A DNA stretch of 64,000 nt, from the IMG/VR virus record IMGVR_UViG_3300037484_000445, positions 64,001 through 128,000 of that record. One strand, 5' to 3'. A model generated the notes under the pieces. The model did not search any database. It was not told where the DNA came from and saw only the letters and a program-made list of their open reading frames with translations. This DNA comes from a virus. Its lineage: Duplodnaviria > Heunggongvirae > Uroviricota > Caudoviricetes. A program made the position numbers and the translations under genes. How positions within the stretch are numbered: the stretch's first letter is position 1; every line of letters starts with the position of its first letter. Positions 1 through 64,000 of the stretch are shown one piece after another.

Positions 1-324
1 ACGCCACTAAACTTCGCTGTGATTCGTCCTGTGAGTGGCCCGTTTCCGGCGATCCCCACGCAGACTTTCAATGCGGAAAACACGGGACCTGCGGGTTCTT
101 ACCTCGAGTACCAAATCACTCGCCTGACAGGGCTATCTCAGAACTGGTTGGCTGGGTTCAGCCCAACTTATGGGGCTCTCACGTCGGGGACTCAACAGGC
201 TATCACGGTCACAGTGACTCCTGTTGAAGGTTTATTGCCCGGTGTGTACGAGGAAACCTTGAGAGTCAGTGGGTACTCCTTCAATTCTTACGCGGATGTT
301 CTAGTACGACTGACCATTACGTGA
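1..324 (+). CDS. C-terminal part of an Ig-like/BACON-like structural protein (5' truncated)
   Basis: Frame is open from base 1. Beta-rich, with LTSGTQQAITVTVTP...LLPGVYEETLRV resembling BACON/Ig-like domains. Confidence 0.5.
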   Translation, partial: TPLNFAVIRPVSGPFPAIPTQTFNAENTGPAGSYLEYQITRLTGLSQNWLAGFSPTYGALTSGTQQAITVTVTPVEGLLPGVYEETLRVSGYSFNSYADVLVRLTIT

Positions 325-332
325 GGCTAACG

Positions 333-620
333 ATGAGCGACTTCAAATTGGACCAGATTCAAACGGGGTCGTCCGGCATGGATGCCTTTTTCGAGCAAGA
401 ACCCCAGATGATCCAACCATTTGGGCAGAAGGCTGCCGCAACTACAAGGCCTCCCCGTATCAAGGTTGGTTCGTTGGCCCAGCTCAATGGGTTCAATAGG
501 ATTTCAGCTGAAACCCTGATCCACAAGTCAACCCAGGACCTTTGGACCATCACCAATGAGGGTGGTGACCTTTACATCCAACGGTTGTTTTCGGACAACG
601 GGGGCCCTCTAAAGGGTTAA
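333..620 (+). CDS. Hypothetical phage protein, probable head component
   Basis: ORF-track 321..620; the ATG at 333 is the more likely start. Co-oriented and tightly packed. Confidence 0.6.
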   Translation: MSDFKLDQIQTGSSGMDAFFEQEPQMIQPFGQKAAATTRPPRIKVGSLAQLNGFNRISAETLIHKSTQDLWTITNEGGDLYIQRLFSDNGGPLKG

Positions 621-624
621 GGTC

Positions 625-2019
625 TTGAGCACCAACACCGCACAAAGAAGGCTCATAGCCAGGTACCTCAACGCGAAACCCGTGGAGAACAAAATCGATC
701 TTCACACAGAGTTTCCGATTGCTATGTTGCGTCTGGCGGGATCCGAACGAACCGCGGCCTTTCCTCCTTTTTCCAAGAATGGTCCCCCTGAACAACCAGT
801 TGAAGGGGGCGGTACTTCAAAGCGAAACATTCCCAAGGATCACCCTTACGACCCACGATCCTTGAAGCCTATGGCCAAGTCGTTGTGGGCTGCGAGCGTG
901 AGTTTAGGTCATGCCCTAACGGCTTATCGTCACTTGAGCCGCTTGAAGTCCGGTACCATCAGCCCCGATGGGATGCTTGGGGGGCGGGGTTACGTGATGG
1001 GTATAGCGGATATCCGCAAGAAGCTCTATGACGCTTGTGAAGCCCTAAGTGCCATCACGGATACCCTTCACGACGAGATCATGGCACCTCATTGGAAGCC
1101 TCGTTTAGCTCAATTGGATGCTGAAGAGGCCGAGGACGTCGAGAACTACGTTGAGGAATCCCAGGAAATATTAGCCAATCCTGAGGATGAGGCTGAAGAA
1201 GAGGCTGACGAGATCGAAAGTCACAAGCCCAAGGCAAAGGGCGCTGATGACGAAGATGAGAAGGACGAGGACGAAGGATCCTCGGAATTACCCGGTGGTG
1301 GAAGCCCACCTGAAGCGTCGGCACCCCAACCGATGACGCCCAAGATGGCTAATTCGGCGTGGCCTACAGGAGTGCTTCCTGGGGGCCCTAGAATTGTGCA
1401 TTTGGATCGTCAAGATCCAGACCCCAACCCTCCTGAGGCCTACCCTTCCGATGACTGGGGGACTCCAACGGAAAAAGAGTACCTGTACCCCACACCGTTT
1501 ATGGGTGTCACGGTGCAGGCTGAATCCGTTGTGCCCGACGCTACAACGGAAGACACACCCACGGAAGCTTGGGACTTTGGATTGGGCTACGGTGCTCACG
1601 GACAGGGTGCTGGCGGGTACGAGAACCCTTCGGACGAAGGTGTTGGCAACAAGGGTGTTTGGGGACCACACAGTGGTCTGCCTGGAACTCCCCCTATTTC
1701 TTCCGGGGATAGTACACCAGAACTAGATTACAAGACCAATGAACACTTGGCCCAAGGGCTTCTCCCGAATGACGGCCAACCCCCTGTAGCTCGGACGGAC
1801 TATTTCCGTGGGGATCGTGGAAATCTGATCAACACGCAATCCACTTTACCAGGAGAGTCGACGCCAAGCGGAGAGTTTGCTCCTAGCTTGATGAACACCG
1901 ACTTCACCTATGAGGACGTAGAAACCCCTTACGTCCGATATGACTACACCACTCACGATTACAGGAAAGACCCCCTTCATGCTTGGCCTCAAAAAGCTGA
2001 GCAGGACAAAGAGCCATGA
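625..2019 (+). CDS. Acidic/Pro-rich hypothetical protein, probable internal head protein
   Basis: 464-aa ORF with N-terminal RRLIARYLNA motif, RTA/KMA/VQA motifs and low-complexity acidic tracts. Confidence 0.7.
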   Translation: MSTNTAQRRLIARYLNAKPVENKIDLHTEFPIAMLRLAGSERTAAFPPFSKNGPPEQPVEGGGTSKRNIPKDHPYDPRSLKPMAKSLWAASVSLGHALTAYRHLSRLKSGTISPDGMLGGRGYVMGIADIRKKLYDACEALSAITDTLHDEIMAPHWKPRLAQLDAEEAEDVENYVEESQEILANPEDEAEEEADEIESHKPKAKGADDEDEKDEDEGSSELPGGGSPPEASAPQPMTPKMANSAWPTGVLPGGPRIVHLDRQDPDPNPPEAYPSDDWGTPTEKEYLYPTPFMGVTVQAESVVPDATTEDTPTEAWDFGLGYGAHGQGAGGYENPSDEGVGNKGVWGPHSGLPGTPPISSGDSTPELDYKTNEHLAQGLLPNDGQPPVARTDYFRGDRGNLINTQSTLPGESTPSGEFAPSLMNTDFTYEDVETPYVRYDYTTHDYRKDPLHAWPQKAEQDKEP

Positions 2020-3983
2020 CTGAACTTGGAGACTTGACTAGCTTCTTCAAAGAGGGTTCAGCTGTTTCCAACCTCGATTGGTTGGACGTTGACGAGCAAG
2101 CCTATCGTGAGTTGGAGACGCTCCCGAAGCAGAACTTGGATATAGCTCCAGACCTTGAGGCTCTGTGGAGTCATCAAGATGGGTCTCCGTCCAAACTCGT
2201 TCCAAACACAGGTGCCCCAAGAACTATGGGGGATCTTTCTGAGGCTCACGGGCGACTGCGTTCGGTGCCTGAGGATTTGATCCGAACGGCTCGATTGGCC
2301 ATAATCCAAACGACGAACCCCCAAAAGATCAGTAACTTACTGAAGGTTCGTTATGACGGCGATACCCTGGCCGCGGCGAAAACAGCCTTAGGTCAGGTAT
2401 TTGCTGAGCGTGGTCTATTGGGCAGGCTCTATATTGCTGCCAGCGATTTCACCAATTGTCAGGCATCGGCGGACTTTGTTCGACGCTTTGCTTCCGAGGC
2501 TAAGTACGTTTTAGCCAAGCAAGCTTGCGGTGATTGTACCCGCAGACATGCCCAGGCTAATGGATCCAGTCATTGTAGTGTGTTTCACAAGGAAATACAG
2601 CTGGATGTTCCCTACTCAGAGGCTTTGGCTCGCGAAGTCGAAAAGCGAGAAGTTTCTAAGAGTAAGGCAATACAAGCCTCGAGTGCAGATCCTAAAGAGA
2701 GGATCCGTAATGCCTTCTTGGCAGAGGAGTTCGCAACCTCAGCTAGCTTCACAGGACGTACTCAGGTGGTTTCACCTCGAGTGGCCGTTGATACTAGTCA
2801 GGTTCTGATATCTGCCGAGAACCTGACCAAACAACGTAAGGCTAGCGAGCAAAAGGCCCTAGCTGAAGTCAAAGCTCGTCCAATTGTGGCCCTACTCCGT
2901 CGAGAGATGATCAAAGGTCGCTCCGCTGAAGAGTTGGTCAAGACCTTGAGGTTGGCATTCGATGTTAGGGACTTGGGTGAGACTCAAGCCGTGTGGGCTC
3001 CTTTGTTTAAGGAAGCTGGCCTCTATGGTGCAGTCTACATCACACAGGAATCCTTCGACGATTGCCGTGAAGGGGCTGACTTCACGAACAAGCATGCTTC
3101 CAAGGCTAGGGCCATTGTGGCCGGCAACAAATGCTCTAGTTGCTTCTTCCGTCAGGCAGCTCGTTGCATGATGTACGGCCGTAAGCTGATTGGTTCGGCT
3201 GAAGAGGTGCTCACAACCGAAACCGTTCAAGCCGTGATTGATGAAGGTCGTATCGCTGGTAAACTGCCCTACGACGCAGCTCAGAGGCATTGGGGGTCTA
3301 CTCCAGTAGAGGCTCTGAAAGCCCTTCACAAGGCAGCCTCGGCGCCCCTGGCTGGGACCGTCTTGGATGTCCGCGGTACCATTGAAAGAGCCTTCCATGG
3401 TGCCACCCGCGTCACTCAGACAGGTGAGCTCACGAAGCGCAACATTGTAAAGGCAACTTCGCGGTATCTGAATGAAGGTCTTTATGGAGAAGACCTCAAA
3501 CAGGTACTTCAGAGTAGCTTTGGCCCGAGGGATCTTCTGGCTGCAGCCCAAGAACTCAAGGTGGTTCTGGCTGAGCAAGGACTCCAAGGCATCAAGTACA
3601 TCGATCCGACAGTCTATGCCGATTACGGAAAGGGTTGTGCTGAAGCGTCTCGGCTTCATCGATCGCGATCTGCAGTTCGCTACGCAAAGGTGGGTCCCAG
3701 TTGTGGATCTTGTGTCCACCAATCTTGCCCAGGTACATGCTCGGTCCTCAACAAGCTGTTAGTCGTTGAGCCCCCCTATATTGACAAGTTGGCAGAACAG
3801 CAAGCCATCCTAGATTCAGGGCGTTCGACAGAGGTTACTTACGCCTCTTTGGTGAACAACGGTCTCACAACAATGCAGGAGTACCAGTTGCAGAACCAAG
3901 ACATGTCCTTGGATCTCAATCCTGTAATGGCTTCAGATGCCACTTGGGTTGAGTTTGGTGTGCAGCAGGAGCTCAAACTGTGA
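2016..3983 (+). CDS. Cys-rich protein with three internal repeats (putative Zn-binding)
   Basis: Three units of E.GL.G..YI...C..C...C..(F/Y/L).K with cores CGDC, CSSC and CGSC. ATGA overlap with the upstream gene. Confidence 0.75.
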   Translation: MTELGDLTSFFKEGSAVSNLDWLDVDEQAYRELETLPKQNLDIAPDLEALWSHQDGSPSKLVPNTGAPRTMGDLSEAHGRLRSVPEDLIRTARLAIIQTTNPQKISNLLKVRYDGDTLAAAKTALGQVFAERGLLGRLYIAASDFTNCQASADFVRRFASEAKYVLAKQACGDCTRRHAQANGSSHCSVFHKEIQLDVPYSEALAREVEKREVSKSKAIQASSADPKERIRNAFLAEEFATSASFTGRTQVVSPRVAVDTSQVLISAENLTKQRKASEQKALAEVKARPIVALLRREMIKGRSAEELVKTLRLAFDVRDLGETQAVWAPLFKEAGLYGAVYITQESFDDCREGADFTNKHASKARAIVAGNKCSSCFFRQAARCMMYGRKLIGSAEEVLTTETVQAVIDEGRIAGKLPYDAAQRHWGSTPVEALKALHKAASAPLAGTVLDVRGTIERAFHGATRVTQTGELTKRNIVKATSRYLNEGLYGEDLKQVLQSSFGPRDLLAAAQELKVVLAEQGLQGIKYIDPTVYADYGKGCAEASRLHRSRSAVRYAKVGPSCGSCVHQSCPGTCSVLNKLLVVEPPYIDKLAEQQAILDSGRSTEVTYASLVNNGLTTMQEYQLQNQDMSLDLNPVMASDATWVEFGVQQELKL

Positions 3984-4471
3984 AACGTCTTCGTGGCCAA
4001 TACGAGTATGTAGCCATTTTTGATGACGCCTCCTATTTTCCGGGCGTGTCAAAGGCGGCTAAAAAAGTTGCCGCTGCTTTTAGGGCTTCGACAGTGGTTC
4101 ATCGTTTGGTCGCTCGTTACAAGACAGCAAATCAGCCTCCAGGAGCTCGGCAGAAGGCTAGGAAGAACACGAACCCCATCAACAAACCTAGGGGTATTGT
4201 CAAGGAAGTAGCCAAAGAACACGGCGCTATGCGAGTAGAGGGGGACGACAACGTCAGGCCTCAATCTCGAGACATTTTGCCTAAGGACGTCTTCACACCC
4301 ACCCCCGATCATACAGGGGTCCTGAACCTAGCTCAGAGTGGGAAGGACTTGTCCAAACCTATCAATAAGCAGGTCCCCAAGGATAAGGGTTACGACGTTG
4401 TTCGCAACCTCTCTCAGTACCTGATCCGAACGAAAGGTACCGGAGAAGAGGGGACCGAGGAAGGTCGTTAG
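3980..4471 (+). CDS. Basic hypothetical protein, probable internal head protein
   Basis: 163 aa; carries HRLVARYKTA; GTGA overlap with the upstream gene. Confidence 0.7.
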   Translation: MKRLRGQYEYVAIFDDASYFPGVSKAAKKVAAAFRASTVVHRLVARYKTANQPPGARQKARKNTNPINKPRGIVKEVAKEHGAMRVEGDDNVRPQSRDILPKDVFTPTPDHTGVLNLAQSGKDLSKPINKQVPKDKGYDVVRNLSQYLIRTKGTGEEGTEEGR

Positions 4472-4472
4472 T

Positions 4473-5093
4473 ATGTCAGACGGGAATAGCACGTCCATTG
4501 AATCAGTCCCACCAACAGACGACAACAAGCCCATAGGGTCCGTCGCCAAAGTGGTCGGTTTACCCCTACCAATTCACGCGGTTACAGGGGGTCAAGTAGT
4601 CAAGAGGCGCCCGGGTAGGCCCAAGAAGATCAACCCACGTCCAACTATGGAGGATCTCGACTACCATGCCGAGACGTCCAAGCTGAAGGATGCCTTCATT
4701 CAACAGGATCCTCTGGTTAAGGCGGCTTCTTCAGGCCAAACATCCATCGAGGTCCTTCAACGGATTAAGACCGAGATTGCTCGGGAGTCCGCGGCTCTTC
4801 TGTTCGCTCGCAATGAGGAGGAAAAGTACGGCCGAGACACCTCACAGATGTCTTCTAGGCGTATCTCGGCTCTTCGTGAGATTGCCAGTCTAGAGATGGA
4901 GATTAGAACTCTAGGATCGACTGTGATTGATCTTCGCAGTGAGCAATTCCAGAAGATCATCTCCTACTTCTTGGAATGCATCAAAGAGGTGGCCGTCGAA
5001 ACTCTCACTACAGAGCAGGTGAATATCTTCTTCAATCGTCTCGAGACAAGACTCGAGGATTGGGAGGAACGTGCCCAGAATTTGGTTCGGTGA
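4473..5093 (+). CDS. Probable terminase small subunit
   Basis: Immediately upstream of the large terminase. AT-hook-like KRRPGRPKK followed by a helical C-terminal region. Confidence 0.55.
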   Translation: MSDGNSTSIESVPPTDDNKPIGSVAKVVGLPLPIHAVTGGQVVKRRPGRPKKINPRPTMEDLDYHAETSKLKDAFIQQDPLVKAASSGQTSIEVLQRIKTEIARESAALLFARNEEEKYGRDTSQMSSRRISALREIASLEMEIRTLGSTVIDLRSEQFQKIISYFLECIKEVAVETLTTEQVNIFFNRLETRLEDWEERAQNLVR

Positions 5094-5096
5094 TTT

Positions 5097-7088
5097 ATGG
5101 CCAAAACCAAAGGCCTGTCCAGCCTTGTTCGTCAGGTTGGGCAAAAGATCAGAAGCAACAGCGGGGGCGAGGTAGTCGGGTCTGATGGTCCGAAGATTTT
5201 CAATATTCTCGACTACATAGAACAGCCTTGGGGTCTCAACATGACCCTTTACCCAGCTCAGCGCTTCATTGTGAAGCTCTACTATGGGTTGGAGTTGGAC
5301 ACCACCTTACCTGAGGATCCCAATCAGCGGATCCAGGTGACGGATATGTTCAAGTCCGAGGTGAAGTACGAGTTCACCGAGGTGGAGTACCTTCATTACC
5401 TGTTCAATGAGGGTCGATGTAACATTGGTGCTCAGGACCATAGCCGACGAGAGTTGGTTATGCCCATCGGTCGCCGTGGCGGCAAGACTACTCTTTCAGG
5501 CATTTTTGCCAGTTATGAGATCTACCGCCTTCTCAACCTGTACAACCCACAGTCTTACTATGGGTTGCCGAATGGCAACCGTATTCAGATCATGTCGGTT
5601 GCAACAGGCAAAGAGCAGGCTGGTTTGCTCTTCAATGAAGTCACCTCGCATTTAGCCAAGTGCGAGTACTTTAGCCCTTTCATTGCGAACAACACCCTGT
5701 CGCATGTGAATTTTCGTACCCCCTACGACATTGAGAAGTTCGGGCCAGCCGCTCGACAAGAGAACGGCAAGTTCGTCAGCTTCAATGGTAAGGCCACTCT
5801 TCGCGTAACCTTCAATAGCTGCATAGCTAAGGGTCTTCGTGGTCACGGTAACATCGTGATCATTTTGGATGAGGTCGCTCACTTTCAGGACAAGGGCAAT
5901 AGTTCGGCTCAAGAGGTTTACAACGCTGTTACGCCGTCGTCAGCCGCCTTCTCCTACAAGGATCCTAAGACTCACCGTCCTGCCATCGATCGCGTAACGG
6001 GCAAAGAGGCAGAAGTCGAGAGTCGCATTATCTTGATTTCGTCCCCCTTAGGTCGTTCGGGGTTGTTTTACAACCGCTACGACTTAGCCATGAGAGGTGG
6101 CGAAGGGGCCGAGAACATTCTGGCTATTCAGGCACCTACTTGGGAGATCAATCCTACGGTTCCGGGGGCCTACTACAAGCAAAAGTACCATGAAAACCCA
6201 CCAGTTTTCATGGTTGAGCACGGGGCACAATTCAGCGACCAAACTCGAGGCTGGATTGAGCGTGAATCGGATCTCACAGCTTGTATTAGGTCTTCGTTGC
6301 GCCCCAAGAGAATGGCTGCCCCGCGGCAACCCCATCAAATGGGGATTGACGTTGGTTTGGTCCGTGGTGGCGACGGTACCACTGTAGCCATCACACACAC
6401 AGAGGAAGACCGGATAATTCTTGATTACCATGAGGGCTGGTACGCCGGCATCGATTGGCGTGTAACTAACCCTCACTTGGATGGGATTTTTTCGGTCGAT
6501 TATGCCCGTAGAATAGCCGACGTTGAACGCCTGGACTTTGACGAGATCGCCGAGTGGATCAAATCCCTTTGCCAGAAGTTCCACATTACGGCTGGGTTAT
6601 TTGACCGTTGGAACGGTATTCCGCTTGAACAAGCCCTACATAAGAAAGGCCTGAAGCAGTTCAAGTCAGAGTTCTTTCCGAGGGACACAACGAGCAAAAT
6701 CTACCAAACCGTCAAGATGACCATGTACGACCAGAAGTTGGTTCTCTATGACTACCCCTTACCTGAACGTGTCACAGAGGGATCTCGTCATTCCCCTCTG
6801 ATTGCAGAGCTATTGTCTCTGCAAGCCACCCAGGTTTCCAAGAACATGGTGGTCGTCGAAGCCCCGGAAAAATCAGGTAGTCACGACGATTTCAGCGATG
6901 CCTTGGTCCGGTCTGTCTGGCTTTCGACCGAAGTCATTATGAACCGCAAGCACACTTCTCACGGGAGTCCTTATCATCCGGTAATAGCATCATCTATGAG
7001 TCCTCAACGGTACCAACTGTCGCGAGCTCGACACCACGGTATAAGTGACCGTAGTTTGGTTGGTCGTAGCATTGTGAGGCCGAGGTAA
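5097..7088 (+). CDS. terL: Terminase large subunit
   Basis: Walker A GRRGGKT, Walker B IILDEVAHF, coupling motif ISS, nuclease acidic motifs GIDVG and HDDFSDA. Confidence 0.93.
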   Translation: MAKTKGLSSLVRQVGQKIRSNSGGEVVGSDGPKIFNILDYIEQPWGLNMTLYPAQRFIVKLYYGLELDTTLPEDPNQRIQVTDMFKSEVKYEFTEVEYLHYLFNEGRCNIGAQDHSRRELVMPIGRRGGKTTLSGIFASYEIYRLLNLYNPQSYYGLPNGNRIQIMSVATGKEQAGLLFNEVTSHLAKCEYFSPFIANNTLSHVNFRTPYDIEKFGPAARQENGKFVSFNGKATLRVTFNSCIAKGLRGHGNIVIILDEVAHFQDKGNSSAQEVYNAVTPSSAAFSYKDPKTHRPAIDRVTGKEAEVESRIILISSPLGRSGLFYNRYDLAMRGGEGAENILAIQAPTWEINPTVPGAYYKQKYHENPPVFMVEHGAQFSDQTRGWIERESDLTACIRSSLRPKRMAAPRQPHQMGIDVGLVRGGDGTTVAITHTEEDRIILDYHEGWYAGIDWRVTNPHLDGIFSVDYARRIADVERLDFDEIAEWIKSLCQKFHITAGLFDRWNGIPLEQALHKKGLKQFKSEFFPRDTTSKIYQTVKMTMYDQKLVLYDYPLPERVTEGSRHSPLIAELLSLQATQVSKNMVVVEAPEKSGSHDDFSDALVRSVWLSTEVIMNRKHTSHGSPYHPVIASSMSPQRYQLSRARHHGISDRSLVGRSIVRPR

Positions 7089-7090
7089 TT

Positions 7091-7342
7091 TTGGATACCC
7101 CTAAGGACCCCCCTAGCGTATTCGCCAACAGAGTGATTCGGCAGATTGCCGACCATTTGTTGGGTGAGGACTTGGTCATCGAGCCTAAGGACTTCATGAT
7201 TTTGCGGTTGGTCTATCGGCGTTTGGGCGGCACTTGGGATGGATTGATTCACGGTAACGGTAAGTACCTACAGATTCTGGAGAAGACCATCACCAATTGG
7301 GGGAAGATGCCAGGGCGCAAGCGGGAGAGTCCTGATGCTTGA
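7091..7342 (+). CDS. Small hypothetical protein
   Basis: 83 aa, TTG start after GAGGT, fills the gap between terL and the next gene. Confidence 0.55.
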   Translation: MDTPKDPPSVFANRVIRQIADHLLGEDLVIEPKDFMILRLVYRRLGGTWDGLIHGNGKYLQILEKTITNWGKMPGRKRESPDA

Positions 7343-7856
7343 GCAGGCACGTACTAGAGACTGTGTCATTCTTTACAAGGGTGACGCCTATCCGGTAACG
7401 GTTGATCCCGTTATGGCGGCTACTGGATGGCGTGGGGGTCAAGGGGTTCAGTGGGTATCTTCCTCCAAGGATGAACTTCTAGTTACCTTCTCGGATGGTC
7501 TATACTCAGGGTTTTTGCTCTGGGGATCCGATGAATCCTCTGACCTCCATACGGCTTCAACCCGGAATCAACCTGCCTACCAGTTCACAACTATTGGTGC
7601 TGGTGGCTGGATTATCATGACCAACACCTTTGAGAAGTACACGTACACTTCTCGAACGGGTGGAGGTCCTCTGGTTCCTATTGTTTACAACGCCAGTGAC
7701 CGATTGGTTTTTTCTCTCAGAGGCTACTTTACTAAGGAAGACGAATGGACCCTGTCGGGGGATCCGAGAGCTCCCAACGACTACTTCATCGCCTTCGTGA
7801 TACAGGCGCCTAGTGCCGTCACTTCTGACTACATGACGATCCAGGTGTCCATATGA
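7335..7856 (+). CDS. Capsid cement/decoration-like protein, paralogue 1
   Basis: Full-length similarity to the next two ORFs. C-terminal half resembles the pre-MCP gene 18658..19293. Confidence 0.65.
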   Translation: MLEQARTRDCVILYKGDAYPVTVDPVMAATGWRGGQGVQWVSSSKDELLVTFSDGLYSGFLLWGSDESSDLHTASTRNQPAYQFTTIGAGGWIIMTNTFEKYTYTSRTGGGPLVPIVYNASDRLVFSLRGYFTKEDEWTLSGDPRAPNDYFIAFVIQAPSAVTSDYMTIQVSI

Positions 7857-8371
7857 GCGAACTCTTCCGCACCCGGGACTGTGTCGTCCTTTTCAAGGGG
7901 GATGCCTACACAGTTTCTTTGTCGACAGCCCTACGCAACAACGGTTGGTCTGGTGGTCAAGGTGTGATGTGGGAAGACTCTTCTTTGGATGAGTTTCGTG
8001 TTACATTTTCCAACGGTCTCTACGGTGGGTTCTTGTTGTGGGGGTCTGACGAATCCTCGGATCAGTATGTCTCTTTCTTGAGGAATCAAGTAGTCGTCGG
8101 CGCCGGGGTGATTTGCTTGGGGGGTTGGTTGATCACTACGAGCACCTATGAGAAGTACACTTACACTTCTCGTACTGGTGGCGGACCCTTGATCCCAATC
8201 GTTTACCAAGAGGGCCTTCGTCTCAGGTTCTCTCTTAGAGGTCTTTGGACTATCGAGGATGAATGGAATTTGTCGAATCCCTTGACCTCCAACCCCTATT
8301 TCGTTGGATCTGTGACACAAGCGCCTAAGGCTTCGAACAACAACTATCTTGGTATTCAAACGTCAATCTAA
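7853..8371 (+). CDS. Capsid cement/decoration-like protein, paralogue 2
   Basis: Shares RTRDC..KGD, GW.GGQGV.W, GLYGGFLLWGSDE and YEKYTYTSRTGGGP with its neighbours. Confidence 0.65.
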   Translation: MSELFRTRDCVVLFKGDAYTVSLSTALRNNGWSGGQGVMWEDSSLDEFRVTFSNGLYGGFLLWGSDESSDQYVSFLRNQVVVGAGVICLGGWLITTSTYEKYTYTSRTGGGPLIPIVYQEGLRLRFSLRGLWTIEDEWNLSNPLTSNPYFVGSVTQAPKASNNNYLGIQTSI

Positions 8372-8895
8372 TGACTGAAATCATTCGAACCCGTAACTGT
8401 AACGTCTACTTCAAGGGTGACTCCACAACGGTCACCATTTCGGACGCTATGGTGGCTTCTGGCTGGGCTGGGGGTCAGGGGGTCCAATGGGTAGGGGCCG
8501 TTGGGGATGACCGCGTAGTAACCTATTCAAGTGGGTTGTACGGGGGTTTTCTCATTTGGGGCTCAGATGAGCCTGGTGATGACTTTGCGGCCATTACCCG
8601 GCAACAACCAGCCTATCGCTACGCCACCATGTGCTTTGGGGGGTCTCTACTGACAACCTCGACCTACGAGCGGTACACCTACGCTTCTCGAGTTGCGGGG
8701 GGTCCCCAGGTTCCGTTGACCTACAACATCAATGACCCACTGTACTTTTCATCTCGAGGTTTGTTCACCAACGAGGATGAATTGTCTCAACAAGTGCCTA
8801 TAAGCCTGTTGGCACCAGCATTCTTTGTGGGATTTGTGGCCCAAGTACCCAAGGCCTCTAACGATTATTGGTTGGGTGTTCAAACTAGTATGTGA
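8371..8895 (+). CDS. Capsid cement/decoration-like protein, paralogue 3
   Basis: Same motifs as the two preceding ORFs; TAATG coupling. Confidence 0.65.
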   Translation: MTEIIRTRNCNVYFKGDSTTVTISDAMVASGWAGGQGVQWVGAVGDDRVVTYSSGLYGGFLIWGSDEPGDDFAAITRQQPAYRYATMCFGGSLLTTSTYERYTYASRVAGGPQVPLTYNINDPLYFSSRGLFTNEDELSQQVPISLLAPAFFVGFVAQVPKASNDYWLGVQTSM

Positions 8896-8911
8896 TAGTG
8901 TGAGTGAGCAT

Positions 8912-9385
8912 ATGCCAAGCCCCTCTACCCCAGAATCCTCAGCTGCCAAACGTGTCGAGCATGAGGCTGCTCTTGCCGAGCGTGAAGAACGTGAGGTTGA
9001 GGCGTTAATCCAGAAAGTTAGGGAAGCTAAGAGCGAAGCCATGGAAAAGCTCTTGGCTTTGGGCACTTGTGCAGATGCCTTACGCCAACATGGGCGCCGT
9101 AACCACACGGACATGTCCGGTGCCTTGATTATGTTTGCCACGGCCCACATGAGAATTGCGGGGGCCGCAATTCAAGGGATCCGTCGGACAGGCCCAGTTG
9201 ATCGTGTAGTTGATCGCGCCAAGTCTGAAAGGACTGAGGCCATCCGTTTCGAGGAAGAGCGTTTGGTGAGAGAAAATTCCCGCAAGGCTCGCGAGAAAGC
9301 TCAACGACAGGTCGATCGTCTAACCTTCCCTGTTGATAACGACGCTATCGATGAACTTTACGGGGAGGTAGATTCAGATGCCTAA
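8912..9385 (+). CDS. Coiled-coil hypothetical protein
   Basis: ORF-track 8825..9385; the ATG at 8912 avoids overlap. Charged and helical. Confidence 0.6.
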   Translation: MPSPSTPESSAAKRVEHEAALAEREEREVEALIQKVREAKSEAMEKLLALGTCADALRQHGRRNHTDMSGALIMFATAHMRIAGAAIQGIRRTGPVDRVVDRAKSERTEAIRFEEERLVRENSRKAREKAQRQVDRLTFPVDNDAIDELYGEVDSDA

Positions 9386-11210
9386 TTACACGAACAGCCC
9401 AGTAGGGCCTCAATATATTGTACGTACTTCGCTACGTCAACATCGCCCCTATGTGGCCAGCAGTTTTTCGAGTCAACTGACTCCTAAAGAGCGTCTAGCC
9501 CGGCAGCAGCAAAAAGTCGCCAACGGGATGGGGACTGCGGGTGGATATGGAGTTGGTGGAGGATTTGGCGGCAGTAGTATCGGTATGGGTGGTGCTGGCA
9601 GCACGATCTTGAGTTCTCAGGGTAACTTCTTCAGTCCACAACTCTCGACTGACTTCCTCGAGTTACCTCAGAGCATTCGTGAGCGCCGAGAGATCTACAG
9701 GCACTTCTACAATTCCGATGAGTTGGTGGGTCAGGCTCTAGACATCCACACTGAGCTACCTCTTTCCAAAGTTCGGTTGGCAGCGCCTAAACCTAGACTA
9801 GCCCCTAAGGGTTTCAAAAGTCCCGAGGATTACGGTAAGTACATTCTCAGTCGATTCCAACGTATGTGTGATAGGGTTAAGCTATTTCAGCGCCTCATCA
9901 CCATGGTCCACCACTATTGGTTGGATGGGCTGGCCTGCATTTTTGCTGAGGATAGCGTAGTCGAGGTTCCTCCTGAAGTGGGTCACACTCGCCAGCGGGT
10001 AAAGCAAGCTGTCCTTAAGGAAGATGGTGTGCCTGTTGAAGAGGAAGTGGACATTTGGACTGAGGATGAGACTACTGAAGAGCGAGAATTTACGTACTAT
10101 CGTAAGCATTACCGTGGGTGGGAAAAGCTCATTGTCCTTCCGATCGATAGGGTCAAGATCACAACCTTCGATTACACAGACAAGTCTATTGTCGAGCTGA
10201 TTCCTTCGAACAGAGACCGAGTTCTCATCGATAAAGCTCGAACAGGTGATCCCGTAGCCCAGAAGTTGGTCCAAGAGATTCCCGATGAGGTTAGGGACCA
10301 TATCGAGAAGGGCCAAGCCATACCTTTGGGAACAGATCCCGAAGAAGGCTCTTTTGCCTACATCCTCACGGGTAGCAAAGATGCGGATTCTTCCTTGGGT
10401 CATTCGATCCTAGATCGGTGCCTAAGGACCTTGTATTACAGGGAAAAACTACGTCAAGCTCAGACGTCGATTGCTTCTCGGGCTATGACACCCAAGCGCA
10501 TTGTTTGGGCTGAAGGGCTTTCTGATGTGGACGTCGACATGCTCCGTGAGCAGGTAGATTTGTCCTTGGTTGACCCGGACTACTCTATCGTCACGAACTA
10601 TGAGGTTCATTGGGAGGAGATGGGTTCTAGGGACCGTTTGTTGGATCTCTCCACCGAGTATGAACAGACGGAACGGCGCCTTTTGGCAGGTCTTGGTGTG
10701 ACCGAGAGCCTTATGTCTGGGGAGTCTCTCTATTCGGGAGATCGCCTCAAGCTAGAGGTCATCAACCAACGATACTTACATCTTCGTGAGATCCTGCAGG
10801 AGTACGTCGAAGAAAGCCTATTCCGTCCAGTAGCTCAGCGTATGGGCTTCATCGAGGAGGATGAGTGGGGTCAGGAAGTCGTGTTGTTTCCACGGTTGAG
10901 TTTCACGCGGATGCCCCTACGTGACAGTCAGGACACGTTCGATGCTTTGATGAACCTGTATCAAAAGGGTTCGATATCTATCGATCTCATCCTCGAGTTA
11001 CTAAATATCGATCCCGATGACACACGGATGAAAATCGAACGTGACCTGTTCACGGTCAATGACGCCTTGTTCAACGAAATCCTTCGATCGCTTTACAACG
11101 AAGTGGGTCGTATGTTGGCCGAGAAGTCGGACGTTTTGGACCGTGTTGCCAAGTACATGCAGCTGAAGCTGAAACCTGAGGAGCCTGAAGAGGGGGCCAG
11201 TCGTTTCTAA
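9378..11210 (+). CDS. Portal protein
   Basis: 610 aa between terminase and protease. Portal-like segments YRHFYNSDELVGQALDIHTELPLS, GHSILDRC and LLAGLGVTESLMSGE. Confidence 0.82.
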   Translation: MPNYTNSPVGPQYIVRTSLRQHRPYVASSFSSQLTPKERLARQQQKVANGMGTAGGYGVGGGFGGSSIGMGGAGSTILSSQGNFFSPQLSTDFLELPQSIRERREIYRHFYNSDELVGQALDIHTELPLSKVRLAAPKPRLAPKGFKSPEDYGKYILSRFQRMCDRVKLFQRLITMVHHYWLDGLACIFAEDSVVEVPPEVGHTRQRVKQAVLKEDGVPVEEEVDIWTEDETTEEREFTYYRKHYRGWEKLIVLPIDRVKITTFDYTDKSIVELIPSNRDRVLIDKARTGDPVAQKLVQEIPDEVRDHIEKGQAIPLGTDPEEGSFAYILTGSKDADSSLGHSILDRCLRTLYYREKLRQAQTSIASRAMTPKRIVWAEGLSDVDVDMLREQVDLSLVDPDYSIVTNYEVHWEEMGSRDRLLDLSTEYEQTERRLLAGLGVTESLMSGESLYSGDRLKLEVINQRYLHLREILQEYVEESLFRPVAQRMGFIEEDEWGQEVVLFPRLSFTRMPLRDSQDTFDALMNLYQKGSISIDLILELLNIDPDDTRMKIERDLFTVNDALFNEILRSLYNEVGRMLAEKSDVLDRVAKYMQLKLKPEEPEEGASRF

Positions 11211-11221
11211 CGGTCGCCTTT

Positions 11222-11242
11222 TTATCAGTTGGCCTAAGGTGA
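11222..11242 (+). promoter_or_regulatory. Putative late promoter TTAT-N15-GA
   Basis: Exact motif ending immediately before ATG 11243. Confidence 0.55.
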
Positions 11243-14200
11243 ATGCACCGTGAGGCCACAAAGACTGATCTGCAGAAGCAGGATGAGGAGTTTCAGCGCT
11301 TAGTAAGGCCTAGCCCTAAGCAAAAACCTCCTCGTCATGACCTGCGTCGTGAGCGGGTCGACCTTGAAAGTGATCCAGACAATGAGGATCCTTCAGACAA
11401 GAAGGATCGCAGTCGTAATTTCAAGGATATTGGTGGGTCTGTCATTGCTCGTCTGGTTCATCGAGCCCGGACTGAGCGAATTCCCGCTAGGAGCCGTGAA
11501 ACCGGCGATGTTGTTCAAATCTCACCGAAGACACTGAAGGAGCGCCCGGGTGAGTATGAGGTCGTTGAACCCGAAGAGGAAAGCTCAAAAACCGAAGGTA
11601 TTGAGCCTAAGGAAGAAGAACCTGAAGCGAAGCCCGAAGGTCCGACAGAGTCGTCGAAACGTACGAAGTTCTACCAAGATGCCGGGAACGCTCTACGTGA
11701 CTTAGCTCAAGGTGATCCTAAGCTCACAAATAAGTTGAAGGACTTTGGGCGTCCTGATTCACAGATTTCTGGTCTTGCCAAGGAGAATCCGGATTTTCCT
11801 GCAGCCAAGCTGTTTCCCGGCGTTACCCTACCTAAGGGTTTGAACACCCTGGGGGACATCAAGGAGGCTTTAGCTAACGCTGTGAAGCCTTCAAAGAAGA
11901 CGAAGGCACCATCCACGAAGCCTCCACCAGCTGAGGCTCCTCAAGAATCCCCAGGGGCAAAGGCCCAAACTGAAGAGCCCCCTTCAGCAACTGAAGAGCC
12001 CCCAGCAGCGCCTAAGAAGAAGGAACCACCTAAGCCCCCTAGCCCCAGAGCTCAGGCTCCACAGGAGGCGCCTGAGGCCAAAGAGCCACCCACTAAGGCC
12101 AAGGCTCCTAAGAGCAAGAAAGGGCCCGGGACCCCGCCTCAAAAGCCTGAGGCTAAGCCAGAAGCCCAGAAGCCCCAGCGTCCCAAAGAAGAGGGTGACC
12201 TTGAGTCTCCCAAGTCTGGGGTGGAGGTTCTTGATCACATCCCCACGAAGGCTGAGCTCTACCAAATCAAAAAGCCCCCGCGGCGCGAAGTTTCATCGGA
12301 CGAACGACAGGCAGCCCTGAGTCTTTTGATGGACACGTTTCCGCCGAACATTTCGTCGGAGCTCATAGCCAAGAACATTCACCCGGATGATGTGCGTGAA
12401 CTTGTTCGTAGTTACGGTGCTGCTAAGGCAGCGGGCCCAAAGAATCTGGATCGTCTAGTCTCCACGGTTTCTAAGGTTTACCAGACCGATCCCGATGAGG
12501 TTGATCCCCCTACCGAAGGGCTTAACGCTCAGGGTGCGACGGTTTCGTTTGACCAGTTAACCCCGGAAGAACAGGCGGAAGCTACCTTGAAGCATCAACT
12601 TCAAGTGTCGGCATTAAGCCTTGCGGCACACGATATTCTCACGGACAAATTGTCTCAAAAGGGCGCCATTTCTGGAAGGGCCCGTGTTCCCTCGAGTTTG
12701 GCTTCGACTCTGGCCGATAACATCCTCAGACCGCCGGATCCGAGCAATGTCGCAGCCATAGCATCGGAGACGTTCAAGGCTGCTCTTGAAGGGGGCGGCG
12801 GTTCTCTGAGTCCTAAATCAGCTAAGGCTCTGTTAACACGAATCTCTAAGTACCCTGGCGCAAAAGAGATCGCCACAGCCTACATGCAGGCTGCCGATTA
12901 CACTCAAGCTAAGACCGAATTCCTAGATAGCGCTGAGATTAGTGAATGGGATAGGCCAGGCAAGATCGTCAAAGGCCTAGGTAAAGCCGAGGAGTTCTTC
13001 CGTAAGCGCAATGCTGAGTACGGCACTTCTGGAGAGCATCCGGCGGCACGGATGTTTAGACAGCGAGTTGTTAACCGTTTGAATGCCCTTGATCCTACTA
13101 AGGCTAAGGCTGTTAGAGGTCGTTTGGCAGAACTCGAGAAGTCCGAATACGCCGACCAGGTGAAGGACTGGCACGAGGCTATGAAAGAGTACTTGGAGCG
13201 TAAGAAAGAACACGCCCAAGCCCATGCTGAGTACCTTTCGAACCCCCAAGGCAAGTCGCCTCCGGGTCCGTTTTTGGATGTTGCGCCCACAGAGCCAGCC
13301 AAACCGGCCCACAGTTTCGACAAAGAGGAAGGTTCCAAGTTGTGGAGTGACCTAAGGGAGCCTTCAAAGAAACCGAAGCCTGCCAAACCGGCTACTCCAA
13401 AGACGCCTGAATCCACGGAAACTCCCGAGCAAATTGCTGCTGTTGCAGATGAAGCCTGGGACAAAGCCCAACAGGAACAGGGGAAGACCGCTTCAGCGGT
13501 TGATAGATTCACTTATTCATTACGTTCTGTGATGGCCCCCTCTGCCAAGACCAGTGTGTATCACGGGATTGATCCAAAAACGAACCGTCCAAAAGCCTAT
13601 GAGGGTTGGAGTCAGTTCCACCAGCGGGATTTTGGGGAAAAGGACGTTCAGGCTATCTTGGCTTCGGCTCAGGATTGGCTTAAGTCTCCCTTACTGACGG
13701 TGGCTGTGAATGAGATGGTGCCAGACGCCAAACTTAGGGCGGCTTTGGACTTGGCCATCTACACAGGTCCTTACAATGGGGCCATACCTGCCAAGACTTA
13801 TGATGAACTGTTGGCTAAGTTTGCTGGCGTCAAAGAGCCCGGCCGTGGCGAAACTCTCCTGACAAAAACAGCTGATTTCAAGACGGAAAACGTCTTTCTT
13901 GCTGTTTATGGCCCGACGCCAATTGATGAACGTGTACTGAAGGCTCTCGAAGGCCCTAAGTTCACCTTCATAGACGCTTCGGGGACTGTGTTTGAGGACG
14001 GCACTATCGAGCCTCGTCTCGTACGACAAGGTTCTGTGGGTGCTGGACCAGGGTATGTGGGTGAAACCCTTGTGAGGATCAATTTCCCAGAGGGATCATC
14101 GGATGCTGCCCTCAAAATAGCCACTGGTGTTTTGGGATCCTTGAGGCTTAGGGCTGAAAAAGTTACTGCGTCGTACACACCTTCGTCGAGGGCGGCAGAC

Positions 14201-14524
14201 GAATCCTCTTTTATTCCAACTCCTAGTGATCCCCTCGAAAGTCGACTTTCTATGAAGGCTTCTACCGAAATTCGTAAGTTTGCAGCTCTCGCTGCAAAGA
14301 CCAACCCCAAGCTTGCTTTCGACATGTTGGCTTTTGCCGACCATGTCGCTGAGGAAGAGGGTGCTCAGAAGCCTGAGGAAGCCAGCGAGGCTAAGGGGCA
14401 GCAGAAGGAGGCTTCAAATCGGTTTGCCTCTCTACGGTCCCTCATCATTCGACAAGCGTCTTCTTTGGATGCTTCACAACGTGGGCCTTGGCTGCCTGTT
14501 CTTCAGGCCCTCAAGGATTTGTAA
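11243..14524 (+). CDS. Large multi-segment head protein with Pro/Lys/Glu-rich linkers (possible polyprotein)
   Basis: 1093 aa; segments bounded by REA/KTA/VTA/KEA motifs; in-frame internal ATGs at 13532 and 14252. Confidence 0.7.
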   Translation: MHREATKTDLQKQDEEFQRLVRPSPKQKPPRHDLRRERVDLESDPDNEDPSDKKDRSRNFKDIGGSVIARLVHRARTERIPARSRETGDVVQISPKTLKERPGEYEVVEPEEESSKTEGIEPKEEEPEAKPEGPTESSKRTKFYQDAGNALRDLAQGDPKLTNKLKDFGRPDSQISGLAKENPDFPAAKLFPGVTLPKGLNTLGDIKEALANAVKPSKKTKAPSTKPPPAEAPQESPGAKAQTEEPPSATEEPPAAPKKKEPPKPPSPRAQAPQEAPEAKEPPTKAKAPKSKKGPGTPPQKPEAKPEAQKPQRPKEEGDLESPKSGVEVLDHIPTKAELYQIKKPPRREVSSDERQAALSLLMDTFPPNISSELIAKNIHPDDVRELVRSYGAAKAAGPKNLDRLVSTVSKVYQTDPDEVDPPTEGLNAQGATVSFDQLTPEEQAEATLKHQLQVSALSLAAHDILTDKLSQKGAISGRARVPSSLASTLADNILRPPDPSNVAAIASETFKAALEGGGGSLSPKSAKALLTRISKYPGAKEIATAYMQAADYTQAKTEFLDSAEISEWDRPGKIVKGLGKAEEFFRKRNAEYGTSGEHPAARMFRQRVVNRLNALDPTKAKAVRGRLAELEKSEYADQVKDWHEAMKEYLERKKEHAQAHAEYLSNPQGKSPPGPFLDVAPTEPAKPAHSFDKEEGSKLWSDLREPSKKPKPAKPATPKTPESTETPEQIAAVADEAWDKAQQEQGKTASAVDRFTYSLRSVMAPSAKTSVYHGIDPKTNRPKAYEGWSQFHQRDFGEKDVQAILASAQDWLKSPLLTVAVNEMVPDAKLRAALDLAIYTGPYNGAIPAKTYDELLAKFAGVKEPGRGETLLTKTADFKTENVFLAVYGPTPIDERVLKALEGPKFTFIDASGTVFEDGTIEPRLVRQGSVGAGPGYVGETLVRINFPEGSSDAALKIATGVLGSLRLRAEKVTASYTPSSRAADESSFIPTPSDPLESRLSMKASTEIRKFAALAAKTNPKLAFDMLAFADHVAEEEGAQKPEEASEAKGQQKEASNRFASLRSLIIRQASSLDASQRGPWLPVLQALKDL

Positions 14525-14554
14525 CTCAACACCCTGGAACAGGAACAAACAGTC

Positions 14555-14947
14555 ATGAAGAAACTATCGAAAGAGCAGTCCGTAGCCGCTAGCCAAATGC
14601 TGGGTCGTGTGGATACCTTGGCTCAGACCGTCATGCAGCGTTATGCTAGCTGGGGGATGAGTCAGGATGACGCCAAGAGGGTAGTGAATGCCCTTGATTC
14701 CGTTGCCGATGACTTCGAGCGTTGTGCTTTTGGTGAGGAGTCCCTTCAGGCTCGCCAGATTGAAGTTCTGAAGCAAGCCAAGGTAATTCAACAGGACAGC
14801 GACGAGTCCTACATGGGCACGTTCAATGCTCCTACGGCCCCCATTCAAACGGACGGTGATGAGCCTTACATGCAGGCTTACAAGGATGATCAGACCACTG
14901 CGGTCAACTCCGGTAAGTCAACTGTTGGTCGTCCTCTCGCTCCGTAA
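14555..14947 (+). CDS. Hypothetical head-associated protein
   Basis: 130 aa, AGGA upstream, KQA motif, duplicated D.DE.YM.(T/A)(F/Y) element. Confidence 0.7.
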   Translation: MKKLSKEQSVAASQMLGRVDTLAQTVMQRYASWGMSQDDAKRVVNALDSVADDFERCAFGEESLQARQIEVLKQAKVIQQDSDESYMGTFNAPTAPIQTDGDEPYMQAYKDDQTTAVNSGKSTVGRPLAP

Positions 14948-14961
14948 TTTCGGGGGTTATC

Positions 14962-15678
14962 TTGATTGATTATTGGACACTGGCGAAGGATTTTGCTCCA
15001 GGTGACTTCGTACAGAAGTACGCACCTAGTCAAAACATGTGCCTTTCCCCCTATGTGGGCCGTGTTCTTGCGGTTCTGCGAGGGATCGGCTTTCTCGACG
15101 TTCAGTGGCCGTTTGGAGTAGAGCGGACCTCTCCCGAGGAAGTCGTCAAGGTCAACCAACAGTATGCGACGTACCTGCCTCCCATGCAGGACTTCTCTTA
15201 CTATCCAGGGCTAGAGCAGGAGAGGGCTCGGTTGGCTTCCAAACTACCGTGGAAGACAGCCGAGCTCCCTCCAGGCTTCCATAAGGAGCTAGCTCGGGCA
15301 TGGCATCGAGGAGCGAATGAAGTCCAGGCCTACGACGAGCTTTGGCATCGTTACGCCTCATTTTCGCACGATGAACTCATTCGTGAAGAGGTCGCTAAGG
15401 TATACCGTTTTGCACGCACCTCGTCGGATCTATTTTTTGAGGCGTATGCGAACAAGACAGCCACTTACTGGGCTGCCCAAAACCGTCAACACCGGGCAAC
15501 TCGTTCGGAGGTTGAAATCAAGCGACCCAACTGTCCTAAGTGTGGGACGGCTATGCGTAAAGCTACCTACAAGATGGCAGAAGGTCAAAGAATTCGGCTT
15601 TTTGCCTGCCCTACGGATCTGTATCTGATCAAACAGACAGACATTCTAGGGCCTGGTGGTGAACCCGTTGTGTGGTGA
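14962..15678 (+). CDS. Hypothetical protein with C-terminal Zn-ribbon-like motif
   Basis: CPKC...FACPTD at the C-terminus; KTA motif. Confidence 0.7.
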   Translation: MIDYWTLAKDFAPGDFVQKYAPSQNMCLSPYVGRVLAVLRGIGFLDVQWPFGVERTSPEEVVKVNQQYATYLPPMQDFSYYPGLEQERARLASKLPWKTAELPPGFHKELARAWHRGANEVQAYDELWHRYASFSHDELIREEVAKVYRFARTSSDLFFEAYANKTATYWAAQNRQHRATRSEVEIKRPNCPKCGTAMRKATYKMAEGQRIRLFACPTDLYLIKQTDILGPGGEPVVW

Positions 15679-15698
15679 CCGTCTAAGGGATTCCTTGA

Positions 15699-17228
15699 AT
15701 GGCCTTTTCAAAGTACGCTAACGCTGTCGTAGCAAAGCCTGTTGTGAGCCTTGACGCTTGGCGGGACTTTCGTGCTAACAGTCTTCCATTCGACAAGAGA
15801 GCGGCTGCTTCTAAGCTTCTTTTGCAGAAGTACGACCCCTCTAATGTGCTCTTGAGCCATGCCACAATCATGGCTTCGGTGGACATAGAGAATGGCCCTG
15901 GATCATTAGGGAGACACCTAGAACAGGGACAAGAGATTGATCGTAGGTTTGCAGATTACTACATAACCCCTAACACTTCCAAGTACGTCAATTCGAACGG
16001 CGATTCTTGGAGTAGGGCCGTTCTTCTTGCTACCTATAAGGGTTTCATTGGGGCACAGAACTACTGTGAACACCTTCAGATCCCGGAGCTTTCTAAGGGT
16101 CGAATCATTGATGCTGCAGCGAGGGACATTGGGGACAGCATCTACATTGATATTTTGGTGGCCACGGAGAAGAAGCACCAACCCCTGATTAAGGCTATCA
16201 CTTCGGGGCAGCTGAACACCATGAGCATGGGGTGTTCGGTTGAGTTCACCCAGTGTAGTAAGTGTGGCAACGTTGCTGTCGACGAGACTCAGCTTTGCCG
16301 CTGTGTTAAGTACTCGAAACTGTCAACATTCTTCGACACTTTAGGCCAAAAGCGTGTAATCGCCGAGCTTTGCGGGCACAGTTCTCTCCCTAACTCGGTG
16401 AAGTTCATCGAGGCTTCGTGGGTAGGCAACCCAGCTTTTAAGGGTGCTGTGATCCGAAACATTCTTTCGCCGGACGAGTTGGCTCAATTTGCTCCTCAAA
16501 TCGGCAAGGTCTTTTCGTTCCCAGCGCCTATTGCAGACCCGTCTTTGATGGCCAAGGCTGCTCGGGACCAAGGATATATTGTTAGGCATCTAGGTGACCC
16601 CCGGAGCCGCGTCATTCTAGGGCAGGGACAGGGGTTTGACTTCGGCCAAGGTGGTCAGTTCGAAGGGGCTGATGACGCTCCGAAAGCCGAAGAAACATCC
16701 AAAGAAGACCCACTTCAGAAGGCCGTCGATGACTTAGCAGGGATCCTCAAAGAGAAAGCCCTGGAAAAGGTTCGTGGTGAGATCACACAGAAGGAAGTAG
16801 CTCCTCGTGCGGATCTCAACGAGAACAAGAACGAAGGTTTGATCCGTGAAGCCTCACACGATGCTTATTGGCGTGAAATAGCCAGTTCTGTCGTGGCTAA
16901 GGTTAAGGATCCCACAAGATCTCGTCGGATACTATTAGGTCTTCTGCTGTTCAAGAACGGTGGATGGCACGCGATTCGTGAAGCGAATTGTTTCTCTGGT
17001 CGCGAAGTACTCGGAATCTCTAAGTTTTTGGACGAGTTCGAAGGCGTAAAGATTGCTGGTGAGGCTCGTGTGTACCGAACTGTTTTGGCAGTCGGTGGGG
17101 CCTCCCCATATGGAGATGTAGAAGGCTTTTTAGCGGCATGTCGCCGTGTTTTTCGTCGAGAGTTGACTTCCTCTGAGCGAGACGCCCTCATCACTAAGGG
17201 ACGCCTCTATGACCTCGGGTCGTTGTAA
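15699..17228 (+). CDS. Prohead maturation serine protease (HK97/assemblin fold) with Zn-finger insertion
   Basis: NSNGD, YCEH (His), GRIIDA, SMGC (nucleophile Ser), CSKCG...LCRC, FIEASWVGNPA. Lies upstream of scaffold and MCP. Confidence 0.85.
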   Translation: MAFSKYANAVVAKPVVSLDAWRDFRANSLPFDKRAAASKLLLQKYDPSNVLLSHATIMASVDIENGPGSLGRHLEQGQEIDRRFADYYITPNTSKYVNSNGDSWSRAVLLATYKGFIGAQNYCEHLQIPELSKGRIIDAAARDIGDSIYIDILVATEKKHQPLIKAITSGQLNTMSMGCSVEFTQCSKCGNVAVDETQLCRCVKYSKLSTFFDTLGQKRVIAELCGHSSLPNSVKFIEASWVGNPAFKGAVIRNILSPDELAQFAPQIGKVFSFPAPIADPSLMAKAARDQGYIVRHLGDPRSRVILGQGQGFDFGQGGQFEGADDAPKAEETSKEDPLQKAVDDLAGILKEKALEKVRGEITQKEVAPRADLNENKNEGLIREASHDAYWREIASSVVAKVKDPTRSRRILLGLLLFKNGGWHAIREANCFSGREVLGISKFLDEFEGVKIAGEARVYRTVLAVGGASPYGDVEGFLAACRRVFRRELTSSERDALITKGRLYDLGSL

Positions 17229-17272
17229 TTCTCTTTATAGATACACACTTGAGTAGAAAGGGTGATCCCGTC

Positions 17273-18577
17273 ATGCGTGAGAGAACCACTTGGAACCGTA
17301 ACACCATTTGTCGGTTGGCCAGCGCTCTTAGGACCGCTGAAGACCCGACCGCAATGAATCAAGATCACATCAAGCAGCAGCCAGCTGCTGACAAGTACGT
17401 AACGGGCGACCCTTCCTCTTTCGCCGAGGATGTCCATCCCTCTACCGGTACTTGGAAGGCCGAATACTCAGGTGATGAGGTCAAGCGCAATGAGATCGGG
17501 TTGCCCGAAATGCGTGGCGACACCTTCAATCACAAGGAAAAGACGGCTGCCGACGACGATGACGATGATGACGGGGATGACGACGAATTCCTCGAGAAAA
17601 AGGCTGAGGTTTGCCTTGGTCTAGCTCGACGAGTTCTCGCCAAGACCGCTTCGGAATCAGTCGTCGAAGACCAAGCTTTCGCCTTCATGCACCTCCCTGA
17701 CGCAGCTTTGATCGAGACTGTGAATCGTCTGGCCTCACAGGAAGAGGATGACGACAAGGATCAGCAGCAGAAGCAAGGCGGTAAGATCCCACCCCAGTTC
17801 CTCGAGAACATCCAGAAGAAGAAGGATGAGGCCAAGGACGACAAAGGTGAGGACAAGGGCCAACAGCAGAAGGAAGCCCAAGGTCAGCAACAGCAGGACG
17901 ACGGCGATAAGGGCCAGCAACAGCAGAAGCAGGCCCAGGGCCAGCAACAGCAGGACGAGGACAAGGGCCAACAGCAGAAGGAAGCTCAAGGCCAACAGCA
18001 ACAGCAGGACGAGGGCCAGCAGCAGAAGCAAGCCCAACAGGATCAGATCTCTCAGTTGCAACAGCAGGCTCAGCAACTCCAGGATCAAATCGCCCAACTG
18101 GTTCAACAGTCTCAGTTGCAACAGCAACAGTCCCAGCTGCAACAGCAGCAGGGCCAATTGCAGGGCCAACCAGCTCCTGTTATGAGTGACGACCAGATGT
18201 TGGACCAATTGATCCAACAGCAGACGATCCCACAGCAGCAACAGTTCACAGCTAGTGAGTCTTTCGATATTCAACTCGAAGGACCCTCGATTGACACTGG
18301 TGTGCATCTGGGCAGCGAAGACGAGGCCCTTAGTGCCATCTTTGCCAGCCACTCTGAGGTTCGTGAAGCTGCACAAGCTCAAGCTCTCCAAACGGGTATC
18401 CCCGTTCAGGCGAGTATAGGAATGACCCGTACGGCATCGACTCGCACTGTTGGTACTCGTCCGAGTGCCGGCGTTTCGCAACTCGGTGGCAACACCAGTT
18501 CTGGATCACGAAGTGAAGTCGACAAGCTAGCCGGGCTTTGGCAGTCAGCTCCGGATGTGTCGAGTGTGTTCGACTGA
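17273..18577 (+). CDS. Probable scaffolding/core protein, acidic and Gln-rich
   Basis: Between protease and capsid genes; ATG 17273 follows AAGGGTGA; low complexity with many K/R-x-A motifs. Confidence 0.7.
   Translation: MRERTTWNRNTICRLASALRTAEDPTAMNQDHIKQQPAADKYVTGDPSSFAEDVHPSTGTWKAEYSGDEVKRNEIGLPEMRGDTFNHKEKTAADDDDDDDGDDDEFLEKKAEVCLGLARRVLAKTASESVVEDQAFAFMHLPDAALIETVNRLASQEEDDDKDQQQKQGGKIPPQFLENIQKKKDEAKDDKGEDKGQQQKEAQGQQQQDDGDKGQQQQKQAQGQQQQDEDKGQQQKEAQGQQQQQDEGQQQKQAQQDQISQLQQQAQQLQDQIAQLVQQSQLQQQQSQLQQQQGQLQGQPAPVMSDDQMLDQLIQQQTIPQQQQFTASESFDIQLEGPSIDTGVHLGSEDEALSAIFASHSEVREAAQAQALQTGIPVQASIGMTRTASTRTVGTRPSAGVSQLGGNTSSGSRSEVDKLAGLWQSAPDVSSVFD
17752..18170 (+). repeat. Imperfect coding tandem repeats (DKGQQQK(E/Q)AQGQQQQD) and poly-Gln tract
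   Basis: Repeated gacaagggccaacagcagaaggaagc(c/t)caagg units and CAG/CAA runs. Confidence 0.9.
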
Positions 18578-18657
18578 TCCTGAGTAACACTCCCAAATTT
18601 GCCCCTAGATCAGATGTAAATTGTCTACCCCAGCAAGGATATTAGGAGACTACAACA

Positions 18658-19293
18658 ATGCCTCTTCAAGCCGGTCAGAGCTCGGGTGACTTCCGGGAAA
18701 CCAGTGGACGCGTCCAGATTCTTCACGAAGGCATCCGTAACTCGGTTGGTATTCTTACCGCCGATGCCTTCACGCAGTCCAATCCCGCGATTGTCGCCGT
18801 AGTGGGTCCACCCACCACCATCAGCACGCAACTTTCGGGCATCACCAAGAAGGGTGTGCTCGGAGGTACGGTTGCTTTCACTCGTCCCGATGCCGGTAAC
18901 GGCTATCATGGTGGCCCGGTTCAAGTCGGTGCCGCATATGTTGCGGGACAGAAGCCACTCGGCCTCTTCATCAACGATTCCCTAGGAAATGCCTTCGAGA
19001 ACACCCCCGGCGTTGCCTCCGGTCGTGGCCCCTACCTCTGTGGTCGTGGCACGGTTGCCGTTAGTGTGTGGGAAACGCTTCAGCAGATCACCCCATCTGC
19101 TACGGCTCTTACGTACACCGCAGGTAACAAGCTCTACGCCAGCGTCAATGGGTTGCTCACCAACCGTATTGAAGATGCGTACGAGTACAACGTTGCGGCT
19201 CAGAACGATCCCGACTTCGTAACAGTTGTTGGAATCGTGAAGATCGCTCCTGACGCCAACAACACCCTCATGGTGCTCGACCTTCGCATCTGA
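18658..19293 (+). CDS. Capsid cement/decoration protein
   Basis: Directly upstream of MCP, strong AGGAG RBS, pattern Y.AG.KLY....GLLT...VVGIV...P. Confidence 0.7.
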   Translation: MPLQAGQSSGDFRETSGRVQILHEGIRNSVGILTADAFTQSNPAIVAVVGPPTTISTQLSGITKKGVLGGTVAFTRPDAGNGYHGGPVQVGAAYVAGQKPLGLFINDSLGNAFENTPGVASGRGPYLCGRGTVAVSVWETLQQITPSATALTYTAGNKLYASVNGLLTNRIEDAYEYNVAAQNDPDFVTVVGIVKIAPDANNTLMVLDLRI

Positions 19294-19346
19294 GCGGAGA
19301 AGATACGTCTTCAAACTAGGAAATTCCCCGCAAGGAAAACACAGTC

Positions 19347-20225
19347 ATGCACCAAGTTTCAAATGAACTGAAGCAACAGATCATCAGTGAGTACGTCAAG
19401 ACCGCCGCTGGTCGTGCCAAGCTCGCTGCTTCGATGGTTCAACCGCTCCGCATGCGTCGTGATTACACGGCGGTAGGTCGTAAGACCTTCTTGGTGGAGC
19501 AGCTTCCGGATGGGGCACTGCCCATCTACGATAAGGATCCCGACGTGTCAGCCTTTGTGGTTGGCGAAGAGGGTCAGAACATCCTTGCCATCCAGAAGCC
19601 ACGTAGGGTCATCTTCCCGTTGTTCGAGATCGCCTCGAACCCCGAGATCCCCCTCACGCAGATCAAGGAGCGTCGTTTCGACCTCATCGAACGTAGCCAG
19701 GACCTTGCAAAGGCCCAGATTCAGGCTGCCGAAGATGAGCGTGTGTTTGCAGTTCTCGACTCGATCGCGATGTCGGGCTTCGACACTCTCCCTGGTCAGC
19801 TGAACCCCGACGTCGCCGTCGTAGCTCCGATCAGCCCATCAGTCCTCGCGGACGCCTTTGCTGAGATCGAGCGTCACGACTTGCGTGTTGCCCGTATCTA
19901 CATGAATGCCGTCGACTACGCCGACATTCGTAAGTTCGGTCGCGACATTCTCGACATCGAGAGCCAGGCCACGTTGCTGAAGACCGGTCTTCAGGCAACC
20001 CTCTGGGGCGCCCAAATCATCACGAGCCGTCTGGTCCCAGCCGGTTACGTGTACGTTTGCGGCGAGCCGGAGAACTTCGGTCGTATGCCGGTTCGTACGG
20101 AACTCACGGTTCTGTCCGCGGACGACCCGAAGGCTCGTACGATAGGATTTTCTTGCTTTGAAAACCTGGGTATTGGGGCGTTCAACCCCCGTGCTCAGAC
20201 CCGTCTGGTTGTCACTCGCGTGTAA
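19347..20225 (+). CDS. Major capsid protein (HK97 fold)
   Basis: Follows protease, scaffold and cement genes. ASMVQPLRMRRDY.AVGRK...LPDGALPIYDKDP and TLWGAQIITSR.VP.G.VY; AAGGA RBS; downstream hairpin. Confidence 0.85.
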   Translation: MHQVSNELKQQIISEYVKTAAGRAKLAASMVQPLRMRRDYTAVGRKTFLVEQLPDGALPIYDKDPDVSAFVVGEEGQNILAIQKPRRVIFPLFEIASNPEIPLTQIKERRFDLIERSQDLAKAQIQAAEDERVFAVLDSIAMSGFDTLPGQLNPDVAVVAPISPSVLADAFAEIERHDLRVARIYMNAVDYADIRKFGRDILDIESQATLLKTGLQATLWGAQIITSRLVPAGYVYVCGEPENFGRMPVRTELTVLSADDPKARTIGFSCFENLGIGAFNPRAQTRLVVTRV

Positions 20226-20253
20226 TCAGATCAAGCCTAGAAAGGCTGAATTC

Positions 20254-20300
20254 GAAGGTCACCTTGGGAAACCTTGGTGGCCTTCGGCCATTTGGTATTT
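20254..20300 (+). terminator. Probable terminator hairpin after the major capsid gene
   Basis: GAAGGTCACC...GAAA...GGTGGCCTTC stem-loop (20254-20285) followed by an interrupted T-rich run. Confidence 0.6.
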
Positions 20301-20315
20301 GGTGTACAACATTCT
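20301..20315 (+). promoter_or_regulatory. Putative early/middle promoter element GGTGTA-N9-ATG
   Basis: Same motif and spacing as before 23885 and 22640(-); no SD. Confidence 0.5.
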
Positions 20316-20957
20316 ATGCACTCCTCGTGGAAGACATTCCTGTCCCAAGAGTTCAAAAAGCCCTACTTCAGGGATCTTGCAGAATTCGTTCGGGAAGAAC
20401 GCTCGAAGCAGGTCGTGTTTCCTGCTTCAGGAGATGTTTTCAACGCTTACAAGCTACCCCTCGAGAAGGTCCGAGTCGTTATCTTAGGGCAGGACCCTTA
20501 TCACAATGCGGGACAGGCCCACGGTTTGAGCTTCTCTGTGCTCCCTGGAGTAAAGCCCCCTCCCAGCCTTCAGAACATCTTCAAGGAGCTCCACGAGGAT
20601 TTGGGTGTTCCAATTCCAAAGCACGGGCATTTGGCAACGTGGGCTGAGCAGGGGGTCTTCCTGCTCAATGCCACGCTCACGGTCCGAGCTCACTCACCCG
20701 GTTCTCATCAGGGTAAGGGTTGGGAGACTTTCACCGACGCTACCATCAAAGTCCTTGGTCAACGTTCGGAACCCATCGTCTTCGTGTTGTGGGGTAAATA
20801 TGCTCGATCCAAGGCGCCCCTAATACCTGAACACCATCATATCCTCGAGTCCCCTCACCCTTCGCCTATGTCCGCCCATCAGGGATTTTTTGGTAGCCGC
20901 CCATTCTCCAAGATTAATGCGGCTTTAGGGGGTGAGGGTGTCAATTGGGCATTGTAG
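20316..20957 (+). CDS. ung: Uracil-DNA glycosylase, family 1
   Basis: VVILGQDPYH, HGLSFSV, PPSLQNI, QGVFLLN, GWETFT, LWG and HPSPMS motifs. Confidence 0.96.
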   Translation: MHSSWKTFLSQEFKKPYFRDLAEFVREERSKQVVFPASGDVFNAYKLPLEKVRVVILGQDPYHNAGQAHGLSFSVLPGVKPPPSLQNIFKELHEDLGVPIPKHGHLATWAEQGVFLLNATLTVRAHSPGSHQGKGWETFTDATIKVLGQRSEPIVFVLWGKYARSKAPLIPEHHHILESPHPSPMSAHQGFFGSRPFSKINAALGGEGVNWAL

Positions 20958-20983
20958 TTCATTTGTGAAGCGCCTAAAGCAAG

Positions 20984-21607
20984 ATGACCTCGGTTCAAGC
21001 CAGCAACCTTGTTCGCCGCTTCAAGGAAGCCTATAGCCCCAGTGTTACTATACCGAGGCCAGCGTACTTGCCTCCACAAGTTCGAGGCATGGATCCAATG
21101 GTCCCTGAGGGCACGGATATAGCTATCTGGCTTTGGGAAGAAAACGGTAAGCCCTACGGAATCGCCTTTCAGGCCAAATCCAATAAGCCCTTGTGGCACT
21201 TCAGTTTCCGAAACGAGGCTGAACGGGACCGCCGAGTTAAGCAGACCATAGACTCACGAAAGCTTACGTTGGAACGTAAGCAAAAAGAACAGCAGGAACG
21301 GCGTGAGTTCAAGCACCCTTACAATGAAGGGGATATTCTCTACTCCTCTTGGGGGTATGACGAGACTCACATCAACTTCTATCAGGTGACGGATCTCAAG
21401 GGGAAAATGGTTCTAGTCCGTCCTATAGCTTCCAAGACCACCAAAGAGGAGAAGGGTGCTGACTACGTGAGTGCCGCCAAGGATCACTTCACGGGGTCCG
21501 CAGTCAAGGTTCTACCGACGCCGAATGGTTTGAAGATTGACGGCCACTACGCCACCATTTGGGACGGAAAGCCCAAGTACGAGACGGCTATGGGTTGGGG
21601 ACACTAA
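20984..21607 (+). CDS. Hypothetical protein, probable internal head cargo
   Basis: N-terminal VQASNLVRRFKEA tag; C-terminal YSSWGYDETHINFYQV beta domain. Confidence 0.7.
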   Translation: MTSVQASNLVRRFKEAYSPSVTIPRPAYLPPQVRGMDPMVPEGTDIAIWLWEENGKPYGIAFQAKSNKPLWHFSFRNEAERDRRVKQTIDSRKLTLERKQKEQQERREFKHPYNEGDILYSSWGYDETHINFYQVTDLKGKMVLVRPIASKTTKEEKGADYVSAAKDHFTGSAVKVLPTPNGLKIDGHYATIWDGKPKYETAMGWGH

Positions 21608-21609
21608 TA

Positions 21610-22173
21610 ATGGTCGTTGACCGTATAGTCTTGTACCACGGCACAGACTTGTCTCGGGCCCCTATCCTTAGGGTACGTAGCTACTCAACAACGGACTTTT
21701 GGATAGCTGCTTCGTATGGTTTGGATAAGACGGATCAGAAGGAATGCTACGTTCACGAGTATGTCGTAGACAATCCCTTTGAGATCATTAATCCTGACGA
21801 AAAGCATTGGTGGAACCAACAGCAAAGGCTGGACTCCAAGTACAACACTGAGATGGGCCATGACGCTTTCTTGAACAACGAGCCTCTTAAATCTTCTGGT
21901 AAGAAGTGGCACTTTGTCTTGAAGCCCGAAAAGACTCTTGGCTCTAATAAGTGGCACAACTACGACATTACGCCCAGACCGCCGCAACCTATGAGATCTG
22001 CCTCAGTTCGCCGCATTGTGGCTCGCTACAAGAGGGCTGTTATCCGCAAGGAGAAAGGGGAGTACTGTGTTAGGTCCCCTAACAATCCCGATTGGAATGG
22101 AGGGTGCTACCCCTCCAAAGAGAAGGCTGAGGAGCGACTTCGAGAGGTTGAGTACTTCAAGCACAAGGACTAG
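21610..22173 (+). CDS. ADP-ribosyltransferase-like domain fused to a small C-terminal domain
   Basis: LYHGT...YSTTD...A.SYG...VHEY pattern, then SASVRRIVARYKRA and YCVRS...GCYPSKEKAEERL. ATG 21610 follows the upstream stop. Confidence 0.5.
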   Translation: MVVDRIVLYHGTDLSRAPILRVRSYSTTDFWIAASYGLDKTDQKECYVHEYVVDNPFEIINPDEKHWWNQQQRLDSKYNTEMGHDAFLNNEPLKSSGKKWHFVLKPEKTLGSNKWHNYDITPRPPQPMRSASVRRIVARYKRAVIRKEKGEYCVRSPNNPDWNGGCYPSKEKAEERLREVEYFKHKD

Positions 22174-22640
22174 TCTTTGTGGTTAGCCTCGCTGCGAAGC
22201 TTCATGAGCCACTCGATTCCTGTGTCTAGGACTTTGAGTAAGTCTTGAACACTGCCTGATTTGTAGGCGTCTAGAGCCCTTTTGCCAAAGCGTTCATTTA
22301 GGTCGAGTAGCTTCGGCTCTTGGGCGCCTTTAGAATGGTTGTTTACGTGTCTAAGGGCTAGTTCACTGAGAATTGGCTGAAGATAGTAGACCCTTGGCAC
22401 ATCGGAAACGATCTCGGGCACGAGCTCCCAATCGGTTTCTAGGAGGTCTCTCTCGATTCCGACATAGGAAAAGCCGCGGCTACTACCGTCTCTATCGTAG
22501 TGGTCGAATATACTCAGGTCCGAGGCGGTTCCCGAGCGCATTCCGTATTCGGAAGCACCAACACACTTTCCTGCAGGCCAGGCAGCTCTACGGGCTAGTC
22601 TGCCAGACTTTATGGCGGGGAGGGCGTCTTCGAACTTCAT
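22170..22640 (-). CDS. DUF2829 (Tad2-like) domain protein with C-terminal extension
   Basis: MKFEDAL..IKSG..ARR..W...DLLETDWELV signature. The only convincing minus-strand gene; GGTGTA motif upstream. Confidence 0.65.
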   Translation of the reverse strand: MKFEDALPAIKSGRLARRAAWPAGKCVGASEYGMRSGTASDLSIFDHYDRDGSSRGFSYVGIERDLLETDWELVPEIVSDVPRVYYLQPILSELALRHVNNHSKGAQEPKLLDLNERFGKRALDAYKSGSVQDLLKVLDTGIEWLMKLRSEANHKD

Positions 22641-22655
22641 GCCTATACATACACC
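22641..22655 (-). promoter_or_regulatory. Putative early/middle promoter element GGTGTA-N9-ATG
   Basis: Reverse complement reads GGTGTA-TGTATAGGC-ATG. Confidence 0.5.
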
Positions 22656-22732
22656 GCTTATCGCTATTCCACTTATCAGTCCTTTCCTATGAGGCCCCCT
22701 CTTTTCCTATCGGGAGCCCATAGGAGATTCAG

Positions 22733-23845
22733 ATGAGCACACAGATTCAATTTAGACAGGGGGAGTACATCAAATTCACGGCCGCTCGTGACTTCTCCCT
22801 CGGTGGAGTTGGGATCTCTATTCAGTCCGGAATGGAGCTTTTGTTCGATGGAACCAACGTAATCTACAACGGTGGGCCACCAACCAACATGTTCCAGCTT
22901 CGTGGTGCCTGTAAGGCGGGATGGCTCATCCCCACCGAGATCTACGATCCGGAAGATACCTCAGCCAGCATGCCCAAGTCCGCTGGGATTAGGGTTCGTA
23001 ATGCTGTCGGTGGCAATCCTATGGACGTTCAGACCCGAACGATTGTCACGACCGCGGCAGCTGAGGAGCAGGAGGTTGGCCATGTCGCCAGCCACTCCCA
23101 ACAGACGAGGACGCGTAATGCTAACCACCATTTTCAAGGCACTGTCCAAAGGGGTGCCATGATAGTGGATGAGCAAGAGGGTATTCCGGTTCGCACTGTA
23201 TCGACCCCTGCCAAGCAAGACGCAAACCTCGAATTCGAGAGTGCTGGTGAGATTCTTCGCCGAGCTCATAACGTCCAGATTCAACCAGGTGTTGGTAAGA
23301 CGCGTGACGAAGTTTTGGCCGAGATGTCTGCGGAGGATCGAGAAGAGTATCTGGTTAGAATCGAAGCTGGTCGTGCCTCGAAGCCTGGTGGGGATCGTGA
23401 TGCCAACGGCAACTCGATCGTTGGTAGTGTTGCAGCACCGAAGACCATTGAGAGTGGTGGCTTTACCATCAACAACTCTGTGGCGCGTGGCAGCACCCCA
23501 GTTGCAGACCTGAGTGGGACTACGGGTCAAACGGATGTGCAAGTGATTGAGGTGGATGGCATTAAGCTCACGAACACTAATGGACCCAGGCGAGAAGCCA
23601 TAAGGCCCGCTACAAGGCCCGCTGCTCCAAGGGACGCAGATCCACGGCGTACCATTGCTCGATCTATTTGTGCGGATTTTCCGGACAACTACAACTTCAA
23701 CGATCCTGTTCGCAAGAAGATTGCCCGTCTACAGGCGGACTTCGATGACCGTCCAGATGTCATTCGAGCGGTAGCTGCAGCCGAAACGGATGGCGAGGTT
23801 AAGTCTCGCTTGGTCACAGAATTCCCAGACGCTTTCACGGGTTAA
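22733..23845 (+). CDS. Hypothetical protein
   Basis: 370 aa, AGGAG RBS, CTAT-N15-GA motif upstream. Confidence 0.75.
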   Translation: MSTQIQFRQGEYIKFTAARDFSLGGVGISIQSGMELLFDGTNVIYNGGPPTNMFQLRGACKAGWLIPTEIYDPEDTSASMPKSAGIRVRNAVGGNPMDVQTRTIVTTAAAEEQEVGHVASHSQQTRTRNANHHFQGTVQRGAMIVDEQEGIPVRTVSTPAKQDANLEFESAGEILRRAHNVQIQPGVGKTRDEVLAEMSAEDREEYLVRIEAGRASKPGGDRDANGNSIVGSVAAPKTIESGGFTINNSVARGSTPVADLSGTTGQTDVQVIEVDGIKLTNTNGPRREAIRPATRPAAPRDADPRRTIARSICADFPDNYNFNDPVRKKIARLQADFDDRPDVIRAVAAAETDGEVKSRLVTEFPDAFTG

Positions 23846-23869
23846 GTCGACTTCAAGCGTAGAACCCTT

Positions 23870-23884
23870 GGTGTACTACGCTGT
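23870..23884 (+). promoter_or_regulatory. Putative early/middle promoter element GGTGTA-N9-ATG
   Basis: GGTGTA-CTACGCTGT-ATG before the methyltransferase. Confidence 0.5.
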
Positions 23885-24922
23885 ATGCCTTCGCCTAGCA
23901 CGGTTGGTCGAGGAAAAAAGGTAACCCTTTACGATCCTGGTTCTCGCATCAGCCACACAGATAACAGGGTGTCCCTGCATTTAGGGGACGCCCTGGATTT
24001 CTATGATCGTTGGGCGACCCCTACGGCTATCATTTCGGATGGAGCCTATGGTATCCTGGGTTTTGAGGGGGACACCTCGAGTTCTCAAGGGTTGGTCGAT
24101 TGGTATGAACCCCACGTACAGTGGTGGTCAAAGCGAGCGACTCCAAACACTACCTTGTGGTTCTGGAACTCCGAGATTGGGTGGGCTGCGACGCACGATC
24201 TCCTTGAGAGGTATGGCTGGCGCTACATCAATGCCAACATCTGGGACAAGGGAATTGGACATGTGGCCGGAAACGTTAACACGCAAAAGATTCGACGCTT
24301 TCCGGTGGTTACAGAGGTTTGTGTACAATACGTCTTCGAAGCTTCGGTTCGTGGGACGCCCTTGAAGCGTTGGCTTCGAGATGAATGGGTTCGGGCGGGG
24401 TTGGCTCTCAAGCGAGCCAATGAAGCTTGTGGGGTAAAGGATGCCGCGGTCAGGAAATACTTGGACCAAGGGCACCTTTGGTACATGCCGCCGACAGAGG
24501 CCATGATGAAGCTCAGTGCCTACGCCAATTACTACGGGGATGACCTAGGCAAGCCTTACTACTCCTTGGATCGTATCAAACCCGTCACAGAGGCCCAGTG
24601 GACGCGAATGAGGGCCAAGTTTCAGTGCCCTCATGGAGTGACCAACTGCTGGCATCGCCCGACCCTAAGGGGTGTCGAGAGGGTTAAGATCGAAGGTAAG
24701 CCAATTCATTTGAACCAGAAGCCGTTGGACCTAATGGCCCTGATCATCAACGCTTCTACGGATGTGAAGGACGTGGTGTGGGAGCCTTTTGGGGGACTTT
24801 TTAGTGGGTGCCTTGCCGCTGCCCAGTTGGGTCGTAAGGGCTTGGGTACGGAAATTGACCCAACTTACTTTGAGTTCGGGTGCCGGCGCTGTGAGTCCGA
24901 GCTCCCTAGATTACCCCTCTAG
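23885..24922 (+). CDS. N6-adenine/N4-cytosine DNA methyltransferase (beta class)
   Basis: Catalytic-like IISDGAYG near the N-terminus, IWDKG, H.NQKP, and C-terminal SAM-binding EPFGG..SG...GTEID. Confidence 0.85.
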   Translation: MPSPSTVGRGKKVTLYDPGSRISHTDNRVSLHLGDALDFYDRWATPTAIISDGAYGILGFEGDTSSSQGLVDWYEPHVQWWSKRATPNTTLWFWNSEIGWAATHDLLERYGWRYINANIWDKGIGHVAGNVNTQKIRRFPVVTEVCVQYVFEASVRGTPLKRWLRDEWVRAGLALKRANEACGVKDAAVRKYLDQGHLWYMPPTEAMMKLSAYANYYGDDLGKPYYSLDRIKPVTEAQWTRMRAKFQCPHGVTNCWHRPTLRGVERVKIEGKPIHLNQKPLDLMALIINASTDVKDVVWEPFGGLFSGCLAAAQLGRKGLGTEIDPTYFEFGCRRCESELPRLPL

Positions 24923-24927
24923 TCTAC

Positions 24928-24948
24928 TTATGGGCCTTCTTCGAGTGA
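24928..24948 (+). promoter_or_regulatory. Putative late promoter TTAT-N15-GA
   Basis: Exact motif in the short gap before 24961. Confidence 0.55.
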
Positions 24949-24960
24949 ACCTCGGAGAAA

Positions 24961-27102
24961 TTGGCCCCTATGTCCGGACAAGATAGCGGTAGCCCTCAAA
25001 CCCCAAAAACGGCCGGGGCGACACTCTACCTTATGGAAGAACTTGGGGACGCCCGGTTGAGGTGTGACCAGCTCACTCGGTACATTGCCGAGGCAGTCAA
25101 GCTCATCAACAAGTCCGATCATAGGGATCACTTCTTTGAAGTGGCAGGACATCTGCTTCAAGGGATCCCTGAGACGGCCTTTAAGCTTCAAAAAGCTCTT
25201 CAGGCGGTAGCCCTTGCTGCAGACCGCATTGACTACGAGGAGCTCAAGCTTGAGTTGCGCCCTGAAAAGGTCGAAGAGCTAGAAAAGGTCCTCAAAGAGG
25301 TTAGGATTCATCAGGTCCAACATCGTTCGGAGACTCCCATGACGCCAAAGCAAGTAGCCACACAGTTACGAACTCTCGCCAAGACTGCCCGTGAAGAAGG
25401 CTGTCTTCCCATTCACGAAATTGCCGCCCTTGTGGGTAAACTTGATACTAACCGTGTGGCTGGGGCGCCCGTATCGGCTGCTGATGCTTTGGACAAAATC
25501 GCTGAGTCTTTGGAGACTGCTAAGGACAAGCCCAGTCGCATTCAGTTAGCTAACCTGCTTTCTAGGGTGGCTATGGAGTCCGACTTCGACGAACTGGTAC
25601 GTCTCTCCAGCAAGGGTCTGATGAGTCAATTGGACCAGCTCTCAAGCGTCGAAGAGGTCAAAGAAAAGTTCAAGGCCGAGAACCCGAACATCTCGGACGC
25701 CGACTTAGATGAGATTGCCAAGCAGTGGAAGGCTAACAAGGACGTCGTCAAGGACAAGCATTCGGCATCATTTTTGACGCCGAAGGAAACCCTGACCCTA
25801 AACTTTGATGAGATCAAAGTTCTAGCCCTCAAGGCTTTGCAGGCGGCGAAGAGTGAGCGTTGGAAGCCTGCTTTACACAGTATCTACTTCTTGGTCGATA
25901 CTATCGGGACTCTTCTGGTTAACATGGGTTCTATGGACACGGTCAAGGTGGAAGCTTTGAAGCGGGAGATACGAGAACTTCTCCCAAGAGCTGAGGAGAG
26001 CGTTTCAAACATGCAAGTAGCACCTGCTGTTGTGACGGCTTCGACTGATAAGCTTGAACGTCTCGTTTCGAATATCGAGGAACAAGCTAAGGAGATGCGT
26101 CATGCTTTGGATACGTACAATAGGGATCCGGGTAGGTATGCTCCACAACTAAAGAATCTCAGGGATGCTGGATGGTCTATCGCTACATCCCTTCGAGTGT
26201 TGGACCGTGTTCTACCTGATATGATGAAGATGGCTTCGGACAAGGATCCAGTCATTTTCATCGCTCGAAATACCCTTGCAGAGCTAACCACACAACTAGA
26301 ACACGACCTCAAGGGTGATAAGGATTGGCACGATAATATTGTCGATGCTGCCGAAAGAACCTTGAAGGCCAATGTCCTTCAAGAGCGAGCCAACAATCTT
26401 CTGCAGAGAGTCGCGGCTTCTATTCTTTGGCTGTACACAGATGACGATGGTAAGGACTTTTACCTGTCCACCAGACGCCGCGGTACCATTCGATCGCCCT
26501 ACACTGGTAAGGCTTTTACGGCCGACGCTAAGAGGGCCACCATGGGAGAAGTTGGCAAGGAGCTCAAGGAGGATGAAGTCAAGATTAAGGGTTCCTTGTG
26601 GAAGTACGTTGACGGAGATGACAACGAATTTTACCTTCCTGAGCGCCTCACAACGACTTTACGGTCTCCAACCACAGGCAAGACTTTCAAGCCCAAGGCT
26701 GAGCGATTCACGTTGAGTGAAGTCGGTAAGAATCTCCGAGAAGAGGGTAAGAAGGCATCATCTGAAGATGACGCCAAGCGTTCTCGTTTCGAGGAAGGAA
26801 AGCCAGCGGATCCCACAGAAAACATGGATCCTGAGGACGCCAAGAAGTGGAAGTCCAATACGGACGAGTACGGTGACAAGTTCAAGAGCGCCGCTAAGGG
26901 TGATCCCTACTGGATGAAGGCAAAAAACCCCGGAAAAGCTCAAGACGGGACGCCTTTTAAGAAGGGTGAGGACATCTTCTACTACCCACGCACTAAGACC
27001 ATCCTCGTTGGAGATAAGGCCGATAAGGCCTCACGTGAGTTTGACTCAGCCGCTGACGATGAACGAACAGCCTCCGCAGACATCTTGGCCTGGAAAGCCT
27101 AA
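24961..27102 (+). CDS. Large multi-module head protein (possible polyprotein)
   Basis: 713 aa; modules separated by KTA/RVA/HSA/VTA/KMA/KKA/KSA/RTA; duplicated ~50-aa LW.Y.D.D...FYL...RSP.TGK.F module. Confidence 0.7.
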   Translation: MAPMSGQDSGSPQTPKTAGATLYLMEELGDARLRCDQLTRYIAEAVKLINKSDHRDHFFEVAGHLLQGIPETAFKLQKALQAVALAADRIDYEELKLELRPEKVEELEKVLKEVRIHQVQHRSETPMTPKQVATQLRTLAKTAREEGCLPIHEIAALVGKLDTNRVAGAPVSAADALDKIAESLETAKDKPSRIQLANLLSRVAMESDFDELVRLSSKGLMSQLDQLSSVEEVKEKFKAENPNISDADLDEIAKQWKANKDVVKDKHSASFLTPKETLTLNFDEIKVLALKALQAAKSERWKPALHSIYFLVDTIGTLLVNMGSMDTVKVEALKREIRELLPRAEESVSNMQVAPAVVTASTDKLERLVSNIEEQAKEMRHALDTYNRDPGRYAPQLKNLRDAGWSIATSLRVLDRVLPDMMKMASDKDPVIFIARNTLAELTTQLEHDLKGDKDWHDNIVDAAERTLKANVLQERANNLLQRVAASILWLYTDDDGKDFYLSTRRRGTIRSPYTGKAFTADAKRATMGEVGKELKEDEVKIKGSLWKYVDGDDNEFYLPERLTTTLRSPTTGKTFKPKAERFTLSEVGKNLREEGKKASSEDDAKRSRFEEGKPADPTENMDPEDAKKWKSNTDEYGDKFKSAAKGDPYWMKAKNPGKAQDGTPFKKGEDIFYYPRTKTILVGDKADKASREFDSAADDERTASADILAWKA

Positions 27103-28283
27103 TGGGTTCACCTCTTGTATCCCGTCCGCCCTATGGAGAGGGCACCGCGAGGACCCCTAGGGCTGTGGCCGAACTACCCTCTGGGGGTCCTACGGATAAG
27201 GGTATACCTCTTGACTCGGGGATCCCGGGGGCAGCCACGTACTCCAAGCCTGAGGATGATATTCGCAGGCCCCAAATCACGGACACGTCCCCCAGGCGTA
27301 TTGACGGCCCGGATGACATGTTGAAGGACCGTGATCGTATTGAGGTACGAGAGGACAGTGCGGACTCGAGTACGAGCTACAACGGTTTGGGTAAACCAGA
27401 TCCCCCAAACAAGACCAAGTACCCCTACCGGGATGAGATTCCTAATGCACACAATGCCGCTTTTTTGGCTGAGCTGTGGAAGTTGGAGGGATCTCGAGTA
27501 GCCGTAATCAACGGTTCGATCCAGGTCAAGATAGCCTCCAATGTTGAAGAGATCTTGACGGGTCTCGATCAGAAGTTTCAGGAACGAGCCAAGAAATGCT
27601 CAGCTCAAGTCAAGCGTGCTGACATCAAGAATCTTCGTTGGATTTTCAGTGTGGATTGTGGACATGGCCCTAAGGCGGTCAAGGTTCGAGCCATTCCGAA
27701 GGGGCGTAGCAAGAAGTTCTCAACTCTTGATTTGGAGCTTTCCTGTTCGTGTCCTGCCTGGCAATGGTTAGGACCTGAGTTCCACGCCAAGAGCGAGAAG
27801 TTCATGCTGAAGCCTCAAAATGGCACAGCCTCGACTCCCGATATCCGGGATCCTGAACGGGATAATCGCGTCTGTAAACATGTGGCAGCAGCTTTAGCTA
27901 TCACTAAGCATTGGGAGATCCCCAAGGTCAAAATGCAGAAGGCCGTGAAGAAGGCCATGCGAGTACGTAGGGCTGTGCGGGCTGCTATGGATAGGCGTGC
28001 CATTCAGCTTCTTTGGGCCACTGAAGCCCTCAATCCCGACAATTGGCAGGAGGGGCTCAGGATGGATTGGGCCACGCCAGATGGGCTAGTAACGGCCTAC
28101 ATTCGGGCCCGGGGTGATGTGGCGGATTACGCAGAATTTCAATTCCGGAGAGAGGGTACTTCGTGGCCTAAACTCTGGAACAAGACTCGCGACCTAGTTG
28201 GAGCCTTAGGTCGTTTAGGTGTTACCCAAAAGTGGGCTTCTGTGCCACCTAAGGTGCAAATCTGGCTCCAAGAGAAAATGTAA
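27102..28283 (+). CDS. SWIM zinc-finger protein
   Basis: SCSCPAW...VCKHVAAAL (CxC...CxH). Confidence 0.75.
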   Translation: MGSPLVSRPPYGEGTARTPRAVAELPSGGPTDKGIPLDSGIPGAATYSKPEDDIRRPQITDTSPRRIDGPDDMLKDRDRIEVREDSADSSTSYNGLGKPDPPNKTKYPYRDEIPNAHNAAFLAELWKLEGSRVAVINGSIQVKIASNVEEILTGLDQKFQERAKKCSAQVKRADIKNLRWIFSVDCGHGPKAVKVRAIPKGRSKKFSTLDLELSCSCPAWQWLGPEFHAKSEKFMLKPQNGTASTPDIRDPERDNRVCKHVAAALAITKHWEIPKVKMQKAVKKAMRVRRAVRAAMDRRAIQLLWATEALNPDNWQEGLRMDWATPDGLVTAYIRARGDVADYAEFQFRREGTSWPKLWNKTRDLVGALGRLGVTQKWASVPPKVQIWLQEKM

Positions 28284-28285
28284 AA

Positions 28286-28696
28286 ATGCCTACATATACC
28301 TTCAGAAAACCGTCAGATGGGACTCAGATCAGCAAGCGCTTGACCTTTACGGAGTACGAGTCTGTTAAGTCCGGTGAGAACGTGATCGAGGATGAGACTG
28401 GCGAAGCCCTTGAGATTGTTTTCAATCCAGGCCAAGTGGGTTTCGTGATGAAGGATGGGGAATCGGGAGGGTGGACTTCTAAGGCCGATAAGGAAAATCG
28501 GTTTCGTCAGGTACGAAGCGCCCAGATGGCTAGGCGGGAAAAAGACCATGTCTTCAAGTCTCGTTTGGTCCCGAACTATAAGGGTCAGGAAGCCCACTGT
28601 TGGGCTGATGTCCAAGACCATGTTCGAAGCACACAAGGTGTTGCGGCAGCTCAGACATATAGCTCTCACGTTGCAAAAGAACGGAGCAACTCGTGA
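28286..28696 (+). CDS. FmdB-like small protein lacking the Cys ligands
   Basis: MPTYTF start and F...G..GGW segment; similar layout to 42958..43374. Confidence 0.55.
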   Translation: MPTYTFRKPSDGTQISKRLTFTEYESVKSGENVIEDETGEALEIVFNPGQVGFVMKDGESGGWTSKADKENRFRQVRSAQMARREKDHVFKSRLVPNYKGQEAHCWADVQDHVRSTQGVAAAQTYSSHVAKERSNS

Positions 28697-29346
28697 TTAC
28701 CAGGGATTTCAACGTCATTCGGCGACGCCCCCACATCGTAGATATTCTCACTCGGAAGCGGGTGGGCGTTCAGGGGTATCGTTTGGAAGCGGCCACCAAT
28801 TTTGACGCCGTTTTCACACCCATTATCACGGCAGACATCTCGTCGGGATATTTGGACCCTGCCATTAACCCCAACGTTTTGCATACCGTGCCGAATCAAG
28901 ACCAAATTCGGATCGTCTTCAATCCCCACACTTTCACTGGTGTTGCGGGTATTACGGACGACAACCACTTTTGGCTTAGGTTCGTGCCGATCGACTTTGC
29001 AGGGGCCCCAGGAACTCCTGGTAATCCAGCCTTAGTCATCACGGACTATGAACACTATGGCATGAGTCGTGTGCTCATTGCCGGAGATGTCCCCCAAGCC
29101 GCATCAGTGGCGGGTTCCTTGCAATTGGACCTACCCTTTACGTCACAGGACCTTTACATCAAGAACGAGGATCCTACAGGGGGTCAAGACCTGTACTTGG
29201 CTTCACTGCCTGGTGGTGCTGAGCAGCAGATCAGCCCTCAAGAGGTATTGACCATGTTCTTCGGACCCTTGGATTCCCTTATTGTTCGTGGGGCCGGTGG
29301 GACTACTCGTTTTTCCGCTTCGTTCACTAACTATCTACCGATCTGA
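28693..29346 (+). CDS. Beta-rich structural protein
   Basis: 217 aa, beta-strand rich, first of a cluster of surface-type genes. Confidence 0.6.
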   Translation: MITRDFNVIRRRPHIVDILTRKRVGVQGYRLEAATNFDAVFTPIITADISSGYLDPAINPNVLHTVPNQDQIRIVFNPHTFTGVAGITDDNHFWLRFVPIDFAGAPGTPGNPALVITDYEHYGMSRVLIAGDVPQAASVAGSLQLDLPFTSQDLYIKNEDPTGGQDLYLASLPGGAEQQISPQEVLTMFFGPLDSLIVRGAGGTTRFSASFTNYLPI

Positions 29347-29372
29347 GGCTCTACTAAGTACTGAGGTTTCTT

Positions 29373-29393
29373 TTATTGCTTCGGATCCACTGA
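29373..29393 (+). promoter_or_regulatory. Putative late promoter TTAT-N15-GA
   Basis: Exact motif upstream of 29404. Confidence 0.55.
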
Positions 29394-29403
29394 GGAGTAT
29401 CGC

Positions 29404-30297
29404 ATGCTGAGGCTAATTCACAACCAGGTAGGACAGGGCCGCATCCTTGTCGACGATATCGACGATGGTCTGCCAAACAAGGCTAATCACCGTCTTGGCA
29501 GTGAGGGTGACCCGAAGGCTTACAAGCGTGATGGTTACGCGAATGAGCCTAAGCAACCTTGCTACATCCCACGGACAAAGCTCAATGAGCCGGCTATTGC
29601 CGGGTATATTGACCTCCGTGAGACCCAGCGGGTTCTTCTTTCGGCTGGGAAGGGCAAGATCTACAAGCTTCAGCAAGCTGGCCTCATCACGGTGGTTTCC
29701 CTGTTGCCCACGGATTTGGCAACTCCTGTCGTGGCTACCGCGACTCTGGGCACTCCTGGTGCTGGAGACCTTACCTTAAGTGGTACGGGCTTCCTTTCAG
29801 TACTTCCAGACATCAGCACTGTGACCCTAAGTGGCGCTGGTGTTGGCAGCGTAACGCTCACGAGAACACAAATTCTCGCAGGAGCAGGCGGTGCCTTTAC
29901 TGGTACTTCCATCGTCATCGATACCCTTCTAGCCCCTGGCCTAGCTGATGGGGATACCATCACTGTTCGAGCCGATGGGCGAACGAGTAACACGTTCATC
30001 CTGCGAGCCAGCCCGATTATTACGGGTGACACTTTGGGAGCTCCAGGAGCCGGCGACGTAACGTTGGCTGGTACGAGCTTCTTGTCGGATGACGGTTCTG
30101 CTAACACGGTCACCTTTGCGGGTGCCGGTGTTGGTAGTGTCACTCTTACGAGGGCTCAAGTTCTGGCCGGAGCTGGTGGTGTGTTCACAGACACGGCCAT
30201 CGTGGTCGACACTTTGCTGGTCCCTGGCCTTCTCGCCAACGATACAGCAACTGTTCTAGCCAATGCTCATACGAGCAACACTTTCACCCTTGTGTAA
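29404..30297 (+). CDS. Virion surface protein with two IPT/Ig-like repeats
   Basis: Duplicated TLG.PGAGD.TL.GT.FLS...VT..GAGVGSVTLTR.Q.LAGAGG.FT.T.IV.DTLL.PGL...TSNTF.L; GAGGAG RBS. Confidence 0.75.
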   Translation: MLRLIHNQVGQGRILVDDIDDGLPNKANHRLGSEGDPKAYKRDGYANEPKQPCYIPRTKLNEPAIAGYIDLRETQRVLLSAGKGKIYKLQQAGLITVVSLLPTDLATPVVATATLGTPGAGDLTLSGTGFLSVLPDISTVTLSGAGVGSVTLTRTQILAGAGGAFTGTSIVIDTLLAPGLADGDTITVRADGRTSNTFILRASPIITGDTLGAPGAGDVTLAGTSFLSDDGSANTVTFAGAGVGSVTLTRAQVLAGAGGVFTDTAIVVDTLLVPGLLANDTATVLANAHTSNTFTLV

Positions 30298-30307
30298 GTA
30301 ACGTGAC

Positions 30308-30667
30308 GTGGCGTTTACCCTACTCCCAGAGATCGTTCGAGTCGAAGGCACCAGCTTCTATCGCACAGACAGAAGGTGGCAGCCCAAAGACCTCATTCCG
30401 GATCCGTACCGGAGGAACCTTCTCAAGGATGCCCAGGGGCGCCTCAATCGGTTGGAAGAGGCGGTCGACGAATTTCAGCAGCTCGATCGGGCGCCTCTTT
30501 ACATCAAGCTCCTCGCTCGTATGCGGCTTTACGTTAAGAGGGCTCAGTTTGCTTGGCGTACTGATGACCTCGAATTTCTCAAGCAAATCGCCAAGTTTTT
30601 CACTGATTATGGGCTTGTCCTTCAGAACTTGAAAATCGATCAGGCACGAGGACGGCTTGCAGTCTGA
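30308..30667 (+). CDS. Hypothetical helical protein
   Basis: Fills the gap between two surface-protein genes; preferred over the overlapping frame 30303..30632. Confidence 0.5.
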   Translation: MAFTLLPEIVRVEGTSFYRTDRRWQPKDLIPDPYRRNLLKDAQGRLNRLEEAVDEFQQLDRAPLYIKLLARMRLYVKRAQFAWRTDDLEFLKQIAKFFTDYGLVLQNLKIDQARGRLAV

Positions 30668-30682
30668 TTAGGAGTCCTAACC

Positions 30683-31804
30683 ATGCGTATCGGAGTCATT
30701 CGTGGCGATCTTCCAGGCCCAATCCACCTTCAAGACTTGGAGGTAGTCTCTCAATACAACCCGACCACGGAACCTCGTGGCCAGGAACGCTACATCGGCC
30801 GTCCAACGACGGTAGAACTCGAAGCGGTTCTTGCCAACGCTGTTTTTGGTGCAGGTGCAACCATTGAGGGTTCAGATATCGTAGGATCGTTCCCCCTTAC
30901 GATCACGCTTGGTGCCGACGACACCCTACAGGTTCGCACATCAGCCACGGCTTCGTACACTACCGTCGTTATTGCGGCGGCTGTTTATGCAACCTTCGCA
31001 ACCTTCTTGGTAGCTGTCAATGCGGCTTTGAATGGTACGGGAGTTGTTGCCCGGCAGGGAACTGGTTCGGGGACGAGGCTCGCCCTCGAGTCTTTGACCC
31101 GAGGTGTTGGTTCGTATCTTGGCGTCGCTGCGGCAGCCACTTCCACCTTCAATACCCCGGCGGGTTTTGGGGCTCTGGCTTTGGTCAGGACTATGCCGTC
31201 AGCAGCCGCTTTCATTTTGGCATTGAACCCTGTTGCCGGCGTTCTTGACGTCTCGACGGCGACCATCAATGGTGTTGGAGCTACAACCAATGCCAACGCC
31301 ATCGGGCTCATTCCAGCGGCTCGTGGCACGACTACGGCCATAGCCGAAGCCATCGCTCCAAGGATTGTCGAGACCTATACGGCTATCGACAGTTTCTTGG
31401 TCGGCATGATCTCGGAATACCGTAGTGCAAGCTACAATCCGGATTCCCGCCGTGGCTTGACCAACGGGGCAGCTATCTCCGTGGTTCAGGATGATGGTGT
31501 GACGCCTTATGCCCCAACATTGCCAGTGTTGACAACGGCCGACTTCAACACCCCTGTGCCAGGATCTATGACCATAACAGGTACTGGCTTGGGCACGTAC
31601 GAGAGCAAGGACACTGTGGTCAAGGTTGTTGGACCTACGATCAACAAGACTTTGGCTCAAAGTACCATCGAAGCCGCTGGCGGTACCATTGCTGATACCA
31701 CAATTGTGATACCGGCTTCGTTGCTCACTGGGGCAACACTGACGACCTCTACGGCCAGAGTCAAGGTTCGACAGCGTGTCTCTAGCGCTGTTGCCTTGAC
31801 CTAA
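30683..31804 (+). CDS. Virion surface protein, Ala/Thr/Gly-rich, with C-terminal IPT/Ig-like domain
   Basis: AGGAG RBS; C-terminal P.LTTA...PG.MTITGTG resembles the repeats of 29404..30297. Confidence 0.7.
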   Translation: MRIGVIRGDLPGPIHLQDLEVVSQYNPTTEPRGQERYIGRPTTVELEAVLANAVFGAGATIEGSDIVGSFPLTITLGADDTLQVRTSATASYTTVVIAAAVYATFATFLVAVNAALNGTGVVARQGTGSGTRLALESLTRGVGSYLGVAAAATSTFNTPAGFGALALVRTMPSAAAFILALNPVAGVLDVSTATINGVGATTNANAIGLIPAARGTTTAIAEAIAPRIVETYTAIDSFLVGMISEYRSASYNPDSRRGLTNGAAISVVQDDGVTPYAPTLPVLTTADFNTPVPGSMTITGTGLGTYESKDTVVKVVGPTINKTLAQSTIEAAGGTIADTTIVIPASLLTGATLTTSTARVKVRQRVSSAVALT

Positions 31805-31920
31805 GCTTAGGTCACGTTAGGGGGCCCTATTGTGGGCCCCCAGATGAACATCAAAACCCAGATCTACAGATCAGACTCAGAACTTTACGGCTCCTTCGGG
31901 GGTCGAGATTGGGATGCGAT

Positions 31921-32163
31921 ATGAAGAATGAAAACGAGTTCCGGACGTCGGATCTCTATTTTGCAGCGTATCTGCAAGTAGCTGGTGTTGCGATGGTTCG
32001 GACGGAAAAAAACGGAAGCGGGAAGGTGTCTTTCATCTTCGACTCGTCCGTGTCAAACACGGAGGAGCTGAAGAACGCTTGGTTTGGGCAAACGGGTAAG
32101 GTTCCAGCCCTTCCCTATGCAAACGCCATTAAGACCCTTAAATCGGTATGCCACATGCCCTGA
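31921..32163 (+). CDS. DUF5659-like small protein
   Basis: FRTSDLYFAAYL...G....FIF signature. Confidence 0.6.
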   Translation: MKNENEFRTSDLYFAAYLQVAGVAMVRTEKNGSGKVSFIFDSSVSNTEELKNAWFGQTGKVPALPYANAIKTLKSVCHMP

Positions 32164-32190
32164 CATACGAGTCCTTTGTTCTAGTGGGTC

Positions 32191-32574
32191 ATGGCAACTA
32201 CCAATCGCACACGCGCCGTTCAAGTAAACCAAGTCATCTTCGACCAGGTTGAGATCCTGCAAGCGGATCTATTCACCCGGGTTTTGGGGTTGACTGTGGC
32301 AAACGTGACCCTAACGTTGACTTACAACAATGGTGTTGTGAGTTGGCCTTTGGTCTCTGGTGTCAGCGTTATTGACTCTCTGATCGTTGCGGGCAACGTG
32401 TATTGGGATCAACTACCCTCGGGGGCGTACGGGCTTCGATTCTTCCCAAATGCCCTCGGTACCTGGTCCATCGAGATTGCCTATTCCGCAGGGTCACCCA
32501 ATCAGAGGGTGACCGTGACCTACGACGTTTTCAATCCACTCTCCATTGAGAATGAATTGAAAGCTTCGTTCTAA
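32191..32574 (+). CDS. Small Ig-like structural protein
   Basis: G.Y.LRF.P...GTW.IEI.Y beta-sandwich pattern. Confidence 0.6.
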   Translation: MATTNRTRAVQVNQVIFDQVEILQADLFTRVLGLTVANVTLTLTYNNGVVSWPLVSGVSVIDSLIVAGNVYWDQLPSGAYGLRFFPNALGTWSIEIAYSAGSPNQRVTVTYDVFNPLSIENELKASF

Positions 32575-32595
32575 CCCCTTCCAAGGGATATGTAA

Positions 32596-34377
32596 ATGAA
32601 CACAGATGTAAGTGACTCTAAGGATACCTCTGCCGTCGAACGAGCTGCAAGACTAGCCAACAGTCCGGACCTTTGGAACGTTCTGTGGAAGTCTGAGGGT
32701 CAAGATACCTGGCGAAAACAGGCTTTGACGCAGGTTTACTCAAGAATCGTTCACCTGATGCCTCGAGAGGCGTCGGTCGTTGATTTGGGTGGTGGATTGG
32801 GTATCCTAGGCAAGCGTCTTCAAGGGGAGAAGAAGGCGAACGTAGTAGTCGCGGATCATAGTCCTGATGCCCTTCAGATCGCTTGTGAAGCGGGTTTAAA
32901 GACGGTCGAACTAGACTTGGAGGGGGACTACTCGATTGATCTGTTTGAGGGTACTACACCAATTCTAGTGGCCACTGAAGTAGCCGAGCACTTGAGCCAC
33001 GAGGCCAGGCAGACGCTCTTCCAGAAGGCAGCCCAGGCGGGTCACGCCTTTATCTCTGTGCCGAATGACCGTTTGGGTCCTGATGAAGAGCCTCAGCACA
33101 CGATCAAGTACACAGCCCTCGAGTTTCTAGAGGACCTAAAAAAGCATTTCGAGCACGTCCGTGTTGAGGCCTTAGGTCCTTACTTGTTAGGGGTCTGTGG
33201 TTGGAAGAAAGCCTTCACCCTATCGGTTACCTTTCCGTGCCGCGACGAGGCCGATGACATCGAGGCAACCCTCGCAAGCTTACGTGGGGTGGCGGATGAG
33301 ATCGTCATTGGGGTTGATCCTAGGACCTCGGACAACACTCGAGAGATTGCCCGTAAGTATGCAGAAGTAGTCTTCGATTTGGTGGATCCTGAAGGCCCTG
33401 AGGGTGACCAAGTCCCTTCTGGGGGTGTCCACTTTTCATGGATCCGCAACCAGTGTATGGACCGTTGTAAGAGCGAGTGGATCTTCATGACGGAGGCCCA
33501 TGAACGCCTAGTTTCTGGCTGGGATGCTTTACTCAACTTAGATCAGCTTCCTAAGCATGCACGGATTGGTTTCGTCCTACGCACGGGTAGCGACCAACAA
33601 TGGGCTTTTCCGTGGTTATGTAAGCAGGATCCCAAGATTCGCTACATTCGCCAGACCCACAACACTTTAGATTACCCTGCCGGTACCTACGTGATTCAAC
33701 TTCCGCAGGTTAGGACCTTGCATGAGAGGACTAAGGACCGCGAAATCCAGCGGCATAAGCAGCGTAAGGTTCAAAACCGTGTGACTCTTTTAGATGATTG
33801 GGTCACCCACGGCAATGAGAACTCATTGCACTATCTTGGGGCTGAATGGCGTGAGCACAACCCTACTAAGGCGATTGAGCGTCTCGAGGAGTATCTCAAT
33901 TTACCTAAGAAAAACGGGCCTATGCGTTACCATACGCGGCTCATACTCTCGAAGCTGTATTCTCAACAGAACGACCTTAAGAAGGCTCGTGAAGTCCTCA
34001 TGGGCTGCGTCGAGGACGATTGGAATCGAACTGAGCATTGGGTTAGATTAGGGGATATTGCTCATATCGAGGATCGTTTAGAAGAGGCCCTTCAGTGGTA
34101 CATCTACGCAGGAACCCGGGTGGGAGATCCACCTTTCACTCTTTGGTGGGTGGACCTACACATGTATTCGTGGATTCCGGCACAAAGATTGGCCATGGTC
34201 TACGGAGAATTGGGTTTGCTTGACAAATCTCTTTATTGGGCAACTAGGGTGTTAGAACTGCTTCCTGACAACGCTGAACCCTCGGCGTTCGAAGAGGCAC
34301 AAGCCAATGTCACCCTAATAGAGGAGGCAATCGAAAATGCAGGCCAAGGACATTCAGAACTCGCTGGGAATGCCTGA
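32596..34377 (+). CDS. Class I SAM methyltransferase + family 2 glycosyltransferase + TPR fusion
   Basis: VVDLGGGLG and EVAEHL (MTase); LSVTFPCRDEA...LASL..VADEIVI.VD...SDNTREIA and FSWIRN (GT2); C-terminal TPR-like helices. Confidence 0.85.
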   Translation: MNTDVSDSKDTSAVERAARLANSPDLWNVLWKSEGQDTWRKQALTQVYSRIVHLMPREASVVDLGGGLGILGKRLQGEKKANVVVADHSPDALQIACEAGLKTVELDLEGDYSIDLFEGTTPILVATEVAEHLSHEARQTLFQKAAQAGHAFISVPNDRLGPDEEPQHTIKYTALEFLEDLKKHFEHVRVEALGPYLLGVCGWKKAFTLSVTFPCRDEADDIEATLASLRGVADEIVIGVDPRTSDNTREIARKYAEVVFDLVDPEGPEGDQVPSGGVHFSWIRNQCMDRCKSEWIFMTEAHERLVSGWDALLNLDQLPKHARIGFVLRTGSDQQWAFPWLCKQDPKIRYIRQTHNTLDYPAGTYVIQLPQVRTLHERTKDREIQRHKQRKVQNRVTLLDDWVTHGNENSLHYLGAEWREHNPTKAIERLEEYLNLPKKNGPMRYHTRLILSKLYSQQNDLKKAREVLMGCVEDDWNRTEHWVRLGDIAHIEDRLEEALQWYIYAGTRVGDPPFTLWWVDLHMYSWIPAQRLAMVYGELGLLDKSLYWATRVLELLPDNAEPSAFEEAQANVTLIEEAIENAGQGHSELAGNA

Positions 34378-34849
34378 CGAACTCCAGGCCAAGGGCATAT
34401 TTATCGTCGAGGTTATTCGCGACGGTAAGAATGGTCCCGAGGTCTTGCAGCGTCGGGTTACCCCAAACCTGGTAGTGAACACGGGCAAGCGCCAGCTGTG
34501 GCGTATGGCTTCGGGTTTGAACGCTACTGCTGGTTTCTTCGATCAGATGCGGATCGGCACTTCGGCCGTGGCCGCCAACTCTGGTCAGACCAATGTTGTC
34601 AGTCCCGTAACTGGTACGCTCAACACTGTTGATTCTCGTACTCTTCTTGCGGGTACACGTACGTTCCAGTGGGTAATTAGCTACGCTTCAGGTGCTGGCA
34701 CCAAGTCGGCTACGAACATCCGTGAAGTCGTGGTTTTGAACCAGAACACCTCTCCAGGTGGCTCGGCTCTCAGTCGTTCGGTGTTCACGGCGGTGAACAA
34801 GACGACCGCGGACAAGCTTCGTATCACCTACCGCGCTCGCGTGACATGA
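34337..34849 (+). CDS. Phage structural protein (fibre/baseplate-attachment-like)
   Basis: NLVVNTG...MRIGTS...IREV...SRSVF.AVNKT..D.L.ITY pattern; GAGGAGG RBS. Confidence 0.65.
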   Translation: MQAKDIQNSLGMPDELQAKGIFIVEVIRDGKNGPEVLQRRVTPNLVVNTGKRQLWRMASGLNATAGFFDQMRIGTSAVAANSGQTNVVSPVTGTLNTVDSRTLLAGTRTFQWVISYASGAGTKSATNIREVVVLNQNTSPGGSALSRSVFTAVNKTTADKLRITYRARVT

Positions 34850-34855
34850 CCCTCG

Positions 34856-34903
34856 CCACTGAACACCCTACTTGAGCTAAGTCTCGTGTAGAGTGTTCAG
34901 TGG
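34856..34903. terminator. Long inverted repeat (terminator or processing hairpin)
   Basis: CCACTGAACAC...GTGTTCAGTGG 11-bp perfect arms just after a stop codon. Confidence 0.55.
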
Positions 34904-34945
34904 GCTAAATACACAGCATTGGCGCTTGTGAGGATGCCGTGATCG

Positions 34946-35449
34946 ATGTTCGTTTGTCGACACGGCATACTTGTGCGTTGGGTGGTCATTATGCTGTACT
35001 CACGTGAGAACGACGACACACTCGTAATTTACGACACCCTTATCATTAGGGTTAGTAGAAATGTAGCCCCTAGGGCTTGTGTCCTACCGGTACGGGGGTT
35101 GATACCTTCTAGGACATTTGGGTATCTGCAGTCCTTAGGTCCGGGTGACTTGGCGATCCACCTCGAGAGTGACCAAGGGGCAGTTTCACCTTTTTCTGTC
35201 CACTACACCCTATACCAAGTAGCCTCTTCGGGAGCGTTACTTCGAATTGGCGTTTGTAAGACGGCTCTGGGTGATTCTTCAGGGGGTTACTACGTTGTGG
35301 GCCGTGCTGGGGAGCTAGGCCAACCCGGCCTTTGGGCGATTCGATGGGAGGTCCGCCTAACACATCATTCTATGCCCCAGTATGTTCAGCAGCAGTTCAC
35401 GGTTACTTCGGAATCCACCCTAGCCTCGAGTCGTATTCAAGGGTGGTAG
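34946..35449 (+). CDS. Ig-like protein related to the N-terminal domain of the downstream neck protein (start uncertain)
   Basis: YTLYQV...GGYY...GLWAIRW resembles YALYDV...GHYY...GDYRIRW in 35872..36768. Confidence 0.55.
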   Translation: MFVCRHGILVRWVVIMLYSRENDDTLVIYDTLIIRVSRNVAPRACVLPVRGLIPSRTFGYLQSLGPGDLAIHLESDQGAVSPFSVHYTLYQVASSGALLRIGVCKTALGDSSGGYYVVGRAGELGQPGLWAIRWEVRLTHHSMPQYVQQQFTVTSESTLASSRIQGW

Positions 35450-35458
35450 AGAATCGAT

Positions 35459-35479
35459 TTATGCTAATGCTTGAAGGGA
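35459..35479 (+). promoter_or_regulatory. Putative late promoter TTAT-N15-GA
   Basis: Exact motif upstream of ATG 35486. Confidence 0.55.
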
Positions 35480-35485
35480 TCCGCT

Positions 35486-35872
35486 ATGTCCGCCAAGACC
35501 CTAGTGCAGCGCTTTAAGTCAGCCAACGAGGACGTGTGGCTTTCACGGGAAGATGTTGCTCAGATTTGTCCTTCCTGTGCCAACAAGATGGCTTCCAAGG
35601 GCATCTCCAAGGTTCGAGCTTCAGTGCTATTCTCGGACGAGCGCTTGATGACGGCTGCCCTAGGTCGGATGGCTAAGGGGTGGGGGAGTCTCCCCAAGGG
35701 GTGGACACAAGCATCTCTCAAAAGCTTTTGGGAGTCCTTGACGGGCGATCGTAAGCACAAGGTGACTGCGTGTATCTCTAAACTGAAGGGATCCGAAGGG
35801 GTCGATGATCCGGGAGCCTTTTGCGCATCACTCGCGGACCGCCTGGAACCCGGCTGGAGAAGCGAGCGATAA
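35486..35872 (+). CDS. Small basic protein, probable internal head protein
   Basis: KTLVQRFKSA tag, CPSC, KMA/VRA/RMA motifs; TTAT-N15-GA upstream. Confidence 0.7.
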   Translation: MSAKTLVQRFKSANEDVWLSREDVAQICPSCANKMASKGISKVRASVLFSDERLMTAALGRMAKGWGSLPKGWTQASLKSFWESLTGDRKHKVTACISKLKGSEGVDDPGAFCASLADRLEPGWRSER

Positions 35873-36768
35873 TGTCTGTAGCCTTCCTTCGTGGGCAGCA
35901 GCTAGGGACAAGCGATCTGGACATCAGTTTGGAGAACTCGTCATCGTATCCTATTAATGCCGCTGAAATCAGTTATGCCTTATATGATGTGACCACGGGG
36001 CAAGAGGTCCTTTTAGGGATCCCGAGGAGAGATCCAGCCAATGATAGCGTAGGGCACTACTACGCTAGTGTCATCATCCCCTTGGACGCCAACATCGGGG
36101 ACTACCGAATTCGTTGGACTTTTCGAGAGACGGTCGGGGGTCCTATACACTCAGTTGTTCAAGAGTTCAACGTCATCGATAAGGCTCAGGCTGCAACAAA
36201 TTGTTGTTGTGTTTCACAGCACGAGTTAGAGCTGATCCGTAGACTAAGGATTCTGCTTCGGGACAACAACCCCGATCGTAACTACCACTTCCGACCCCCA
36301 GCCCACGAAGAGACCATCCGACAGTTCAACCAGGTATTTGGGTTCATTTGGGAGGACTATGAATTGGAGGAGTTCCTCTTTAACGGCCTGGATATGGTCT
36401 CGGCGGCTCCCCCTAGGACGCCTATTCCAAACTTTGAGGTCCTCTATAACAACTACCCAGAGTGGCGAACGTTGGTCCTCAACGGGGCTATGATGTATGC
36501 CTTATTTGCTATGATGGTGAATTGGATTGCCGATGAATTCGACTACTCCATCGGTGGTGTGTCCTTGTCCATCGAGAAATCAAGCAAATACGAGTCGGCT
36601 TACCAAGCCATCAAGGATCAATTCGACACTCAGCTCGAACGAGCCAAACAGACGGTGAAGATCGTCAAGGGTTTGCAACAACCTCGCTTTGGTATTGGTA
36701 TTCGATCCTCTTTCGGCCCGTACGTCGGAGCTGGTGTCCTAAGTCCCCGTAAATTCGTGGGTTTCTGA
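35872..36768 (+). CDS. Probable head-tail adaptor/neck protein with N-terminal Ig-like domain
   Basis: LRILLRD...FIWED.EL...YSIGGVSLSI.K...Y resembles adaptor folds; TAATG coupling. Confidence 0.65.
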   Translation: MSVAFLRGQQLGTSDLDISLENSSSYPINAAEISYALYDVTTGQEVLLGIPRRDPANDSVGHYYASVIIPLDANIGDYRIRWTFRETVGGPIHSVVQEFNVIDKAQAATNCCCVSQHELELIRRLRILLRDNNPDRNYHFRPPAHEETIRQFNQVFGFIWEDYELEEFLFNGLDMVSAAPPRTPIPNFEVLYNNYPEWRTLVLNGAMMYALFAMMVNWIADEFDYSIGGVSLSIEKSSKYESAYQAIKDQFDTQLERAKQTVKIVKGLQQPRFGIGIRSSFGPYVGAGVLSPRKFVGF

Positions 36769-36782
36769 TCCGGCTAATCCTT

Positions 36783-36803
36783 TTATCGGATCGATCCCTG
36801 TGA
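36783..36803 (+). promoter_or_regulatory. Putative late promoter TTAT-N15-GA
   Basis: Exact motif upstream of 36819. Confidence 0.55.
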
Positions 36804-36818
36804 GCCCCTTGTGGGCAG

Positions 36819-37205
36819 ATGGACACCCAAATGACAAACGAGAAGCGTTCCCTTACGCCCGAAGATCCTGTAGACGCTGAGACCTTGGCTCAATTTGCTC
36901 GACTACAGGAGACCAAGCAACATCTGGCTTTGGTCTTGACTCAACTCGAGTTGGACAAGATCGAGATCCTTCGTTCTGTGAGTCGCATTGACGAGCAGAA
37001 TCGCAGGCTATTTGAAACATGCCTAGTTGATCGGGGTATTCCCCCCACCAACGATATTGAGATCGATTCCAAGACAGGCCGGCTTGTTCGCAAGAGAAGC
37101 CTTGAGGAAGTTACTGAACAGGCTCAACCCGTGCCTCCGCCTGAGGTTGCATCCGAGGTAATTGAACCTCCAGTTGAGCCTAGTGACCCTAAACCTGAGG
37201 GCTAG
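36819..37205 (+). CDS. Hypothetical coiled-coil protein
   Basis: 128 aa; TTAT-N15-GA upstream. Confidence 0.65.
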   Translation: MDTQMTNEKRSLTPEDPVDAETLAQFARLQETKQHLALVLTQLELDKIEILRSVSRIDEQNRRLFETCLVDRGIPPTNDIEIDSKTGRLVRKRSLEEVTEQAQPVPPPEVASEVIEPPVEPSDPKPEG

Positions 37206-37214
37206 AAGTTCCCC

Positions 37215-37235
37215 TTATGGGCACTCTTGATCAGA
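37215..37235 (+). promoter_or_regulatory. Putative late promoter TTAT-N15-GA
   Basis: Exact motif upstream of 37240. Confidence 0.55.
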
Positions 37236-37239
37236 GCCT

Positions 37240-38598
37240 ATGCCCTATGCCACTCAGCGCGATCGTGACCCTAGCATCCTAGAGGTGGAGCAGACGCCGT
37301 GGCCTGCTCCACCACTCTCATTGTTCTTGACTAGCGGGTACGTACCTGGGATTTTTGACCTAGTTTGGACAAATCCTTTGGATATGCGGTTGAACGCCCG
37401 CTTCCAAATCCTGGGCGTGAATCTCTATCGTTCGTTCGATTCCGAGTTCGGTCCTTATGACCGTGTGAATGAATTCCCAATAGGAACGACTTTTTGGCGA
37501 GACCAAACGGACAACGTAATGGTGCTCGATGAAGAGGTGACGGAAGACCGTTGGATCATTCAGGGCTACACGTCTGGATCTGAGTTGGAGGCACCGCGAT
37601 ACGTTTTTCGTACGGTGCATTGGCCTATCATTCAAGCTGGTTCTCAGAAGCTTCCCACGGCAAATCCCGACGACGTAGATGTCCGAATTGATGGACAACC
37701 TGCACGTATTGTGCGAATTCTTGGAGAGTCTGGCGAGATTGAGATCGATCCGAACGCCTATCCTGACGTAGCTACTCAAAGCAAGTATCCTGGCACTGTG
37801 CCTTCAACTACGTCTCAGGTGACTGTTAGCTATCGTTATACGCGGTCCTTCCTACGTACTGATCTCAGTCAGAGGGTTTTTTACCGGGTTACGGCCGTAG
37901 GTTATCTTGTAGACGCTAACGGTGGCATCGACTTGAACCAGTTGATGGAAACGCCTCTTGAGAGAGCCGCCTTCACCAGCAGCTATGAAATCGAGAAGAT
38001 CGACTACATATGGCGTGAAGCTGTCCGACGTAACCGTTGGATTCTCGACCAAGGTGGGGAACGAGTCAAGGTCTTCATCCGCAAGCGTGTAGGCATGACT
38101 TGCCCTTGCTACTCGACGACGACACACCATCAAGCTTTGGGTGATTGTATTTCTTGCTACGGTACGGGCATCATTGGCGGCTACGAGGGTCCATACGACA
38201 TCGTAATTGCTCCGGACGACTCCAACCGGAAGATAGCCTCGCAGGCTATGGGTGGCACCGTAGAACACACTTACGAGGTTTGGACGGGGCCTAGTCCTTT
38301 GTTAACCCAAAGGGACTTCTTCGTCAAAATCAACGGTGAACGCTACAGTGTTGGTGCTGTGAGGATGCCTACCAATCGCGGTATGGTTCTGCAGCAACAC
38401 TTCGATATAGGCCATCTCGATGAGAAGGACATACGGTACAAGGTCCCGGTAGATAGCTTGGTACACAGCTTGGCAAACCAAGCACAACTTTTGGTGCCCC
38501 CTCTCAATAGTCCAGCTCAGATTACGGACAAACCCAATATCCCAGATGAACGTGAGCTACGAGGCCGCAACATTGTTTGGGAAAACATCACCTACTAA
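37240..38598 (+). CDS. Probable head-closure/neck protein with FN3-like N-terminus and Cys cluster
   Basis: GGERVKVF.R...CPC...C..CYGTG..GGY followed by a beta-barrel region; neck position. Confidence 0.65.
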   Translation: MPYATQRDRDPSILEVEQTPWPAPPLSLFLTSGYVPGIFDLVWTNPLDMRLNARFQILGVNLYRSFDSEFGPYDRVNEFPIGTTFWRDQTDNVMVLDEEVTEDRWIIQGYTSGSELEAPRYVFRTVHWPIIQAGSQKLPTANPDDVDVRIDGQPARIVRILGESGEIEIDPNAYPDVATQSKYPGTVPSTTSQVTVSYRYTRSFLRTDLSQRVFYRVTAVGYLVDANGGIDLNQLMETPLERAAFTSSYEIEKIDYIWREAVRRNRWILDQGGERVKVFIRKRVGMTCPCYSTTTHHQALGDCISCYGTGIIGGYEGPYDIVIAPDDSNRKIASQAMGGTVEHTYEVWTGPSPLLTQRDFFVKINGERYSVGAVRMPTNRGMVLQQHFDIGHLDEKDIRYKVPVDSLVHSLANQAQLLVPPLNSPAQITDKPNIPDERELRGRNIVWENITY

Positions 38599-38599
38599 C

Positions 38600-39100
38600 A
38601 TGGTCTTCTTTCCCCGATTCCGTATCAACCTGAAGCCCCTAATCCCCGAGGGTATGGGTGATGTTGATGCTAAGAAAGTCCTGAAGGCCGTGCAGAAGGA
38701 GATCCTCAAGTCGCTTCAAGATGAGATCCAAGGTCAAGCCTTTTCCCACAGAGCTAAGGCGGCTTTAGCTAAGGGTATGACCACCAAGATGGGCCCCAAT
38801 AGCCTAACTGTCATTGCAACGCATCCAGCCTTTCTACCCCTTCTCGACGGGCAGAAGCGTCAGCAAATGACTTGGCTTACGAAGGCTAAGACACCCATAC
38901 CCATCATCTTGGACAACGGTGAATTGATCTTTCGAAACGCCACGCCACACTCTATGAATCGTGGGCGTTGGTATCACCCTGGGCGCCAGTCAACCACGGT
39001 TATCGAAAAGGCTCGTGACCACACGCGTGAGGTAATCAAGAAACGCTTAGCCAAAGAGCTTCAGCGTAGGCTCGGTAAGGCCATGCGGGGCGGAAGATGA
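38600..39100 (+). CDS. Probable neck/tail-completion protein (HK97 gp10-like)
   Basis: Basic protein with W.HPG near the C-terminus, following the head-closure gene. Confidence 0.55.
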   Translation: MVFFPRFRINLKPLIPEGMGDVDAKKVLKAVQKEILKSLQDEIQGQAFSHRAKAALAKGMTTKMGPNSLTVIATHPAFLPLLDGQKRQQMTWLTKAKTPIPIILDNGELIFRNATPHSMNRGRWYHPGRQSTTVIEKARDHTREVIKKRLAKELQRRLGKAMRGGR

Positions 39101-39684
39101 AGGGCGGTATGTTAGTCACCAAATCTTCTACGGGCTCGTTTCTCATTGAGGACATCAAGATCTGTGTTACTCATGGTGGTACGGGTACGTACATTTGTGC
39201 GGATGACGCCGTTAACTCTTCGGACCTTTACCGAGCCATCAACTCGGGTGTCCTAATGCTGTTGGTTGATTCTATGCCTCAGGTTCCTGTAAAGCCGGCC
39301 CAACAACCTGGATTCTCAAAAGAGGAGCTCCTACAGAACGAAAATCAGGAGCTTCGTGAGGCTCTAGCTCGCTCGACTCAACAGGGGGACTCCCTTCAGA
39401 CGAGTATGTCCTCGTTGCAGGACCAGCTAACCACTCTTTTGGCCGCCGTAGGGCGCATAGAGACGGCGCCTAAGGCCGTTCAGACCATAGTCGTAGCAGA
39501 AGGTCAGGCAAGGTCTGTCCAGGCTCAAGAGCCTTCTGAGAGGCTCCCTGTGTTCGTTCCCGATGATTTGATCCCTAAAGATGCGGAAGTACGGATCAAC
39601 TTCCACACAGAGACCGCTGAGGAAGACACGACTTCAGACACCGTTAGTAAACTGCGGGAGTTACGTCGAAGGAACAAGGGTTGA
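39097..39684 (+). CDS. Coiled-coil hypothetical protein
   Basis: Central heptad region LQNENQELREAL...LQDQL; basic C-terminal helix VSKLRELRRR. Confidence 0.65.
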   Translation: MKGGMLVTKSSTGSFLIEDIKICVTHGGTGTYICADDAVNSSDLYRAINSGVLMLLVDSMPQVPVKPAQQPGFSKEELLQNENQELREALARSTQQGDSLQTSMSSLQDQLTTLLAAVGRIETAPKAVQTIVVAEGQARSVQAQEPSERLPVFVPDDLIPKDAEVRINFHTETAEEDTTSDTVSKLRELRRRNKG

Positions 39685-39719
39685 TCTTTTGATGGCCCCT
39701 TGTTTCATGTGAGGTATTT

Positions 39720-40382
39720 ATGTCCGCGAATTCTAGTGAGAGCCAGAAGGTTGTTTGGTACGCCCCGACAGACTATGATGCCCTGAAGCACGGGCCTCCC
39801 TACTTGCCCCCATCGGGAGCAGTCAAGCTGAGCTCTGAGCAACGAGCGAGCATAAAGACCCATATCAAGCAAGCCGCCTTCTATGACGCTCCATCAATCA
39901 TGGACCCAGGAGCTTCGAGTTCAACACACCTGACCCAACTCTTAGGGCTTCTTCAAGCTTTGGCCATGTTGCATCAGGCACACCATTGGAACACTAAAGG
40001 TTCTGCCTACTACGCTGATCACTTGTTGTTCGAGCGATTGTACAACGATTCCGTCGGCTTTATCGATGGGTTAGCTGAAAAGGCTTTGGGCCTGAAAGAA
40101 ACTGTCACGGTCATAGCCGTGAATCAGGCTCAAATCATTCACGAGCTCTTAGCTTTTTTCGGTCAGGGTTCCAACCCCGATGAGATGGTGGCTATCAGTC
40201 TGAAGGCTGAGATGGTCTGTTTGAACTGCATAGCCAAGGTGCTGGACACCAAAGAGCTAGAGGGAACCCTTTCACACGGCCTTTCGAACATGTTGGAAGG
40301 GGTCGCAGATAAACATGAAGAGTTCGTTTACCTTTTGCAGCAACGTCACTCCGACCAGGTCTATAACTACGACCGTAGGTAG
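39720..40382 (+). CDS. Dps-family ferritin-like protein with N-terminal extension
   Basis: Exact Dps ferroxidase spacing H-x11-H-x14-D-x3-E (HWNTKGSAYYADH...D-GLA-E). Confidence 0.85.
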   Translation: MSANSSESQKVVWYAPTDYDALKHGPPYLPPSGAVKLSSEQRASIKTHIKQAAFYDAPSIMDPGASSSTHLTQLLGLLQALAMLHQAHHWNTKGSAYYADHLLFERLYNDSVGFIDGLAEKALGLKETVTVIAVNQAQIIHELLAFFGQGSNPDEMVAISLKAEMVCLNCIAKVLDTKELEGTLSHGLSNMLEGVADKHEEFVYLLQQRHSDQVYNYDRR

Positions 40383-40395
40383 AACGCGAGCGACA

Positions 40396-40782
40396 ATGTC
40401 CTCAGCCAAGCCCAAAAAGGCGACCAAGTCTCGACGTCGTGAGACTGACTTGGAACGCCTTTTCAGGCCATTGTTGGAGGGTGTTAGCCACAAGTTTCGA
40501 ACTAAGGCCACAGTACGTGGCCATTCAGTGGACTTTTTGTTTCAGGGTATCAAGCTTGCCGTTCAGATCTACGATGACTGTTGGCACGCCAATCCGGAAG
40601 TCTATGGTCCTGGGAAGATCCCTGTTACCAAGATTCAGCGAGATATACGTCAAAAAGACGTGAAAATCGACGATGCCTTACAGAAGGCCGGTTATCGAGT
40701 CGAGCACTTTTGGGAGCTGGACTTGAGGACTCGTTTATCTGACTGCAAGTGTAGAATCGACCAGATCATAGGAGAATGTAAA
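40396..40782 (+). mobile_element. Vsr/DUF559-like endonuclease domain fused in-frame to the actin gene
   Basis: E..F..LL...VDF...KLAVQIYDDCWH...KD......L.KAGYRV..FWE; no stop before the actin ATG. Confidence 0.7.
40735..40755 (+). promoter_or_regulatory. Putative late promoter TTAT-N15-GA inside the Vsr coding region, ahead of the actin start
   Basis: Exact motif followed by AGGAG and in-frame ATG 40783. Confidence 0.55.
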
Positions 40783-41784
40783 ATGGAAAACCAGAAGTTT
40801 GGGGTAGGTCTCGATATAGGTACGATGAACATCGTTTCGGCGAGGAAGCCCACGGGAACGCCGTCCTTCAATAACATTCGAGACGCCTTTTTGGACTTAG
40901 AACTCGATGCTAAGAGAAGCTTGAAGCTCTCTGACGTGAACTATGTCGAGCGTAATGGTTCTCTGGTCGTTGTAGGCGATGAGGCTCTTACGATGGCCAA
41001 CTTGTTCAAGCGAGAGGCTAGACGCCCCTTGTCCAAGGGTGTCGTTTCTTCGGGTGAGGTCGACGCCCAAGAAATTCTGAGCATTCTGATTCAGACAGCT
41101 CTAGGTAAGCCCTCTGTTGCAGGGGAGCACTGCTTCTTCAGCGTTCCTGCATCACCGTTAGATGACCCCACACAGGATGTGATTTATCACACAGAGGTGT
41201 TTCGCTCGATCATCGCTTCATTGGGATACACCCCACATCCGACGAATGAAGCCATGGCTATCATCTTCAGTGAATGCGAGAATGTCAAGTTTTCTGGGCT
41301 TAGCATCAGTTTTGGTTCGGGTATGGCCAATGTGGCGCTGGCCTACCAAGCCATGGAAGCCATGTCCTTCAGCTTGGCACGTGGCGGCGACTTCGTAGAC
41401 CAGCAGTCGGCTAAAGCTGTGGGTAAGACAGCTAGTCAGATGTGCTCGATCAAGGAACGAGGCGTGAACCTAGCGGCACCCGAAGGACGAGACCAACAAG
41501 CTATTGCCTTGTATCTCAAGTCTCTGATTAGCTACACACTTCAGAAAATCAGTGCCCAGTTTAGGGTGATGAAAAACTCCATTGATCTGCCTGAAGCCAT
41601 CCCCTTCATCATCTCGGGTGGCACGTCCAAAGCCGGAGGCTTTATGGATGTCTTCCAGGGGGAATTTGACAAGATTCGAAGTAGCTTTCCGATCAAGATC
41701 AGTGAGGTCCGTCAAGCTAAGGAACCACTTAGAGCAGTGGCTAATGGGCTCTTGGTCTTGGCTTTGGAGGAGCACGAAGGCTAA
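40783..41784 (+). CDS. Actin-like ATPase (volactin/MreB/MamK superfamily)
   Basis: Phosphate-1 GLDIGTMN, connect-1 NEAMA, phosphate-2 ISFGSGM, adenosine IISGGTS, connect-2 AVANG. AGGAG RBS at 40770-40774. Confidence 0.88.
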   Translation: MENQKFGVGLDIGTMNIVSARKPTGTPSFNNIRDAFLDLELDAKRSLKLSDVNYVERNGSLVVVGDEALTMANLFKREARRPLSKGVVSSGEVDAQEILSILIQTALGKPSVAGEHCFFSVPASPLDDPTQDVIYHTEVFRSIIASLGYTPHPTNEAMAIIFSECENVKFSGLSISFGSGMANVALAYQAMEAMSFSLARGGDFVDQQSAKAVGKTASQMCSIKERGVNLAAPEGRDQQAIALYLKSLISYTLQKISAQFRVMKNSIDLPEAIPFIISGGTSKAGGFMDVFQGEFDKIRSSFPIKISEVRQAKEPLRAVANGLLVLALEEHEG

Positions 41785-42957
41785 GTGTACTACTACCTCG
41801 TCCAGGCCCTAAAACGTCGGCTCATCCTTGAGTTGAAGGATAGCTTTGGTAAACACCCGATTTACCAGAAGATAACGCCTTTCATTCAAAACCGCTTCTC
41901 GTTTGAAGAGCGGCCTCAGTATGGCATCGTCGTCAAAGGGTCAAGCACCAGTAAGGTGGTACTTTCGGGGGACAACTTCGTAGGCAATCTTCAAAGCCAT
42001 GTGATGTTGGCTTATGTCGGTCAAGAGGTGAACCCTATTGAATGGGTACGTGAAGATCTTAAGGCTATAACCAAGAACAAGGGTATGCCTACTCTGCCGG
42101 GAGTCTACTACATTGAGATCTTGACGGCCCCAACGCTTCCTGGTGAGTCTGGTTATTTCATGGTTGACCCTCTACTCACGGTGAATGATGAGCCCGTTCT
42201 CATGTTTCAATCCGGTGTTGAACGTGAGGCTCAGCTACAACGGGCCCCGACGCCCAATACCCTAAGGCTATACGAAAATAGAAACTACCTTCTTCGTGAA
42301 GGTGTTGACTACACGGTAGATTATGGAACGGGTGCTATTTCCCTAATCACGACGTTCGGTGTTGGATCTACCTTGTCTGCTGACTATCGCTATCCTGGTG
42401 AATCCGTAGGACCTATAGAGTTTTTGTGGAACACAGCGGATCTGACTACTTTGCCAGGGGTTGTCATGGCTTTCGGTAAGAGAGCCGCCGATGGGCAAAA
42501 GGTAGCTGTGGTGGTTTATGGGGACCGTGTTGACGCAGCCCTTGTTTATGGCGGTAAGAACGAAGTGTCCTTCGACATGGACGTGATATCTCGAGATCCT
42601 ACACAGATGGAGGAGATCTCGGACTTAGTTCAGATGTACCTCTTGAAGCGAAAGTCGCTTTTGGAGTTCGAAGGTATTGAACTGCTCGATGTCTCAATGG
42701 GTGGTGAAGGTGAAGAACTCGCGGATGAGACCGGAGAAAACTTCTTCTACCAGGCTTCTATGTCCGTTCAACTTCGAGCGGATTGGGAATTCCACGTACC
42801 TTTGCCTCTGACGATAAGTAAAGCCACACCAGTTAGACCCCAAGGGGAGCTTGATCCAAATTCACAGTCGGGGATCATACAGGTTGCGGGAGACCTGTTC
42901 TTCCTGACCCATGATGCCGTCGAAAAACGTAGTGATGACTACGAGAGGATCGGCTAA
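41785..42957 (+). CDS. Probable tail terminator/completion protein with inserted Ig-like domain
   Basis: Upstream of the sheath; LREGVDYTVDY.TG.I insertion; terminator-like C-terminal beta region. Confidence 0.6.
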   Translation: MYYYLVQALKRRLILELKDSFGKHPIYQKITPFIQNRFSFEERPQYGIVVKGSSTSKVVLSGDNFVGNLQSHVMLAYVGQEVNPIEWVREDLKAITKNKGMPTLPGVYYIEILTAPTLPGESGYFMVDPLLTVNDEPVLMFQSGVEREAQLQRAPTPNTLRLYENRNYLLREGVDYTVDYGTGAISLITTFGVGSTLSADYRYPGESVGPIEFLWNTADLTTLPGVVMAFGKRAADGQKVAVVVYGDRVDAALVYGGKNEVSFDMDVISRDPTQMEEISDLVQMYLLKRKSLLEFEGIELLDVSMGGEGEELADETGENFFYQASMSVQLRADWEFHVPLPLTISKATPVRPQGELDPNSQSGIIQVAGDLFFLTHDAVEKRSDDYERIG

Positions 42958-43374
42958 ATGCCTAAATTTACATTCGAGTGCAAATGTGGCCTAAATTTCT
43001 CACGCACCTTGAAGATGGGGGATCACAAGACGTTTGAGTGTCCTTCTTGCCATGAGGAAGCCCCTCGAGTGTGGGAGAGCTTTGGATTTAGCTTCGCCCC
43101 CGGGGGTTCGGCGCCAGCTAACAGTGGGGTATCTAAGCACGATTACCCTAGTGCTGACCAAATTGTAGGGTCTGATGCCGACAAACGTTGGCAGATCTAT
43201 CAAGAACGAGAAAAAGTGAAGGGTACTGTCCGAAAAGTGGGGGGTAATAGGGCTTTGGTGCGAAAAAACGGCAAGGACTTCATCGAATACTCAGCTGGCA
43301 GCCAAAAGACCATTGAGACCCGTAAGGGCCTAGCGACCGAGCTGTCGAACATTCTGAAGCGTCCCCCTGCTTAA
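42958..43374 (+). CDS. FmdB-family zinc-ribbon protein
   Basis: MPKFTFECKCG..F...CPSC. Confidence 0.75.
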   Translation: MPKFTFECKCGLNFSRTLKMGDHKTFECPSCHEEAPRVWESFGFSFAPGGSAPANSGVSKHDYPSADQIVGSDADKRWQIYQEREKVKGTVRKVGGNRALVRKNGKDFIEYSAGSQKTIETRKGLATELSNILKRPPA

Positions 43375-43521
43375 CACCCAATAATTCCTTGTTGGGCACA
43401 GTCCTTGTGAGACCTGGGTTTCTACCCGGGCCAGATGCAGACCAAGATCAGATCCAAAGAGCCCTCGATATAGACCCAAATCGACAACGCCGGTTTATTG
43501 CCGGCACACAAGGAGTTCAGG

Positions 43522-46500
43522 ATGGCCGCAGGTCTTGGTCCGTTTACTACGTATGTACCCCCTGGTGTTTACACTCGGACTCTTTCCGAGGCCAATGCTG
43601 CCAACCTGGTAGCAGGGCTTAGAATCCCTGTCGTAATTGGTGTCGGTCAAGAAGAGCTAGAACAGGATGACCTTGAGTTAGTCCGCGGTTCCAGTGCCAA
43701 CCTCGACCAACAGATCGTCAATGAAGACGTCTCGGCTCGATTCGTTGTCGACTTCACCAACCCGAACAACCCTATCCTCGGCGCGGCCAATGGAACCGTA
43801 ACTCGTTTCCGGGTAAGAAACTTCCCGATCGTTGACGGCCAGGGATTCGGCCGTGTGACCAATAACGTTCGAAGCGTTTCGGTCACCATCAACGGCAGTC
43901 CAGTGGCTGTTGGTGCGGTTCAAGGCCAGGGCGGTTACGTCATTCTTCAGGTGCCCCCGCAAACGGGCGACAACGTTCGTGTCACCTACTACTTCCACCG
44001 CTCGGACACCGCTTTTACGGACGATGTTTCGGAGCAAGTAACCGCATCTCAGGCTGAATTGATCACTCCTGGGTATGCCCCATTCGTTGTTACGACGGGT
44101 GTGACGGATACCTTTACTCTGAACATCGACGGTACCGACACAACTCTTTCCTTCGCCGCGGGTAGCTACACGGCTTCAGGCCTCAAAACCCTCATCGACT
44201 CCAATCTGATCACTGGCTTGGCGACGGCAGTTTTCACGGACAACCAGGGCCTCGACCATATCAAGTTCATCTCGGCTCGTAGCTTGACGATTGGTACAGG
44301 CAACGCCAACGGCGCTCTAGGTTTTGCCGCTGGGACAACGACCACTCGTAATGCTAGTTTCCGTGTTTTTCAGCGTCCTATTGTGGACGGTACGGACGGT
44401 GGTATCACCACCACGGATACGACCAAGGTCGTGGTTACGGTCAACAGTGTTCAGGTGGTTGCCTCGTCTGTGGACGGTACCAACGGCATTGTCACCCTTC
44501 CCTACGCCCCGGCGGCGGGATCCACGGTCAGGATTCAGTACTTTGCCAACACCTGGCAAGACACGTTTGACTACCTGCCGAATACGCTGGTAACCAACGT
44601 CATTCGTTGTGGTTTTGCCACGGGACGTAGTGACTTCATTCAGGGTCAAGACTTCGTGGTTTCCAACCCAAGTCCGGATGTGTCGATCCTGCATTGGGGT
44701 GCCAGCTACGTAGCCGCCTCTGCACAGAGAACTGCTGGGGCAACGCTCTTCAATGACACTCAGATTCTTCCGACTCTCGTGGACAACAAGATGTTCATGG
44801 CGGCGGCGGATCGTGTCATTGACACGACGGTAGTTCCAGCATTGGTTTCTACCAACAAGTTCACGCTGCCTGAGGTCCCAACGACTGGTAACGGTCGAGA
44901 CACGCCCCTAGGTTCGGCGTTGTATAGCGAGGTAACCAACGGTCGTATTGGTCTCAACACCAACCGACCCGACCTGGTTTCGGTCTACACGGGTCGCAAT
45001 ATCTTGGATGCCCTTGGTAGGGCTCCTGCTGTCGTGACCGAGGTTGATGGTGCCACTCGGCAGATCACCCTCAAGAACGAGGTTCCTCCGGATCACCAAG
45101 CGTTCTGCACGTTCTACTACAACCGTCTGCAGGATGACACCTTCATCCTAACCAACCTTGTCTCGGGTCCTATCGGTACGGGTCAGTTCGAAGTCCTTAG
45201 TACGCTCACGGGCACGAATGTTCTCCAAGTTCGTTTTGGCACCAAGACGGGACTTCCAGAAACGATTCAGTGGCCGCGTGGGGTAGAGACGGTACCGGAT
45301 GCCTTCCACACAGGTGCTGGCACGCCAGTATCGGAGACGGTTACGGTTACTTTCGGACAGACCACGGCTCAAAACGCTGTGTTCACGAACGAGGGCGCCG
45401 CTCCGTACTCTTTCTACCAGACGACTTCGGATCAGTGGGGAACGACGGTCAACGGCAACCCTTATGTGACCAACCTGTTTAGCCCTGCTAACGGTTATTT
45501 GGTCTCGTCTCGGGTTGAGGTAGACGGCTCCAACCAAATCACAATCCCCGTTGCACCGAACAACGTCCTTTCGGTGGCTTTCGGTGGTGCAACTTCCGCT
45601 ACTGGTACGATCACGGTCGTAGCTGGATCGGCTCTTGTGGACACCGAAACCTTCACCCTAAATGACGGTGTGAATCCGGCAACGATCTTCGAGTTTGATA
45701 GTGGTGGTGGCGTAACGCCTGGTCACGTCGCGGTGGCTTACACAGCCTTGGACACCATAGCTACCGTTCGAACCTCTGTGATTGCAGCCATCAATGGTGT
45801 GCTTGGAACACTGCTCATTACAGCGGCTCCTTCGGCAACACCTGGTGTCATCAACCTGATCAATGATGGCGTGGGTGCCGCTGGCAACCAAGCTATCACC
45901 GAGACAGTCGCTGATGTTGGCTTCATCGTCACGGGTATGGCAGGTGGCGTTGGAACGCAGTCCAACATATCCATCACAGCCGGTGCTCGCACACCGGCTC
46001 AAATTGTGTCGGACATCAATACGGCTTTGGGCTCGCCCTTGGCTTCGTTCCGTCAGATCGGTGGTATCAACGGTCCGGTGTTCTTCCTCATTCAGACCAA
46101 CACCATTCCAGCGGTTCTGCCTGGTGGTTTTGATCACGCCTCAACGGTTTCAATCCGTCAAGGTACGGTCGAAAATGTCCTTGGTTTTAGTACGTTCCAG
46201 TCGGCTACGGGTACGCCAACGGCTACCAACAAGCCAGCTACGATCCTTGGAACTTTGGCAGGTCCGTTCATTATCACGACGGGTGTCAACGACCAGTTGA
46301 ACATTCGCCTAAATGGCATCGACTATACGGTAACCTTGCCGGCGGGTGTGGCAGTTACGGCAGCAGCTGTTGCTGCGGCTATCAATCTGGTGCCTGGTCT
46401 GGCGGGTGTGTCCTCGGTAGGTACGTTGGCGAACTTGAACAAGGTTCGCCTTACGAGTGGCCTTACGAACCCAAGCTCAAGCATCCGGATCTTGGCTGGT

Positions 46501-48144
46501 TCGGCTAACATTGTTCTCGGTTTCACCGAGGGAACCATAGCTAGCCAGACTTTGGTCGGTGCCCAGGAAGTTACCAACGCCATCAACGCTACAGCAGGCT
46601 TCGCCACCGATGGTGTTGCCTATGTTAGTGCCATCGAAGGCCAACAGTACGTCACGATCGAGTCTCTTACGACAGGGGCTGCTACCTCGACCGTAGCCTT
46701 TGCTACGGGCGTAGGAAGTGCCTTCAACACGACCACAGGAACCAAGATAGTTCCTGGAACCAGTGGTGATAATGGCGAAGACATCGAGGACAACTACACG
46801 GTAACCTCTTCGCTGTCTCCGGTTCTGCATACCCAGGGATCTTACGGAATTGGCTACCCGGGACAAACCTACACGGATGTAAGGACAGGACTCCGGTTCA
46901 CGATCCTCGTATCCAATGTGGGTGGCTACACGAATGGTGGATCGTTCACCATGGAAGTCAGCCCGACTTGGAAGGTCAACCCCGCGGTTCCTTACATGTC
47001 GATCCCGGGTCTCGAGACAATCGTTACGGACACGGTGGGCGTCGGCGTAAACGACACTGCGACCCTCCAGACGTTCGATCCCGGTGGTCTCGAACCAGCG
47101 ATTGGAGACTTCTACTACGTCTCTTACCGCTACATGAAGCAGGACTTCTCAACACGTCTGTTCCAGACGTTCAAGACGATCGAGGCAGAGTTTGGTCCAA
47201 TCTCGGCCGAAAATCGGGTAACCCTGGGCGCCTCTTTGATGATCCAAAACGGGGCGGTCCTCGTGGGCATCAAGCAGGTTCTCAAGGTCACCAACACTAA
47301 CCAGGCTTCGGACGCATCGTTCATCCAGGCTATCAATGACCTGGCAACACCGCTTCCGGGAAACATCAAGCCCAATGTCTTGGTCCCCCTTACGACCAGC
47401 ACCACCGTCTACTCGGCTCTTATGCAGCACTGTGCTGTTCAGTCGGGGATCCGGAACCAGGCTGAGCGTATGGGCTTCATCGGGTTTGCCTCGGGGACTT
47501 CTCCGACTTCAGCTCAAACGGTTGCCAAGGCTCTCCTGTCGAACCGCATCATCGCTGTCTACCCAGATTCCGCTGTGATTACAATCACAAACGAGCTTGG
47601 GGAAAACTACGAAACCCTGGTCGATGGCACCTTCTTGGCAGCGGCCTTGGCGGGTTCGGCCGTAAGTCCTGCGGTCGATGTGGCAACACCTTACACTCGT
47701 CGTCGCATTCTGGGCTTCACGCGATTGCCTCGTATTCTTGACCCTGTTGAGGCCAATCAAACGGCCACGTCGGGCATCACGGTCTTCGAGGACCTCAGCA
47801 CCACGATCCGCGTTCGTCACGGCCTAACCACGGACATGACCAATGTGCTGACCCGTCTGCCAACGGTCACGCAGATTGCAGATTATGTGCAGCAACAGAG
47901 CCGTTCGACCCTCGATTCCTTCGTCGGTACGAAGTTCTTGGCGAGCCGCACGAATGAGGTGGAAGTCTCGATGACCTCCTTGTTCAAGCAGCTCATCCAG
48001 GCTGAGATCGTTGGAGCCTTTGCGGGTATTACGGCAGCAGTTGACCCCGATGACCCAACGGTACTCAGGTTTGAGGCTTTCTATCAGCCGATCTTCCCGC
48101 TGTTGTACCTCTACCTGACCTTCAACCTACGTAGCAAGCTGTAG
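43522..48144 (+). CDS. Contractile tail sheath protein with large inserted beta domains
   Basis: N-terminal YVPPGVYT; C-terminal sheath core (ERMGFIG, TTD......V.QIADYV, FVG, YQPIFPLLY); AAGGAG RBS; about 1540 aa. Confidence 0.9.
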   Translation: MAAGLGPFTTYVPPGVYTRTLSEANAANLVAGLRIPVVIGVGQEELEQDDLELVRGSSANLDQQIVNEDVSARFVVDFTNPNNPILGAANGTVTRFRVRNFPIVDGQGFGRVTNNVRSVSVTINGSPVAVGAVQGQGGYVILQVPPQTGDNVRVTYYFHRSDTAFTDDVSEQVTASQAELITPGYAPFVVTTGVTDTFTLNIDGTDTTLSFAAGSYTASGLKTLIDSNLITGLATAVFTDNQGLDHIKFISARSLTIGTGNANGALGFAAGTTTTRNASFRVFQRPIVDGTDGGITTTDTTKVVVTVNSVQVVASSVDGTNGIVTLPYAPAAGSTVRIQYFANTWQDTFDYLPNTLVTNVIRCGFATGRSDFIQGQDFVVSNPSPDVSILHWGASYVAASAQRTAGATLFNDTQILPTLVDNKMFMAAADRVIDTTVVPALVSTNKFTLPEVPTTGNGRDTPLGSALYSEVTNGRIGLNTNRPDLVSVYTGRNILDALGRAPAVVTEVDGATRQITLKNEVPPDHQAFCTFYYNRLQDDTFILTNLVSGPIGTGQFEVLSTLTGTNVLQVRFGTKTGLPETIQWPRGVETVPDAFHTGAGTPVSETVTVTFGQTTAQNAVFTNEGAAPYSFYQTTSDQWGTTVNGNPYVTNLFSPANGYLVSSRVEVDGSNQITIPVAPNNVLSVAFGGATSATGTITVVAGSALVDTETFTLNDGVNPATIFEFDSGGGVTPGHVAVAYTALDTIATVRTSVIAAINGVLGTLLITAAPSATPGVINLINDGVGAAGNQAITETVADVGFIVTGMAGGVGTQSNISITAGARTPAQIVSDINTALGSPLASFRQIGGINGPVFFLIQTNTIPAVLPGGFDHASTVSIRQGTVENVLGFSTFQSATGTPTATNKPATILGTLAGPFIITTGVNDQLNIRLNGIDYTVTLPAGVAVTAAAVAAAINLVPGLAGVSSVGTLANLNKVRLTSGLTNPSSSIRILAGSANIVLGFTEGTIASQTLVGAQEVTNAINATAGFATDGVAYVSAIEGQQYVTIESLTTGAATSTVAFATGVGSAFNTTTGTKIVPGTSGDNGEDIEDNYTVTSSLSPVLHTQGSYGIGYPGQTYTDVRTGLRFTILVSNVGGYTNGGSFTMEVSPTWKVNPAVPYMSIPGLETIVTDTVGVGVNDTATLQTFDPGGLEPAIGDFYYVSYRYMKQDFSTRLFQTFKTIEAEFGPISAENRVTLGASLMIQNGAVLVGIKQVLKVTNTNQASDASFIQAINDLATPLPGNIKPNVLVPLTTSTTVYSALMQHCAVQSGIRNQAERMGFIGFASGTSPTSAQTVAKALLSNRIIAVYPDSAVITITNELGENYETLVDGTFLAAALAGSAVSPAVDVATPYTRRRILGFTRLPRILDPVEANQTATSGITVFEDLSTTIRVRHGLTTDMTNVLTRLPTVTQIADYVQQQSRSTLDSFVGTKFLASRTNEVEVSMTSLFKQLIQAEIVGAFAGITAAVDPDDPTVLRFEAFYQPIFPLLYLYLTFNLRSKL

Positions 48145-48162
48145 AAGCTCAAGGTTTGAGTC

Positions 48163-48205
48163 CTAAAGGGTGCTCCTGGAAACAAGAGCGCCCTTTAGCA
48201 TTTAA
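48163..48205 (+). terminator. Probable terminator after the sheath gene
   Basis: CTAAAGGGTGCTC...GAAA...GAGCGCCCTTTAG stem-loop followed by CATTT. Confidence 0.65.
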
Positions 48206-48257
48206 CCTCCTCTAACTTTCTACTTATCTAGCCCTTTTGGTGTAAGGGACCCTCCTG

Positions 48258-51200
48258 ATGCAACTCACAGAGCAACCCATGGCTATCGTGGCGGCGGAAG
48301 AAGAAACTGAGGAGCCCCTTGGTGAATTCCAAGTCGCTGAATACATCATTTTCATTCTTGCCCTCGATACATACATGCGGTACGCCGAGGAAACCTCGGG
48401 GGTTGATGACATTGAAGACCAAGTCATTCATAAGGGTATGCGTATCCTACGTATGGCTGAGACGGAGATTGAACGTCTTCAAGCTTTTCTTCAGGAGCAT
48501 CTCGAGACTAACACTCAACAGTCAATGCTCCGTCGTGCCCTGACTATGACGGTGGCCACGACTGCAGGGATCTCGAGGAGAGCCTTGCAGTTCAGGACTC
48601 TTCTATCGAGGGGTGGGCCAGCTACAATCAAGGGGATCTTCACCTCACAGAAGTATATTCGACAGGTTCGTGAGGCCATCACGGCTTCAACGCTCTCTGA
48701 TGCTGATGCTGCCTTGGACGTCTTTGCTGCCCTGCCTATAAAGAACGCCAGGATGCGCAATTGGATCGACATAGCAGCCAAGCAGGCTGGTTCGGGCATA
48801 GCAGCTCCGGCGCCTGTGGACAATGCAGCCAATGAGGTAGTAGCTGCTCCCGAGATCACGAACACGAGTTTGCAAGGGGCTGCGGCTTCTGGAGCTTCTG
48901 ACGCCAAGGATTCTCAAGACAATCGGGCAGCCATGCTCTCGAGGGTTCAGACCGATGCCACGGAGGCTGCCCGAAAATCCTTGGAAATCAACCAGCAACC
49001 GGACACGCCCCCTATTCAGTCCGAGGTTGTTGGTATTGCCACGGCAGCAGCCGTAGCGGCCATCAGCGACCCGCTTCTCTCTCAGAACGTCCCAGCCCCC
49101 CTACGTAAGCTAGACGACGAGCAGAGGGCAGCAGCGGTCACGGATGGCAGGGTCCTCGTAGCGGCCGGTGCTGGCGCTGGTAAATCGACGACCCTTGTAG
49201 CCAGGATCGAGTATCTTGTAAAGGATCGACGAGTTCTCCCGAGTCGTATCCTGGCCACATCCTTCAACAAAAAGGCAGCCAGCGAGCTGAGAGAAAAGAT
49301 TGGCCGGACATCAGGTGGTGATGCCCTGACCCAAATGAGCGTCGGTACCATGCACGGGTTGTTCCGGAAGTTCATTGGTAGCTACGGAACCACTGCCGAA
49401 CAGATCGCCGTTGGTGCCTCACGAAGTCCTAATGGGTTCATTGAGGGGGGTGCTTCTGTAGCTCGTACGGTACAACGTATGTGGGAAGAGTGCTACGGGA
49501 AAGACGAGCCAGCACCTAAGCTCAAAGATGTCATGCGTTACAAGAGCTTGTGGGCAGGGAACAACATTCCTCCAGCTCAAGCTCGGGCAGAGGCCAAGAC
49601 TAAAAAAGAATCTGAGGCAGCCCTTTGGTACGAAATGTATGAAGGGCTCAAGGGAGCCATTCCTGGGTGGGATCCTCCTTGTAGAGGTCGAGCCTATGAA
49701 GGCTTCATGGCACGCTACCGTCCTCGAGACATTCGTCTAGGAGACTTTGACGACATGTTGAACATCTTCCACGCGGTTCTCAAGCGGGAACCAGCCGTAA
49801 GGAAGACTATTCAATCCATGTACGACCACATCATGGTCGATGAGGCCCAGGATCGTAATGCCGTTCAAGCCGAAATCATCGATATGATCTCGGAGCACAT
49901 AGGTGACGGTTCTGACGGACGATCACTTTGGGTTGTGGGCGACGACAAGCAATGTGTTCAAGAGGACACTCCTATCTCAATTGATGAAGAGCATCAAGTC
50001 CCAGCTAAAGACCTCAAGGAGGGGGATACTGTCCTATCTTACCGAAACGGATCCTTGGTTAAACAGGTGGTTCGTTGTGTTAAACCCAGTTTTTGGGCGT
50101 CCGGTTATTGTATCACAACATCTAGTGGTCGAAGCCTCACAATGTCTCCAAACCACAAGATCTGGGCTCAAAGCCCAGTACTTAGTGGTAATCAAGTAGC
50201 TGTCTACCTGATGTTCCGCAAGGACTTTGGCTTTCGCGTAGGCATCACTAATAAGTGTCATGATGAGGAGTATCTGAATTCCTTTGGTGGTCGAGCTTTC
50301 ATGGAGAAAGCTGAACGTATGTGGATTTTGGAGGTGTGCCAAGACCGTGAGACAGCCCTTCTCGTTGAAGCTCGCTATTCTCTCAAATACGGCGTACCAA
50401 CAGCGGTGTTTGGTGGAGAGAATCGCGGACTCAACCAAGATCGTATAGATCAGCTATTCAAGGAGTTTGGTGCTAACGGGTATCAGGTTTTGGAGGCTAA
50501 ACACTTGAGCTTCGACCTCCCTCATTGGCTTAGTCAATCTTACACCAAACACGGTCGAGGTCGGCGTACTGTCCAGATGACGGCACATGGGGGTAAGGGC
50601 TCACAAGTGAGCTTAGAGTGGTCTGGCGACGACTTGGACTCTAAATTAGAGCATGTGGCATTCCATCAGAATGGCGAACGTCGTCGAATTCGAAAGTGGT
50701 TTGCTAGCTATCGAGAAGCTCTGGATTTTGCTGAACACGTTTCGGAACTTGCTGAAGCCAATCTATCTCGTCGACTGTCGACAGATAGTGGTGTGATTCG
50801 TTTGCTTACAGCATCGGGGCTATTCCCGGGTATGCAAGTTGCTGTTCTTGATACAGGTACAGTGTGTTTGGAGGAAATACTCTCAGTTGAAGAGGTCAAG
50901 GGCTCGTTCATCGATCTGGATGTTGATGATGCCTCTAACTTTTTTGGTGGGGGTATTCTCTCACACAACAGTATTTACGGATTCCGTGGAGCCCGACCAG
51001 ACTTGTTCTCCGATTTGAATGGTAAAGAGGGTTGGAAGACCCGAATGATTCGCACTAACTATCGCTGTGAGCCAGAGATCGTTGAAGCTGCTAATCGTTT
51101 GGTTGCTCACAATGAGGGGCAGATTCCAATGGAAGCCGTCCCGAGTCCGCACAAGACTCGAGGAGTTGGCAGCATTGCGGTGACCAATCCCAGTGATGAA

Positions 51201-52514
51201 GCTGAGGGCGCCATCCAGGTTGCTAGTGAGATCAAAGCTAACTTGGACATTGGCGGCAATGTGACGGATAATGCCGTCTTATGTCGCACCAACCGAGAGA
51301 TTCATGCTTACGAGACGGCATGCATCCTTCGGGGTATACCGTATGCACGCAAGGGTGTTTCCAGCTTTTTAGGATCCCCCGAAACCAATGCCTTTTTGGG
51401 CTACATTCAATTGGTCACGGGCACCGATTTTGAAAAGATGCAGAAGGCTTTGGGTAACATCATCAACCGTCCGAACCGGTTCTTCATATCGCCCAAGGTT
51501 GGTGAAGAGGCTGTTTCTGGCGCTCTTGTGGATTACGCTCGTAGTACCAGGTCAGACCTGAAGCACGTCAATCCTGTCACAGCTCTGCAAGACAGGCAGT
51601 TTCAGAGGATTCTTGCGGGTAAGTTGACGGGCACCTTCTCTGGTTTCAAGTTTGAGAAGGCTGTTGAGCAACTACAATCGATTTACTCATCACTTGCTCA
51701 GATGCAAGCTAACTCATCAGATCCCGGGTATACAACGAAGGTGATGTTCGATGACATCTTGGCCTTGAATGGTGTCGTAACGGTCACTGACCCCAACACT
51801 CAACGTGTCAAGTACGTTGAGCAATCCCTGCGAGAGACGCTTCAGATCGAGATGCGTGATGCTACGGGCGATGACTCTGAGGATGAGGTTGAGGACGAGG
51901 ATGATGAGACCAAGGGCCTAGGTAACATTGCTTTCCTTTACCAACTCATCCAAAAGGATCCTACCGATCCCGGGGATCTTGCCGATGACCCTAATACTCC
52001 TGTAGGGTTTAAGGCCAAGATTGAGCGATATGCAGCGAAGATGAAAGACCTTCGCACAGACATCTCCAAGTGGGATAAGGAGCAAGAGAGTCTCCCACCT
52101 GAGAAACGCTCTCCGCCACCAGGTGTGTACTTGGGCACGGTCCACAGCGTCAAGGGAGCTCAATGGGCTAACACATATGTGTCCATGCCCAAAGGAAAGT
52201 TCCCGTTCGAACCTCCTAAGCAACCAGGAGTTGCTGTCATCGACGATAAGGCCCAACAGGATCAAGAAGAGAGTGAACGTCGTTTGGCCTACGTGGCTTT
52301 GACTCGGGCGGCCAAGTCACTCACAGTGATTTGCCCTAAGTCCGTTGGTGGTAAAGCTGCCGGCATCAGCCCCTTCGTAGCTGAAGCTGGGTTGACGGTT
52401 GGCCAGAATGTGCAACGTCCAGGAAAGCCGATAGAAGCCCCCGTTGGAGAAGAGGAACCCATCAAGACTGCTGAAGTTCTTGAGTGGCATCCAGAGTACG
52501 AGGAGACAGCTTAA
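48258..52514 (+). CDS. uvrD: UvrD/Rep/PcrA-family SF1A helicase with long N-terminal extension and an intein
   Basis: LDDEQ, AGAGAGKST, SFNKKAA, TMH, VDEAQD, VGDDKQ|SIYGFRGA, NYRC, TVHSVKG, ERRLAYVALTRA. Confidence 0.93.
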   Translation: MQLTEQPMAIVAAEEETEEPLGEFQVAEYIIFILALDTYMRYAEETSGVDDIEDQVIHKGMRILRMAETEIERLQAFLQEHLETNTQQSMLRRALTMTVATTAGISRRALQFRTLLSRGGPATIKGIFTSQKYIRQVREAITASTLSDADAALDVFAALPIKNARMRNWIDIAAKQAGSGIAAPAPVDNAANEVVAAPEITNTSLQGAAASGASDAKDSQDNRAAMLSRVQTDATEAARKSLEINQQPDTPPIQSEVVGIATAAAVAAISDPLLSQNVPAPLRKLDDEQRAAAVTDGRVLVAAGAGAGKSTTLVARIEYLVKDRRVLPSRILATSFNKKAASELREKIGRTSGGDALTQMSVGTMHGLFRKFIGSYGTTAEQIAVGASRSPNGFIEGGASVARTVQRMWEECYGKDEPAPKLKDVMRYKSLWAGNNIPPAQARAEAKTKKESEAALWYEMYEGLKGAIPGWDPPCRGRAYEGFMARYRPRDIRLGDFDDMLNIFHAVLKREPAVRKTIQSMYDHIMVDEAQDRNAVQAEIIDMISEHIGDGSDGRSLWVVGDDKQCVQEDTPISIDEEHQVPAKDLKEGDTVLSYRNGSLVKQVVRCVKPSFWASGYCITTSSGRSLTMSPNHKIWAQSPVLSGNQVAVYLMFRKDFGFRVGITNKCHDEEYLNSFGGRAFMEKAERMWILEVCQDRETALLVEARYSLKYGVPTAVFGGENRGLNQDRIDQLFKEFGANGYQVLEAKHLSFDLPHWLSQSYTKHGRGRRTVQMTAHGGKGSQVSLEWSGDDLDSKLEHVAFHQNGERRRIRKWFASYREALDFAEHVSELAEANLSRRLSTDSGVIRLLTASGLFPGMQVAVLDTGTVCLEEILSVEEVKGSFIDLDVDDASNFFGGGILSHNSIYGFRGARPDLFSDLNGKEGWKTRMIRTNYRCEPEIVEAANRLVAHNEGQIPMEAVPSPHKTRGVGSIAVTNPSDEAEGAIQVASEIKANLDIGGNVTDNAVLCRTNREIHAYETACILRGIPYARKGVSSFLGSPETNAFLGYIQLVTGTDFEKMQKALGNIINRPNRFFISPKVGEEAVSGALVDYARSTRSDLKHVNPVTALQDRQFQRILAGKLTGTFSGFKFEKAVEQLQSIYSSLAQMQANSSDPGYTTKVMFDDILALNGVVTVTDPNTQRVKYVEQSLRETLQIEMRDATGDDSEDEVEDEDDETKGLGNIAFLYQLIQKDPTDPGDLADDPNTPVGFKAKIERYAAKMKDLRTDISKWDKEQESLPPEKRSPPPGVYLGTVHSVKGAQWANTYVSMPKGKFPFEPPKQPGVAVIDDKAQQDQEESERRLAYVALTRAAKSLTVICPKSVGGKAAGISPFVAEAGLTVGQNVQRPGKPIEAPVGEEEPIKTAEVLEWHPEYEETA
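49953..50969 (+). mobile_element. Intein (339 aa) with probable GIY-YIG-like endonuclease domain
   Basis: Splits helicase motif III (GDDKQ/SIYGFRG). Starts with Cys, has block B TMSPNH, ends ILSHN before Ser; internal VYLM...FRVGIT. Confidence 0.92.
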
Positions 52515-53266
52515 TGGCCGCTCAGTACACAGAGATTTCGTTGGAGGAAATGGAAACCTTTCTGAAGAGGGCTTTCCGTGCTCTACGCCCGAAGCAAGGT
52601 GTCTATAGAAATACCTACTACTTTGATCTTAAGCTGAGCGATAGTGTTGCCATTCGTGTGTGGAGTTCAATTAAGAGACACTCACAGTCAGGAGCTGATG
52701 TAGGTGAGTCCTCTATTAAGATACTGTTGGTGAGTGCTCAGACGGGTCGACCTTTGATGAAGGATAAGTCTCCTATCGTCAAGAGAACTCAAGGCTGGAA
52801 AAACTCACTTCAGGGCAAGATCGAAGACATGATGGAGACCTACGAGGATAAACCCGATTATTGGGATTCTCGAGGTAGCGGCAGGAGTGCTCCAGCGGAG
52901 ATTGCTCCTCAGGAGCGTTACGAGGATCAGGAAGAACCTGATGCTTGGGATTCAGCGGATGAACCCCGTGAGGTTGCCCCACCTCCACGTCCAGCGCCCC
53001 AGAAAGGGGCCCCTATCACGCCCCCACAGCTGAAGTACTTGGGCTTCCTGATGCGAGGACCTAAGGGGCATTCTTCTGAAATTCGTGGGCTTCTCTACGA
53101 TTATGGTATCGAAGAGCCTTATGATTCTGAGGCTCTGGGTCAATTGACGAAGGCTCAGGCGAGCAACTTGATCTCGAGAATGGCCCCCGAACGCCGTTAC
53201 GCTGAAGATGATGAACTTTCAGCGCCTGAACCTTCATACTCCTACGACTTTCGTGGTGTAGATTGA
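52514..53266 (+). CDS. Hypothetical protein
   Basis: TAATG-coupled to the helicase; C-terminal ITPPQLKYL...LTKAQASNLI helical hairpin. Confidence 0.7.
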   Translation: MAAQYTEISLEEMETFLKRAFRALRPKQGVYRNTYYFDLKLSDSVAIRVWSSIKRHSQSGADVGESSIKILLVSAQTGRPLMKDKSPIVKRTQGWKNSLQGKIEDMMETYEDKPDYWDSRGSGRSAPAEIAPQERYEDQEEPDAWDSADEPREVAPPPRPAPQKGAPITPPQLKYLGFLMRGPKGHSSEIRGLLYDYGIEEPYDSEALGQLTKAQASNLISRMAPERRYAEDDELSAPEPSYSYDFRGVD

Positions 53267-53270
53267 TCAG

Positions 53271-54083
53271 GTGGAAGAGCTAAAGTTTCAGGTCGTCCTC
53301 GATCGTAACATCGATTCGAAGGTTTCTGGTGTTTTAGCTTTCGGAGATTTCACGACAGAGGATAAAGCTGCGGCCGTATACAGCGTAGATGGTCTGGCTT
53401 CATTCTTCCGAGATTTGATCCTTGGTCGTCCCTACCCACTAGTCTTTGTCGCTCGGGGGATAGACAACTTAGGGACTTTGACGGCTCTGACCTTGTTTTT
53501 GTACCGTGACCTGGCGATAAACCCAGCTACGCCAGGGTTTATCGCCTCTGTGACTCTAGTTGATGGTCTTGGGACTTCTGGGTTAGCCCATCTCGATCGA
53601 GACACCTCGAGATTCCTAAGGTTCATACGAAGTTTTCTACAGGCCGCGCCCGAGAAGGATACTCAGGAAGCTTTAGCTACGGTTGTGGGTTGGATTCGGG
53701 CTTACATCCTGAATGGCGCTTTGCCGGCTTTACCGCCCGCTATTCCCGAACCGCGAATCATCGATCGAGGTACTGACGGTTTCGTTTTTGCTTCGACCAG
53801 CCATCCGGATTTATTGCTGGGGTGGGAAGAGCTTTTTCGTCAAGGGTTTCTACGGGGAGCACTTCTCCAAAAGGTCGAACTTGACCGTTGGCGCGTTCTG
53901 TGTGCCCGTAAGAGCTTTTATTTGGCCTTCGATCTGAAGAAGGTAGCCTCAGCCCTGAATCAGGCCGAGGAGGCCATGGCTGAGCCGGCGGAGTGGGAAA
54001 CGGACGGTTTGTGGCTGAGGGGACCTGAGAAGGGGTCCCTTGTACTACCTTCGGCGCTACTTAATGTTCTCTTGAAAGCGTAA
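53271..54083 (+). CDS. Hypothetical protein
   Basis: 270 aa, GTG start 10 nt after GGTGTA. Confidence 0.65.
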   Translation: MEELKFQVVLDRNIDSKVSGVLAFGDFTTEDKAAAVYSVDGLASFFRDLILGRPYPLVFVARGIDNLGTLTALTLFLYRDLAINPATPGFIASVTLVDGLGTSGLAHLDRDTSRFLRFIRSFLQAAPEKDTQEALATVVGWIRAYILNGALPALPPAIPEPRIIDRGTDGFVFASTSHPDLLLGWEELFRQGFLRGALLQKVELDRWRVLCARKSFYLAFDLKKVASALNQAEEAMAEPAEWETDGLWLRGPEKGSLVLPSALLNVLLKA

Positions 54084-54123
54084 TTCTTATCGATAGTGCT
54101 TTCGTTTCCCATGCTTAGTAAGC

Positions 54124-54939
54124 ATGGCTAGCAGGCTATTGGTAACGATCGGGACTGACGGAGTCACGGATTGGGTTAGCACCCCCGATGGCCAGAGGTT
54201 TAACCTTGGCGCTGTTTCAGCCCTCAATCTCGTGACACACACGGTTCAAAAAGGCCTAGCTAAGAGCATTTTGGACCAATTCAACCGGCATGGCGAGGTC
54301 ATGGCCTCGGTTGACGAGGGCCAGTTGTGGGAACTGTTAGCCCCTAAGAGGGCTCGTTGGTCTTCCGACGTTAGTTCTTCTATGCCCTCTCATAAGGCAG
54401 AGCCCTCGCAGAGGAAAGAATCCACCATGAATACGCTTTCTGATGACCTTCAGGCAATTGAGCGACACGTTTCGGCCCTAGACCAGGCAGCATCCCGCAA
54501 GGCTACCAACCTGAGTGAGGGTGTTCAGCTTCTCGTCAAGTTGGCAAACAAGATCAAGTCTCCCAATCAGAGCAAAAACCAGACCTATTACAACCTCGGT
54601 GCTCCCGATGTGTACGAAGTTGGCGATAAGGCTGCAAGCGACAAAGCTGTGTCAGCTCCTACCACGTCGGTTCTTTCGTTCGACGTCTACGAGGGTAACT
54701 TGAATCTTGCCAACCAGATTCTCGCTACGGCTGAGGAAACGGTAGGGAAGATTGACGTGCTTGCGGAAGCGGGTCGTCCATTCAATGCCGCCAAGGCCAA
54801 GTTGGATGTTCACGCAGTGACCGTGAAGGTCGCTGGCATCCTAAGGGCGGACCTCACTGCTTCTTGGGTTCGTGACGACCTCGTCAAATTGGCTTCGCGA
54901 GCCAATGAGATCCACAACCTTTTTGCTAGCGCAAAGTAA
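54124..54939 (+). CDS. Hypothetical protein with probable internal start at 54427
   Basis: 271 aa; GAGGA precedes the in-frame ATG 54427; RKA/KLA motifs. Confidence 0.65.
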   Translation: MASRLLVTIGTDGVTDWVSTPDGQRFNLGAVSALNLVTHTVQKGLAKSILDQFNRHGEVMASVDEGQLWELLAPKRARWSSDVSSSMPSHKAEPSQRKESTMNTLSDDLQAIERHVSALDQAASRKATNLSEGVQLLVKLANKIKSPNQSKNQTYYNLGAPDVYEVGDKAASDKAVSAPTTSVLSFDVYEGNLNLANQILATAEETVGKIDVLAEAGRPFNAAKAKLDVHAVTVKVAGILRADLTASWVRDDLVKLASRANEIHNLFASAK

Positions 54940-54970
54940 TTCATCGGATCCAATCCAGAGGAGATGAGTC

Positions 54971-55693
54971 ATGGGAAGACCTACTGATACCACCAACTAT
55001 ATCTACCGTATGGGGACAGCCCCTAACACTCGTGCGGCCATTTCTCAGAAGAACAAGATCTTCGGGTATATGGTTGGAACGAAGGAGTTCCGACAACTGG
55101 GTGTAGTTTCAGAGTTCGGCCACGACGAGTCTCGAACGATTGATCCAGTTCGTGGCGTTGGCTACGGCGATCAAATCGCTGAGCTGGTTCCTGGCGTAAC
55201 GGAGCCAATGACCCTCACCCTCAACAAGACTCTTCTCTACGCTTTGAACTTGTTTCAGGCGCTTGGGTACAAGGGTGGTGTGTCTGGGTTGGTCCGGTCT
55301 CTGAAGCATCACCGATGGCCCTTCGATATCAAGCAAGAACTCGTTTTCTCGGAGATTGCAGCTAGCCAAGACTTGGAAGGTGTCACGGATCAGGCGGCCC
55401 CTGGCGCTAGTGTTCAGGCATCAGGTCAAGAGTTTCTCACTCCCATTCGAGCCTTGTTCACCTTTTATGAGGGTTGCTGGCTCAATAGCTACTCAGCTTC
55501 CTACACGTCGGATGCAGCCATTGTGGCTGAGAACTCCAGCGTGACCGTGACGGACATTATCGACGGACGTAGTCAGTACGGTGAGTTCGTTGACACGGGT
55601 CTTGCTCCGGTTCAGGCCAATGGGGCCGCAGGAACGGGCTTCTCGTTGAGATTCGCTGGTAACAGCTCTCAGGTTGGAACCCCTAACCTATAA
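54971..55693 (+). CDS. Tail tube protein
   Basis: ESR.IDPVRGVG.GD.IAELVPG...LTL, PFDI, YEGCWLNSYS..Y.....IVAE; GAGGAG RBS; upstream of chaperones and tape measure. Confidence 0.85.
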   Translation: MGRPTDTTNYIYRMGTAPNTRAAISQKNKIFGYMVGTKEFRQLGVVSEFGHDESRTIDPVRGVGYGDQIAELVPGVTEPMTLTLNKTLLYALNLFQALGYKGGVSGLVRSLKHHRWPFDIKQELVFSEIAASQDLEGVTDQAAPGASVQASGQEFLTPIRALFTFYEGCWLNSYSASYTSDAAIVAENSSVTVTDIIDGRSQYGEFVDTGLAPVQANGAAGTGFSLRFAGNSSQVGTPNL

Positions 55694-55795
55694 CAGTCAG
55701 AACGGCCCTGAGCGGCGACAATGAAGATGTATATGGTTACCTAGTGCTTTGACTAGGTGTTGTCGTCGTTCTCCGCCTTAAAAGAGGAGATTTAG

Positions 55796-56929
55796 ATGGC
55801 AACATTGAAGGCAAAGAAGATACGAGGAGCTCTACAGAAGGCGCGAAATGTAGGACGAGCGGAGGAGTCTGTCACTGTTGACGGCTGCACGATCGTCCTA
55901 CAAAGCATGCCTTCCAGTTACTACGATGCTATCCTCAAAGAGGTTGAGGATCTCGAGGGCGCTGAGTACTTACATGAGTACCAGAATGGCTATCTCTGTA
56001 GAGCCATAGTCGAGATCGAAGGGGTAGATCTTCGAGACGTAGACTTCGTGGAAGACGATGTTCCTGCGGGCAACTACGTCGTCAACGCGATCGTTAATAC
56101 TGAGGCCAAAGCCAAAAAGGCTAAGGAAGAACTGGCCAAGCTGGGTATTGACCTAGTACTCGTTCCCCCAGATGGATCTGAAGGGGAGAGGACTATCATG
56201 CTTGAACGGCATGAGTGGATCCGTAACCAGATCAAGACGTGGAGCCAAGAAGCGCTCGCTGTGGCCTGGCGAAAGTATGCCGATGTTGTCGTCATTGGCG
56301 AAGCCCGTGCTCGTGAAAAGGTTGAGTTTAGGACCCCTGACGAGACTAAAGAGGATAAGTTCCGAAGACTTATCTCTGAGGCGAAGGCTTTGGAGAACGA
56401 ATTGCCTTCCGAGATGTTGGCTTCAATCTTGGCCGAGGCTGGGTATCTCCAAAAGACCTCCACAGTTGAGCTAGATGCCACAACGCAGCGTCTTAGGACA
56501 GTTGCTGCCCAGGAGTCCCTGAAGCCTCCATCGAAGCCGGTAGAGCCTGAAGAAGAGGACCTGGAAGAGAAAGTTGAACCCGTCCGCCCAATAATGACTC
56601 CTGAAGCCTTGGCTCAAAGGGTTCGTACACGAACGCCCTTGAATCGTGTGGCCGTGGAAGAGCCCACGCAACAGGTAGATCAACCGGAGCAGTTGGGGCT
56701 TACCTCGGTTCATCCAAATTCAAAAACTGCCAAGATTGCAGAACTTGAGGGTTTCGACCCTACAGATCCAGCCATTACTTCAGGGTACCCTGTCGTGCGG
56801 GATCATATGGAGGTGGCTGAGATTTCTAGGAAGGCTCCTATCGACGGTCGTGGTGCCCGAAGCATCATTGATGCTCCACCGGTAGTAGGCCTCAATCCGA
56901 GATTCCGTCCCCCACCACGTCATGGCTAA
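55796..56929 (+). CDS. Probable tail assembly chaperone 1
   Basis: Between tube and tape measure; L.RAIVEIEG.DL pattern; GAGGAG RBS. Confidence 0.65.
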   Translation: MATLKAKKIRGALQKARNVGRAEESVTVDGCTIVLQSMPSSYYDAILKEVEDLEGAEYLHEYQNGYLCRAIVEIEGVDLRDVDFVEDDVPAGNYVVNAIVNTEAKAKKAKEELAKLGIDLVLVPPDGSEGERTIMLERHEWIRNQIKTWSQEALAVAWRKYADVVVIGEARAREKVEFRTPDETKEDKFRRLISEAKALENELPSEMLASILAEAGYLQKTSTVELDATTQRLRTVAAQESLKPPSKPVEPEEEDLEEKVEPVRPIMTPEALAQRVRTRTPLNRVAVEEPTQQVDQPEQLGLTSVHPNSKTAKIAELEGFDPTDPAITSGYPVVRDHMEVAEISRKAPIDGRGARSIIDAPPVVGLNPRFRPPPRHG

Positions 56930-58163
56930 GCCGACTTATGCAGAGTCCCAAGCCAATCTAAACCGTAGTTACAACGGAGATCCGGAGGAATTTCACATCG
57001 ATGTTCCGAAGGAAATTCCGGAGATAAACCCAGAAATCCTAAGGGACGTGGATCCCTTGCTTTTTAGGGGTTTTTTGCATGTGTCTGCGGAAATCAATGA
57101 TGTTCCCTTCGTATTCAAGTCCCTAAACCACCATGAGTTTGGGATGCTCAATTTGTTGGCACCTATTGATGGAACACGCAAGGCTTTGAAGCGTTTTTAC
57201 TCGACGTTTCTGGCTTACGGTGTGTTCATGATCGACGGTGCCAACATCTTGAACGATCGTGAACGCTGGCTTTCTGACATTGTGAGCATGTTCGATTCTA
57301 TGGGAGATGATGTAGTAGGTAAGATCATCCGGCATCTCAGTGAAGTTAACCGTCGAGCGAATATAGCCGTGATCTTAATAGAAGCCTATGTCATGGAATT
57401 TGCTTCTAGAAATCGTTGGGCTCAACTTCGAGGGCTAGACCTCACTTCCACAGCTGTAACAGGAGTTAGTGGAACGCACACTTTGGGTATGAATTGGGGC
57501 CAACTCACATGGAGAGCTCTGAACTACTACGAGGATCTTAGAGATCAGGCAGAACGAGAATGGGAGAACGCAAAGTTCGTAGCCTCATCCATGGCCGGTA
57601 AGGGCATGAACAGAGTCCACAGTCAGGACAAGCGACGCCGAGAGCAGGAGAACGAAGGTCGGCTGGAACGCCGGGACAAAATCCTTCGTTTCGCCGTGTT
57701 AGGTGAGCCCATGGAACAATCCGGCGACAAACGAGTTCCCGTGATGGCAGCAAGGACCGTCGAGGAACTGGCCTTACAACTTGAGAGAGACCTCAAGGGT
57801 GAGAAGGATTGGCACGACATGGTTGTTGAGGCTCATGAGCGTAAGGCTCAAGAGGCCAAGCAAGTTCAGTGGGATCGTCTTCGTGAGATGCAACAGAACT
57901 TCGATGCTGAGTTTGGACCTCGGCAGTTGCTTGGTTCTACGGACATGACTGGCATCTCTCCGGACGAGCTTAAGTTCCAACTGGAGCATCGTCGTCAGTT
58001 GACAGCTCAAAGACTAGCGGCCCAGATCGATCCAGCATTTTTGGACCCTAAAGCCGCTCAGTTCTCGGAAAAATGGGCATCGATCCAACATGGTGCTGAC
58101 CAAATTCCGCTGGTGCCTACATCCAATCGTCAAGCAGGCACTCCATTTAGAATACCTCGGTAA
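56922..58163 (+). CDS. Probable tail assembly chaperone 2
   Basis: N-terminal FVFKSL...LAYGVFMIDG.NI resembles chaperone 1; directly precedes tape measure. Confidence 0.6.
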   Translation: MAKPTYAESQANLNRSYNGDPEEFHIDVPKEIPEINPEILRDVDPLLFRGFLHVSAEINDVPFVFKSLNHHEFGMLNLLAPIDGTRKALKRFYSTFLAYGVFMIDGANILNDRERWLSDIVSMFDSMGDDVVGKIIRHLSEVNRRANIAVILIEAYVMEFASRNRWAQLRGLDLTSTAVTGVSGTHTLGMNWGQLTWRALNYYEDLRDQAEREWENAKFVASSMAGKGMNRVHSQDKRRREQENEGRLERRDKILRFAVLGEPMEQSGDKRVPVMAARTVEELALQLERDLKGEKDWHDMVVEAHERKAQEAKQVQWDRLREMQQNFDAEFGPRQLLGSTDMTGISPDELKFQLEHRRQLTAQRLAAQIDPAFLDPKAAQFSEKWASIQHGADQIPLVPTSNRQAGTPFRIPR

Positions 58164-58173
58164 GGATTAGGCC

Positions 58174-61100
58174 ATGGCTAAGAACAAGGAAAACCAGGAG
58201 GTCCTAGAGGTTGGTGTAGACGTCGAGTCAGCATTGGCCGATATGGCCAAGTTGCAACGTGGCTCCACACGTCAGTTTGAAGACATAGCCAAGGCCGTTG
58301 ATGAGTTGGATCGCAAATCCCAGAAGGCTAACAGTAATGCCAAGAAAGGGGCGGCTGAAACAGAAGCTAGTCTCGAGGATTTGGCTAAGGCCTACAAGGG
58401 GGAAGCCAAAGCGATCGACAATGTCCTTCAGAACATAGAGCTCCTGTCCAAGAAATCTGCAGCGGCTAGTGACGATGAACGTGTAGCCTTGGAACAGCAG
58501 ATAGCAGATCTCAAAAAGATTGGTCAAGAGAAGATCAAGAACCTTCGAAGCAAGGACAAGAAGGAAGGGCGAGTCGCTGCTCGAAAGACCTTGGATACCG
58601 TTGGTGATAAGCTGAAGGAGGACATCACCAAGTCCCTAGAGAATTTCAGTGGTTCTTTCGGTCGAGACTTGAAGGGATCTTTTGAGAGCGGTGCCAAACT
58701 TCTAGTGAAGAGCCTCAAGGTCGGTATGTCCGCGGCTACGCTTAAGGCCCCTGCCTTGATGGAGCGTGGCGCCAATCTGAAGACCCGGGGCCAAGAGCGT
58801 GGTGGTTTGGCTGGTAAGGCCATGAGTGCTGGTGGCACTGGGCTCAAGGCTATTGGTGGTTTGGCCGCCAAGATGGGACCCCTCATTCAAACCCTCAGCC
58901 AACTAGGCCCTATTCTCGGGATGCTTGGTTCTTCTGTGATGGCCGTCGTCAAGCTACTTATTGATATGGATGCTAAGGCGAAAGAGTTCAACAAAGACAT
59001 TCTGCAATCTGCTAGTACCGCCGAGTTTATGGGACGAAATGTGGGCAACGTTGACGCCGCTTTTGATGACATGAAGACAACCTTACGGGGTGTACGTGAT
59101 GCTGCTTTTTCTCTGGACAACATAGATTGGGGAATCACTGCAAATGAACACAAGGCTATAATCAATGTTCTCACTCAAGAGGGTGTTAGCTTAGCCCAAA
59201 TCCATGATGAGGCTAAGAGGGTTCATGGGGATTTAGGTGATGATGCAAAGGCTGTACAGGCTTTCACGAGTGACCTAACACATTTGAGTGTGACTTTTTC
59301 TAGAACCTTTGGCGTTCCTCTCCAAGAGATAAATCAGCTTCAAGCTGAGATGGTAACGGAGCTTGGATCTAGTTTGGACCAGACAGCGTTGTCCTTTCAG
59401 AGGATCAATAGAACCGCAGCAGAAACGGGTGTATCTGCCAACAAGTTCTTTGCTATGATTCGAGGAGTGTCCCAAGATCTGTCCTTGTGGGGAAACCGCA
59501 TGGAAGATGCTGTCATGCTCTTAGGACGCATGAACAAGTACATGAACCCTCGCAATGCCCAGAAGTTCTTTCAGACGACCATGCAAGGTCTCAAGAACAT
59601 GGGTCGCACGGATCGTCTTCGTTTGAGTTTGTTGGCTGGAACGAAAAAGACGGATGACGTCCTACGTAAGGACATCATGCATAAGGCTCGGGGCCTCGCC
59701 GACCAGCTAGGTATGTCTATAGAGGAATTCTCAGACAAGTTTGCACAGGGCCCTGAAGCCTTCGAGGAAGCCCTCAACAAGCTCGACAAGTCCCAGCAGG
59801 CCAGTGTTCGGGAAGCCCTAGTAGATGCCCGCTTACAGGCTAAGAGGGCCAACGCGGGAACCTATGGCAAGGCCCTAGCCCTTCGTGGTGTTGGCGCTGC
59901 CGGAGCCTTGGAAGAAAAGGAAGCTGCCGTCAGAAGGTTTTCGGGGGGTAAGGACCTGGAGGAAGCCTCTACGGGTATAGCTGGACAGTCTGTGGCTGAA
60001 TCCCTCAATATTTCAGAGGAAGAACTCGATCAGATGATCAAGTTCAAGATGGCTTTGAAGGACCAGAAGAAGGCCCTTATCAAGCAATTAAAGAGTGGTG
60101 ATGCTTCTCAAGAGGATGCCGCTCGGGCAGCTCTGAAACGAGCCGGTATTGAAGGTAAGGACGCTGAAGAACTAGCTAAGAATGTGGATGCGGCTGGCTA
60201 CCAAGATATCATGGCTACGTTCGACGACGACACCAAGAAACTGTATGATGGTCTTGGTAAGACAGTAGATCAAGCTAAGCGTCAGGCTGATCTGACTATG
60301 TCTTGGACCCAGAAGTTCGAAGTCTTTATGGATTTCATGATGAACGCTCTCTATGGCGTCCTCATGGACATTTGGGACACTATCACATCATGGAGCGATA
60401 AAACAGCTAAGGCTACGCGCAAGGAAGTTCTTAAGTCGGGTGACACGGACCTCATCAAAGCCTTCAATGAGGCTGGTGGGGACATGGGCAAATTCAAGTC
60501 TGAGATCTTCAAGAGTGACGCAGCTTTCAGCAAGAATTTGAGCAATACCCTCAAGGCCGGTAACACTCAGGTGGAGAAGTACATCGGGGATGCCGCGGCT
60601 CTTCTTGGGGATAAGGGCATTCATGCCGTAGAGTCCTCCGGTAAGGCCGTTGGATTAACGCCTGAGCAACGTATGCAGATCGTAACAGACATCTCCAAAG
60701 GGTTGTCCTTAGGCGAAGCTGCTGACAAGGGAGGGCTCAAGGGAGATCAGCGAGCGGCATTCATGCACCAGATGGCTGGGCAATTGAATCCTGTTCACTT
60801 GCCTACGTTGGCGGGGTTGATAAAGCCTACTAAGAAGCCCGAGGGTGAGGCATCTGAAGAGGAGGCCCCAAGTGGGACACCCAAAGTGTCGGCTCAAGCA
60901 AAGCCGCCGCCTAGTAAAGTAGTTGCGACAGCGGCGGGATCCCCGGCCATGACTATGGCGAACCCAGAAGCACCAACCACTACCCCTGTGGCCCCTAGCA
61001 CCGATGCTGCTCTGAAATTTACGTCGTCTGTGGCTGAAGACAACCTCAGTCTATCCAAAGAACAATTGCAAATTCTGCAATCTGTCGACTCGAGGATGGA

Positions 61101-61584
61101 TCGGTTCAAAATGGACACTGGCTTTCTCAGTGGCCCTTATTCGAAGGCTGTTGAAGGCTCTGTCCTGGCTGCAGTGCGGACGGCTTTGTTTGAGTACTAC
61201 CTCTACAAGGATATTGACCAACAGAGCATGCTTTCGGCTATGTCTGCGGGGGGTATGACAGGGCGTTCAATGTCCTCGGCTATGAGTCAATGGCAACAAG
61301 GCGGGGGCACAGGGAATCCTCTAGAGGCTATTCAATCGGCTCCGCACGCTGCTGGAGGGATGGTAACAGGTATTAATGGTGGGTTGGCCATGGTCACGGC
61401 TGCAGCCGGTGAAGGCCTTACCTCGATAGGCAAGGGGGAACGTATCGTACCTGCTGGTGGGGGCGGCAATACTACCTTCCAGATCAATGTTTCGGGTGTT
61501 GGGGGTCAGGACCTAGCTCGTATCATTGAGGCCAAGGTGGTTGATGGTGTTCACGAATACAAGCGTAGGGAGAAGTTCAGCTGA
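58174..61584 (+). CDS. Tape measure protein
   Basis: 1136 aa, helical and Ala/Lys-rich; C-terminal HAAGGMV...GERIVP and FQINV motifs; canonical position. Confidence 0.82.
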   Translation: MAKNKENQEVLEVGVDVESALADMAKLQRGSTRQFEDIAKAVDELDRKSQKANSNAKKGAAETEASLEDLAKAYKGEAKAIDNVLQNIELLSKKSAAASDDERVALEQQIADLKKIGQEKIKNLRSKDKKEGRVAARKTLDTVGDKLKEDITKSLENFSGSFGRDLKGSFESGAKLLVKSLKVGMSAATLKAPALMERGANLKTRGQERGGLAGKAMSAGGTGLKAIGGLAAKMGPLIQTLSQLGPILGMLGSSVMAVVKLLIDMDAKAKEFNKDILQSASTAEFMGRNVGNVDAAFDDMKTTLRGVRDAAFSLDNIDWGITANEHKAIINVLTQEGVSLAQIHDEAKRVHGDLGDDAKAVQAFTSDLTHLSVTFSRTFGVPLQEINQLQAEMVTELGSSLDQTALSFQRINRTAAETGVSANKFFAMIRGVSQDLSLWGNRMEDAVMLLGRMNKYMNPRNAQKFFQTTMQGLKNMGRTDRLRLSLLAGTKKTDDVLRKDIMHKARGLADQLGMSIEEFSDKFAQGPEAFEEALNKLDKSQQASVREALVDARLQAKRANAGTYGKALALRGVGAAGALEEKEAAVRRFSGGKDLEEASTGIAGQSVAESLNISEEELDQMIKFKMALKDQKKALIKQLKSGDASQEDAARAALKRAGIEGKDAEELAKNVDAAGYQDIMATFDDDTKKLYDGLGKTVDQAKRQADLTMSWTQKFEVFMDFMMNALYGVLMDIWDTITSWSDKTAKATRKEVLKSGDTDLIKAFNEAGGDMGKFKSEIFKSDAAFSKNLSNTLKAGNTQVEKYIGDAAALLGDKGIHAVESSGKAVGLTPEQRMQIVTDISKGLSLGEAADKGGLKGDQRAAFMHQMAGQLNPVHLPTLAGLIKPTKKPEGEASEEEAPSGTPKVSAQAKPPPSKVVATAAGSPAMTMANPEAPTTTPVAPSTDAALKFTSSVAEDNLSLSKEQLQILQSVDSRMDRFKMDTGFLSGPYSKAVEGSVLAAVRTALFEYYLYKDIDQQSMLSAMSAGGMTGRSMSSAMSQWQQGGGTGNPLEAIQSAPHAAGGMVTGINGGLAMVTAAAGEGLTSIGKGERIVPAGGGGNTTFQINVSGVGGQDLARIIEAKVVDGVHEYKRREKFS

Positions 61585-62222
61585 TGCCTAGGATCCCTTC
61601 TGCTAATGCTGACTTTCAGCAGATCAATGTACCCTCGTCCGAGGATGTCTACCAACATCCCGCTGAGAAGAGACAGGGTAGCATTCCTATGGCTTTTCAG
61701 ATCACAAGCCCGTTCAACAAGAACACCCTTTTGCTACCGCACGCCTTGGTTTTGCATGTAAATCCCAATTCTTTGGATGAGAATTTTCAGCACAAGATCG
61801 AACGCATACAGACTCGAGGTGGTTGGGTTGAACAGCACTGGGGATCGGACCTTGCGGAGATCTCAGCTAGCGCTTCTACTGGTGCTTTCATGAACATCTA
61901 CACTGGTCTCACCAGTGTTCTTCGGCAGAGAACCATTGCTTGGGATCGCTATAGGGACCTCTACGACCTATACACTAACGACGGTGCTGTGTATGACCCT
62001 TATGGTAACATTGTGCTCAAGGGTAACATCTTGTTGATGTATGACCGGGGCAATTTCCTAGGGTCTTTCAGAACTTTTGAGATGGAGGAAACCGACGATT
62101 CGCCATTCGCGTTCAAACTCAGTTGGACTTTCAAGGTTGAACGAACACTGCTGTACGTTTCACCTCAATCAACTCTGGTTCGGTCCGTACCCACATTCCA
62201 GAGTCAAAACAGACTGACCTAG
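61584..62222 (+). CDS. Tail tube initiator/baseplate hub protein
   Basis: LHVNP.SL...QTRGGWVEQHWG...G.F..FE..E....PF.F...WTF.V. Confidence 0.7.
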   Translation: MPRIPSANADFQQINVPSSEDVYQHPAEKRQGSIPMAFQITSPFNKNTLLLPHALVLHVNPNSLDENFQHKIERIQTRGGWVEQHWGSDLAEISASASTGAFMNIYTGLTSVLRQRTIAWDRYRDLYDLYTNDGAVYDPYGNIVLKGNILLMYDRGNFLGSFRTFEMEETDDSPFAFKLSWTFKVERTLLYVSPQSTLVRSVPTFQSQNRLT

Positions 62223-62240
62223 GATCCAGGGAGATTAGTT

Positions 62241-63851
62241 GTGGCTGATACTCGAATAGCTCAACAGATCGAAGCTTCGGCGGACTACTACCCTCCGGCT
62301 AACTACATTGGGTCTAGCCCGACTTTTGATGGCTCCGTCCTGAGTTATTTGACCTACTACAACGAGTTGAGCCTCAACACGGACTATGTGGGTGACCAGT
62401 TCTATCCCCTGTCCGCGGTCTCTCAGAGGTCCAGAAATCCGAAGATTTTCGCTATAGGCGTTATCCCGCCGACCTCCAACGTGACGGGTAAGCTCTTGGA
62501 TCGTAATGCTTCGGTCAACAGTATCCAGCCGACAGACCCTCAGTATGCCTCAATCCCGACGCAATCGGGGACGGTGTCAATCGTCAACGGCAATGCTTCT
62601 ACGGCAGGCAAAGAGCAAGTACCTAACAAGATCACTAAGCTCTCTGAGAACCAAGTTCGAGAAGCCTTCTATCAAGGGTTCATTCAGGTCACAGGTCAAA
62701 AGCCATCGGAGCAAGTACTTGCTTTGATGATGGCCCAATCGGCTTTGGAAACAGGTCAGTGGGGATCTCTTCACAATTACAATTTCGGCAACATCAAGGC
62801 CACGGGATGGCAGCACCAAACGACCACATTTGGGGCCTGGGAGAGGATCAATGGGAAAAAAGAGACTTTCCCTCCAGGTCATGCCCAAACGCAGTTTAGG
62901 GCCTATCCTACGGCTTCTGAAGGGGCTGCCGACTACATCATCACCCTACTCCAAGACAACAAGCGTCGAAAACCACCAGACGCTTGGAAGCAGGCCTTGA
63001 TGACAGGCGATCCTCAAGCTTTCTCTGAGATTCTGTCTCACCCTCCGCCCTATTACACGGGGGACAAGAACCTTTATGCCAAGTCCATGACCAAATACTA
63101 CAACCAGTACTTGGGCTTGTCTTCGGTCGCATCGGACACTTATACTGGAGATTGGCAGGATTCTGGGAAGGCTTCGGCAGATGCGTCCAAGAACACTATG
63201 GACCAGTTGGCGACGACTCCGTTGACGACGGATAACGCCAATGCTCTCTATACCGCCGCACAGATGGCTCAAATTCTAGGTATCCAACGAGCTTTGGATG
63301 CCATGGCTAACACGCCACCCCTAAGGATGTTGGTCAACCCTTCCACGTTCAGTGTGAAGGGTGAGAAAATTGTTGCCGATGGTTCTTGGTCTAGGAATGG
63401 ACAAGTCATCATCGAGCATTGGGGTAATGGTCAAGAGAAGATCTCGGCTTCTGGAAAGGTTGCTGGGTTCTATGCTATCGACCTCCTGAATTCTTCGGGC
63501 CCGGGACTAACTCGTATGGCCCGCAACTTCTCACAATCCTGGCAGAACCTTCAAAGCATGAGGTTGTTCTACGCCAACAATGGTAGGATTCACACATTGG
63601 ATGCTACGACGTCCAATCTTGAACTCAATATGACAATGGTTGGGTCAATCTACATTTACTATGATAGCATCATGTACATAGGGTCTTTCGACAGCCTAAG
63701 TATCTCCGAGGCTGACACCAACCCCTTTACGGCAGAATACAACTTCGAGTTCACAGTCCGAGCAGCTTTTCTCTTGGATGCCTCTAACAACACAGGAACC
63801 TTTGGGGCGTCCAACGCGGACGTTGCCACAAAGGTTTCTCAAAGTCGGTGA
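62241..63851 (+). CDS. Tube-initiator paralogue with inserted GH73 (FlgJ-like) peptidoglycan hydrolase
   Basis: MAQSALETG.WG...NFGNIK...FRAY.T..EG...YYT. C-terminal MLVNP...IEHWG...YIGSFDSLSISE...PF...Y.FEF matches the upstream gene. Confidence 0.8.
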   Translation: MADTRIAQQIEASADYYPPANYIGSSPTFDGSVLSYLTYYNELSLNTDYVGDQFYPLSAVSQRSRNPKIFAIGVIPPTSNVTGKLLDRNASVNSIQPTDPQYASIPTQSGTVSIVNGNASTAGKEQVPNKITKLSENQVREAFYQGFIQVTGQKPSEQVLALMMAQSALETGQWGSLHNYNFGNIKATGWQHQTTTFGAWERINGKKETFPPGHAQTQFRAYPTASEGAADYIITLLQDNKRRKPPDAWKQALMTGDPQAFSEILSHPPPYYTGDKNLYAKSMTKYYNQYLGLSSVASDTYTGDWQDSGKASADASKNTMDQLATTPLTTDNANALYTAAQMAQILGIQRALDAMANTPPLRMLVNPSTFSVKGEKIVADGSWSRNGQVIIEHWGNGQEKISASGKVAGFYAIDLLNSSGPGLTRMARNFSQSWQNLQSMRLFYANNGRIHTLDATTSNLELNMTMVGSIYIYYDSIMYIGSFDSLSISEADTNPFTAEYNFEFTVRAAFLLDASNNTGTFGASNADVATKVSQSR

Positions 63852-63853
63852 CT

Positions 63854-64000
63854 ATGGCTCGTAGCCCATTTCAAGGCACTTACCAACCTGGTGTACGACC
63901 TACAGTCATTACGGCTCCAGATGCCTTGGTCTACATCAATGGCGAAACGGACATCCTAGGGTGCTCCAAATGCCGTCGTCGTTTCAACTGGAACCGCTAC
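63854..64000 (+). CDS. N-terminus of a probable baseplate hub protein (3' truncated)
   Basis: ATG at 63854 opens MARSPFQGTYQPGVRPTVITAPDALVYING..., open to the window end. Confidence 0.5.
   Translation, partial: MARSPFQGTYQPGVRPTVITAPDALVYINGETDILGCSKCRRRFNWNRY

What the first reader, a model, noticed from the sequence alone, without database searches (positions are those of the whole stretch)
640..35524. Shared putative capsid-targeting tag R-(L/I)-V-x-R-(Y/F)-K-x-A on unrelated proteins
Seen: five otherwise dissimilar proteins carry the same basic amphipathic peptide ending in x-x-A. They are RRLIARYLNA (in 640-675), HRLVARYKTA (in 4088-4129), SNLVRRFKEA (in 20993-21031), RRIVARYKRA (in 21991-22038) and KTLVQRFKSA (in 35489-35524); a weaker copy, IARLVHRA, is in 11243..14524. 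Four are at or near the N-terminus and the fifth follows an internal Met. Known: T4 internal proteins use a short N-terminal capsid-targeting sequence that the prohead protease removes. Inference: an analogous but sequence-unrelated address tag loads cargo, including an ART-like protein, into the head for injection.
Basis: partly seen in the sequence, partly recalled or inferred. Interest (0 to 1): 0.8.

Follow-up and report, generated by a model that had tools for sequence, protein, structure and literature searches.

The report
Shared address peptide, huge phage
About two dozen unrelated accessory proteins of a 452-kb uncultured phage, and of its many relatives, carry the same short basic helix, mostly at their very start; it looks like a shared docking label, most likely for loading cargo into the phage head or for hand-over to the phage's own ClpX unfoldase, but what reads the label is not yet known.

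Summary
All five peptides are at the stated coordinates. The window lies in a 451,925-bp phage contig. A 12-residue profile (x-A-x-R-[LVI]-[VA]-x-R-[YF]-K-x-A) finds 27 sites in its 676 ORFs against 1.2 in shuffles, and 15 lie in the first 12 residues against 0.1. Conservation is at protein level and persists in orthologues down to 36% identity. Copies also occur at C-termini, internally and in tandem. One tagged gene in the window differs from a near-identical contig by an in-frame 127-codon cassette inserted between the start codon and the tag.

The tag often precedes a hyper-conserved 45-residue module, here called 'CVRS'. In relatives, tag plus CVRS is fused to ART-PolyVal, SprT/zincin, topoisomerase IB and DUF5661 domains.

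The capsid-targeting reading is plausible but unproven. The tag is conserved in the large protein encoded after the portal gene. Tag and CVRS genes crowd late structural hot-spots. The cargo resembles injected 'polyvalent-protein' effectors.

Cleavage after Ala is unsupported: Ala is in only 12 of 22 copies. Protease and scaffold carry no tag.

A serious rival or partner emerged. The clade's core clpX gene keeps its N-terminal adaptor-binding domain and is flanked by tagged genes in six genomes.

Other first readers of this scan noted the same tag in other windows of this genome.

The parts
625..2019 (+). ORF of 464 aa. It is acidic and rich in Pro/Gly, and lies upstream of the terminase genes. 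It carries tag 1; its G002 orthologue keeps the tag.
640..675 (+). Tag 1: AQRRLIARYLNA, residues 6-17 of the ORF.
   Evidence: 24.5 bits
3980..4471 (+). ORF of 163 aa carrying tag 2. It is an accessory gene with no G002 orthologue. An alternative GTG start at 4094 would make the tag N-terminal.
4094..4129 (+). Tag 2: (V)VHRLVARYKTA.
   Evidence: 29.5 bits
11243..14524 (+). Post-portal protein of 1093 aa, probably an internal head protein. In G002 its orthologue is fused to the product of 14555-14947.
11438..11467 (+). Degenerate tag SVIARLVHRA. It follows the conserved N-F-K-D-I-G-G-S stretch and precedes a hairpin (RSRETGDVVQISP). Its position is orthologous to strong tags in 13 of 18 relatives.
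14618..14653 (+). Weak tag-like helix LAQTVMQRYASW (11 bits) in the 130-aa ORF 14555-14947.
20984..21607 (+). ORF of 207 aa (phrog_37844, unknown function) carrying tag 3. It lies in the variable slot after MCP and UDG.
20996..21031 (+). Tag 3: QASNLVRRFKEA, residues 5-16.
   Evidence: 25.7 bits
21620..21998 (+). In-frame cassette of about 127 codons holding the LYHGT domain. It is absent from the near-identical contig L202 and is inserted between the start codon and tag 4.
22003..22038 (+). Tag 4: SVRRIVARYKRA.
   Evidence: 29.2 bits
22039..22170 (+). CVRS module (VIRKEKGEYCVRSP...VEYFKHKD). The model gives three strands then a helix at pLDDT 81-87. It is a portable domain with 1080 cluster representatives.
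35486..35872 (+). ORF of 128 aa (133 aa from the TTG at 35471) carrying tag 5. It lies just upstream of the connector-like gene 35821-36768. Relatives have a CVRS protein in the same slot.
35489..35524 (+). Tag 5: SAKTLVQRFKSA.
   Evidence: 24.1 bits
19347..20225 (+). Context: major capsid protein of phage-G type. It is 91% identical between genomes whose shared proteins have a median identity of 47.5%.
15699..17228 (+). Context: prohead protease. It carries no tag.

Best explanation
The peptide is a portable docking helix, about three turns long: a narrow hydrophobic stripe (h, V/A, Y/F, A) on a basic background. It is attached by flexible linkers, or directly to a small hairpin or CVRS module, to accessory effector-type proteins of one clade of huge phages. 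These include zincin-like peptidases, topoisomerase IB, an LYHGT domain and many ORFans.

I think its most likely job is to bring these proteins to one shared partner during virion assembly, so that they are enclosed in the head and delivered with the DNA. That would be a non-covalent counterpart of the 'polyvalent proteins' of smaller phages. The conserved post-portal protein would carry the ancestral copy.

Shown: the motif, its enrichment, its N-terminal bias, its conservation in orthologues, its modularity, and its genomic placement. Inferred: that it binds anything; that the partner is inside the procapsid (MCP inner face, portal or post-portal protein); that the phage ClpX may take part; and that the cargo is injected. 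Cleavage after the tag is not required by this model and is not supported.
For: - Enrichment and N-terminal bias.
- Protein-level conservation, not a DNA repeat.
- Orthologues of the L003 family keep the tag down to 36% identity, one of them in tandem.
- G002 shares only 183 of 676 proteins, yet keeps tags on the topoisomerase IB (TopIB), 625, 283621 and 448048 orthologues.
- The post-portal protein has the tag at a fixed place in 13 of 18 relatives.
- Tag density peaks 5-9 kb upstream and 1-6 kb downstream of the MCP gene: about 1.1 per 10 kb downstream, against 0.44 genome-wide.
- 13 of 20 CVRS loci lie in structural modules, at four different slots.
- Tag plus CVRS is fused to ART-PolyVal, SprT-like, zincin and TopIB domains. 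Three G000 tagged proteins have HExxH motifs.
- Domains of this kind are the ones predicted to be head-packaged and injected (PMC5512222).
- A 127-codon cargo cassette is inserted between start codon and tag in a near-identical genome.
- The tag helix has low pLDDT next to confident neighbouring modules, and is followed by disordered linkers.
- The MCP is the most conserved protein of the clade.
Against: - There is no virion proteome for any member of the clade.
- Protease and scaffold have no tag.
- Many tagged genes are scattered far from structural genes, and their timing could not be inferred.
- Enrichment near the MCP gene is only about 2.5-fold, and part of it is shared synteny.
- The cultured relatives with the same capsid type have no such tag: Tunturi_5, and phage G over its first 360 kb.
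- The clpX neighbourhood points to a different or additional reader.
Confidence: 0.4

Rival explanations
1. The tag is a recognition or tethering signal for the phage-encoded ClpX. ClpX would then degrade the tagged proteins (with host ClpP) or remodel them, for example to limit the lifetime of harmful effectors. Capsid loading plays no part in this reading.
For: - clpX (G000 194506-195735) is a full ClpX. It has an N-terminal zinc domain, a GYVG pore loop and an MGF loop where E. coli has IGF. The positively charged RKH loop is replaced by LMN.
- clpX is present in 8 of 8 clade genomes examined. The phage has no ClpP.
- clpX is one of only three G000 genes with both neighbours tagged (P about 0.001).
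- Tagged or CVRS genes of different families flank clpX in G000, G002, L159, L163, L203 and L209.
- Tunturi_5 has neither ClpX nor tags.
- The ClpX N domain binds a short peptide at the end of a disordered tail of the SspB adaptor, and RKH loops set specificity (PMC9963277).
- The first half of the tag (A-x-R-V-V) resembles the SspB tail as I remember it (own knowledge, not checked).
- Tags work at either end and in tandem, as tethers do.
Against: - Tag density within 10 kb of clpX in relatives equals the genome average.
- The invariant R-[YF] has no counterpart in known ClpX signals.
- Other ClpX-bearing phages have no tags: 37 loci, and phage G.
- A degron conserved in a head protein next to the portal gene, and on genes in late structural slots, is odd.
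- Tagged genes cluster in general, which weakens the neighbourhood statistic.
Confidence: 0.22
2. The tag docks on some other hub, or the helices bundle with each other. Possible outcomes are condensation of effectors into one complex, binding to DNA or membrane, or binding to a host chaperone. Neither the capsid nor ClpX would be the primary partner.
For: - The tag is a basic amphipathic helix.
- It works at any position in a protein and occurs in tandem copies.
- No receptor could be identified.
- The CVRS family is much wider than the tag: only 34 of 182 representatives carry a tag.
Against: - The hydrophobic face is too weak for a typical membrane helix, and only 1 of 22 tagged proteins has a TM-like segment.
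- No specific candidate hub emerged.
- This reading does not explain the placement in structural slots or next to clpX.
Confidence: 0.25
3. There is no common function. The motif would be a remnant of one ancestral N-terminal helix spread by recombination among accessory genes, or a favoured translation-start context.
For: - Accessory genes in these phages recombine often.
- Some tags belong to larger shared modules: the HP-ADP box and the tag-hairpin unit.
Against: - The tag is kept in orthologues at 36-50% identity while the flanking residues diverge.
- Codons differ among copies.
- Copies occur at C-termini and internally.
- R and the aromatic residue are (nearly) invariant.
Confidence: 0.1

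Closest known systems
Capsid targeting sequence (CTS) of phage T4 internal proteins IPI-III and Alt
   Same: Both are short, mostly N-terminal, amphipathic peptides shared by unrelated proteins of one phage. Their genes are scattered in the genome. The cargo includes enzymes that act on the next host (own knowledge; Alt packaging in PMC5512222).
   Different: There is no sequence likeness. The tag here is basic, also occurs at C-termini, internally and in tandem, and has no conserved cleavage site. It often comes with a folded partner module (CVRS or the HP-ADP box). Packaging and removal by the protease are untested.
Polyvalent proteins and MuF-fused effectors of phages (Iyer et al. 2017, PMC5512222)
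   Same: The cargo repertoire overlaps: ART-PolyVal, zincin/SprT-type peptidases and DNA enzymes. The genes lie beside head genes. The predicted delivery route is with the DNA.
   Different: Here the domains are separate small proteins that each carry the same peptide, instead of being joined in one giant polypeptide. No MuF domain was found.
Encapsulin cargo-loading peptides and the C-terminal targeting tail of the HK97 prohead protease
   Same: A short peptide on a linker docks cargo to the inner face of an HK97-fold shell (own knowledge). The capsid protein here is HK97-fold and unusually conserved.
   Different: Those peptides are C-terminal and differ in sequence. Binding to the shell is not shown here.
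ClpX N-domain tethering peptides (SspB tail) and N-terminal ClpX degrons
   Same: Both are short basic-hydrophobic peptides on disordered tails that are read by the ClpX zinc domain (PMC9963277). The phage keeps such a ClpX and surrounds its gene with tagged genes.
   Different: The invariant R-[YF] is not part of known ClpX signals. No binding has been tested. The tag is also found in head-module proteins.

Membership tests
T4-type capsid targeting sequence | Short peptide at the extreme N-terminus of several unrelated proteins of one phage | tested here: met
   15 of 27 sites lie in the first 12 residues, against 0.1 expected. C-terminal and internal copies also exist.
T4-type capsid targeting sequence | Sequence similarity to the T4 CTS | not tested
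   No T4 sequence was fetched. From memory the T4 CTS is acidic and unrelated in sequence.
T4-type capsid targeting sequence | The tag ends in the prohead-protease cleavage motif and is removed | tested here: inconclusive
   The final Ala is in only 12 of 22 copies and the next residue varies. The specificity of the protease is unknown. Cleavage itself cannot be tested with these tools.
T4-type capsid targeting sequence | Tagged proteins are present inside virions | not testable with these tools
   No cultured member of the clade and no virion proteome exist. Phage G and Tunturi_5 lack the tag.
ClpX tether or degron | A cognate ClpX with an N-terminal zinc-binding domain is present | tested here: met
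   Pfam gives AAA_2, ClpB_D2-small and zf-C4_ClpX. The alignment to E. coli ClpX starts at residue 4 of the query.
ClpX tether or degron | The peptide binds the ClpX N domain or pore and changes the stability of the protein | not testable with these tools
   No complex prediction or assay is available.
ClpX tether or degron | Match to a described ClpX signal class | tested here: inconclusive
   Only a partial likeness of A-x-R-V-V to the SspB tail, recalled from memory. The R-[YF] core has no counterpart.
Polyvalent-protein type effector domains | Cargo domains belong to ART-PolyVal, metallopeptidase or similar families and are encoded beside packaging genes | tested here: met
   Met in relatives: PF18760 (E 7e-11), PF10263 and PF01028 on tag+CVRS proteins. 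In G000: HExxH motifs and TopIB. The window's own LYHGT domain gave no Pfam hit.
Polyvalent-protein type effector domains | Many effector domains joined in one polypeptide, often with MuF or portal | tested here: not met
   Tagged proteins are mostly single-domain, 95-490 aa. No MuF hit was found.

The most novel reading that the evidence does not exclude
The tag is read by the phage's own ClpX, which works not as a protease partner but as an ATP-driven loader. It would capture tagged effectors through its zinc domain and feed them into the assembling procapsid. This would be a protein-packaging motor for phage heads, an idea so far only floated for jumbo-phage AAA+ proteins (PMC7824862).
Probability: 0.1. 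Interest if true: 0.9.

Novelty: new variant of a known kind. Interest (0 to 1): 0.62.

Why it matters
If the tag is a head-loading or ClpX hand-over signal, it gives a simple sequence rule for listing the injected or regulated effector set of a very widespread, uncultured clade of soil and sediment huge phages. More than 580 viral contigs encode a capsid protein related to this one; the 80 best are at least 90% identical. It would also provide a portable handle for putting foreign proteins into large capsids. It would explain how giant phages can swap single effector cassettes, as the 127-codon insertion shows, instead of carrying one polyvalent protein. It also flags an annotation pitfall: the source gene caller started one tagged gene after the tag.

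Tried and rejected
- **Promoter classes.** Two upstream motifs were found: GGTGTA (40 intergenic regions) and CCTTAAG-N20-CGTAT (21). Most tagged genes sit inside operons, so timing could not be assigned.
- **12-column profile in the genome search.** It recovered the seeds in the own genome, but its first-look filter missed tags in other genomes. I therefore fetched whole genomes and scanned them in Python.
- **Pfam and PHROG on 26 tagged proteins.** Mostly no hits.
- **ESM Atlas on the 60-aa protein.** Only unnamed clusters.
- **Foldseek on the L003 model.** No match.
- **AF2 on the LYHGT domain.** Low confidence, so its fold was not searched.
- **Tags in scaffold and protease orthologues.** None found.
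- **CVRS as the reader of the tag.** Rejected as obligatory, because G002 has tags but no CVRS.
- **DNA-repeat explanation.** Rejected.
- **Tat or membrane signal.** Rejected: no hydrophobic core follows the tag, and only 1 of 22 tagged proteins has a TM-like segment.
Full report
**Setting.** The window is bases 64,001-128,000 of a single 451,925-bp viral contig with 52% G+C. It holds a one-strand late module:
- large terminase at 5097-7088 and portal at 9378-11210;
- a 1093-aa post-portal protein;
- prohead protease at 15699-17228, a Gln-rich acidic scaffold-like protein at 17249-18577, and the major capsid protein (MCP) at 19347-20225;
- then neck and tail genes.

The capsid protein is of the phage-G type. 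It is 39% identical to phage G gp27 and 49% to Tunturiibacter phage Tunturi_5. It is at least 90% identical in the 80 best of 581 related viral contigs. The phage therefore belongs to a very common uncultured clade.

**The observation.** All five peptides translate as stated. The codons differ among copies, so the likeness lies in the protein.

I called 676 ORFs in the whole genome and scanned them with a 12-residue matrix.
- 27 sites score 13 bits or more, against 1.2 in shuffled proteomes.
- 15 of them start within the first 12 residues, against 0.1 expected.
- The strict regular expression occurs 6 times against 0.8 expected.

The aligned consensus is x-A-x-R-[LVI]-[VA]-x-R-[YF]-K-x-A. Only the second Arg is invariant and the aromatic residue nearly so. 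The final Ala is in 12 of 22 copies.

Tagged proteins outside the window include:
- a type IB topoisomerase (Pfam PF01028, E 1e-25);
- three proteins with HExxH motifs;
- many ORFans.

**Selection and modularity.** Orthologues of one tagged protein (L003, 450 aa) keep the tag at the N-terminus down to 36% identity, and one has two tags in tandem. The source's gene caller had started this gene at Met19, after the tag (P0002).

A complete 437-kb relative, G002, shares only 183 of 676 proteins at a median identity of 47.5%. It still keeps the tag on the orthologues of topoisomerase IB, of the window's 625 gene and of two others.

Tags also occur at C-termini (for example the G000 gene at 330543), internally and in tandem.

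The window's fourth copy shows recent shuffling. A near-identical contig (L202, 98-99.5% DNA identity) lacks window bases 21620-21998. There the protein reads Met-Val-Val-Gly followed at once by the tag. In the window, a 127-codon domain sits between start codon and tag.

**Companion modules.** The 45 residues after tag 4 form a hyper-conserved module that I call CVRS, after its C-V-R-S core.
- It has ten invariant residues.
- AF2 models it as three strands and a helix at pLDDT 81-87. The tag helix just before it is modelled at about 40, so the tag is not confidently packed on it.
- A profile search finds 1080 cluster representatives, 63-1185 aa long.
- Relatives fuse tag+CVRS to ART-PolyVal (PF18760), SprT-like (PF10263), zincin, topoisomerase IB, DUF5661 and other domains.
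- Homologues of cargo that is tag-only in G000 carry CVRS elsewhere.
- Only 34 of 182 CVRS proteins carry the tag, and G002 has tags but no CVRS. CVRS is therefore a frequent partner, not the obligatory reader.

In the L003 family the tag is helix 5-18, followed by a small confident unit (the 'HP-ADP box', pLDDT 84), then a disordered linker and a helical body with no fold match.

In the post-portal protein and in topoisomerase IB, the tag is followed by a similar basic hairpin.

**Evidence for a head-related role.**
- The post-portal protein has, at one fixed place after a conserved N-[YF]-K-x-[VI]-G-G-S stretch, a tag scoring 10 bits or more in 13 of 18 distinct relatives. The window's own copy is degenerate.
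- Around the capsid gene, tags peak 5-9 kb upstream (that protein) and 1-6 kb downstream (a variable slot after MCP and UDG). The downstream density is about 1.1 per 10 kb, against 0.44 genome-wide.
- Of 20 CVRS loci, 13 lie in structural modules at four different slots. One is the slot just upstream of the connector-like gene, where the window has its fifth tagged gene.
- The cargo families are those that Iyer et al. predict to be packed into heads and injected (PMC5512222).
- Particle proteomics of phage G detected 104 of its proteins, among them many enzymes and ClpX (PMC12484599).

**Evidence against, or missing.**
- No member of the clade is cultured, so no virion proteome exists.
- Protease and scaffold orthologues have no tag.
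- Promoter analysis could not time the tagged genes.
- Phage G (first 360 kb) and Tunturi_5 have no such tag.
- Nothing supports cleavage after Ala.

**A second candidate reader.** A note from another window (e1-5677431) led me to a clpX gene at G000 194506-195735.
- It is a complete ClpX with a zinc-binding N domain, a GYVG pore loop and an MGF loop in place of IGF. The RKH loop is replaced by LMN.
- The phage has no ClpP.
- clpX is present in all eight clade genomes examined.
- In G000 it is one of only three genes with both neighbours tagged.
- Tagged or CVRS genes of different families flank it in G002, L159, L163, L203 and L209 too.
- The ClpX N domain is known to bind a short peptide at the end of a disordered adaptor tail, and RKH loops tune specificity (PMC9963277).
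- Iyer et al. 2021 suggested that jumbo-phage ClpX might translocate unfolded proteins or aid virion assembly (PMC7824862).

Against this reading, tag density within 10 kb of clpX in relatives equals the genome average, and other ClpX-bearing phages have no tag.

**Verdict.** The tag is a real, selected, portable peptide shared by unrelated accessory proteins across a large phage clade. I put about 0.4 on head loading (with or without ClpX), 0.2-0.25 on ClpX-dependent turnover or remodelling, 0.25 on another hub, and 0.1 on no shared function. It works like a T4 capsid-targeting sequence or an encapsulin cargo peptide. It is not a member of those families by sequence, position rules or a shown cleavage.

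Noticed in passing
G000 194506-195735 (outside the window); G004 280076-282361; G006 215753-218041: The phage ClpX is a core gene of the clade. In two relatives it lies in open frames of 777-781 aa with the match split in two. This looks like an intein or other insertion after about residue 115.
   Followed up: partly
window 22039-22170: CVRS module: a 45-residue strand-strand-strand-helix domain with two invariant Cys and a W-x-G-G-C core. It has 1080 cluster representatives, no Pfam family, and is often found next to DUF5661.
   Followed up: partly
G000 30640-31320, 195762-197114, 408154-409248: A second shared module, M-E-H-P-S-x-E-A-x-K-x-Y-L-x-x-H-P-x-A-D-P-x-N-H-T-V ('HP-ADP box'). It comes directly after the tag in several proteins, and in some relatives' post-portal proteins.
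   Followed up: partly
proteins P0059, P0061, P0079; L161 9599-9931: Another short repeated peptide, Y-S-Y-D-R-R. It occurs at the ends of CVRS proteins and at the start of the gene just upstream of clpX in one relative. It may be a second label.
   Followed up: no
window 19347-20225 and 18658-19293: The capsid protein (91%) and the protein encoded before it (76%) are far more conserved between G000 and G002 than the median shared protein (47.5%).
   Followed up: partly
window 14555-14947: This 130-aa ORF is fused to the C-terminus of the post-portal protein in G002, so the two form one functional unit.
   Followed up: no
whole genome, intergenic regions: Two promoter-like motifs. GGTGTA lies 15-20 bases before the start of 40 genes. 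CCTTAAG followed about 20 bases later by CGTAT lies about 36 bases before 21 genes, often in divergent pairs.
   Followed up: partly
window 2016-3983: A Cys-rich 655-aa protein with no family hit, encoded between two tagged genes just upstream of the terminase genes and conserved in G002.
   Followed up: no
L003 (G000 195762-197114): The source annotation starts this gene at Met19 and so cuts off the conserved tag. Automatic gene callers may hide such tags.
   Followed up: yes

Follow-up and report, generated by a model that had tools for sequence, protein, structure and literature searches.

It was found that a volactin-family actin gene is encoded among the neck and tail genes of an uncultured bacteriophage, a myophage with a 452-kb genome (94% complete) and a phage G-like capsid, and of about a hundred relatives in a clade of 0.4-0.5-Mb myophages. 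The gene is present in one copy and lies at 40783..41784 of the window, the whole 64,000-nt stretch of DNA analysed here; all features described below are on its plus strand. A gene at 39097..39684 very probably encodes an adaptor of this actin. I propose that the two genes form a cytoskeletal module whose cargo is most likely an intermediate of virion assembly, an explanation to which I give about an even chance.

From the ATG at 40783, the actin frame runs intact through 333 aa to the stop codon at 41782-41784, and it holds all five actin-fold motifs named in a sequence-only reading of this locus: GLDIGTMN (residues 9-16), NEAMA (155-159), ISFGSGM (175-181), IISGGTS (276-282), and AVANG (318-322). 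The Pfam profile Volactin (PF25216, curated cut-off 35 bits) matches residues 8-327 with 242.7 bits (E 9e-72) over positions 3-321 of its 321. In contrast, MreB_Mbl (PF06723) scores 14.9 bits, below its cut-off of 27, and there are no mreC or mreD neighbours; score and gene context both speak against an MreB/Mbl identity. In the alignment with three haloarchaeal members (37-38% identity), the phosphate-1 motif, the catalytic E156, the atypical, family-type phosphate-2 motif SFG[SA]GM, and GGT are common to phage and archaeal proteins, and RGGD is also present. D11, G13, T14, E156, S176, G178, G180, G279, and G280 are invariant. Profile score, phylogenetic tree, and alignment agree on the volactin family rather than ParM or MreB, as the earlier reading had suggested, and the assignment is confirmed at the level of sequence. 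The AF2 model of the actin has a pLDDT of 90.9 and a pTM of 0.89. Its best structural matches are BeeR of Verrucomicrobiota (PMC11929497), MreB, MamK, and crenactin (Z 20-26, TM ~0.67-0.70; best VIA Z 26.0 for BeeR, 24.1 for crenactin, and 23.9 for MreB), but these belong to other families with 16-19% identity. Sequence searches of PDB, PHROGs, and NCBIfam gave no match, and a BFVD fold search returned only distant Hsp70/ParM-like proteins such as phage G gp506 at 11%.

The actin gene is embedded in a conserved structural locus. Upstream lie the genes for a conserved neck-region protein of 452 aa (37240..38598; weak PHROG virion matches, 28% to Tunturi_5 gp322 and 26% to phage G gp175) and a tail-completion/Neck1-like protein (38546..39100, start probably 38612; PHROG 5, E 0.026) found in 74 of the 80 phage loci. 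Downstream, the tail terminator (41785..42957; 30% to Tunturi_5 gp324, 'tail terminator'), present in 84 of 89 loci, starts at the base right after the actin stop codon. It is followed by an FmdB-type zinc-ribbon protein (42958..43374; PF09723, TIGR02605) and, judging from gene order and size, a probable tail sheath (43498..48144, start probably 43519) at the position of the Tunturi_5 and phage G sheaths; this gene is conserved in the loci. The place between neck and tail-terminator genes, noted in the first reading, held in 46 of 47 loci collected through the neck gene; a scan based on the terminator gave two loci only. The actin has 1451 homologues. In a FastTree tree, the phage actins form a clade apart from the cellular clades; as this tree lacks an outgroup and leaves deep forks open, no direction of transfer is claimed. 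Median identity among the relatives is 60% for the actin, 59% for the sheath, and 57% for the terminator, and some of the relatives carry inteins in the nucleotide site of the actin. The deep clade of its own, the inteins, and a sheath-like identity of about 60% speak against a recent capture of the actin from a host.

The 195-aa protein encoded at 39097..39684 is found in 79 of the 80 phage loci, and in phages lacking the Dps-like gene described below its gene abuts or overlaps that of the actin (-10 to +62 nt). As modelled, it is soluble, with no membrane segment, and consists of a small alpha/beta domain (residues ~1-58), a coiled coil (75-123), a flexible linker, and a C-terminal motif of P-F-I-P, a strand, and a V..A...LR.LR helix (179-193). 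The coiled coil and the C-terminal helix, both expected from the letters alone, were predicted in the structure model. The adaptor role via this helix is backed by the motif shared with neighbours of cellular volactins, by a complex model, and by the joint loss of motif and actin. The strand-helix motif is also found in proteins encoded next to volactins of planctomycetes and haloarchaea, CdpA-like membrane proteins among them, and cellular members with it belong to Planctomycetota and Omnitrophota as well. An HMM built from the phage C-termini alone placed actin-adjacent genes among the ten best-ranked of 3917 ORFs from cellular loci. Among 106 matches of the N-terminal domain, the motif is absent only from L260, the sole locus without an actin; this is one event, on a contig 14% complete, and the N-terminal domain still lies there among neck genes.

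Modelling of the actin together with this protein, which had been proposed as a check, gave an ipSAE of 0.90 in three runs; the best control reached 0.01. At least 88% of the contacts agreed among the runs, and the partner pLDDT was at least 70. The mark was reached by 58 of 80 solved pairs and by 2 of 110 mismatched pairs, counts that are approximate here, the models having been run with their own alignments and ligands, and the score may in part reflect a resemblance to solved structures of ParM-ParR or actin-WH2. According to the model, the C-terminal strand and helix bind subdomain IA and the cleft between IA and IIA, with helix 179-190 against actin residues 162-170, 189-190, and 321-333. 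The N-terminal domain has virus-only look-alikes (scores below 0.9 in the Atlas feature search) and a weak likeness in fold to YqbF-N (Z 3.7) and lambda gpFI-C (Z 2.3); all matches stay below Z 4 and fit GINS-B or L9-N equally. Lambda gpFI is prohead-bound (PMC4856287). Paralogy of this domain with the phage's own head proteins was unsupported (best hhalign probability 4%), and a wide fold search with the adaptor found generic coiled coils only. The four-TM, CdpA-like DUF7139 was found in 0 of 79 phage partners. Some phage partners start with a hydrophobic helix (L193).

Two further genes, overlooked in the sequence-only reading, lie between adaptor and actin. The first, an accessory insert (39720..40382), encodes a ferritin/Dps-like protein (PF00210 25.6 bits, PHROG 3636, weak Dps models) present in 55 of the 80 phage loci and missing from divergent ones. 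Directly 3′ of the adaptor stop codon, a pyrimidine-rich CTTTTGAT element (39685..39693) may be a promoter variant for the Dps-like and downstream genes; TTT[TG]AT occurs in 15 of the 55 Dps leaders and is kept in L197 and L198. The second is a Vsr/DUF559-like nuclease domain of 129 codons (40396..40782; TIGR00632 E 2.6e-8, DUF559 21.2 bits) fused in frame to the actin: an ORF of 462 aa without an internal stop codon begins at ATG 40396, and the actin is its 3′ portion. The fusion occurs in three phages only, the source phage, L197, and L198, while free-standing versions of 270-360 aa occupy the same spot in about nine others. The fused domain is under purifying selection (dN ~0.2 at dS of at least 1.8). 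In its first motifs E and D are retained, as is the histidine of W-H, but where the free-standing relatives have a Q-x-D-G turn, all three fusions read Y-D. The domain is read here as a shortened remnant of a homing-type nuclease, which would have been inserted before the actin in this sub-lineage and then have lost its N-terminal part and stop codon.

Since nuclease and actin share a stop-free ORF, the actin's expression signal (40720..40782) lies inside coding sequence. The positions of TTAT-N15-GA (40735-40755) and AGGAG (40770-40774, 8 nt before ATG 40783) were as first described. In the three fusion phages, which are synonymously saturated, 12 of 15 conserved codons in this signal are identical (4.1 expected, P 2e-5); elsewhere in the same comparison, all-TTA Leu occurs at 0 of 127 and all-AGA Arg at 1 of 94 positions. 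Thus, the claim that the actin has its own late promoter is partly supported, by a constraint at the DNA level that is confined to these three phages. As a clade-wide actin promoter the motif was rejected, because no more than 2 of 116 actin genes have it upstream, and the signal is a local feature of the fusion sub-lineage; across the wider clade, the actin start follows closely behind an upstream stop codon. Over the whole window, the bare motif is about as frequent as expected by chance (22 vs 19.0 ± 4.3). It precedes 6 of 69 structural-gene leaders as against 0.9% of random windows and 2 of 246 other leaders, an enrichment that is partly circular because the motif was chosen from the same window. 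Contigs of four DNA runs have the same arrangement, and no nuclease-skipping form was seen in them. The 333-aa actin started from the internal AGGAG is likely the main product; the nuclease part would carry the promoter-like motif and ribosome-binding site, and the nuclease-actin fusion would be a probable minor product.

In the proposed explanation, the actin would bind ATP and form dynamic filaments like volactin or ParM, as its family suggests. The adaptor strand and helix would dock, by homology, on the actin end where ParR binds ParM, and may cap or hold filament tips; the coiled coil would serve as dimeriser or spacer and the small N-terminal domain would grip the cargo. In haloarchaea the motif is borne by a membrane protein; in these phages it belongs to a soluble protein with a virus-type domain, whose gene stands among those of the neck. 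The cargo (procapsid, neck, or tail) would be positioned or moved late in infection, as by PhuZ tubulin elsewhere. A late or assembly role is suggested by the gene position, the terminator start at the actin stop, the retention of the N-terminal domain in L260, the viral look-alikes of that domain with its weak gpFI-C likeness, and CARAY repeats (per 70 nt, 1.0 in actin leaders, 1.4 in sheath leaders, and 0.26 in random sequence). The position may nevertheless be an inherited accident, given that other phage lineages have the pair away from structural genes, beside NrdD, DnaB, or glycosyltransferase genes, and the pair is dispensable for this virion type, since the cultured Tunturi_5 and phage G share the neck-tail order and assemble without it. 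Polymerisation, late timing, and a cargo of capsids rather than DNA are what I infer from these observations.

An unlikely alternative is DNA positioning, in which phage DNA would be attached to the filaments by the adaptor or the fusion, so as to be replicated, packaged, or, in a carrier state, partitioned. The logic of an actin with a C-terminal-helix adaptor is that of ParR in the ParM/ParR/parC system of plasmid R1 (PMC9178275) and of AlpA, encoded with the actin AlpC by the Corynebacterium prophage CGP3 (PMC4446434). Moreover, the adaptor tail is basic, the pair of other lineages lies near replication genes, the genome has a tyrosine recombinase gene, and the actin is fused to a DNA-binding nuclease fold that selection maintains. 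Like the helix of ParR, that of the adaptor is predicted to lie in the cleft that by homology is the barbed-end surface, with a further strand pairing on subdomain IA that sets it apart. However, the basic helix is thereby predicted to be used on the actin, and the N-terminal domain model is neither ribbon-helix-helix nor HTH. No parC-like or other regular iteron array was found in 36500-43600, where degenerate ones could escape detection, and the genome gave no match to ParA or ParB. ParM itself has 13% structural identity to the phage actin. AlpC is early and DNA-linked, and its prophage has the centromere-like alpS (PMC4446434), whereas the phage pair has a volactin-family actin amid late genes and the fusion is confined to three phages.

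It is still less likely that the actin is a non-polymerising ATPase or chaperone, a monomer or small oligomer aiding neck or tail assembly with its adaptor. Actin folds with non-filament roles are known in PilM, EutJ, and Hsp70, which together with FtsA are among the fold-search matches, and PilM-PilN and FtsA-FtsN offer precedents. A constant place in the neck region and the link to the terminator would fit, and the adaptor is predicted to cover a surface with which ParM polymerises, so that tight binding could block filaments. On the other hand, the best fold matches are filament formers, the 333-aa chain has no FtsA/PilM-type insertion domain, and the nearest characterised relative, VolA, forms dynamic filaments (PMC10869688).

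VolA (HVO_2015) of Haloferax volcanii, whose neighbour HVO_2016 is CdpA-like with DUF7139 (PMC10869688, PMC12126565), also influences cell shape (PMC10869688). Phage filaments might likewise change the shape, stiffness, or organisation of the cell, or they might engage a volactin of the host (e.g. planctomycete), giving more space for very large virions or blocking division. The adaptor motif of Planctomycetota and Omnitrophota and the hydrophobic helix of partners like L193 would agree with this, but the adaptor studied here has no membrane segment and phage and cellular members form separate clades, so host remodelling is improbable. Equally slim is the chance that both proteins are virion parts (neck, inner body, or ejected proteins), as gene position, leader repeats common to the sheath, and the N-terminal domain kept without actin might suggest: the cultured Tunturi_5 and phage G have the same neck-terminator-sheath order without the pair, which is thus not needed to build such a virion, coiled-coil and disordered sequence makes up most of the adaptor (29% identity), and I know of no actin-fold virion protein.

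The cytoskeletons characterised so far in large lytic phages are built of tubulin, and the known phage actin, AlpC, comes from a prophage. PhuZ, which forms the spindle of nucleus-forming jumbo phages (PMC7950403), serves positioning and capsid traffic. The present module resembles PhuZ as a conserved cytoskeletal gene of very large phages with an analogous proposed job, but it is an actin. With the profiles PF00091 for tubulin and PF00562 for RNA polymerase beta, the 94%-complete genome gave no match; two sigma-70-like genes are present. No paper was found on a volactin-family actin and partner in huge phages: two surveys of huge and jumbo phages (PMC7162821, PMC7824862) mention no actin, and among the 14 volactin papers listed, no title or abstract concerns phages. 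The phage pair is volactin-like in the actin and in an upstream partner with the same strand-helix motif, as at three haloarchaeal plasmid loci. It differs in that the actin is viral, among virion genes, and in a separate clade, and the partner is soluble, whereas the haloarchaeal partner has four membrane helices.

It is probable that phages with the pair make actin filaments of their own during particle assembly. Going further, and with somewhat less than even confidence, I suggest that the actin of huge lytic phages, as a counterpart of the PhuZ spindle, carries capsids or tails via a capsid-binding adaptor. On the same reading, the strand-helix motif would be the element that binds filament tips in all volactin systems; phages, planctomycetes, and haloarchaea would have combined it with different cargo domains, and it would reveal the membrane anchor still missing for archaeal volactin. 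Volactin filament tips bind the membrane through factors not yet identified (PMC10869688). The shared motif points to the adjacent CdpA-like protein and offers a direct test of this binding in a genetically tractable organism. If true, giant phages would have two independent ways of organising the infected cell, this module being the second.

All five actin-fold motifs noticed in the sequence-only reading lie in the frame that opens at ATG 40783, and the volactin affinity that it proposed, over ParM or MreB, proved right. Pfam Volactin matches the 333-residue product (40783-41784, + strand) over its length with 242.7 bits, whereas the MreB profile reaches only 14.9, and an unusual phosphate-2 loop is common to this actin and to haloarchaeal and planctomycete family members, to which it is 37-38% and 42-44% identical, respectively. 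The predicted structure (pLDDT 90.9) has an actin fold; its nearest neighbours, which are 16-19% identical, are BeeR, crenactin, MreB and MamK. The gene is present once in this genome. I found 1451 homologues, many of them on 0.3-0.5-Mb contigs. In the tree, which has no outgroup, the phage clade stands apart from the haloarchaeal and planctomycete clades; since its deep forks are open, no donor is claimed. Some phage-like contigs (L179, L183, L163, L164 and L165) are filed in archaeal or bacterial MAGs and may inflate the volactin-family counts in Thermoplasmatales, Heimdallarchaeota and Legionellales.

The gene order is nearly invariant among relatives: two neck genes (neck452 and neck184), the adaptor (39097-39684), optional inserts, actin, the tail terminator (41785-42957), a zinc ribbon and the probable tail sheath (43498-48144). 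The adaptor is upstream in 79 of 80 and the terminator downstream in 84 of 89 distinct loci. When loci were fetched through the neck gene as an unbiased test, actin lay between the flanks in 46 of the 47 having both (not de-duplicated). Median identity is 60% for actin, 59% for the sheath and 57% for the terminator; thus, actin is a core gene conserved like the structural genes. Two cultured phages, Acidobacteria phage Tunturi_5 and Bacillus phage G, share the order neck, terminator, sheath but have neither the actin-adaptor pair nor any PF25216 gene, and on other large-phage-like contigs family members lie outside structural blocks. The inserts between adaptor and actin are a ferritin/Dps-like gene (55/80; 39720-40382 here, overlooked at first), a small lysine-rich repeat protein (LWKY...SPY.GK; 40/80 phages) and a nuclease. 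The Dps-like proteins (also L005 8339-8700, among others) have a conserved N-terminal GPPYLP motif.

The virus record, of which the window is bases 64001-128000, comprises 451,925 bp at an estimated 94% completeness. Its first 100+ bases (region 1-272) recur near the contig end (from 451652). Despite its 'linear' class, this suggests that the genome is nearly complete and has a terminal repeat. The window has a terminase (5097), a portal (9378), prohead proteases and a major capsid protein (19347) that is 82% identical to that of huge phage LR745208, 49% to Tunturi_5 and 39% to phage G. Two sigma-70-like genes and a single tyrosine recombinase were found genome-wide; searches of this 94%-complete sequence for tubulin, RNA polymerase beta, ParA and ParB gave no match. 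Close strains were seen in freshwater sediment and wetland sequencing runs. Three tandem paralogues of ~173 residues (7335-8895) lie between terminase and portal, a methyltransferase-glycosyltransferase-TPR fusion (32596-34377) lies inside the structural region, and a UvrD-like helicase of 1418 residues (48258-52514; 1060-1140 in relatives), with an insert that looks intein-like by eye, directly follows the sheath.

In the model, the adaptor begins with a small alpha/beta domain (4-56, confident); a coiled-coil helix (75-123) comes next, and a flexible linker leads to the C-terminal helix. Conserved positions among 79 orthologues fall in the N-domain and at P151, P155, V179, A182, L186, R187 and R190. 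In divergent phages without Dps, the adaptor abuts or overlaps actin (-10 to +62 nt). A profile HMM of phage adaptor C-termini alone was searched against 24 other loci translated in six frames (3917 ORFs), and its top ten were all actin-adjacent genes, namely planctomycete coiled-coil proteins and haloarchaeal DUF7139 proteins; taken singly, the E-values are weak (2e-4 to 0.4), and the planctomycete loci are related to one another, but several lineages agree. The DUF7139 (CdpA-like) proteins 5′ of volactin carry the helix motif twice (L186 4917-5825, L187 4791-5690, L188 4971-5894) and are candidate membrane anchors of volactin tips; in H. volcanii, the CdpA-like gene HVO_2016 adjoins volactin (PMC12126565). 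In an Omnitrophota locus (L177 7962-11328), a motif-bearing partner lies 3′ of volactin, and a ParA/Soj-like ATPase comes next.

Modelled as a complex, actin and adaptor residues 143-195 scored 0.90 in three runs that share at least 88% of their contacts, with a pLDDT of 70 or more for the partner, and the best control scored 0.01; the mark is reached by 58/80 solved and 2/110 mismatched pairs, counts that apply roughly here. The model places adaptor helix 179-190 against actin residues 162-170, 189-190 and 321-333, with adaptor 162-174 running along actin strand 25-32. By actin-fold homology, the helix site is predicted to be the IA/IIA cleft. In ParM, it is at the barbed end that a ParR peptide occupies the polymerisation interface (PMC9178275), and resemblance to solved complexes of this kind may account for part of the score. 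In L260, the only locus without actin, the adaptor orthologue is shortened to 124 residues and has kept the N-domain but lost the motif, the sole such case among 106 N-domain matches and a single event on a partial contig. Adjacency, the HMM ranking, the model and this co-loss together support the proposal of 39097 as the adaptor, very probably with the predicted interface.

It was also found, unnoticed before, that actin is the 3′ part of a stop-free ORF of 462 codons (40396-41784), whose first 129 codons resemble a Vsr/DUF559 nuclease. Two relatives with saturated synonymous sites share the fusion; across the three phages, the nuclease part has dN of about 0.2 and dS of 1.8 or more, indicating purifying selection. 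The fused form may be a DNA-binding minor actin. In about nine other phages, a nuclease of the same type is longer, stands free and ends just 5′ of actin, and phage actin homologues P0121, P0122, P0124, P0126, P0131 and P0153 have inteins with LAGLIDADG or HNH domains near the phosphate-2 motif; thus, selfish elements repeatedly target this gene. Conserved genes are their usual targets.

The supposed late-type promoter of actin, TTAT-N15-GA at 40735, sits within the nuclease coding sequence and is kept in both fusion relatives. Of the 15 conserved codons in 40720-40782, 12 are identical in the three phages (4.1 expected, P 2e-5; best comparison window elsewhere, 10), rare TTA and AGA codons among them, and a 19-nt RBS region is invariant. 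The embedded signal is therefore real in this lineage, where most of the product is probably free actin. The motif is enriched ahead of structural genes (6/69 leaders vs 0.9% random), and may thus be a late promoter element, while its count in the whole window is not above chance. Clade-wide, an own promoter does not hold: the motif precedes 2/116 actin genes, and actin mostly lies close behind the previous stop, so it is normally co-transcribed. CARAY repeats (CAGAT/CAAAT), a motif picked by eye, number 1.0 per 70 nt in actin leaders and 1.4 in the sheath leader, against 0.26 at random and 0.1-0.5 for other neck genes; these tracks (43432-43500, 31841-31900 and the actin and sheath leaders of relatives) are possibly a shared translational or transcriptional control site. 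TGGTGTA, a second promoter-like element, is strongly enriched a short way 5′ of start codons, as around 48230-48250 and in many leaders outside the window: it occurs in 10 of 69 leaders between 30 and 200 kb (0.7 expected) and in 22 of 246 elsewhere. What is specific to this window is the nuclease-actin ORF with the signal inside it, together with the co-loss case and the leader repeats.

By analogy with VolA (PMC10869688), the actin would probably form filaments; the pair would likely be expressed late; that the cargo would be assembly intermediates stands at about even chances. Look-alikes of the adaptor N-domain come from viruses only, its fold weakly but consistently matches YqbF-N, GINS-B and lambda gpFI-C (Z 2.3-3.7), gpFI binds the prohead (PMC4856287), and the domain stays among neck genes where actin is gone (L260); these points, with the two that follow, favour a virion intermediate. 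Positioning of DNA is unlikely, as the N-domain model is not ribbon-helix-helix and no iteron array lies near the two genes. An assembly ATPase that forms no filaments is less likely still, and host remodelling or a place of the pair in the virion is in each case improbable.

A phage actin with an adaptor is already known in AlpC/AlpA (PMC4446434), which the present pair resembles, and volactin is a known family whose member here sits in a phage. In a literature search covering few subscription papers, no report of a volactin-family actin in phages was found.
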